A program made the position numbers and the translations under genes. The notes under the pieces were generated by a model that was not told where the DNA came from, ran no database searches, and saw nothing but the letters and a program-made list of their open reading frames with translations. Shown piece by piece: positions 1 through 20,000 of a stretch of 20,000 nucleotides of DNA (positions within the stretch are counted from its first letter, which is position 1; each line of letters opens with the position of its first letter). Source of the DNA: an uncultured virus (IMG/VR IMGVR_UViG_3300042346_000356) (taxonomy: Duplodnaviria; Heunggongvirae; Uroviricota; Caudoviricetes); IMG/VR virus record IMGVR_UViG_3300042346_000356; one strand, written 5' to 3'.

Positions 1-1
1 A

Positions 2-166
2 GACAATGATCACTTTATAACTGTTCGTGCTTCTGAAAAAGACTTTGTAGTTCTATCACATGATGACAAAATTCAAGCAGTTGAATACATGATTAGGGTA
101 AAAAAGGCTCTTGAAGACAATGGGGCAATAGTAATGCTAGTTAGAGAAGGAGGAAAAGATGTTTGA
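2..166 (+). CDS. 3' part of a hypothetical phage protein (runs off the window start)
   Basis: Open frame DNDHFITVRAS...VMLVREGGKDV* ends at TGA 164-166 and overlaps the next ATG at 159; GGAGG RBS for the next gene lies inside it. Confidence 0.75.
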   Translation, partial: DNDHFITVRASEKDFVVLSHDDKIQAVEYMIRVKKALEDNGAIVMLVREGGKDV

Positions 167-596
167 TTTTATTTTTTTTATATTGTTTATGTCTTTTTTC
201 TTTTTAATTATTGTTGATAATGTAAAAATGAGAATTAATCAAAAGGAGTTGTTGGTAAAACTTGCTCAGGCTGATGCTGATAATGAATTGCTTTTAAATA
301 AAATTAGTATGAATTATGATAAAGATCAGATTGAAAATACAGATGGATTTGTAAAGTTTTTAAATCAGTCTAGGGATTGGGCATTTGACTATATCTACAC
401 AGTTCAAAGCGGAATATATGATTTTACTCAGAAGGTTGGATCAGAGATAGCCTACTTTGATAAATATGGAGATGCTATATGGACCCCATTAACAGATCAT
501 ATGAAAAAAATATCAGAGGCCTATAAGGATCTTGAAAAACTTATACCAGATGATTACTCTAGGGCTATTGAGGATTATGGTAAACTAGATACATGA
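159..596 (+). CDS. Hypothetical protein with N-terminal membrane anchor
   Basis: 145 aa ORF, hydrophobic N-terminus FIFFILFMSFFFLIIV, AGGAGG RBS. Confidence 0.8.
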   Translation: MFDFIFFILFMSFFFLIIVDNVKMRINQKELLVKLAQADADNELLLNKISMNYDKDQIENTDGFVKFLNQSRDWAFDYIYTVQSGIYDFTQKVGSEIAYFDKYGDAIWTPLTDHMKKISEAYKDLEKLIPDDYSRAIEDYGKLDT

Positions 597-757
597 TAAC
601 CTTTAAGTCATATAATGATCTTGCCTTTGATGCATTTTATTCTTGTCATGTATTAGGATGTGAACTTGAAGCAGAAAAATTATATTCAACAGAGACACAA
701 ATAAGAGATGTATGTTTAAATCATTATAAAGAGTTAGCAGAAAAGGAATACAAGTGA
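593..757 (+). CDS. Small putative Zn-binding protein (54 aa)
   Basis: Manual translation MITFKSYNDLAFDAFYSCHVLGCELEAEKLYSTETQIRDVCLNHYKELAEKEYK; ATGA overlap upstream and GTGA overlap downstream; C-x4-C...C-x2-H. Confidence 0.65.
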   Translation: MITFKSYNDLAFDAFYSCHVLGCELEAEKLYSTETQIRDVCLNHYKELAEKEYK

Positions 758-912
758 AAGAAATTATATTATCAGTTATAACAGGTTTTGGATGTGGCAT
801 TATATTTGCTGCATTCAAATTGCCAGTGCCAGCACCACCAGTTTTTGCGGGAGTCGCAGGAATTATTGGTTTATGGCTTGGCTATGATATACTAGTAAGA
901 ATCATATCCTAG
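754..912 (+). CDS. XapX-domain (DUF1427-like) small membrane protein
   Basis: GTG start, MKEIILSVITGFGCGIIFAAFKLPVPAPPVFAGVAGIIGLWLGYDILVRIIS; two hydrophobic helices flanking the LPxPAPP signature; AAGGA RBS. Confidence 0.8.
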   Translation: MKEIILSVITGFGCGIIFAAFKLPVPAPPVFAGVAGIIGLWLGYDILVRIIS

Positions 913-923
913 GAGGAATAAAT

Positions 924-1199
924 ATGAATAAGCAAATCAAAGCAGCACTAGCGTCATACGGAAGATCAGTTCTTGGAGCAGCAACAGCAATGTATGCCTC
1001 TGGAGTAACAGATCCGCAGACACTAGCATACTCACTACTTGGAGCACTTGTCCCCGTCGTATTGAGAGCAGCAAACCCTTCAGATACTGCATTTGGCAAG
1101 ATGCCATCAGTAGAAGAAGTGGATAGAGCAGTAAAGACTGCTAAGGTAGTAAAGAAGTCACCTGCTAAGAAGGCTGCCCCTAAGAAGGCTGCAAAGTAG
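924..1199 (+). CDS. Putative holin-like membrane protein with Lys/Ala-rich tail
   Basis: 91 aa, two hydrophobic segments, basic KKSPAKKAAPKKAAK C-terminus, AGGAGG RBS. Confidence 0.55.
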   Translation: MNKQIKAALASYGRSVLGAATAMYASGVTDPQTLAYSLLGALVPVVLRAANPSDTAFGKMPSVEEVDRAVKTAKVVKKSPAKKAAPKKAAK

Positions 1200-1203
1200 T
1201 TGG

Positions 1204-1231
1204 TAGGGGCATCTGAAATATGGTGCCCCTA
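1204..1231 (+). terminator. Hairpin, putative terminator
   Basis: TAGGGGCATC-TGAAATAT-GGTGCCCCTA directly after the stop at 1199; weak U-tract. Confidence 0.55.
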
Positions 1232-1240
1232 TAATTAATT

Positions 1241-1798
1241 ATGCTATATAACGACAATTTTTTAAATGAAGATGACATTAAAAAACTACAAAAGGTTTTT
1301 TATGAAGACTCTAACTCACTTTTTCCATGGGTTATAGATAATAGTAATTTTAAATCAGGAATTTTTAGACTTACCCATAAAGCAATTGTAGATAAAAAGA
1401 CAGTGAGCCCACTTTCAGACGAATCCAAAAGAATACTTTCTAACTTTTGTTATGAGAAGATGATAAAGTTGGGGGAGATACTTGAATCAGAAGCGCAACT
1501 ACATATCTTTGGATTAAATGGAGTTGACTTATCACTAGAAGAACAATTACCAAAAGAAGATCAGCATCTTTTTATATATTTTGTTAATGAGTCTAGTGCT
1601 AAAATAAAAATAACAAATGATGTCACCAACGCTGAAGAGATCCTGTCTGCTAAATCAGGACGTGCTGCCTTAATTAAAGCAGGAGAGAAAGTGTTTATAT
1701 CTCCTTCAGGACCTAACGAATTTCAGTCAATTCTTTTAGTATTGTTTACTGGCCATGTTCCAGAGTTTGTATTGTCTAACATAGTTATATCAAACTAA
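1241..1798 (+). CDS. Hypothetical protein, possibly a degenerate double-stranded beta-helix/2OG-oxygenase-like fold
   Basis: 185 aa ORF; N-terminal DNFL...FPW and IYFVNES segments resemble phage 2OG-oxygenases but the HxD...H triad is absent; TATAAT 5 nt before the ATG. Confidence 0.6.
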   Translation: MLYNDNFLNEDDIKKLQKVFYEDSNSLFPWVIDNSNFKSGIFRLTHKAIVDKKTVSPLSDESKRILSNFCYEKMIKLGEILESEAQLHIFGLNGVDLSLEEQLPKEDQHLFIYFVNESSAKIKITNDVTNAEEILSAKSGRAALIKAGEKVFISPSGPNEFQSILLVLFTGHVPEFVLSNIVISN

Positions 1799-2488
1799 AT
1801 TATTTTTAATTTCTTCTATTAGGGCTTTGTGCTTTTTATTTAAAATAAATCTATTATAGTTTTCAGCCAAAGGCAAGTTTGGGAATTTATCTTTCATCAT
1901 CACACATTCATGCATAATTTTTTTAATTTGTTCCGTTTCTTTGAATTGTTTTAATATAACCTTTTTGTCAGTAATAAAATTAACATAGGCTAAAGGATCA
2001 TCCTTAGATATCACCAATTCTCTTGAAGAATCCCATAACGAAAATGTTGGAACAATGGGCCTAAACCATTTACTAATATTGAATTCACCACTCAGGACTG
2101 TGGCATATTCTGATGCCTTTGTCTTATGAAAGTATGGTGGGGTTAACTGAATATTAATGTCATCCTCAGAAAAGAATAGCCATCTAGAGTCGTAGTCTAC
2201 TGCAGGACCATCTTCAAATACTGGCATTCTTGGTCTAAATTTTTTAGCATCTCTAGTATTCAATAATTTACCACCACTAAACAATATGTGAAGATTTTCT
2301 GTAGATGGAAGTATAAAAGTATTATTAAACATTTCTTGTGCAGACTTACATTTATAATATGAAGATCCAGGATCAGTATTCTTATTTCTTTCGCTAACAA
2401 CACTATTAAAAAGTGGCAGGATGGGCTTAGACGGTCCTAAAGTGGGTAGGTCAGTATCTATACACCAATATACTGCAGAAGTGTCCAT
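1790..2488 (-). CDS. Conserved-type phage hypothetical protein (beta-rich)
   Basis: Likely start MDTSAVYW at 2488 with an AGGGGGA RBS; the longer ORF call runs through tRNA-Arg. Confidence 0.75.
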   Translation of the reverse strand: MDTSAVYWCIDTDLPTLGPSKPILPLFNSVVSERNKNTDPGSSYYKCKSAQEMFNNTFILPSTENLHILFSGGKLLNTRDAKKFRPRMPVFEDGPAVDYDSRWLFFSEDDINIQLTPPYFHKTKASEYATVLSGEFNISKWFRPIVPTFSLWDSSRELVISKDDPLAYVNFITDKKVILKQFKETEQIKKIMHECVMMKDKFPNLPLAENYNRFILNKKHKALIEEIKNNLV

Positions 2489-2511
2489 AATCCCCCTTAG
2501 AGTCTTTCTAG

Positions 2512-2584
2512 CACCCCTGGCAGGAATTGAACCTGCGACGCTTGGCTTAGAAGTCCAACGTTCTGTCCACTGAACTACAGAGGT
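2512..2584 (-). tRNA. tRNA-Arg(TCT)
   Basis: Cloverleaf ACCTCTG...CAGGGGT, anticodon loop CT-TCT-AA, T-loop GGTTCAATTCC. Confidence 0.93.
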
Positions 2585-2592
2585 ATACGCTA

Positions 2593-2622
2593 AGTATACA
2601 CCCAGGAAGTCTTGTATGTCAA
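2593..2622 (-). promoter_or_regulatory. Sigma-A-type promoter for tRNA-Arg
   Basis: TTGACA-N18-TATACT ending 8 nt upstream of the tRNA. Confidence 0.7.
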
Positions 2623-2641
2623 ACTGTGATATAATTATAAA

Positions 2642-2971
2642 ATGTCTGAAAATCCAATAATGCCAACAAGCACATACCAAGGCTGCGAATGTGAGACCTG
2701 CAAAGAACTTAATGTAGACTGCCCAGACTGCCCTGTATGCTCTCCAAACGCCGATTCAGAGGTTGCTATGGCCATGTATGACTCATCAATTGGGAAGGCT
2801 GATCCGTGCTGGGATGGGTATGTCCAGCGTGGGATGAAGCCAGGAGAAGATGGTAGCCCAGTCCCTAACTGCGTTCCAGTAGAAAAAAATGAATCATTGT
2901 TTAGTGCAATAAAAGAAGATGCAAAAGATTATTCAAAAGATACAAGAATTACTAGTTTATTTAAGGGGTAA
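2642..2971 (+). CDS. Cys-rich hypothetical protein with CWDGY...VPNCVP motif
   Basis: 109 aa; CECETC-x6-CPDCPVC cluster; TATAAT 6 nt before the ATG (leaderless). Confidence 0.75.
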   Translation: MSENPIMPTSTYQGCECETCKELNVDCPDCPVCSPNADSEVAMAMYDSSIGKADPCWDGYVQRGMKPGEDGSPVPNCVPVEKNESLFSAIKEDAKDYSKDTRITSLFKG

Positions 2972-2973
2972 GA

Positions 2974-3105
2974 ATGCCAAAGAAAAAAGCAACAGCGTTT
3001 AATCCAATTCAGATAAAAGATGGATGGATTGTAAGACTATATAAAGATGGTCGTGTTAAGTCTAAGATTGCACCATATGAACCAAAGCACCCTAAGAAGT
3101 CTTAA
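2974..3105 (+). CDS. Small basic protein (43 aa)
   Basis: MPKKKATAFNPIQIKDGWIVRLYKDGRVKSKIAPYEPKHPKKS; AAGGGG RBS. Confidence 0.65.
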   Translation: MPKKKATAFNPIQIKDGWIVRLYKDGRVKSKIAPYEPKHPKKS

Positions 3106-3538
3106 GTAGCAATACCTTATCACTACAAATTCCATAAATATTATTGTAGTTTCTTGTATCAGTTGTTTCTAGATCAACTATAATTGAGTTGGGTCCAACT
3201 TCCATTCCTGGATATGTCCATACCTTGTTATTACTTGTTAATGTAAAATCATCTAATTGATGCCAAAAGTAATTGTATGTTGGAAAATATTTGATGAAAT
3301 GGTTTAAGGCTTCTAGATTTTTACAATGAAACCAGGAGTGACTAGATATCCTATAAAAGTCTTCTGGTGAAAGTAAATGTTTAGGTTCATCGTGTCCAAG
3401 GTATAGTTTGCCATCTATTGCCCAAATATCTACTTCAACATTAAACCCTAGGTTGATAGCACTTGTTAGTTGATCTACCGTGTTTTCTGTTTCTGGGTTT
3501 GGACCAGAGATATTTCCTCTATGCGCTATTAATATCAA
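3092..3538 (-). CDS. GDPD/PI-PLC-like phosphodiesterase-fold protein
   Basis: IAHRGN...EN...VEVDIW...LGHD motifs; TTG start overlapping the upstream TGA. Confidence 0.8.
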   Translation of the reverse strand: MILIAHRGNISGPNPETENTVDQLTSAINLGFNVEVDIWAIDGKLYLGHDEPKHLLSPEDFYRISSHSWFHCKNLEALNHFIKYFPTYNYFWHQLDDFTLTSNNKVWTYPGMEVGPNSIIVDLETTDTRNYNNIYGICSDKVLLLKTS

Positions 3539-4872
3539 TTGTGCTTCTCCAAAAATATTGCAAGGTCCTCTGGAGTTCCAAGTCCCCACATCTCATAAAT
3601 CTTTTCAGATTTAATAATCTTTTCATCTTTAATTGCCTCATTGTAGACTGGACATATATAAAATTCATTATTTGTTTTATTTCCAGATGAAATCATTTGA
3701 TTTGTATATTTAATAAAGTCTGCTCCAGTTTTCCAATAATATATGCCACACGTAGCCTCATCACTAATAGCATTTTTTTCAGCAACAGCCCCAACAAATC
3801 CAAACTTATTTTGTTTTACAAACGACCACTTGCTGTCAGTAGCAGAAAATGTTAGGATTCCCCCATCAATACCACTTCTTATAAATTCTTTTATTGTCCT
3901 CTTACTATTCCATACAACATACTGATCAGAGTTTGCAATAATAAGTGGTGAATCATTATCTATATAATCTTTTGCTAAAAGTGCAGATTTTGCAGCACCA
4001 TCTAATCTGCCGTCTTGTAATATTAAGGTGAAGTCTTTGCACATTAGAGACAGATGACCAGATATATTATGCTTATCTTCGTCTTCTTTTCTTGCAACAA
4101 AGATATAGTGAGCATCTATACCTATATTATCTATGACTAATTCAATCATACTTTTATCGTTTACATTTATTAATGGTTTGGGCATATGATAACCAACCGA
4201 TCTAAATCTAGATCCTTCGCCTGCCATTGGAATCAACACATTTGGCTTTTGTTTTAAACCAGATAATTCATTTTGTATTTTTGTTAAGGTTAGGTCTGAT
4301 CTATTTTTTATTGTTACTAGACGTGCACCAGAAAGTATTGCTGCCGTTCTTCCAGTGTAACTATCTTCAAATATTGTTGTTGAATGCTTGCTTGCTTCAA
4401 GTTTATCTATGCACACATTATACATATCTGGGCTCGGCTTTGGATTGACTACATCCTCATTGCTTATATAGAAGTCAATTATATCAATAACTCCAAGAGA
4501 TGTTAGACAGGCCTTAAGGGTTTTATTAATACTATTACTTGCCACTGCCAACTTTATGTTATTATTTTTGATTGTAGTAAATATCTGAATAAGTTCTTCA
4601 TCTTTTTTTAGCATCTCAAAAAAAGATATAGACTTTTCTTGCTTAGACTTCCAAATTTGATCGTAATAGTGCTCTGGTAATCCACGTGTATCTGTAAGTA
4701 TTTTTAATTTCTGATTTGTTGTTAATCCCTCAAAGGTATTCTTTTGATCATCCTCATTGATAGTATATTTAGGGTCAACCTGCTCTAAGGCTTGGTTTAA
4801 AGATAGGTGGTGTATTTCTTTACTATCCACCAAAACACCGTCTAAATCAAAAACAAAAAGTTTATTGCTCAC
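3535..4872 (-). CDS. HAD phosphatase / sugar-nucleotidyltransferase fusion
   Basis: N-terminal FDLDGVLVD, KPSP and FEDS HAD motifs; C-terminal IPMAGEGSRF...PKPLI, ANSDQ and GLGTPEDL NTP-transferase motifs. Confidence 0.9.
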   Translation of the reverse strand: MSNKLFVFDLDGVLVDSKEIHHLSLNQALEQVDPKYTINEDDQKNTFEGLTTNQKLKILTDTRGLPEHYYDQIWKSKQEKSISFFEMLKKDEELIQIFTTIKNNNIKLAVASNSINKTLKACLTSLGVIDIIDFYISNEDVVNPKPSPDMYNVCIDKLEASKHSTTIFEDSYTGRTAAILSGARLVTIKNRSDLTLTKIQNELSGLKQKPNVLIPMAGEGSRFRSVGYHMPKPLINVNDKSMIELVIDNIGIDAHYIFVARKEDEDKHNISGHLSLMCKDFTLILQDGRLDGAAKSALLAKDYIDNDSPLIIANSDQYVVWNSKRTIKEFIRSGIDGGILTFSATDSKWSFVKQNKFGFVGAVAEKNAISDEATCGIYYWKTGADFIKYTNQMISSGNKTNNEFYICPVYNEAIKDEKIIKSEKIYEMWGLGTPEDLAIFLEKHN

Positions 4873-4912
4873 AAAATCTCTTTCCTAGTCTATACTATTA
4901 TACACCAGATAG

Positions 4913-4986
4913 TAGAGCAGGTAGGACTTGAACCTACGATAACCGAATTATGAGTTCGGGGCCTTAACCAACTTGGCTACTGCTCC
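4913..4986 (-). tRNA. tRNA with CAT anticodon (elongator Met or Ile2)
   Basis: GGAGCAG...CTGCTCT acceptor stem, CCGAA-CTCATAA-TTCGG anticodon arm, GGTTCAAGTCC T-loop. Confidence 0.9.
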
Positions 4987-4996
4987 TTATACAGTA

Positions 4997-5025
4997 AGTA
5001 TACTGTCGCTAGCGGCTATTGTCAA
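4997..5025 (-). promoter_or_regulatory. Sigma-A-type promoter for the CAT tRNA
   Basis: TTGACA-N17-TATACT. Confidence 0.75.
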
Positions 5026-5640
5026 CTATTGTTTGTTATATCTATCAATAACCTTATTATAAAGTGATTCTGAAATAGAAAGATATTCTTTTATTTCTTT
5101 CAACTCTAAAATTTTTTGAACATTTTCAACACCCTTATCTGATTTGTCTCTTGGGTATCTTCTTTTATCAGTAGTTAGACTATTTAATATTTCAGAAAGA
5201 GGATTATCAAAAAAGTTATTATTTTTTATTTTTGTTTTTTGAATTTCTGATAAATTATTGTCTATTGCAAGTTTTATAAAAATATCTTTTGTCTTTGTTG
5301 TAAAGTCTTCAAATGACAATATGTAAAAATTTTCATTATCTAATATGTCATTAAAGTAACCTATCTGTCTATCAATTAGTTGTTTAGCAACAAAAGTTAG
5401 ATCCTCTTCGTGTCCATACTCATTCTCATTTATTCCAAAAAGCAACGAAGACGTTAGTGTCTTTTTTGGATCCCTAGCAGTTACAAATACCTTGTAGTCT
5501 TTATAGTTTATATCTGTTCCAATTGTAGAGTCCTTGCTTTTATTGTGTGTAGTTATTACATCATTAAATATATGATTAAGGCAGTGTGATACAAAATGGG
5601 TTCCAGTTCTTTCTAAAGTGTAAACAAGTATTGGCTTCAT
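5026..5640 (-). CDS. Sulfotransferase-like P-loop protein
   Basis: YTLERTGTHFV (5'-PSB-like), VTARDP...S (3'-PB-like), LSFEDF. Confidence 0.6.
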   Translation of the reverse strand: MKPILVYTLERTGTHFVSHCLNHIFNDVITTHNKSKDSTIGTDINYKDYKVFVTARDPKKTLTSSLLFGINENEYGHEEDLTFVAKQLIDRQIGYFNDILDNENFYILSFEDFTTKTKDIFIKLAIDNNLSEIQKTKIKNNNFFDNPLSEILNSLTTDKRRYPRDKSDKGVENVQKILELKEIKEYLSISESLYNKVIDRYNKQ

Positions 5641-5648
5641 CTGATTGT

Positions 5649-6119
5649 CTACTGCCCCTTAGTTAATCTAATTACTTTGTCTCTAGAGATATCGCTTGTC
5701 TTGCTAAGTTCTCCATTTAAATACATATTTTTTACATCGTCAGATGTTACAGTCCAATACTCAACAACAGGAAATGTTGTAATATCAGCAAGGAAATACC
5801 CATCAACCAGATCCAACTTATCAATGAAACCTTTTTCATCAAAACTTCTACCGCTACCTTTCATATTGCTGGGGCAAAAATAAACTCCCTGTTTAGTAAC
5901 TGATCTAACTTCCCATATCCTACCGCTGTGATCCTTAAAGTCATATGGAGCGCCTTCAGATTCTGGCAGGGTTCCAAAAGCAACTTCATTGCAAAGTCTG
6001 CGTTCAATTAAGAATGATATGCGCCTTCCATCAGTAAAATACTTTATTGTATCTTCTTCAGATATGCCCATTGCTGTTGAAAGTAGTTTAACATCCCAAA
6101 TAAGAACGCCTTTATACAT
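5649..6119 (-). CDS. Putative PD-(D/E)xK-fold nuclease-like protein
   Basis: 156 aa; E...PYD-x8-WEVRS pattern resembling PD-(D/E)xK with R in place of K. Confidence 0.45.
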   Translation of the reverse strand: MYKGVLIWDVKLLSTAMGISEEDTIKYFTDGRRISFLIERRLCNEVAFGTLPESEGAPYDFKDHSGRIWEVRSVTKQGVYFCPSNMKGSGRSFDEKGFIDKLDLVDGYFLADITTFPVVEYWTVTSDDVKNMYLNGELSKTSDISRDKVIRLTKGQ

Positions 6120-6280
6120 TATTTGGCCAACAAACCGATTAGAAGGCCAATGAGAAAAGATCCAATACCAATTACCCAGTGATATGATTGTTTTAGATAA
6201 TCTCTAATAATTCTAAGTTGAATATCTTCTGGAACATCAATCTCATACTTAGAATCAACATCGATAGTGTATATACGCAT
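6119..6280 (-). CDS. Small protein with C-terminal membrane helix (53 aa)
   Basis: MRIYTIDVDSKYEIDVPEDIQLRIIRDYLKQSYHWVIGIGSFLIGLLIGLLAK; TAATG overlaps at both ends; AAGGAG RBS. Confidence 0.7.
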   Translation of the reverse strand: MRIYTIDVDSKYEIDVPEDIQLRIIRDYLKQSYHWVIGIGSFLIGLLIGLLAK

Positions 6281-6384
6281 TAGTGCTCCTTTTTAATATG
6301 ACGATTAAGGGTTTCCATTGCAAATATTCCCCATCTAACTTCTATACCACGCTTACATTTTGGACAAGTAACTTCTCTACTCAC
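6280..6384 (-). CDS. C2H2-type zinc-finger micro-protein (34 aa)
   Basis: GTG start, MSREVTCPKCKRGIEVRWGIFAMETLNRHIKKEH. Confidence 0.6.
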   Translation of the reverse strand: MSREVTCPKCKRGIEVRWGIFAMETLNRHIKKEH

Positions 6385-6469
6385 CCTGATCAACTCCGTA
6401 TGTCATTTGAATGTAGCATACTGCCCATCCCGCAAGAAAAGCGGGAATTAAAAATAGTGCGTGAATCAT
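6377..6469 (-). CDS. Single-helix membrane micro-protein (30 aa)
   Basis: MIHALFLIPAFLAGWAVCYIQMTYGVDQGE; AGGAGG RBS; promoter upstream. Confidence 0.6.
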   Translation of the reverse strand: MIHALFLIPAFLAGWAVCYIQMTYGVDQGE

Positions 6470-6496
6470 GTTATCCTCCTAAATGGTTATATATAA

Positions 6497-6525
6497 AGTA
6501 TACTCCTACTTACTTAAAAAGTCAA
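6497..6525 (-). promoter_or_regulatory. Sigma-A-type promoter
   Basis: TTGACT-N17-TATACT. Confidence 0.7.
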
Positions 6526-6528
6526 ATT

Positions 6529-6642
6529 GAGCAGTTTATAGACGACTGCTCAGGTCTATTAGCCACGAAGGTTCGACTCCTGCCAACTCTCCACTCGAAG
6601 GAGCATCCGTTGTAAAACCTTTTAAAGTCTCATAGCGGAATG
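6529..6642 (-). ncRNA. Candidate small RNA 1 ending in a pseudoknot motif
   Basis: TAGTATAAT upstream, no ORF, long hairpin CATTCCG...CGGATG, CTCC-TTCGAGT-GGAG hairpin, terminal TAGAC-CT-GAGCA-GTC-GTCTA-TAAAC-TGCTC. Confidence 0.55.
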
Positions 6643-6667
6643 CTATATATTATACTATAGTTTTAAT

Positions 6668-6733
6668 GAGCAGTTTTTTACAGTCATGCTCAGGACCATA
6701 CCAGTTATTTATTGTCGCTGTCTCCCCCGACAA
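6668..6733 (-). ncRNA. Candidate small RNA 2 ending in a pseudoknot motif
   Basis: TAGTATAAT overlapping the hsp20 stop, ATTGTCG-GGGGAGACAG-CGACAAT hairpin, terminal GTC-CT-GAGCA-T-GAC-TGTAAAAAAC-TGCTC. Confidence 0.5.
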
Positions 6734-6743
6734 TTAGATTATA

Positions 6744-7148
6744 CTATAGAATTTCTATAGTCTTGGGTAGTTTGTCTTCTGGGATCTGCTTTTCAAGTCT
6801 GATATCTAGGATACCGTCCTTGAATTCAGCCCCAACAACTTCTACAAACTCAGGAAGGGTGAAGATATCTGTGAACTTGCGAGCAGCAATTCCCTTGTGT
6901 AGATACTCTGCGCCCTCTGGCAATTCAGCATCCTGCTTCTCGCCCTTGATTGTAAGTTTGCGATTGTCTAGCGATACTGAAACATCATCCTTAGAGAACC
7001 CAGCCAAAGCAAATGAAAGAATATACTCTGTATCATTTAGTTTGATTTGGTTATAAGGTGGATAGTTTGTTGTTGTTGTTACCTTCTGTAGATTTGAGAA
7101 GGTGTTAAAAAATGGATCATTAAAAAGATCCAGTGCTGTTTTTACCAT
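6744..7148 (-). CDS. hsp20: Small heat-shock protein (Hsp20/IbpA family)
   Basis: NYPPYN, ALAGF, YLHKGIAARKF and FKDGILDIRL alpha-crystallin motifs. Confidence 0.95.
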   Translation of the reverse strand: MVKTALDLFNDPFFNTFSNLQKVTTTTNYPPYNQIKLNDTEYILSFALAGFSKDDVSVSLDNRKLTIKGEKQDAELPEGAEYLHKGIAARKFTDIFTLPEFVEVVGAEFKDGILDIRLEKQIPEDKLPKTIEIL

Positions 7149-7149
7149 A

Positions 7150-7200
7150 TTATTCCCCTTTCAAGCGAATAAGTTAATTTACCCCCCATTTGGGCAGGTA
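7150..7200 (-). promoter_or_regulatory. ROSE-like RNA thermometer in the hsp20 5' UTR
   Basis: Two hairpins; the 3' hairpin TTATTCGCTT-GAAA-GGGGAATAA pairs a UCGCU motif (bulged G) against the SD. Confidence 0.6.
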
Positions 7201-7234
7201 TAAATATTATAGCACAGTATGCTACAATTGTAAA

Positions 7235-8170
7235 ATGAGTATAGAGTTTTATCTGGGAGTTGACAAATTTTTAGTTCAAAACAAGCCAAACGCCACAAAT
7301 ATTATCAATAAAGACCCATATAATATATATATAAACTTTTGGAGAGGTGGATACTCCAAACCTATCATTGAGTCTGTAACTTCATCAATGCCAAATCTCT
7401 ACATATATGATCATTTAACTATTATAAGTGAAACGGACTCTGGAGTTGAAGAAGTAGTTAAGGTTGATACAAAGAATCCAACCCTCTTGTCTGTTTATAA
7501 TTCAAATTATTTGCATTTTTTATATGAAACTATAGGAAGAGTATTGTATTTAAGATATTTGGGCTTAGACTTTTATACAAAGATATTGGTCCAGGGATAT
7601 CTAGATAATTTAATATTTTCAAAGTCAAACTGGGAAGAGTTTGGAATTTTACAAGATGATATATTATATACAACTCAATTTAAAGAATTAAGTTTGTCTA
7701 AATCAATTAACACATCTAGCAAAAGCCTCATACATTTAGAAAGTTACTCAATAACATCTAAACTTTTAAGAGAAACCCTTAGATTGAGTGGTAGCCCAAT
7801 TAAAGACATATACGTTTCTAGAAAAAATGCAATTAGCGATAAAAGGTTTATTAAGGATGAGGAGTTGATAGAAGAATACTTTATTGGCCTTGGATATGAG
7901 ATTGTGTATAATGAAGAACTAACATTTGATCAGCAGAGAAGTATTTATAAAGACGCAAGAACAATTGTTGGTATTTCAGGAACAGGTTTAGTTAATATAT
8001 TGTTCGCCCCAGATGAATGTAAACTGATTGAGTTAAGAACAAGTGATTTTAGAAACGATGATGTATTTAAGTATATATGTAAATTTTTAGATAATGAATA
8101 CGAGTTAGTTGAGTGCTTTGACAGTAACAACAGTGCAGCGCCAGTTATTAATAAACTTACTTCTTTATAA
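7235..8170 (+). CDS. Glycosyltransferase family 61 (DUF563-like)
   Basis: NYLHFLYE, IYVSRKNA...R, EELTFDQQ, GISGTGLVNILF and LIEL motifs; TACAAT 6 nt before ATG 7235. Confidence 0.85.
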   Translation: MSIEFYLGVDKFLVQNKPNATNIINKDPYNIYINFWRGGYSKPIIESVTSSMPNLYIYDHLTIISETDSGVEEVVKVDTKNPTLLSVYNSNYLHFLYETIGRVLYLRYLGLDFYTKILVQGYLDNLIFSKSNWEEFGILQDDILYTTQFKELSLSKSINTSSKSLIHLESYSITSKLLRETLRLSGSPIKDIYVSRKNAISDKRFIKDEELIEEYFIGLGYEIVYNEELTFDQQRSIYKDARTIVGISGTGLVNILFAPDECKLIELRTSDFRNDDVFKYICKFLDNEYELVECFDSNNSAAPVINKLTSL

Positions 8171-8705
8171 TAAATATCTGCAAACTAACTCTAAACTTAT
8201 CTTTATTTAGAGTTGGAGTTGTGTAATGCATAAGACCACCGTTATTTACTACCATTGAGTTATACTTTGGAACAATTGTTTTCCACTCTCTAAGACTTTC
8301 GTTATACCAGTGAAACATTCCACCATCTTCAATATCCCAATCTTTATTTAAATAGAGTGTTATTGTTTTTCTATCTGGTCCATCACTATGCTTACCAATG
8401 TATGATCCAGGAGTCCAAACAAAAGCCATGCAACCACTACCATTATAAAAATCAGCATCAGTTGCAAGGTCCATTAACCCAAGATCAACTAGTTTATTGG
8501 TTATTTTATCTGTTATGTTTTTAGGCAGTTTCATGCATATGACTGCAGAACTTTTTTGAACAAGATATTCTTCCCATGCATAATTAGTCCAAACATCTAC
8601 CTTTTCTTCACTATTTACATTTTTACCAGTGATAGTTCCAATTGCAAAGTTATATATGTCTTTGCATAATTCATCTGGTAGCGCATTGTTATATTGTTTC
8701 ATCAC
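8157..8705 (-). CDS. 2OG-Fe(II) oxygenase (prolyl-4-hydroxylase-like)
   Basis: HSD...TLYLN..W...GG...H...RVSLQ. Confidence 0.88.
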   Translation of the reverse strand: MMKQYNNALPDELCKDIYNFAIGTITGKNVNSEEKVDVWTNYAWEEYLVQKSSAVICMKLPKNITDKITNKLVDLGLMDLATDADFYNGSGCMAFVWTPGSYIGKHSDGPDRKTITLYLNKDWDIEDGGMFHWYNESLREWKTIVPKYNSMVVNNGGLMHYTTPTLNKDKFRVSLQIFIIKK

Positions 8706-8706
8706 G

Positions 8707-8779
8707 TATCTCCAACGGGATTCGAACCCGTGTTGCCACCGTGAAAGGGTGGAGTCCTAGGCCACTAGACCATGGAGAC
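8707..8779 (-). tRNA. tRNA-Glu(TTC)
   Basis: GTCTCCA/TGGAGAT acceptor stem, CCACC-CTTTCAC-GGTGG anticodon arm, GGTTCGAATCC. Confidence 0.95.
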
Positions 8780-8780
8780 C

Positions 8781-8854
8781 TGGAGCGAGTGACCAGAATC
8801 GAACTGGCACTATCTGCTTGGAAGGCAGAGACACTACCATTATGTAACACTCGC
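8781..8854 (-). tRNA. tRNA-Gly(TCC)
   Basis: GCGAGTG/CACTCGC acceptor stem with encoded CCA, TCTGC-CTTCCAA-GCAGA anticodon arm. Confidence 0.95.
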
Positions 8855-8894
8855 TTGTTAAATAAGTATATCAGATAACTGCTATAATGTAAAC

Positions 8895-9401
8895 ATGAAC
8901 GTAAAAGTTATTAATCCTGTAATCACAAATAATATTATTAACAATAGCGAAATTGAAGAATTAAAAAATTTAATTAATAGCAATAAGCACTTGCTGCAGT
9001 ATGACCCATATTATGGAAGAATGGTTGTAACGGATACGTTAATTCCAGAATTAATGCACTATTCTAATAAATTGAGGGATAAAGCCAGAGAGATTTTTGG
9101 CAGCAATACATTAGAACCAACCTATGTATTATTTGGACATTATTTTGGTAAAGATGCAAATTTAAAAAAGCATAAGGATAATTCTTTTGACTGTATGTAT
9201 AATCTAGATGTTTGTCTATATCAAAATGATCCGTGGGATGTATATGTTGAAGGAAAGCCATATACCTTAAATCCAGGAGATGCTTTATCTTTTAATGGTG
9301 TTCACAACCTGCACTGGAGAGAATCATTTCCAAACCCAGAAACTAATGAAGTTGGAATGCTTTTCTTTTTCTATACTGAACCAGAATACATTAAAAACTA
9401 A
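8895..9401 (+). CDS. 2OG-Fe(II) oxygenase-like protein
   Basis: LKKHKD...LNPGDAL...HWRE...LFFFY; leaderless TATAAT. Confidence 0.78.
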   Translation: MNVKVINPVITNNIINNSEIEELKNLINSNKHLLQYDPYYGRMVVTDTLIPELMHYSNKLRDKAREIFGSNTLEPTYVLFGHYFGKDANLKKHKDNSFDCMYNLDVCLYQNDPWDVYVEGKPYTLNPGDALSFNGVHNLHWRESFPNPETNEVGMLFFFYTEPEYIKN

Positions 9402-9977
9402 TTACTTAACATACTTTCCCCATAATGGAAGGCTGTATCTGTGTCCGTATTCAATAGCATTAACGCCATGAGGGTATGTTAAATTCCCAGGGAATATAAC
9501 GAGATCTCCCATCTCAGGCTTAATAGATATATTCTGATTAGGAAAAGTAATTTCTCCACCTCCATAGCCATCACTAAAATAGATTACGCCAGATACTTGT
9601 AATACGGACACAACATCATCATCTGCGTGAACACCCATATCATTTCCTACAGACCATTTAACTATCCAATGATCATCTAGGCTATGTTCTAGTTTAACTC
9701 CATACTGATCCTGCATGGTTTGTAATGATTTATCTATATAGTATTTAACAATTGATCTAACATTGTCTGGTAAATCATCTACCTGAATCTGTCTGCGATC
9801 ATCTGGGTCAACATCTGGACCATCAGGAAGCAAAAAATCTACAGACTCAACTATAAGTTTAGAGTCTTCTGCAGAAACAAAAGACTTAAAGGTTTTTATA
9901 TTATCTGAAGATTTGCCAATCTTGTTGGTGCCTTCGTAATAAGCGCCAGTTCTGGGGAGGCCTCTCCTAGTATCCAT
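9402..9977 (-). CDS. 2OG-Fe(II) oxygenase (prolyl-4-hydroxylase-like)
   Basis: HADD...YFSDGYGGGEITF...PEMGDLVIFP...HGV...G.RY; start most likely 9977 (TAATG overlap with the upstream micro-ORF). Confidence 0.88.
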   Translation of the reverse strand: MDTRRGLPRTGAYYEGTNKIGKSSDNIKTFKSFVSAEDSKLIVESVDFLLPDGPDVDPDDRRQIQVDDLPDNVRSIVKYYIDKSLQTMQDQYGVKLEHSLDDHWIVKWSVGNDMGVHADDDVVSVLQVSGVIYFSDGYGGGEITFPNQNISIKPEMGDLVIFPGNLTYPHGVNAIEYGHRYSLPLWGKYVK

Positions 9978-10102
9978 TATGCTCCGATTGACGGCATAAC
10001 TTGATCGCAAGGACATACGATTGATACTGGAAGATCGTGAACCTCAGTCTCAATAGAAATAATAGTATTACATTCACTACACTTGTATATTTTTTTAGTC
10101 AT
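9977..10102 (-). CDS. Zinc-ribbon micro-protein (41 aa)
   Basis: MTKKIYKCSSECNTIISIETEVHDLPVSIVCPCDQVMPSIGA. Confidence 0.6.
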   Translation of the reverse strand: MTKKIYKCSECNTIISIETEVHDLPVSIVCPCDQVMPSIGA

Positions 10103-10119
10103 ACTAAATGATACCACAC

Positions 10120-10269
10120 CTACTGCTCGTGTCTTTTGCATTTAGGATAATTTCCTGGTGTTCCACGAAGTTTAGGACCACATATCTCACATTTTAGTCG
10201 CAGCATAAATTCAAATTTATCTAATTTATTGGCTAAATCTAGCATAGCCCTGGCCTTTTCTTCGTTCAT
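10120..10269 (-). CDS. Small Zn-finger-like protein
   Basis: MNEEKARAM...CEIC...CKRH; ATGA overlap with the upstream ORF. Confidence 0.55.
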   Translation of the reverse strand: MNEEKARAMLDLANKLDKFEFMLRLKCEICGPKLRGTPGNYPKCKRHEQ

Positions 10270-10376
10270 GACGGCTGGACGGCTGTAAAATGTTTCTTGC
10301 ATACACTTATGATCTGGCCATCTTCTTTGCGTGGCTGATTATATAATGCTTCTCTTTCGCAATATTCACAGTTCAT
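10266..10376 (-). CDS. Small Zn-finger-like protein (36 aa)
   Basis: MNCEYCEREALYNQPRKEDGQIISVCKKHFTAVQPS; leaderless TATACT. Confidence 0.6.
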   Translation of the reverse strand: MNCEYCEREALYNQPRKEDGQIISVCKKHFTAVQPS

Positions 10377-10438
10377 AATTTAAGTATAGCATATATAGTA
10401 TTTAAAGTTCGGCGCAAAATAGAGAGGGGTGAACAACT

Positions 10439-10780
10439 CTACGAGTCTTTCGACTCGCTATCTGTTTCTTTCTCCCAGTATGCTATACCGTCTTCATCGT
10501 AGTCGTTCCAACCATCACCTGACATATCTAAATTCATCTCACTTAATTCTTTCTTCCAAGCACCCATATCTATGGTGTAGTAAGTTCCCCACCATTCATA
10601 AGGCTTGTTTAGTATTCTATACATTTTTGCGTGGTATTTATAACGCCAACCAAAGTCTTCATCTTCATCCAGATTAACACACTTAACTAAATGATTACCA
10701 GCAAACTCTCCACATATATTGCCTATCCATCGTAATGGAAGTATTTTAGTTCTTTCTGTCTTGGTTGAATGATTTATCAT
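10439..10780 (-). CDS. Hypothetical protein
   Basis: ORF-track frame; likely start MINHSTK; Trp-rich acidic C-terminus. Confidence 0.65.
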   Translation of the reverse strand: MINHSTKTERTKILPLRWIGNICGEFAGNHLVKCVNLDEDEDFGWRYKYHAKMYRILNKPYEWWGTYYTIDMGAWKKELSEMNLDMSGDGWNDYDEDGIAYWEKETDSESKDS

Positions 10781-11052
10781 CCTTTGGCACCCACACTTTC
10801 TTTCCATCTTTGTAGACAGGCCAATAGCCTAGGCTACGCCAGTCCATCTGTGCTATCTTTGGTTCCTTCATCCATACTCCTATCCCACAATATTAAGCAC
10901 TTAGTGCATTGAATTCCTTCTTCACGCATATACCAAGTATGGCTACATTCTTTTTGCACACCACACCCTATAATCACTCATTGTCTGATGGTTATCCCAG
11001 TATTCAATGTTTTCTTTGTTCATTCCGCAGGTTTTGCAGATTCTTTCTATCA

Positions 11053-11196
11053 TTACCAGTCCTTATAGTTATCTTTGTTGTCTACGTTCCAAGATGCACT
11101 AATTTTTACTAACTCTTTATGAATAGCCATTGCTCTTTCCCACTCTTCATCAGAGTCATAGGCTGATCTATCAGAATTTGGCAGAAAGTTTATCAT
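11053..11196 (-). CDS. Hypothetical micro-protein (47 aa)
   Basis: MINFLPNSDRSAYDSDEEWERAMAIHKELVKISASWNVDNKDNYKDW; TAATG overlaps with its neighbours. Confidence 0.5.
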   Translation of the reverse strand: MINFLPNSDRSAYDSDEEWERAMAIHKELVKISASWNVDNKDNYKDW

Positions 11197-11307
11197 TATT
11201 GTCTGTGTCGCTTTCTATTGCCAAACTTAGCCTTGATATCAGCCTTAGCCTGATCCACAATGGCTTTAGTAATCTCTTCAACAGTAAACTCTTGGTCGAA
11301 GGTTTGT

Positions 11308-11514
11308 TCAGTATCCACCTAGGCACTCATTTCTTGTATGATATAGTCTAATCTTGGTCATTGTCTTTTTGTTGGGGGCATACAATTCTTCACCGCAACA
11401 AGCAGTCTTAAGATACCACTCTTTGGCAAAGAAGTCATAAACCATACCCTTATAGTTCTCATATTTCTTGGCTACAAAGGTCTCAAATGGGTCAGGTATT
11501 TCCATATTAATCAT
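11308..11514 (-). CDS. Hypothetical Cys/His protein
   Basis: 68 aa; CC...H...C; preceded by TTGACT-N17-TATACT at 11521-11549. Confidence 0.7.
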   Translation of the reverse strand: MINMEIPDPFETFVAKKYENYKGMVYDFFAKEWYLKTACCGEELYAPNKKTMTKIRLYHTRNECLGGY

Positions 11515-11545
11515 ACATCTAGTATAGCGGTTTTGGCGGGGGAAG

Positions 11546-12163
11546 TCAATATGACCTATGATACTTATTATGTCTAACTATAGCCTCAGTGTTAAATACA
11601 ATAGAGTATCTATCTCTTACTCTTAGTGACCAGTCAACATCTTCTTCTTGACCCCATATGAGGTTTTCATTAAGTGGATGGTGCTCCATAACATATTTCT
11701 TGACTATCATATATGATCCAGATATATACATATGTTTGGTCAAAGACCAGTCATCAGTTGGTATCTGGGTATAGCGAGGAATCTTGGGATGATCCCAGAT
11801 AACCCAATCATATCTATATCTAGAACCATCAATGTATAGTTGAGTGTTAGTTGCAATATCCCAATCATTGCCAAAATCAAGAAAAGCAGAATACCACTTA
11901 TAATCAAATATAAAGTAGTCGTGCATCAAAATAACATTTTCGTATTTGGCATTTCTGGATAAGATATTTTTCTTTTTAGTTATCCACATAGGGGTAGGTG
12001 AGTCAAATGGTATTTGGATTACATCTGGATCTATCTGACTATGGGCAGGACCAATGATTAAAATCTCATAGTTAGGTATCTTTAAAGACTTTATGCTTCT
12101 TATAGTCTCAAGTAGGCGATCTACATTTTTGTAGTCAGTCGTAATCCCAAATGTAAAATCCAT
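11546..12163 (-). CDS. Glycosyltransferase family 2-like (GT-A fold)
   Basis: FTFGITT...YEILIIG...WITKKKN...MHDY...EEDVDWS.R. Confidence 0.82.
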   Translation of the reverse strand: MDFTFGITTDYKNVDRLLETIRSIKSLKIPNYEILIIGPAHSQIDPDVIQIPFDSPTPMWITKKKNILSRNAKYENVILMHDYFIFDYKWYSAFLDFGNDWDIATNTQLYIDGSRYRYDWVIWDHPKIPRYTQIPTDDWSLTKHMYISGSYMIVKKYVMEHHPLNENLIWGQEEDVDWSLRVRDRYSIVFNTEAIVRHNKYHRSY

Positions 12164-12279
12164 CTAACAAGTATAGCCTATTTTGCGGGGGAGCATAAGA
12201 GAGCATCGTAATCCCTAGTATAAGATATAAACCCCTATAGCCCCATATACCCAGTAACAGGGTTTGATATCCCCTGGAT

Positions 12280-12366
12280 TTATTGAGTCATACGGATTTG
12301 TTGAAGATAGGCCATATAGTTAAGAAAAATGAATAGGCCAAGCATTATGATTAAGAAAGGTTTCAT
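12280..12366 (-). CDS. Membrane micro-protein (28 aa)
   Basis: MKPFLIIMLGLFIFLNYMAYLQQIRMTQ; ATGA overlap. Confidence 0.45.
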   Translation of the reverse strand: MKPFLIIMLGLFIFLNYMAYLQQIRMTQ

Positions 12367-12503
12367 TTGAAGAAGTCTATCCCCACATACCATTTAAAGA
12401 GATATAAGCCAATCTCCCATTCGTGTTTAATGGGATATCCCCAGTTAGCAACATAGACCCCAATAGCATAGTTAGAGGTCATTCTGCCATAGTGTAGTTT
12501 CAT
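12363..12503 (-). CDS. Aromatic-rich micro-protein (46 aa)
   Basis: MKLHYGRMTSNYAIGVYVANWGYPIKHEWEIGLYLFKWYVGIDFFK. Confidence 0.5.
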   Translation of the reverse strand: MKLHYGRMTSNYAIGVYVANWGYPIKHEWEIGLYLFKWYVGIDFFK

Positions 12504-12524
12504 ATACCTATCATATCATAAGAG

Positions 12525-12755
12525 TTATCCACAGGTGTATAATTAGTGTATGAAGAACTTTATCTACACATATGTGTGTCCAGAGTGTGAGTCTGAACTT
12601 GAGTTTAAGTCAATGAATAAGGCATCAGATGAGGTTATGTGTATGTGTGGATCAATGATGAAGTTGATTAGGTATTGGGCTATAAGTGCAGAGTTAGATA
12701 GTTATCCACAGCCTGATAAGCCAAAAATGTCATAGTTATCCACATGTTATCCACA
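12525..12755 (+). promoter_or_regulatory. Cluster of four perfect DnaA boxes
   Basis: TTATCCACA at 12525, 12702, 12736 and 12747, all in the same orientation and all preceded by G. Confidence 0.8.
12550..12735 (+). CDS. Zinc-ribbon protein
   Basis: YTYVCPEC...CMCG; leaderless TATAAT. Confidence 0.65.
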   Translation: MKNFIYTYVCPECESELEFKSMNKASDEVMCMCGSMMKLIRYWAISAELDSYPQPDKPKMS

Positions 12756-12793
12756 GATTAATCTTACTGATTGTATTGTTTAACATTCTAGAA

Positions 12794-12819
12794 GTGGAGT
12801 GAAGTGGAGGATAGTGGGG
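12794..12819 (+). promoter_or_regulatory. MraZ-type binding repeats
   Basis: GTGGAG-TGAA-GTGGAG-GATA-GTGGGG, 10-bp period. Confidence 0.6.
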
Positions 12820-12894
12820 AATGGAACGCTTTTATAAGGGGGCTCGTAATCTTCTTGACGGCCAAACCTCAAACCTCCAAACCTTTATAGCCGC

Positions 12895-12975
12895 ATTTTA
12901 CCACAAACCTTTATATCTGTCAAACCTTTATATGCATGGTTTGGGCATTATAACCTATAAATTATGGTTTGTCAA
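12895..12975 (-). promoter_or_regulatory. Two tandem consensus sigma-A promoters
   Basis: TTGACA-N17-TATAAT (12975-12947) and TTGACA-N17-TAAAAT with extended TG (12923-12895). Confidence 0.75.
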
Positions 12976-13099
12976 GCCCATTTCATGCAAAACCTTCATA
13001 TAGAATTTGCTCAAATTTGCTCAGAAAATAAAGAAAACCTTTATAAAAATATATAAAGGTTTGATAAATCAGGAGAAAAGGTTTGAAACTGGAAAGAAA

Positions 13100-13360
13100 T
13101 TAGTTCTTCGTAATCTCTGCTTCTTTATTAGTGTATATGGTATACATCTTATTGAAGTCAGATAGTTTTTCTACTGGCAGTCCCCTGAAAAAAAGGCGGG
13201 AGTTATAGAAGGCATGCAAACCACTATACTTAAACAAACCTCTATTGACTCTATCAATTAGTCTACCCATAGCCAAACCTAGTTCTCTTTGATCAGAATG
13301 ATATGATGCCTTTGCATTTACATTTGAACCATTAAACCTTGCATTATTATGAGGACTCAT
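13100..13360 (-). CDS. Hypothetical protein
   Basis: Likely start MSPHNNARF just after TGGTATAAT (leaderless). Confidence 0.6.
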   Translation of the reverse strand: MSPHNNARFNGSNVNAKASYHSDQRELGLAMGRLIDRVNRGLFKYSGLHAFYNSRLFFRGLPVEKLSDFNKMYTIYTNKEAEITKN

Positions 13361-13413
13361 AAAACCATTATACCAGGATATAAGATTTGACAAACCAAGG
13401 TTTGTATGGTATA

Positions 13414-13518
13414 AGGTTTGGGGAAAAATATTTGTCCTTCGTAATATAGGTTTGGGGAAAATAAAGGTTTGATCGTAATATCCAGGTTTGGGGAAAAATT
13501 TTTGATCGTTCGTAATAT
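13414..13518 (+). repeat. Three tandem ~35-bp iteron-like repeats
   Basis: AGGTTTGGGGAAAA-variable-TCGTAATAT starting at 13414, 13448 and 13484. Confidence 0.8.
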
Positions 13519-13589
13519 AGTTGACAAAAAAATGTAATGGTTTGGATATGTCCGATTTGTCTGAATCCTCGGGGATTTCCCCAGCCTTT

Positions 13590-13901
13590 TTACAGGTCTG
13601 GGGTATCCTCAGAAGTTTTCTTTTTGTTGAATGCGTATTGTAAAAGAAACCCTAATTCAATTTCTTCAAGTTCATCTACTTCTTCTTCTTCAACCTTTAG
13701 CAAACCGATAAGCATATCAAATGTTTCTTCAATATACTGTTCTCCAAGTGGTGTTGCCTCTTTAACCAAACCCTGCGCCATCATATACGCCATTGGCAAA
13801 CCAATATCGTTATACTCCACAAAATTCTTGAAGTCTGGGTCTTCTCTAAATTCGATCCATAGTTGCCCTAGGATTCCTGCTTTATCTGCGAGTAGTGCCA
13901 T
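13590..13901 (-). CDS. Hypothetical acidic protein
   Basis: 103 aa ORF overlapping the upstream ORF, AAAGGGA RBS. Confidence 0.8.
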   Translation of the reverse strand: MALLADKAGILGQLWIEFREDPDFKNFVEYNDIGLPMAYMMAQGLVKEATPLGEQYIEETFDMLIGLLKVEEEEVDELEEIELGFLLQYAFNKKKTSEDTPDL

Positions 13902-14127
13902 TGTGTGTCCCTTTCATCTCTAACATAAGTTTATCATACTCTTCCATTGCTGCGAGGCTCATTACCTCAAACCTGTGGTAATTTATTAGTGGTAGGTTTC
14001 TTACTAAGTAAAATCCTACTCTTTCTAAATCAACCGCAAAATCTTGGGTAAGGAGTCTGCCTAACTGCTCTGCTGCTCGTGTTTCTTTTGTCTTGCTTGC
14101 TTCGCTTCGTCTAATTGAATAAGCCAT
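13882..14127 (-). CDS. Hypothetical protein
   Basis: 81 aa, GAGGAG RBS, TGGTATAAT upstream. Confidence 0.8.
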   Translation of the reverse strand: MAYSIRRSEASKTKETRAAEQLGRLLTQDFAVDLERVGFYLVRNLPLINYHRFEVMSLAAMEEYDKLMLEMKGTHNGTTRR

Positions 14128-14152
14128 AGTTACTCCTCTCTTTCATTATACC

Positions 14153-14198
14153 AAAAAAGTAGGGGGAGCGCAAGACTGCAGGTCTCACGCCCCACCCT
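14153..14198 (-). terminator. Intrinsic terminator
   Basis: AGGGTGGGCGTGAGAC-CTGCA-GTCTTGCGCTCCCCCT followed by ACTTTTTT. Confidence 0.75.
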
Positions 14199-14220
14199 TT
14201 ATTACTAGGGGACCCACTCC

Positions 14221-14586
14221 CTAGATTTGCTCAGCCAAAACCTTTGGGGCATATGCATTAATAAAATCTCTCCAGTTGACAACGTTTCCATTATCATCAA
14301 TGATAGTCTCTTTAGACACATCGATAATGACAGTGGTGTCACCTAAATCAAAGTTGGTGCCCTTGACAGCATAAATTCCAAATCCTGTTTCATCCAAGAT
14401 TGAATCTTGCATAAGATAACTAATCATCATACGGTTAAAGTAAGCGTTATCGCTCCACCTAGGCTTTGAATGCTCTAGGGCCATTGCTAGGTCCCGCTGC
14501 CATTCTGTCTCTCCCCAGTGGCTATACAGCACTACAGATGCCTCGTCTTCAACATCCTTGAATACAAAATGAATACGTGCCCCCAT
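14221..14586 (-). CDS. Conserved-type phage early protein (LYSHWG motif)
   Basis: Start MGARIHFVF with a GAGGA RBS. Confidence 0.8.
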   Translation of the reverse strand: MGARIHFVFKDVEDEASVVLYSHWGETEWQRDLAMALEHSKPRWSDNAYFNRMMISYLMQDSILDETGFGIYAVKGTNFDLGDTTVIIDVSKETIIDDNGNVVNWRDFINAYAPKVLAEQI

Positions 14587-14587
14587 T

Positions 14588-14770
14588 TTAGTCCTCTTCC
14601 TCTTCTTCAATTGATTGAATTTCTAAAGGATACCAGTCAATGGCATATACTTCAACATCTTCGTCCCGTTCGATTCTTTCGATCTCAGCAAGGGCATCTT
14701 CTTCAGTCTCCGCCTCAATCTCAAAATCATATTGTGTTTCTCGTGTGGCCTCAATTTTAAACATTGGCAT
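14588..14770 (-). CDS. Acidic protein, DpnD/PcfM-like motif
   Basis: FKIEATRETQYDFEIEAETEEDALA. Confidence 0.7.
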   Translation of the reverse strand: MPMFKIEATRETQYDFEIEAETEEDALAEIERIERDEDVEVYAIDWYPLEIQSIEEEEED

Positions 14771-15218
14771 TTCTATTCTCCAGTCCTACTAGGGTTATCT
14801 CTTCAAGGGTAGCACATTCAGGGCACTTTTCCAAATCGTGCTCATCGAATGCATCTCTAACTATATTATCAGGGTCCTCAAACTCAGCGCTACAGTTCTC
14901 ACAGTAGAACCAATTATAACTAACACGAACCTGTATTGTTACATTATCTGGGCAAGGTTTATCAGTGATAAAATAACCAAGCCTATTAACAAAGCCCCAA
15001 CCAGACCAGATATAACTTCCACCGTCGTCTCCATCTCCATACATCCATATTTTGTTAGCGTCCTGTGCTTTTACAAACTCTACCTCATCGCCATATGTCT
15101 CAAACATAATGCCACCATCCCCATTATCAAATGAGGCATTTGGGTCTATATGATTAACGATTGGCTTATAGGTATCACACCACTCATCAAAGTCCATCTC
15201 AATAAAGTTATCTATCAT
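14757..15218 (-). CDS. Hypothetical protein with C-terminal zinc ribbon
   Basis: FETYG...GFVNRLGYFIT; CENC...CPEC. Confidence 0.8.
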   Translation of the reverse strand: MIDNFIEMDFDEWCDTYKPIVNHIDPNASFDNGDGGIMFETYGDEVEFVKAQDANKIWMYGDGDDGGSYIWSGWGFVNRLGYFITDKPCPDNVTIQVRVSYNWFYCENCSAEFEDPDNIVRDAFDEHDLEKCPECATLEEITLVGLENRNANV

Positions 15219-15427
15219 TATTCCTCCAGTGAAACGGGCGGGTTGTATTCCTTATCAAATATTATATGGTATGCCACTGACAAACCGTCAACAAATCCCT
15301 GTGCCTCTGTGCGCTCCATAGATTGCATTGCGTCGCCATAGTCATTGTCTTCTTCCTCCTTAGCAATCGCTAAGAAATCTAAAGTAGCCTTGTCAATCAT
15401 TTGCTCTAACATTTCTTGTGGTTTCAT
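15218..15427 (-). CDS. Hypothetical acidic protein
   Basis: 69 aa, start/stop overlaps with neighbours. Confidence 0.75.
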   Translation of the reverse strand: MKPQEMLEQMIDKATLDFLAIAKEEEDNDYGDAMQSMERTEAQGFVDGLSVAYHIIFDKEYNPPVSLEE

Positions 15428-15561
15428 TTAATTACCACCAATTTACATTGAGGGCAGTTATCAGGAATAACCTTATCAGTTAAGACGTATCCACACTCAA
15501 CACATTTCTTTACCTTGATAGGCTTTTCTCTATTAAGTAGTTTCCTTAATTCATCGTTCAT
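15424..15561 (-). CDS. Rubredoxin-like zinc-ribbon micro-protein (45 aa)
   Basis: MNDELRKLLNREKPIKVKKCVECGYVLTDKVIPDNCPQCKLVVIK; ATGA overlaps; GGAG RBS. Confidence 0.65.
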   Translation of the reverse strand: MNDELRKLLNREKPIKVKKCVECGYVLTDKVIPDNCPQCKLVVIK

Positions 15562-15797
15562 TGGGTCTCCTCTAGGTGCTTTCTGTCTATAGATAAATTA
15601 TACGTCAAGACATAGCAGTTTGTCAAGGCCTGCAGATATCCCTGCAAAAATCTGTCATCGTTATCTCCGTCAAGCAGTTGCTCAACATCAAGCATTTCAT
15701 TCTTAAGATAACCGTGCATTAGATCGATTAATGGAATAGAGATATCCTCTAATCCTTTTTCTAGATAGTCAGGTAGAAAAGGATACTTATCGCTCAT
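15558..15797 (-). CDS. Hypothetical protein
   Basis: 79 aa, AGGAG RBS. Confidence 0.75.
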   Translation of the reverse strand: MSDKYPFLPDYLEKGLEDISIPLIDLMHGYLKNEMLDVEQLLDGDNDDRFLQGYLQALTNCYVLTYNLSIDRKHLEETQ

Positions 15798-15944
15798 CCA
15801 ATACTCCTAGTAAGTGATTGCATAGTGCAATCTCTGCCTCTTTGACTCTGTAGAAGTGATGACTGTTAACATAGTCAATCTTTTCTTGGTCTTGCTCTAG
15901 TGATATCTTATGTATCTTTAAATACTCTCTGAATGTATCTAGGT

Positions 15945-16178
15945 TCACTTTGTGTGCCACTCTCCTAGTTCAGGTAGGAATACATTTTCTTCTATATCCC
16001 ATTGAGCGTCATCCCAACTAAGTTCATCAGTCATTATCTTGGCAATCTCATCTATGAAGGTTTGCATAACGGCTTCTGCGTGGTGTTTATTCTTAGCCTT
16101 GATATTTGTAATAGAGATAGCAAGGTCGCAAGAGTAGTAGTCTTGTAGCATTGGGTCTGATATTGTTTGGGTTGTCAT
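15945..16178 (-). CDS. Hypothetical acidic protein
   Basis: 77 aa, ATGA overlap. Confidence 0.75.
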   Translation of the reverse strand: MTTQTISDPMLQDYYSCDLAISITNIKAKNKHHAEAVMQTFIDEIAKIMTDELSWDDAQWDIEENVFLPELGEWHTK

Positions 16179-16393
16179 ACATATTCCTTTTCGTAGGCTG
16201 AGTGGGATGTTACTACTAATTCTAGCATTTCGTCAGGGTATCTGTCAAGCACCCAAGTAAGGGCCTCTCCAGCAGTCTTAAAGTCAGAGGCGGTAGTGCT
16301 ATTGCCATAGCCTTGAATAGTTGCTTCCCAGCAGTCAACGCCACCAGGAGAGCAGGAGTAGTTCATTTCATATATTGCTACTTGTTTCGTCAT
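16175..16393 (-). CDS. Hypothetical protein
   Basis: 72 aa; TATAAT just upstream (leaderless). Confidence 0.75.
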   Translation of the reverse strand: MTKQVAIYEMNYSCSPGGVDCWEATIQGYGNSTTASDFKTAGEALTWVLDRYPDEMLELVVTSHSAYEKEYV

Positions 16394-16396
16394 ATA

Positions 16397-16627
16397 TTAA
16401 TTATAGGGGTTTGTGTTGATTTTTACAACTTCTCTGGGTGTGATCTTCGTCACATCTGCAAGGATAGGCTCCCAAGCATCTTCATAACTAATATAGTTTA
16501 ACTTCCTACCACATGGGCAGGTCATTTCCACAACCCCCAGGGGAAAGCCAAAGCCATCCCTAGCAGTAAACTCAACGAGGGCATCACACTCATCAGGGTC
16601 ACAAACAAATGTATACTTAATCCACAT
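16397..16627 (-). CDS. Zinc-ribbon protein
   Basis: YTFVCDPDEC...CPCG. Confidence 0.75.
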   Translation of the reverse strand: MWIKYTFVCDPDECDALVEFTARDGFGFPLGVVEMTCPCGRKLNYISYEDAWEPILADVTKITPREVVKINTNPYN

Positions 16628-16788
16628 TAGAAGTATCCCTCTGCCATTAGTCCTTCAAGGAAGTCTTTGGTTTTCCACAGGGTATTGTAAAGCCAAGGGT
16701 CATCATCAGAGTTAATAGTAGTCATAACAGACTGAACTCCCAAGATCATATCTAGTGCATCTACTTCTTCATATCCTACTAGTGGCAT
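16627..16788 (-). CDS. Hypothetical protein (53 aa)
   Basis: Likely start MPLVGYEEV with an AGGAG RBS. Confidence 0.65.
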   Translation of the reverse strand: MPLVGYEEVDALDMILGVQSVMTTINSDDDPWLYNTLWKTKDFLEGLMAEGYF

Positions 16789-16955
16789 TATTCTCCTACC
16801 TCTATTCCAGCATAAAATGCTATAGTGTTTAGTGTTGTATGTATGTGGCAGTCGCAAGCCTCTCCACCCATATTTTCTTCAAACTCTAGGTGAGAGTAGT
16901 TGCTTTCATATATTTCATTGATTAGGTCGTCTATCGTATTCATTGTTTGGGTCAT
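16788..16955 (-). CDS. Hypothetical protein (55 aa)
   Basis: MTQTMNTIDDLINEIYESNYSHLEFEENMGGEACDCHIHTTLNTIAFYAGIE...; preceded by TTGATT-N17-TACAAT at 16962-16990. Confidence 0.65.
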   Translation of the reverse strand: MTQTMNTIDDLINEIYESNYSHLEFEENMGGEACDCHIHTTLNTIAFYAGIEVGE

Positions 16956-17056
16956 AGATTAATTGTAGCAAAGATTGGGGAAAAAATCAAATCTATCGTA
17001 AAGAAATTTGGGGAAAAATATCATTCCTTCGTAAAATTATTTTATTAAAAATATTA

Positions 17057-17072
17057 TGTGACCCACATCACA
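17057..17072. promoter_or_regulatory. CRP/GlxR-type site
   Basis: TGTGA-CCCACA-TCACA, perfect TGTGA-N6-TCACA in an AT-rich intergenic stretch. Confidence 0.7.
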
Positions 17073-17099
17073 TTTCCTCGGGGCCCCATTCACGCTCAG

Positions 17100-17173
17100 C
17101 GATTCCAACGGGACTTGAACCCGTAGCCTCTACCGTGACAGGGTAGCGATCTAACCAATTGATCTATGGAACC
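17100..17173 (-). tRNA. tRNA-Asp(GTC)
   Basis: GGTTCCA/TGGAATC acceptor stem, CTACC-CTGTCAC-GGTAG anticodon arm, GGTTCAAGTCC. Confidence 0.95.
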
Positions 17174-17177
17174 TTGC

Positions 17178-17205
17178 GAGCAGTTTTAATTCTTGCTCAG
17201 GAATT
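17178..17205 (-). ncRNA. Pseudoknot motif copy 3
   Basis: AATTC-CT-GAGCA-A-GAATT-AAAAC-TGCTC. Confidence 0.65.
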
Positions 17206-17212
17206 TTTTTTG

Positions 17213-18235
17213 TTATGCTAAAGACATAACATTCTGAACTACTTTTAGCAAACGATTTTTTTCTGCGTTGATAGCAGGGTCAAAACCACTTGCGCTTGCG
17301 AGAATAGATTCGTTAGAACCACCACGAGCAGAACGATACCAGTCAAGGCGTTCAGTAAGCGCATTAAACGCACCCCACGCATTACCAGCAATCATTCCAT
17401 TAAATTCACCTGTGTAGATGTCGTTAATGGTATCAACTTTATTTTCCCATTTCTTTACGGCACCCTTAGCATCTTTTTCAGGCTTTGGATAAGCAGCAAG
17501 AATGATGTCGTTGAATTGCTTAGCAGAAACTTCTTTCTCAATCATAGCCTTAGCCATAACATCAAATTCGTCCATATAAGCATTAGCAAGACCAAGAGTT
17601 TCACGAGCAATAGCAACCTTGCCGTTAGCGGTCTGTGTGTGGCGAATCTTGAAAGATTGCTTGATTCCCTTATTTTTCTTACGACCTACGCCACCAAGCG
17701 CAAGGTTAAGAGTATTAGCGCACACTACACGAACAGGTGTAATGCTTGCTTGAATAGCGATTGAGCCATCGTGTGATGTGTTGATGAGCAAATAAGTTTT
17801 TACCTTATCACTTACACCATTAGGGTCAAGAATTGTTTCACGCTCTAAAGCAAGAGCGCCAAATACTACACGCCCACCTTTAATTGAGCCAGCAGTTTCC
17901 CAACGACCACCGCCGTCTAGGATATTATCACCAAATGAAAATAAATCTTCATTTTGTAAAACGTGATAGCGCTCACCTACGACACCAAGAATGTCTGTCT
18001 GTGAATTGTCTGTCGGATTTGTGCGAAGAACATATTGGTATGCCTTGTCGCTTGTTAGGTGTGTAGGTGTTTCTAAATCTTCAAGGCGAACATTCCACCC
18101 ATTAAGATTAGCAGCAGCAAGCATTTCGCTTGTTGTTTTTTCTTCTGTGAATACAGTTCCCAATCCGTGCCAAGCAGGTTCTCTGAATGATGCGAATGAG
18201 GTCTTGCCATTTTGTGTTTCTAAATCGTGAGCCAC
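17213..18235 (-). CDS. DUF932 / TIGR03299-family phage-plasmid protein
   Basis: MAH...REPAWHGLG, YHVLQN, WETAGSIKGG, NTSHDGS, TPVRVVCANTL, IRHT, AWGAFNALTE. Confidence 0.92.
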   Translation of the reverse strand: MAHDLETQNGKTSFASFREPAWHGLGTVFTEEKTTSEMLAAANLNGWNVRLEDLETPTHLTSDKAYQYVLRTNPTDNSQTDILGVVGERYHVLQNEDLFSFGDNILDGGGRWETAGSIKGGRVVFGALALERETILDPNGVSDKVKTYLLINTSHDGSIAIQASITPVRVVCANTLNLALGGVGRKKNKGIKQSFKIRHTQTANGKVAIARETLGLANAYMDEFDVMAKAMIEKEVSAKQFNDIILAAYPKPEKDAKGAVKKWENKVDTINDIYTGEFNGMIAGNAWGAFNALTERLDWYRSARGGSNESILASASGFDPAINAEKNRLLKVVQNVMSLA

Positions 18236-18268
18236 GATATTCCTTCTTTCTGTTGTGTTGATATTTCA

Positions 18269-18290
18269 AGTATAGCAGGACTGACTGACA
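18269..18290 (-). promoter_or_regulatory. Phage-type promoter TGTCAGT-N9-TATACT
   Basis: One of three equally spaced copies upstream of consecutive genes. Confidence 0.75.
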
Positions 18291-18356
18291 TAAGCAAATC
18301 AGGATAGTTAGATGTGGATAAAATGGACATTTCGTAAAAGATCACCCCCTAGGCTA

Positions 18357-18374
18357 CGGCGTGTCGACTTGACA
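18357..18374 (+). promoter_or_regulatory. WhiA-type GACAC motif beside a TTGACA
   Basis: CGGCGTGTCG (reverse CGACACGCCG) followed 2 nt later by TTGACA. Confidence 0.45.
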
Positions 18375-18415
18375 AACAAAGCCTGCGCCCCGAGGATTTT
18401 TGCGGGGAACTGAGT

Positions 18416-18443
18416 GAGCAGTTTTTAAACGTGCTCAGGTTTA
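18416..18443 (-). ncRNA. Pseudoknot motif copy 4
   Basis: TAAAC-CT-GAGCA-C-GTTTA-AAAAC-TGCTC. Confidence 0.65.
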
Positions 18444-18457
18444 TTAGTAGCCCCCTA

Positions 18458-18874
18458 CTAAATATCCACTCTGTCAATTGATGATGACAAATAAGCAATT
18501 GAATCTGAATTGTAATCAACAGTATCAAAATCAATATCGTGAATTGCATTTGTTGCGTCTTCTTCAGTGCGAGCATTAACAGTAACAGAATACATAACTG
18601 TAACTTCAACTTCGAATTCTTTTGTTAATTCAAAGCCCATAATTTCTGCAATTTCTTCTGCATTTGTTTCTGATATCTCACGCTCTTCTAATGCGTTGAG
18701 TGTCCATTCTTGCATTGATTCAACCATACGATTCTTATCTGCAGAATCAAGGTATGAGCGCTGAGTTACTTTTGAGATATGCTCTTCAAGTTCTGCAACA
18801 CGAAGAGTTGCTTTTGCTAGCGAATCACGAAGAAAATCTTCTGTCGCATTTACTACTGTTACTTTTTGGTCCAT
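18458..18874 (-). CDS. Hypothetical coiled-coil/acidic protein with C-terminal DpnD/PcfM-like motif
   Basis: 138 aa; EFEVEVTVMYSVTVNARTEEDA. Confidence 0.8.
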   Translation of the reverse strand: MDQKVTVVNATEDFLRDSLAKATLRVAELEEHISKVTQRSYLDSADKNRMVESMQEWTLNALEEREISETNAEEIAEIMGFELTKEFEVEVTVMYSVTVNARTEEDATNAIHDIDFDTVDYNSDSIAYLSSSIDRVDI

Positions 18875-18906
18875 TGGGGGCCTCTTTCTGTTAGTTGGTT
18901 AATTTA

Positions 18907-18928
18907 ATTGTATCGCAGGGCACTGACA
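18907..18928 (-). promoter_or_regulatory. Phage-type promoter TGTCAGT-N9-TACAAT
   Basis: Second copy of the motif. Confidence 0.75.
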
Positions 18929-18936
18929 AATGTCAA

Positions 18937-19434
18937 TTACCAAGATGATGAGTAATAGAATGATAACTTATCTACTTCAGGCAGAGCAAAAATTCGCTCT
19001 AACTGATTAATAGTATTAGTAAGGTCGTTCCAATACCATTCATCAATATCTGTTCCACCAAAGAAAAATCCTTCTTGTGGTGGCAATAGGCTTGGGTCCT
19101 TAGTTTCAAGTGCGTGTTCGCAGATAACCTTTAGTTCTGTTAGTTTATCTTGTGAGACATAGTATTCACCGCAGTTATCATTACCGTTTTGGACTTCTCT
19201 TACGAACCAAGAGTGTATCTGATTAGCCTTACGCCAATAGGCACAAGTGACTTCTACGCTTGCTCCATAGATATCTGTTGCGACATCTGTAAGTTGTGTT
19301 ATTTCCATTAGGTCATTAAACTTAGGATATACCGCTTCAGGTGAGTTATAAGTTAATTCATCATTAGCCTGTAGTGCTTGCCAATTAACCTTGGCTAGGT
19401 GCTTTCTTGCGTTTAGATACATATCTAATCCCAT
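18937..19434 (-). CDS. Conserved-type phage protein (MGLDMYL...YWRKANQIHxWF...YYSSW)
   Basis: 165 aa with characteristic terminal motifs; function unknown. Confidence 0.85.
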   Translation of the reverse strand: MGLDMYLNARKHLAKVNWQALQANDELTYNSPEAVYPKFNDLMEITQLTDVATDIYGASVEVTCAYWRKANQIHSWFVREVQNGNDNCGEYYVSQDKLTELKVICEHALETKDPSLLPPQEGFFFGGTDIDEWYWNDLTNTINQLERIFALPEVDKLSFYYSSSW

Positions 19435-19464
19435 TGGGGGCCTTCTTTCTGTTTGTTTCTTTTA

Positions 19465-19486
19465 ATTATACTAGAGGGGACTGACA
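19465..19486 (-). promoter_or_regulatory. Phage-type promoter TGTCAGT-N9-TATAAT
   Basis: Third copy of the motif. Confidence 0.75.
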
Positions 19487-19491
19487 AATAT

Positions 19492-19599
19492 AAGGTGGGG
19501 ACAAGCACCTAGGTTAGTTTGAAACCCATCCCCACCTTGATCCCAAGGCGAGCCTGACTCATTCCAAGGGATACTGAGTGGGGCTTTTACACCCCACCC
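19492..19599 (-). other. Three-hairpin GC-rich structured intergenic element
   Basis: GGGTGGGG/CCCCACTC, ATCCC-TT-GG/CC-TT-GGGAT and AAGGTGGGGA/TCCCCACCTT stems back to back. Confidence 0.55.
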
Positions 19600-19607
19600 A
19601 ATCTCAC

Positions 19608-20000
19608 TTATAGATAGCGAGCAACCGCATTGTATGTGGAAGTATTTACAACTTCCTCATCTGTCATTTTCAGGATACGAATTGCGTTAGACATTTCCTC
19701 TTTCTGCTCACGATAAGTGTGCTGATGGATTTGCTCAAAGTTGCGCTCAGGCTCAGCAGGAAAGTCCTTATCTGAACCTACAATGTCAAAATCAACATTG
19801 AGAGTCTTGTTCCAAGAACGATAGTTTGTTCTGATGTTTTCAGCCGTTGAGAAGTGAGCGATTGCGAAATCTGCTAATTCTTTCTGCCAAGCCTTGTAAG
19901 ACTCTTGATACTTTGCTTCGTTTTCGTCTTGTGTTTTGTAGTTAGCCTCTAGTTCTGCTAACTTAGTTTCTAGTGCGGTGATTACTCGTTGAGTAGGGAT
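19608..20000 (-). CDS. 3' part of a hypothetical coiled-coil protein (runs off the window end)
   Basis: Open frame IPTQRVITALETKLAEL...STYNAVARYL* with stop at 19608-19610. Confidence 0.8.
   Translation of the reverse strand: MPTQRVITALETKLAELEANYKTQDENEAKYQESYKAWQKELADFAIAHFSTAENIRTNYRSWNKTLNVDFDIVGSDKDFPAEPERNFEQIHQHTYREQKEEMSNAIRILKMTDEEVVNTSTYNAVARYL

What the first reader, a model, noticed from the sequence alone, without database searches (positions are those of the whole stretch)
6529..18443. Dispersed covarying H-type pseudoknot RNA motif (4 copies) at transcript 3' positions
Seen: four minus-strand copies at 6529-6558, 6668-6698, 17178-17205 and 18416-18443 with the layout S1-CT-GAGCA-N(1-3)-S1'-A-rich linker ending AAAC-TGCTC. 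The core C-CT-GAGCA and AAAC-TGCTC is invariant. Stem 1 changes in a compensatory way: TAGAC/GTCTA, (TG)GTC/GAC(TG), AATTC/GAATT, TAAAC/GTTTA. All copies lie on the sense strand just after a gene or small-RNA candidate, and one ends 4 nt before the 5' end of tRNA-Asp. Inference: a compact pseudoknot with an A-rich minor-groove loop acting as an exonuclease block, processing signal, ribozyme or protein/ligand-binding RNA. I cannot match it to a named family.
Basis: partly seen in the sequence, partly recalled or inferred. Interest (0 to 1): 0.85.

Follow-up and report, generated by a model that had tools for sequence, protein, structure and literature searches.

The report
Widespread phage intergenic RNA pseudoknot
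A 28-base knotted RNA fold, kept by compensating mutations in hundreds of phage genomes, sits just after genes and just before tRNAs, matches no catalogued RNA family, and probably marks or protects transcript ends.

Summary
All four minus-strand copies are where stated (4 matches vs 0.01 expected). The source contig has an exact fifth copy and a variant sixth.

The motif is a large, uncatalogued RNA family. Rfam gave no match.

Both stems of the H-type pseudoknot covary. Stem 1 is NNNC/GNNN, and its three inner pairs are Watson-Crick in 103-104 of 104. Stem 2 (RRGYA/URCYY) showed 0-1 A.C mismatches among 108-114 sampled copies. AAAC precedes stem 2' in 52 of 56.

Copies are sense-strand and intergenic. 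The spacer after the stop codon has a sharp 5-nt minimum. tRNAs lie 4-14 nt downstream and almost never upstream.

Function is untested. My best guess (0.35) is a 3'-end protecting or defining module for the upstream RNA. Rivals are a tRNA-like processing signal, a small ribozyme or aptamer, a downstream leader, and a protein site.

A sequence look-up in earlier scan notes found no look-alike. Notes on other phage pseudoknots may or may not be this motif.

The parts
6529..6558 (-). Pseudoknot copy 1 (S1 UAGAC/GUCUA, junction loop GUC), at the 3' end of small-RNA candidate 1
   Evidence: 38.8 bits, E 4.9e-10
6668..6698 (-). Pseudoknot copy 2 (long S1 UAUGGUC/GACUGUA), at the 3' end of small-RNA candidate 2
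   Evidence: (29.6 bits, E 2.6e-7)
17178..17205 (-). Pseudoknot copy 3 (S1 AAUUC/GAAUU), canonical length
   Evidence: 46.1 bits, E 3.4e-12
18416..18443 (-). Pseudoknot copy 4 (S1 UAAAC/GUUUA), canonical length
   Evidence: 46.0 bits, E 3.7e-12
17099..17173 (-). tRNA-Asp(GUC); its 5' end lies 4 nt after copy 3
17213..18235 (-). DUF932 gene (340 aa); its stop codon lies 7 nt before the 5-bp stem 1 of copy 3. The order gene, knot, tRNA-Asp recurs in related contigs.
   Evidence: (PF06067, E 1.7e-47)
18458..18874 (-). 138-aa ORF; its stop codon lies 14 nt before copy 4
6559..6657 (-). Small-RNA candidate 1: -10 box TAGTATAAT (6649-6657) and a roughly 85-nt structured body that runs into copy 1
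   Evidence: It is conserved in 6 contigs. Five of 34 predicted pairs show double changes, and G.U pairs fit the sense strand only.
6699..6746 (-). Small-RNA candidate 2: -10 box TAGTATAAT (6738-6746) and a conserved hairpin segment that runs into copy 2
   Evidence: The segment is conserved in L055, L097 and L133.
6497..6525 (-). Sigma-70-like promoter (TTGACT, 17 nt, TATACT) starting 4 nt after copy 1
   Evidence: 10 of 12 matches. This is a consensus match only.

Best explanation
The four elements are copies of a very common, uncatalogued phage RNA module: a roughly 28-nt H-type pseudoknot read on the sense transcript. Its anatomy is as follows. Stem 1 has 3 strictly Watson-Crick pairs plus a looser fourth, closed by an invariant C-G. 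Loop 1 is CU. Stem 2 has 5 pairs (RRGYA with URCYY). One junction base (A or U) follows. Loop 3 has variable length but ends in AAAC, placed to lie in the minor groove of stem 1. An A usually follows the motif. I propose it acts in cis as a 3'-end module for the RNA upstream of it. It sits at least 5 nt past the stop codon, so a terminating ribosome does not unwind it. When the read-through transcript is cut further downstream, 3'-to-5' exonucleases stop at the knot. That cut could be made by RNase P at a tRNA 4-14 nt away, or by other endonucleases before the next promoter or RBS. The knot would thus fix and stabilise the 3' end of the upstream mRNA or small RNA without stopping RNA polymerase. 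What is shown: the fold, the strand, the conservation and the placement. What is inferred: transcript cutting, the exonuclease arrest and any effect on stability.
For: FOLD. Stem 1 covaries. In 104 equal-length copies the pairs 8-19, 7-20 and 6-21 carry 51, 64 and 39 double changes, and 0 of 500 shuffles reach the observed covariation score. Pairs 9-18, 8-19 and 7-20 are Watson-Crick in 103, 103 and 104 of 104. With permuted 5' arms only 12% reach 4 pairs, against 115 of 145 observed. Stem 2 covaries in samples that did not fix the pair. Pair 15-29 is CG 75, UG 28, UA 11, CA 0. Pair 13-31 is AU 99, GC 8, GU 1, AC 0. Pair 12-32 is GC 83, AU 16, GU 5, AC 1, other 3. Fisher p values are 2.6e-6, 2.6e-11 and 1e-13. 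AAAC precedes stem 2' in 52 of 56 stem-1-valid hits when it is not imposed. STRAND. There are 35 G.U or U.G cells against 1 A.C in stem 2. All 18 nearby tRNAs are on the motif strand. PLACEMENT. A sense ORF of at least 50 codons stops within 30 nt upstream in 87 of 138 copies; the antisense control gives 17. The spacer is exactly 5 nt in 24 copies and 0-4 nt in only 2, behind unrelated genes. One of 138 copies is spanned by an open sense frame. tRNAs lie 4-14 nt downstream in 16 of 138, and upstream in 1, at 100 nt. This asymmetry fits an element that belongs to the RNA before it. Flanking genes are diverse: 62 of 119 upstream and 68 of 105 downstream are singleton clusters. In this window the copies end transcription units and are followed by a promoter-like site, a -10 box, a tRNA, or more than 100 nt of non-coding DNA. 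No terminator-like site lies at any copy.
Against: Nothing here measures RNA ends or half-lives. Predicted stability is modest: stem 1 alone is -1.2 to -4.7 kcal/mol and stem 2 alone about -5 kcal/mol. That is far weaker than the usual hairpin barriers, as I recall them. A passive barrier would not need about 16 nearly fixed bases across phages of many host phyla; such conservation points to specific recognition or chemistry. Between 29 and 46 of 138 copies lie 13-30 nt before a start codon, so a role for the downstream gene is not excluded. The hard 5-nt limit would apply to any structure that must stay folded, and the pile-up at 5 nt may only reflect genome compaction. The copies sampled are not phylogenetically independent.
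Confidence: 0.35

Rival explanations
1. It is a tRNA-like acceptor mimic read by universal tRNA-processing enzymes. The stacked stems imitate an acceptor/T helix, so RNase P cuts in loop 1, or RNase Z, 3' trimming and CCA addition act after the A that follows the motif. This would punctuate polycistronic phage transcripts in any host.
For: The positions map onto a pre-tRNA end. An invariant U sits before the first stem-2 pair, that pair is G-C in 83 of 108, and an A follows the motif in 104 of 145. The next two bases are mostly pyrimidines, and G occurs there in 3 of 145 each. ACCA follows in about 12 of 104 by my reading of alignment A1. Host range spans many phyla, which fits a universal enzyme. 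I recall, but did not look up, that E. coli RNase P cleaves the pseudoknotted acceptor arm of a plant-virus tRNA-like structure. An earlier scan note (e1-5943965) reached a similar reading for another phage pseudoknot.
Against: There is no T-loop or other tRNA element, and ARAGORN and the Rfam tRNA model do not see it. Only a minority carry CCA. Many ACCA cases sit before tRNA-Asp in related phages, so they may share ancestry. The G avoidance can be explained by the need to keep loop 1 unpaired. Acceptor mimicry would not require the fixed loop 3 AAAC or the fixed stem-2 sequence.
Confidence: 0.15
2. It is a new small self-cleaving ribozyme or a ligand-binding aptamer. The fixed bases would form an active site or pocket at the junction of the two stems.
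For: It combines a pseudoknot, many nearly invariant unpaired or junction bases (CU, W, AAAC, the trailing A) and presence in phages of many host phyla. A comparative-genomics paper names these as marks of RNAs with sophisticated biochemical tasks (PMC5737381, passages read). Its distribution resembles that of small ribozymes in phages: intergenic, sense strand, several per genome, next to tRNAs. Theta ribozymes are an example (PMC10879173, passages read). Its function would be host-independent.
Against: At about 28 nt it is smaller than any natural self-cleaving class I can recall. There is no expression platform and no linked gene family, which argues against a riboswitch. One metatranscriptome contig of a relative appears to run through the tRNA-Asp, knot and upstream-gene junction (loose ends at 17108 and 17207). 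That would fit uncleaved RNA, but it could also be DNA carry-over.
Confidence: 0.15
3. It is a 5' leader or insulator for the gene that follows. It could be a 5'-terminal structure that protects the downstream RNA from 5'-end-dependent decay, a standby or enhancer element for the next ribosome-binding site, or a spacer that makes each cistron fold independently.
For: Start codons lie 13-30 nt downstream in 29 (Shine-Dalgarno required) to 46 (any start) of 138. tRNAs follow at 4-14 nt in 16 of 138. Earlier scan notes describe pseudoknots abutting ribosome-binding sites in other phages and plasmids (e1-3083436, e1-5834083). It is unknown whether those are this motif.
Against: Association with the upstream stop is stronger: 87 of 138 against at most 46 of 138. 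The order tRNA, knot, gene is almost absent (1 against 17), although each tRNA cluster has one entry and one exit. In this window the copies are followed by promoters, a tRNA or long non-coding gaps, not by ribosome-binding sites.
Confidence: 0.15
4. It is a binding site or decoy for a specific protein. That could be a phage regulator of early transcripts, or a host nuclease or immune protein that the phage titrates, in the manner of RNA antitoxin mimics.
For: Sequence-specific conservation alongside a freely varying stem 1 is typical of protein-recognised RNA hairpins. There are several dispersed copies per genome, up to 8 in one record.
Against: No candidate partner was found. Window proteins show no RNA-binding family and neighbours are diverse. 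A single partner is hard to reconcile with hosts from Saccharibacteria to Clostridia, cyanobacteria and Proteobacteria, unless it is universal. Copies are dispersed singly, not in tandem next to a toxin gene.
Confidence: 0.12
5. It is a DNA-level signal, such as a promoter, a protein operator, a recombination site or a mobile mini-element, and not an RNA.
For: Conserved blocks of 8-9 bp are dispersed between gene cassettes of unrelated phages. Some copies directly precede -10 or -35-like boxes.
Against: The two stems interleave, which cannot form a cruciform. Wobble pairs fit one strand only: 35 G.U against 1 A.C. Stem 1 changes freely while staying paired. Orientation follows the genes and tRNAs. 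Copies 4 nt from a tRNA leave no room for a promoter.
Confidence: 0.03

Closest known systems
Compact triplex-type H-type pseudoknots of plant luteoviruses (-1 frameshift stimulators)
   Same: As recalled, they share nearly the same size and layout: a short stem 1, a 2-nt loop 1 beginning with C, a short stem 2, one extruded junction base, and an A-rich loop 3 in the stem-1 minor groove. The three strictly Watson-Crick stem-1 pairs facing three adenines fit that kind of fold. Spacing from the ribosome's A-site codon falls in the same 5-9 nt range.
   Different: This motif lies after stop codons in non-coding spacers. Only 1 of 138 copies is spanned by an open sense frame. It has no slippery site and no overlapping frame. 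Its conserved sequence is different. It occurs in DNA phages, several per genome.
preQ1-I riboswitch aptamer (Rfam RF00522)
   Same: It is the smallest known natural aptamer, as recalled: an H-type pseudoknot whose A-rich 3' tail lies in the minor groove of P1.
   Different: Rfam gives no match. The junction loop here is 1 variable base, not the longer loop carrying the ligand-reading C. Stem 2 does not hide a ribosome-binding site. There is no link to queuosine genes.
3' stabilisers of bacterial and phage mRNAs (REP hairpins, 3' hairpins left by RNase III in phage T7 early RNAs) and the RNase P-made, triple-helix-protected 3' end of the vertebrate MALAT1 RNA (all recalled)
   Same: They are structures placed after a cistron that stop 3' exonucleases without terminating transcription. 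In the MALAT1 case a compact triplex lies just upstream of a tRNA-like RNase P site, which mirrors the order knot, 4-14 nt, tRNA seen here.
   Different: Those bacterial elements are long GC-rich hairpins of free sequence. This is a weak, sequence-fixed pseudoknot. No end mapping exists for it.
HDV-like theta ribozymes of gut phages (PMC10879173, passages read)
   Same: Both are small pseudoknotted RNAs, abundant in phage genomes, intergenic, on the sense strand and adjacent to phage tRNAs.
   Different: Theta ribozymes have the nested double pseudoknot of HDV-like ribozymes and sit at tRNA 3' ends. This motif is a single H-type knot at tRNA 5' sides and mostly away from tRNAs. Catalysis is untested.
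Pseudoknotted tRNA-like acceptor arms of plant RNA viruses (TYMV type, recalled)
   Same: A 3' strand pairs with a hairpin loop and is followed by A and, in a minority of copies, CCA.
   Different: It is not at a genome 3' end, it lacks the rest of the tRNA-like domain, and CCA is usually absent.

Membership tests
Any Rfam 15 family | Match to a curated covariance model | tested here: not met
   The whole window at E<=1 returns only tRNAs and chance hits. An 81-nt stretch around copy 3 at E<=10 returns only two CRISPR-repeat models and one sRNA model at 8-15 bits, far below their gathering scores. The stretch 6480-6780 returns one 12-bit chance hit.
preQ1-I riboswitch | Multi-base junction loop with a conserved ligand-pairing C | tested here: not met
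   The junction loop is one base: T 52, A 41, C 9, G 2 of 104.
preQ1-I riboswitch | 5' UTR of queuosine-related genes, with stem 2 occluding the ribosome-binding site | tested here: not met
   Downstream genes are diverse (68 of 105 singleton clusters). The stem 2' sequence URCYY is not a Shine-Dalgarno sequence. Many copies precede tRNAs or promoters.
-1 frameshift or readthrough stimulatory pseudoknot | Lies inside or at the end of a frame that continues in another or the same frame | tested here: not met
   One of 138 copies is spanned by an open sense frame. Spacers of 5-12 nt occur in all phases, and no common slippery sequence appears in the 66 upstream sequences listed.
-1 frameshift or readthrough stimulatory pseudoknot | Compact H-type fold 5-9 nt from the decoded site | tested here: met
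   61 of 138 copies have a stop-to-stem-1 spacer of 5-10 nt, with a minimum of 5. This is a resemblance in geometry only.
Intrinsic (Rho-independent) terminator | GC-rich hairpin followed by a U tract | tested here: not met
   No terminator-like site lies at any of the four copies. Downstream positions 4-9 are T in about 33-47% of copies, with no U run.
tRNA-like structure or RNase P pseudoknot substrate | Helix end followed by a discriminator purine and CCA | tested here: inconclusive
   A follows in 104 of 145 copies, the next two bases are pyrimidine-rich with G in 3 of 145 each, and ACCA is present in only about 12 of 104.
tRNA-like structure or RNase P pseudoknot substrate | Cleavage by RNase P, or CCA addition or aminoacylation | not testable with these tools
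   This needs an enzyme assay.
HDV-like (theta) ribozyme | Nested double pseudoknot, with the cleavage site at a tRNA 3' end | tested here: not met
   The fold is a single H-type knot. A tRNA lies upstream in 1 of 138 copies, at 100 nt, and downstream in 17. Rfam gives no HDV-like hit.
CRISPR repeat or RNA anti-CRISPR mimic | Match to a repeat family; repeat-like sequence constancy | tested here: not met
   Only sub-threshold hits were found: 15 and 14.4 bits against gathering scores of 48 and 37. Stem 1 differs in every copy.

The most novel reading that the evidence does not exclude
The knot is a self-sufficient or universally read RNA punctuation mark. It would be either the smallest natural self-cleaving ribozyme class, or a minimal pseudoknot substrate of RNase P or RNase Z. 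Phages of many bacterial phyla would use it to cut read-through transcripts into units with defined, protected ends, independently of host-specific terminators.
Probability: 0.25. Interest if true: 0.9.

Novelty: new variant of a known kind. Interest (0 to 1): 0.78.

Why it matters
This is a 28-nt RNA with about 16 nearly fixed bases and two covarying stems. Yet it is absent from Rfam and from the papers I could search. That combination has usually marked RNAs with a specific biochemical job. If it protects or defines RNA 3' ends, it is a new, portable way of setting transcript boundaries in bacteria, and a ready-made insulator for synthetic operons. If it is cut by itself or by RNase P or Z, it extends the catalogue of catalytic or tRNA-mimicking RNAs and would explain how phages mature mixed mRNA-tRNA transcripts. 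The sharp 5-nt limit behind stop codons is also a clean natural read-out of how far a terminating ribosome unwinds mRNA.

Tried and rejected
- Rfam at permissive thresholds, three times: nothing.
- Near and distant DNA searches of the phage collection with 6 kb of the window: only tRNA matches. No cultured relative was found.
- Protein search with the DUF932 gene: only distant homologues below 60% identity in actinophages, which does not help place the phage.
- BLAST of small-RNA candidate 1: one hit at E=0.1, antisense to the 3' part of a phage tmRNA. I judged it chance. Homologues do not keep a T-arm on that strand, and ARAGORN finds nothing there.
- A generic pseudoknot descriptor over 20 loci gave 253 hits against about 135 in shuffles. 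It was too noisy for anything beyond showing the RRGYA variants.
I replaced it with degenerate scans.
- Sequencing runs: lake-water DNA runs hold the window. RNA runs hold only about 10% of its words.
- Laying four metatranscriptome contig sets showed pieces of relatives at 90-95% identity but no information on RNA ends. It is no evidence either way.
- Earlier-findings look-ups by sequence and by place found nothing.
- Literature searches found no description of the motif (passages; supplement search). In one search three of the supplementary files of PMC10690425 could not be searched, and those files may list it among more than 10,000 candidates.
- Considered and dropped: hammerhead (the core does not fit), boxA antiterminator (only UGCUC is shared, and it is paired here), T4-type MotA-box promoter (impossible for copies 4 nt from a tRNA), anticodon-loop or D-arm mimicry (no test available).

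Full report
OBSERVATION

Each has a short 5' arm ending in C. Then come CU, GAGCA, one to three bases, the complementary 3' arm beginning with G, an A-rich stretch ending in AAAC, UGCUC, and usually A. The pattern CTGAGCA-N6-14-AACTGCTC occurs 4 times in the window against 0.01 expected, and 0 of 200 shuffles reach 4. Copy 3 ends 4 nt before tRNA-Asp.

The window is part of a 36.6-kb viral contig estimated to be 34% complete (handle G001). That contig has five exact matches, all on the same strand, and none for the reversed control pattern. It also has a variant sixth copy about 100 nt beyond the window. A covariance model built later finds only the four copies in the window. The next hit has E=0.29 and is a fragment.

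A LARGE FAMILY THAT IS NOT CATALOGUED

Rfam 15 gives nothing at permissive thresholds. These gave 145 distinct instances, counting those of G001.

One variant makes up about 1% of an unbiased sample: the A.C combination at pair 12-32, seen in 1 of 108. That variant alone still yielded 78 good instances. By inference, the collection therefore holds on the order of ten thousand copies. Single records carry up to 8 model matches, clustered within a few kb.

In the bacterial genome collection most of the 120 pattern instances are chance, as expected for 596 Gb. Twenty-nine have a proper stem 1. These lie in MAGs or isolates labelled Saccharibacteria, Adlerbacteria, Lachnospiraceae, Eubacteriales, Clostridium, Eggerthellaceae, Anaerolineae, Calothrix, Coxiellaceae and others. 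Where recognisable, their neighbours are phage or mobile-element genes: an anti-restriction protein, repressor-like regulators and a minor tail protein.

The window's own phage comes from lake water. It encodes Hsp20, 2OG-Fe(II) oxygenases, a HAD-nucleotidyltransferase fusion, DUF932 and five tRNAs. No cultured relative was found.

THE FOLD

Stem 1. In 104 equal-length copies, pair 9-18 is C-G in 103. Pairs 8-19, 7-20 and 6-21 carry 51, 64 and 39 double changes. Overall 91.3% of cells are paired, against 26-39% when the partner is slid. No shuffle of 500 reaches the observed covariation. With 5' arms exchanged between copies only 12% reach 4 pairs, against 115 of 145 observed. The three inner pairs are strictly Watson-Crick (103, 103 and 104 of 104, with no wobble). 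The fourth pair is looser, with 72 Watson-Crick and 9 wobble.

Stem 2. My first scan fixed stem 2, so it could say nothing about it. Model hits in twenty 20-kb regions showed variants that all stay paired: U.G 8, U-A 2, A-U 3, and no mismatch at pairs 12-68, 13-67, 14-64 and 15-63. There is also a subclass ending AAAAGGCUC, with an A.G at the junction pair.

I then scanned with degenerate letters at one pair at a time. Among instances with a valid stem 1:
- Pair 15-29 is CG 75, UG 28, UA 11, CA 0.
- Pair 13-31 is AU 99, GC 8, GU 1, AC 0.
- Pair 12-32 is GC 83, AU 16, GU 5, AC 1, other 3.
- The Fisher p values are 2.6e-6, 2.6e-11 and 1e-13.

The pairs G14-C30 and A16-U28 were fixed by every pattern scan. 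In the model-based alignment A2 the first did not vary (G-C 75 of 75). The second was A-U in 68 and unpaired in the 6 copies of the AAAAGGCUC subclass.

Loop 3. When AAAC is left unspecified, 52 of 56 stem-1-valid hits still have it directly before UGCUCA. Loop 3 may lengthen on its 5' side.

Strand. The wobble pairs (35 G.U or U.G against 1 A.C in stem 2) would be mismatches on the other strand. The structure therefore belongs to the sense-strand RNA. Interleaved stems also cannot be a DNA cruciform.

Shape and stability. Three strict Watson-Crick pairs facing three adenines, a 2-nt loop crossing a 5-bp stem, and one extruded junction base are the layout of compact triplex pseudoknots. That comparison is recalled from the luteovirus frameshift knots and the preQ1-I aptamer; it is not tested here. 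Nearest-neighbour energies are small: stem 1 is -1.2 to -4.7 kcal/mol and stem 2 about -5 kcal/mol. The fold must therefore rely on tertiary contacts or a partner.

PLACEMENT

I analysed 138 instances from the first scan that had at least 250 nt on both sides.
- A sense ORF of at least 50 codons stops within 30 nt upstream in 87. The same test on the opposite strand gives 17.
- The spacer from the stop codon to the 4-pair stem 1 is 0-4 nt in only 2 cases and exactly 5 nt in 24. It then decays: 8, 5, 12, 7 and 5 cases for 6-10 nt. The 24 lie behind unrelated gene ends.
- The same limit shows in the bacterial-contig hits, where ORFs end 11-17 nt before the CC.
- Only 1 of 138 is spanned by an open sense frame.

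From memory, a ribosome with the stop codon in its A site unwinds mRNA to about 5 nt beyond that codon. If so, the knot sits as close as it can without being opened at each termination.

Downstream there are 17 sense tRNAs, 16 of them 4-14 nt away. None is antisense, and only one tRNA lies upstream, at 100 nt. Shine-Dalgarno-led starts lie 13-30 nt away in 29 copies, or 46 if any start is counted. Flanking genes are diverse. The largest upstream cluster is DUF932, with 14 members. The order DUF932, knot, tRNA-Asp recurs in relatives of this phage.

In the window itself:
- Copy 3 follows DUF932 and precedes tRNA-Asp.
- Copy 4 follows a 138-aa ORF and precedes 174 nt of non-coding DNA.
- Copies 1 and 2 close two short conserved non-coding segments, each with its own TAGTATAAT box. 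Each is followed at once by the next -10 box or by a TTGACT-17-TATACT promoter-like site.

Small-RNA candidate 1 is conserved in six contigs. Its hairpins carry compensatory changes and sense-only G.U pairs.

WHAT IT MOST LIKELY DOES

The element is generic, being tied to no gene family. It is transcribed in the sense direction. It sits at the end of coding or small-RNA units, and it precedes tRNAs but does not follow them. Each tRNA cluster has one entry and one exit, so 17 against 1 is a real asymmetry. That ties the knot to the RNA before it.

No copy in the window carries a terminator-like site, so RNA polymerase presumably reads through. My best reading (0.35) is a 3'-end module. After the precursor is cut downstream, by RNase P at the adjacent tRNA or by other endonucleases elsewhere, exonucleases trim back to the knot and stop. 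The upstream message or small RNA then keeps a defined, protected end, and its stop codon stays safe from trimming.

Two facts weigh against a purely passive barrier: the low predicted stability, and the strong sequence conservation, which a barrier would not need. The rivals therefore stay open. They are a tRNA-acceptor mimic read by RNase P, RNase Z or the CCA enzyme (0.15), a very small ribozyme or aptamer (0.15), a leader or insulator for the downstream gene (0.15), a protein site or decoy (0.12), and a DNA signal (0.03). For the tRNA-mimic reading, the U before the first G-C pair, the trailing A, the following pyrimidines and the avoidance of G fit a pre-tRNA end, but CCA is present in only about 12 of 104. 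None of these functions was or could be tested here.

KNOWN RELATIVES AND NOVELTY

In architecture the motif works like the compact triplex pseudoknots. It is not a member of those families. It lies outside reading frames, lacks the ligand-reading loop and gene context of preQ1-I, has no U tract, is not the double pseudoknot of theta ribozymes, and lacks the rest of a tRNA-like domain (see the membership table).

I found no description in the literature. Passages read in PMC10690425, PMC5737381, PMC10879173 and the 2026 preprint do not mention it. Three of the supplementary files of PMC10690425 could not be searched and might list it among thousands of unnamed candidates.

Earlier notes of this scan describe other phage pseudoknots before ribosome-binding sites, and one ending in ACCA. 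A sequence look-up found no look-alike of this motif, so I cannot say whether they are the same thing.

I rate it a new variant of a known kind (cis-acting H-type pseudoknots). Interest is high because of its abundance, conservation and breadth.

LIMITS

- Instances were filtered by a stem-1 rule of my own.
- Many sampled contigs are related to each other.
- ORFs were called mechanically from 250-300-nt flanks.
- The metatranscriptome data gave no information on RNA ends.

Noticed in passing
window 11954-12755 (+), and 18313-18321 (-): There is a cluster of perfect DnaA-box consensus sites (TTATCCACA) at 11980, 12525, 12702, 12736 and 12747, plus near-matches, in a stretch with few long ORFs. 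One more perfect box lies about 95 nt downstream of knot copy 4. With up to 1 mismatch there are 17 sites against 7.6 expected, and 1 of 200 shuffles reaches 17. Perfect boxes also lie downstream of copy 5 and in relative L141. This may be a phage origin or a DnaA-titrating region.
   Followed up: partly
window 6559-6657 (-): Small-RNA candidate 1 has its own TAGTATAAT box and a roughly 85-nt body of three or four hairpins, and it ends in knot copy 1. It is conserved in six contigs with compensatory changes and matches no Rfam family. The overlapping plus-strand ORF 6283-6615 matches no PHROG family and is probably spurious.
   Followed up: partly
window 6699-6746 (-): Small-RNA candidate 2 is a conserved segment GUCGGGGGAGACAGCGAC followed by CUGGUAURGU, which forms an unusually long (7-pair) stem 1 of knot copy 2. 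In three relatives it is preceded by a further hairpin and followed by a thermonuclease-like gene.
   Followed up: no
G001:C1:31750-31787 (-), about 100 nt beyond the window end; also L142, L143, L145, L152: This is a subclass of the knot in which AAAC-UGCUC is replaced by AAAA-GGCUC. It gives an A.G at the junction pair and possibly a shifted 5-pair stem (UGAGC with GCUCA). At least 8 instances occur in the 20 regions examined.
   Followed up: partly
window 18380-18412 (-): A hairpin CCCCG-N8-CGGGG lies 8 nt after knot copy 4. A similar GC hairpin (CGCCGA...UCGGCG) follows copy 5 in L005. Neither has a U tract.
   Followed up: no
window 6560-6640 (+): The strand opposite small-RNA candidate 1 shows a weak likeness (E=0.1) to the 3' tRNA-like end of a Streptomyces phage tmRNA. 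I judged it chance, because homologues do not keep the pairing on that strand.
   Followed up: yes
window 2511-2584, 4912-4986, 8706-8854, 17099-17173 (-): Five dispersed tRNA genes (Arg-UCU, Met, Glu, Gly, Asp) all lie on the minus strand. Only tRNA-Asp is preceded by the knot.
   Followed up: yes

Follow-up and report, generated by a model that had tools for sequence, protein, structure and literature searches.

Origins built on DnaA boxes, including the basal unwinding system of oriC and the iteron replicons P1 oriR and RK2 oriV, combine tandem DnaA boxes with an AT-rich stretch and short repeats. How phage T5 halts the entry of its own DNA is a question that has stood for decades, and the idea that DnaA boxes play a part in it has been an in silico one only. 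In T5, 'Repeat Region 3', or injection stop signal (iss), of the left terminal repeat is a 1.2-kb untranslated repeat region that straddles the repeat end, contains DnaA boxes paired 3 bp apart and is conserved beyond the level of the ORFs (10.1101/866236). The same source places the origins elsewhere than at the paired repeat boxes, and presents the role of the boxes in stopping injection as an in silico hypothesis (10.1101/866236).

Here we describe a comparable locus in an uncultured phage, a large virulent siphovirus of lakes whose host is probably a freshwater actinobacterium. The window, that is, the whole stretch of DNA analysed, comprises 20,000 nucleotides of IMG/VR record IMGVR_UViG_3300042346_000356; alongside it we used a near-identical 36.5-kb contig (G001) and a 95-kb relative (G002) of which about 13% or more is missing. 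Motif counts cover 14 distinct related loci, and the comparison of a small gene covers 17 related regions.

In a comparison with T5, both regions are untranslated, repeat-rich and ~1.2–1.4 kb long, and the T5 region lies, as this one would, at the inner boundary of a ~10–12 kb terminal repeat with small early genes. Both have paired DnaA boxes 2–3 bp apart and about 7–8 boxes in total, and the genomes, which are of similar scale, both carry tRNAs. The T5 boxes lie at least 0.7 kb inside the repeat whereas the main pair here lies about 60 bp outside it, and the boxes here, unlike those of T5, are direct tandems; an MraZ-type triple and GGTTTG and TCGTAA motifs are present here, unlike in T5, and the host, probably an actinobacterium, differs. 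In the boundary position, the untranslated and conserved character and the pairing of boxes that the two appear to share, the locus is comparable to the T5 iss-type region.

A near-invariant block of DnaA boxes and a GTGGRG triple

The region is repeat-rich, mostly untranslated and conserved above the level of the adjoining ORFs, and it includes one conserved small leaderless gene, a predicted early-operon terminator and conserved sigma-70-type promoters (Table 1). Within it, the block 12733–12855 is near-invariant among relatives, although the flanking protein is just 56–66% identical there by alignment, and its order is conserved: two DnaA boxes 2–3 bp apart, a 38-bp AT-rich spacer and three GTGGAG boxes with a 10-bp period. 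A preliminary description of this DNA had proposed a non-coding hub of sites for host cell-cycle factors, serving as an origin or as a sponge. The motifs that it listed are all present, enriched and strongly conserved in related phages, the opposite of what its own condition for refutation called for. Its overall interpretation stands in part: the motifs hold and the MraZ reading gains support by association, whereas the probable context of a terminal-repeat boundary and a real gene had been missed.

Table 1. Positions of features in and around the locus, numbered along the window.
Feature	Position	Strand	Basis or conservation
Outlying perfect DnaA box	11980–11988	+	within 205-aa ORF (11546–12163, − strand)
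Single perfect DnaA box GAGTTATCCACAGG	12525–12533	+	variable part, left of conserved block
Single perfect DnaA box TAGTTATCCACAGC	12702–12710	+	sequence match
Tandem DnaA-box pair TTATCCACA tg TTATCCACA	12736–12755	+	conservation among relatives starts sharply here
AT-rich spacer, 38 bp, with conserved word AATCTTACTGATT (12760–12772)	12756–12793		alignment
Contig-depth doubling; candidate direct terminal repeat start, which analogy with BE phages would put near 12814	12788–12817		4/4 runs
MraZ-operator-type boxes GTGGAG N4 GTGGAG N4 GTGGGG	12794–12819	+	sequence match, conservation
First TCGTAA unit	12844–12849	+	repeated word
Cluster of CAAACC / AAACCTTTATA motifs	12863–12932	−	motif count
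Leftward promoter P_L2, TTGACA-17-TAAAAT, 11/12 plus TG	12895–12923	−	regex match in 11/14 loci
Leftward promoter P_L1, TTGACA-17-TATAAT, 12/12	12947–12975	−	conserved in 14/14 loci
Inverted pair of AAACCTTTATA 11-mers	13035–13062		repeat search
Small leaderless gene, 86 aa, N-terminus MSPHN/MSPRHFSRM	13100–13360	−	conserved open frame
Rightward promoter P_R, TTGACAAACC...TGGTATAAG	13387–13415	+	in 12/14 loci, duplicated in 3
Three 34-bp tandem units, GGTTTGGGGAAAAAT...TTCGTAATAT	13414–13520	+	repeat search
Conserved word ATATGTCCGATTTG	13546–13559	+	alignment; reverse complement twice in NootNoot terminal non-coding region
Hairpin and T-run	13597–13613	+	end of last early-operon gene (13590–13901, − strand)

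Four perfect DnaA boxes had been claimed, and four copies of TTATCCACA are indeed found at 12525, 12702, 12736 and 12747, all on the + strand, with a fifth perfect box of the window at 11980, inside the 205-aa ORF. When up to one mismatch is allowed, the window holds 17 boxes against 7.6 expected from shuffling, a count reached by 1 of 200 shuffles. The 36.5-kb contig contains 8 perfect boxes, compared with 0 for the reversed control word, and all except one lie outside ORFs of ≥70 aa. The boxes here are arranged in tandem and have high-affinity-type flanks; the tandem pair is perfect in 9 of the 14 distinct related loci and recognizable with ≤1 mismatch in 11, with a gap of 2 bp in the window and of 2–4 bp, mostly 3, in relatives. 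Elsewhere in the early region, DnaA-box pairs are also found between genes, at several sites. The spacer that follows the main pair is exactly 38 bp long in 11/11 loci measured, has a GC content of 18–26% against about 36–39% for the loci, and contains no repeated 13-mer-type units. The longest run of DnaA-trios beside the boxes was 1–3 trios over the 11 loci, none above shuffles.

The claimed GTGG(A/G)G triplet is present as boxes at 12794–99, 12804–09 and 12814–19, with a period of 10. Its strict form (GTGG[AG]G three times) occurs in 8/14 related loci and a relaxed pattern in 12/14, and 33 of 80 viral loci with a GTGGAG triple have two perfect DnaA boxes ≤120 bp upstream. The formula GTGGAG-N4-GTGGAG-N4-GTGGRG agrees with the MraZ-binding repeat given in two published reports (10.1101/2022.02.09.479790; PMC12957436). 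In bacteria, at least 50 of 80 loci have the triple immediately ahead of mraZ, and 50 of the 75 downstream ORFs tested across bacterial genomes encode MraZ, so the phage triple is spelled like an MraZ operator; the earlier attribution to MraZ gains support by association, and the phage triple is a candidate MraZ-binding site.

The phage triple has the exact spelling and 10-bp period of the bacterial operator, and its flanks resemble those at actinobacterial P_mra, for example in an Aquiluna MAG (AAGTGGAGcaAAGTGGAGtaAAGTGGGGAAT). Unlike the host operator, which precedes mraZ, it precedes neither mraZ nor any conserved gene, no conserved ORF being found downstream in the alignment of relatives, and it has neither the host's −35 TTGAC nor its −10 'TA', which there falls between boxes 2 and 3. 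Its distance to DnaA boxes is 38 bp, while a perfect DnaA box within 200 bp was found at 0 of the 80 bacterial triple loci listed; a host P_mra with DnaA boxes was accordingly set aside as the source of the whole block (0/80 among the loci listed, the true host being possibly unsampled). No mraZ homologue was found in six records (G001, G002–G004, NootNoot and Coruscant; one relative is 87% complete), and a phage-encoded MraZ was therefore dropped. A second viral lineage carries the triple in a different non-coding context. As far as our literature searches show, the presence of exact MraZ-operator copies in phage contigs, here from at least two lineages, is undescribed, and it points to phage use or manipulation of a host division regulator.

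Promoters and repeats around the block

The two sigma-A promoters said to be aimed at these sites proved to be tandem − strand promoters, both reading towards the DnaA boxes, and the outward TTGACA-N17-TATAAG promoter is present as described (Table 1). Promoter-like sites in total number 11 against 11.3 in shuffles, that is, no excess. The abundance of AAACC/GGTTT elements was borne out: GGTTTG/CAAACC occurs 35 times in the window against 9.3 expected, with 0 of 200 shuffles reaching 35, and 20 of the 35 fall in 12863–13544; AAACCTTTATA occurs 9 times in the window against 1.25 expected. Beyond the first unit, TCGTAA copies lie at 13108, 13439, 13473 and 13510, plus 12139 and 12206, all on the + strand. 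In all 14 loci the + strand carries this word 2–8 times and the − strand never. GGTTTG and TCGTAA motifs overlap promoters, and we know of no host protein that binds them.

Tandem repeats had been described as iteron-like. A 34-bp unit is indeed repeated 3.1 times, and similar units also lie upstream of other − strand early genes. Regular direct repeats of 17–22 bp, as in an iteron-type replicon, are absent, GGTTTG and AAACCTTTATA occurring in both orientations with irregular spacing, and Pfam and PHROG searches found no Rep family or initiator gene beside the hub. An Rfam search of 11000–14500 returned a single sub-threshold match and thus no known RNA family. Searches of cultured phages with the DNA of 11500–14200 and with the 205-aa and 103-aa proteins gave no match.

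A candidate boundary of a long terminal repeat

Gene order and motifs shared with cultured phages, together with a doubling of contig depth at the triple, suggest that in this stretch the unique right end of the genome gives way to a long direct terminal repeat of ~12 kb, a reading that we put forward tentatively as the most probable one. The DUF932 protein is 48–53% identical to those of Streptomyces BE-cluster phages (Stanwilliamsviridae), where the gene lies inside the repeat, 1.2–2.8 kb from its left end, and, as here, on the − strand near the junction. In NootNoot (NC_042009) the first 888 bp of the repeat are non-coding, and the − strand genes that come next include DUF932 and a 244-aa hypothetical protein gene; the latter corresponds, by position, to the 244-aa GP88 gene of G001. 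The BE repeat start was verified in 3 phages, and the candidate junction here is homologous in position to these verified starts.

In 10 of 11 BE phages the direct terminal repeat (~11–12 kb) is preceded, at ~60 bp (62 bp), by a DnaA-box pair, Coruscant being the one in which the pair is absent. In 9 of these 10 phages the pair sits at −93/−95 and −71, counted from TGTGTAAT[AG], the motif with which the unique region closes (the pattern used missed this motif in Daubenski), and 8 of the 9 BE phages with the terminal motif have a TGTGGATAA box at −71, which in StarPlatinum lies at −69. Homology among BE phages begins at the DnaA box, with the best alignments of 27 of 49 records starting at query position 247–281. 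Words common to the phage and the BE terminal region are AGTTATCCACA, + strand-only TCGTAA repeats, ATGTCCGATTT and CCCCATATAC. As here, the AGTTATCCACA pair of BE phages lies about 60 bp ahead of the repeat start, and their repeat opens with non-coding DNA that carries the ATGTCCGATTT word and + strand-only TCGTAA repeats, the latter within its first ~800 bp. In contrast to the tandem boxes here, the BE boxes are convergent; GC content is about 50% in BE phages and 36% here, and genes to the left of the junction have − strand orientation here and + strand orientation in NootNoot. The triple was dropped as a family-wide end motif, since a GTG[GT] triple occurs in just 1 of 10 BE phages. The literature that we searched yielded no description of the BE-phage DnaA boxes.

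In lake metagenome runs, each giving one depth value per contig, contig depth doubles at the GTGGAG triple in 4 of 4: from 13.6 to 28.5 (X10), from 34.8 to 64.8–81 (X8), from 34.6 to 55.7–85.8 (X7) and from 8.6 to 16.3–19.8 (X9). This step could instead reflect k-mers common to co-occurring strains. Contigs break at the triple because the block is common to related phages, leaving loose ends, rather than because the DNA ends there; contig joints with sides shorter than 30 letters (for example 12818 to 13034/13043) were set aside, and no consistent contig end at the hub was found among IMG/VR relatives.

On this reading, lake actinophages and cultured Streptomyces phages both have DnaA boxes in pairs, within a conserved untranslated region that adjoins a long terminal repeat. 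The same rigid theme across unrelated hosts suggests a general, selectable function, for which culturable test systems exist. The box pair, the 38 bp and the triple could together serve as a practical marker for genome ends in uncultured phage contigs.

Possible functions of the array

If the boundary is where we place it, host DnaA, and probably also MraZ, may occupy the fixed array, so that a protein gate stands on the repeat's inner edge. Such a gate would keep the genes of the repeat, which would be expressed first, apart from the remaining genome, pausing DNA entry and/or transcription at the boundary in a T5-iss-like manner. Two strong host-type promoters inside the repeat would fire back across the boundary, and these outward promoters would then drive expression, possibly also DNA entry, past the gate. 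What is observed are the sequences, their conservation, their match to the spelling of the host mraZ operator and the two-fold step in depth; that DnaA and MraZ bind, where exactly the DNA ends, in which direction it enters and that the array acts as a gate are all inferred. In its full form, in which DnaA and MraZ 38 bp apart make up one gate that halts the genome after a ~12-kb early repeat until promoters push RNA polymerase through in a T7-like entry, the model is a speculative one to which we assign a low probability. Were it true, an actinobacterial phage would have a T5-like two-step entry, with the timing of infection tied to the replication and division state of the host, and the long-open question of the T5 injection stop could be studied in culture with BE-cluster Streptomyces phages.

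The array could alternatively be a DnaA-dependent, transcription-activated origin, in which DnaA opens the 38-bp spacer and the leftward promoters supply activating transcription or an R-loop primer. Perfect tandem boxes with high-affinity-type flanks, beside a spacer of fixed length and low GC content, would suit such an origin, as would two consensus promoters aimed at them, and the arrangement of tandem boxes, AT-rich stretch and neighbouring short repeats recalls oriC and iteron replicons. Those systems, unlike this locus, have DnaA-trios or a Rep gene, whereas the motifs here are GGTTTG-type words of 6–11 nt in both orientations and with irregular spacing. With no trio run above shuffles in the spacer, no initiator gene nearby and GGTTTG motifs that are not iteron-like, the origin proposed in the preliminary description found no specific test in its favour. 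Against it, too, further DnaA-box pairs are spread over several intergenic sites in the early region, BE phages code for DnaB and Pol III alpha themselves despite having the pair, and in T5 the paired repeat boxes lie away from origins (10.1101/866236). Genes for DnaB, Pol A and Pol III alpha were not found in the 95-kb relative, which could speak for reliance on such an origin; replication and terminase genes are found neither near the hub nor anywhere in that genome, and as it is incomplete (about 13% or more missing) their absence carries no inference. The GC skew of both the window and the 95-kb relative tracks gene strand, which makes it uninformative here. On balance we regard an origin as unlikely. 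A landmark for genome-end processing or packaging, at which bound DnaA (and MraZ) bends or marks the DNA for terminase cutting and repeat duplication much as IHF does at lambda cosB, would account for the fixed distance from box to repeat start in BE phages, the similar 58 bp that here lie between the last box and the predicted start, the position of the depth step and the near-invariance of the block. But the BE phages examined are close relatives, so that their fixed spacing is maybe inherited rather than selected, no terminase gene was found near the hub or in the 95-kb relative, and other DnaA pairs lie far from any end; we hold this reading to be distinctly improbable.

Titration, the other function proposed earlier, would have the multiplying DnaA and MraZ sites soak up host regulators, block further host replication rounds and derepress or disturb division genes. 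The excess of perfect DnaA boxes in the 36.5-kb contig, nearly all outside ORFs, is consistent with such a decoy, as are a triple that has the exact mraZ-operator formula with neither the host −10 'TA' nor a gene after it, and the triple of the second viral lineage in another non-coding context. A sponge, by contrast, needs no rigid spacing, single orientation or placement at a repeat boundary, and each genome offers only 3 MraZ boxes and 5–8 DnaA boxes; nothing specific spoke in its support, and we consider it very unlikely. The sites might also be operators for phage-encoded proteins, such as the product of the small leaderless gene, that merely resemble DnaA and MraZ sites. A conserved small gene of unknown family does lie within the hub, and GGTTTG and TCGTAA, with no known host binder, overlap promoters; yet the sites stay invariant beside a fast-evolving small protein, and a 13-nt match, AGTTATCCACAGG, together with the exact GTGGAG-N4 triple, is kept in lake and Streptomyces soil phage lineages, which makes this the least probable of the readings.

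A small leaderless gene and the end of the early operon

The hub, earlier called non-coding, is largely untranslated, but a small leaderless gene of 261 nt lies inside it on the − strand, divergent from P_R. Its TATAAT (13367–13372) stands 6 nt ahead of the ATG, and its frame is open over 67–86 aa in 16 of the 17 related regions, the rule used having missed L014. The protein matches no Pfam or PHROG family and is fast-evolving: by alignment it has 12–22% identity to the more distant relatives compared, and only the N-terminus is conserved. To the right of the hub, the hairpin and T-run form the predicted terminator of the leftward early (host-takeover-like) operon that would fill the repeat; relatives carry a GC hairpin in its place.

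Conserved candidate host-factor sites in the hub

Rescanning the window recovered every motif listed in the preliminary description of the hub (window 12187-13574): four perfect DnaA boxes (TTATCCACA), a GTGGRG triple with a 10-bp period, two minus-strand promoters, tandem repeats, and abundant GGTTTG/CAAACC, with 35 copies against 9.3 expected, 20 of them in 12863-13544. The near-identical 36.5-kb contig G001 holds 8 perfect DnaA boxes against 0 for a reversed control word, and there are 9 copies of AAACCTTTATA where 1.25 are expected; promoter-like sites overall are not enriched (11 versus 11.3 in shuffles).

Through the flanking 103-aa and 205-aa proteins we fetched 42 related loci and compared 14 distinct ones, leaving out three duplicates (L016, L025, L027) and L011, which ends 188 bp into the region. 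In their alignment, conservation sets in sharply at the tandem DnaA boxes: 12733-12855, from these boxes through TCGTAATC, is near-invariant beside a protein only 56-66% identical, and the spacer between DnaA pair and triple is exactly 38 bp in 11/11 loci. Searching viral contigs for the triple matched at least 120 stretches; among the 80 fetched, 34 carry at least two DnaA boxes (up to one mismatch) within 120 bp upstream, with two perfect boxes in 33 of those 34.

Features of the window and their occurrence in the 14 compared loci
Feature	Position	Strand	Loci	Remark
Perfect DnaA boxes	12525, 12702, 12736, 12747	+
Fifth perfect DnaA box	11980	+		within the 205-aa ORF
Tandem DnaA pair, perfect	12736-12755	+	9/14
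Tandem DnaA pair, up to 1 mismatch			11/14
GTGGRG triple, relaxed pattern	12794-12819		12/14	boxes at 12794, 12804, 12814
GTGGRG triple, strict pattern			8/14
Predicted promoter P_L1	12947-12975	-	14/14	score 12/12
Predicted promoter P_L2	12895-12923	-	11/14	score 11/12
Predicted promoter P_R	13387-13415	+	12/14
TCGTAA		+	14/14	2-8 copies on +, none on -
Tandem repeat	13414-13520			34-bp unit x 3.1
Small ORF	13100-13360	-		TATAAT 6 nt ahead of ATG
Five tRNA genes (Arg-TCT, Met, Glu, Gly, Asp)	2511-2584, 4912-4986, 8706-8854, 17099-17173	all -

The hub had been described as non-coding, which is only partly right. ORFs 12550-12735 and 12821-13003 lack conservation, but the small minus-strand ORF keeps its frame open for 67-86 codons in 16/17 regions. 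Its product keeps an N-terminal MSP(R/H), evolves fast elsewhere and matched no family in Pfam or PHROG; its mRNA would be leaderless because the TATAAT lies so close to the ATG. Other early genes also appear leaderless (window 16953-17040; L010, a related locus, 14110-14215), with TACAAT or TATAAT 6-7 nt 5' of the ATG, and each is preceded by two hub-like GGGGAAAAA...TCGTAA units. Since TCGTAA/GGGGAAAA units also stand just 5' of other leaderless early genes, they look promoter-associated, not replicative. The ORF at 12550-12735 (+), between single DnaA boxes, encodes 61 zinc-ribbon-like residues (Pfam match under the cut-off) and occurs in the closest relatives only.

A likely boundary of a long terminal repeat

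The hub is most likely the boundary of a long direct terminal repeat. The DUF932 protein of the window best matches those of Streptomyces BE-cluster phages (Stanwilliamsviridae, about 131-134 kb), whose records each show the gene twice and place it 1.2-2.8 kb in from the left end. Their terminal repeats are about 11 kb according to the available text of PMC5764925; that of NootNoot is 10,787 bp and starts with 888 non-coding bp followed by minus-strand genes. TTRTCCACA occurs only 7 times in the 131 kb of NootNoot, two of these at 93 and 71 bp ahead of the right repeat copy. Such a DnaA-box pair precedes the repeat in 10/11 BE phages examined, Coruscant being the one lacking it. In nine, the pair sits at -93/-95 and -71 (-69 in StarPlatinum) from TGTGTAAT[AG], which ends the unique region just before the repeat (L054, L056, L058, L061-L068; L053, L059, L060); the pattern used did not match Daubenski, and for three phages the repeat start was verified by comparison with the beginning of the record. 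With the NootNoot junction as blastn query, the best alignments start at the box in 27/49 records. The NootNoot terminal region further resembles the window in plus-strand-only TCGTAA repeats, ATGTCCGATTT (reverse complement in NootNoot) and CCCCATATAC words. In the literature searched, we found no account of DnaA boxes at Streptomyces phage terminal repeats. BE phages also carry a palindrome, TTGTGCACAA, between the DnaA boxes and the end, and their repeats end in ...GCATGTAT or ...GCATGGAT, then a near-palindrome.

Logan contigs from four lake runs, placed on window 10500-15500 with one depth value per contig, show a step of about twofold at the triple in 4/4 runs, from left to right 13.6 to 28.5 (X10), 34.8 to 64.8-81 (X8), 34.6 to 55.7-85.8 (X7) and 8.6 to 16.3-19.8 (X9). 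In three runs left contigs stop at 12752-12817 and right contigs begin at 12788-12789; in X9 the changeover falls at 12875-12904. A terminal repeat predicts a constant depth ratio near 2, so the step counts as support for a repeat boundary, and it coincides with the repeat start placed by BE analogy (about 12814). Co-occurring strains with k-mers in common could mimic the step, and the contig breaks at the triple come from relatives sharing it. Contigs of three runs seemingly jump 215-224 bp (12818 to 13034/13043), with matching sides of only 25-27 letters; these skips may be products of relatives or repeats and, if real, would delete both leftward promoters along with the CAAACC cluster.

The closest known system appears by analogy to be Repeat Region 3 of phage T5, a 1.2-kb untranslated stretch that spans the left terminal repeat end and is better conserved than ORFs. 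As far as the available text of 10.1101/866236 goes, the first-transferred region has 7-8 DnaA boxes, carried by Repeat Regions 2 and 3 and "always in pairs separated by 3 bp", and the origins lie mid-genome; on in-silico grounds alone, Region 3 has been suggested to stop injection via membrane-bound DnaA (10.1101/866236; PMC13250531, available portions). The lake-phage pairs likewise have gaps of 2-3 bp, with more pairs in early-region intergenic DNA, some with TCGTCCACA. Additional DnaA boxes (window 18313-18321 (-); G001 33537 and 35053; the 95-kb relative G002 56753/56765 and 58933) are intergenic, upstream of minus-strand early genes, several in tandem with TCGTCCACA or CTGTCCACA 3 bp off. 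One tandem pair of G002 occupies a divergent promoter region; its distance from the hub, 12.1 kb, roughly equals the length of one terminal repeat.

An MraZ-operator-like triple

By its sequence, the GTGGAG triple is written like an MraZ operator. A scan for GTGGAG-N4-GTGGAG-N4-GTGGRG in prokaryotes, with each species represented by a single genome, matched at least 121 stretches, mostly from Actinomycetota among the matches listed, judged by record titles. For 75 of 80 fetched loci we took the first ORF of at least 90 aa within 450 bp downstream: 50/75 were MraZ (PF02381), usually 143 aa long with a start 24-98 bp past the triple, and the other 25 probably include wrong-frame picks. As a check on whether the whole block might copy a host promoter, 80 bacterial loci bearing the GTGGAG triple were examined, and none had a perfect DnaA box inside 200 bp. 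The formula is identical to that of the MraZ-binding repeats of Bacillus subtilis, three GTGG[A/T]G with 4-nt spacers, found in that genome at P_mra alone in the available text of 10.1101/2022.02.09.479790. Unlike a host mraZ promoter, the phage triple lacks a -35, a -10 "TA" and a conserved gene after it. No mraZ homologue was found in G001, three relatives (one 87% complete) or two BE phages, nor any publication on MraZ sites in phage genomes in the literature searched.

A second viral lineage, of low-GC contigs (L201-L274, e.g. L205, L229, L247; about 33/80 loci), has the same GTGGAG triple in a different non-coding context, ordered terminator-like hairpin, triple, AATCATACTAT and CGTAAT/TTGTCAAT repeats; in L247, three perfect DnaA boxes follow downstream.

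A putative gate and its alternatives

Reasoning from T5, we prefer a putative gate formed by host proteins at the inner repeat edge. The early minus-strand operon ends at the hub's right edge, in a hairpin, and P_L1 and P_L2 would transcribe over the triple and DnaA boxes into the next minus-strand genes. The preliminary description had offered an origin or a decoy instead. We consider a replication origin unlikely; this reading fails both the DnaA-trio and the iteron test. Slightly less probable is a landmark for end processing; a decoy is more doubtful again, and that the sites serve as operators for phage proteins seems very improbable.

Gene content of the window

The window (GC about 36%) matches the IMG/VR viral contig G001 (CheckV completeness 34%) at offset +11644, with one substitution and a mismatch stretch from about 19480 onward that is probably an insertion or deletion; 24 public runs containing it are lake or freshwater metagenomes. 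It encodes several 2OG-Fe(II) oxygenases, Hsp20, a HAD/nucleotidyl-transferase fusion and numerous small acidic minus-strand ORFs, and its tRNA-Asp gene falls within the putative terminal repeat. Terminase, DnaB, Pol A and Pol III alpha were not recognisable in the assembled part of G002 (L190-L194). Among the products of this relative are a tape measure protein of 3030 aa, nine or more paralogues resembling 2OG-Fe(II) oxygenases, RNR, tryptophan halogenase, carbamoyltransferase and glutathione peroxidase.
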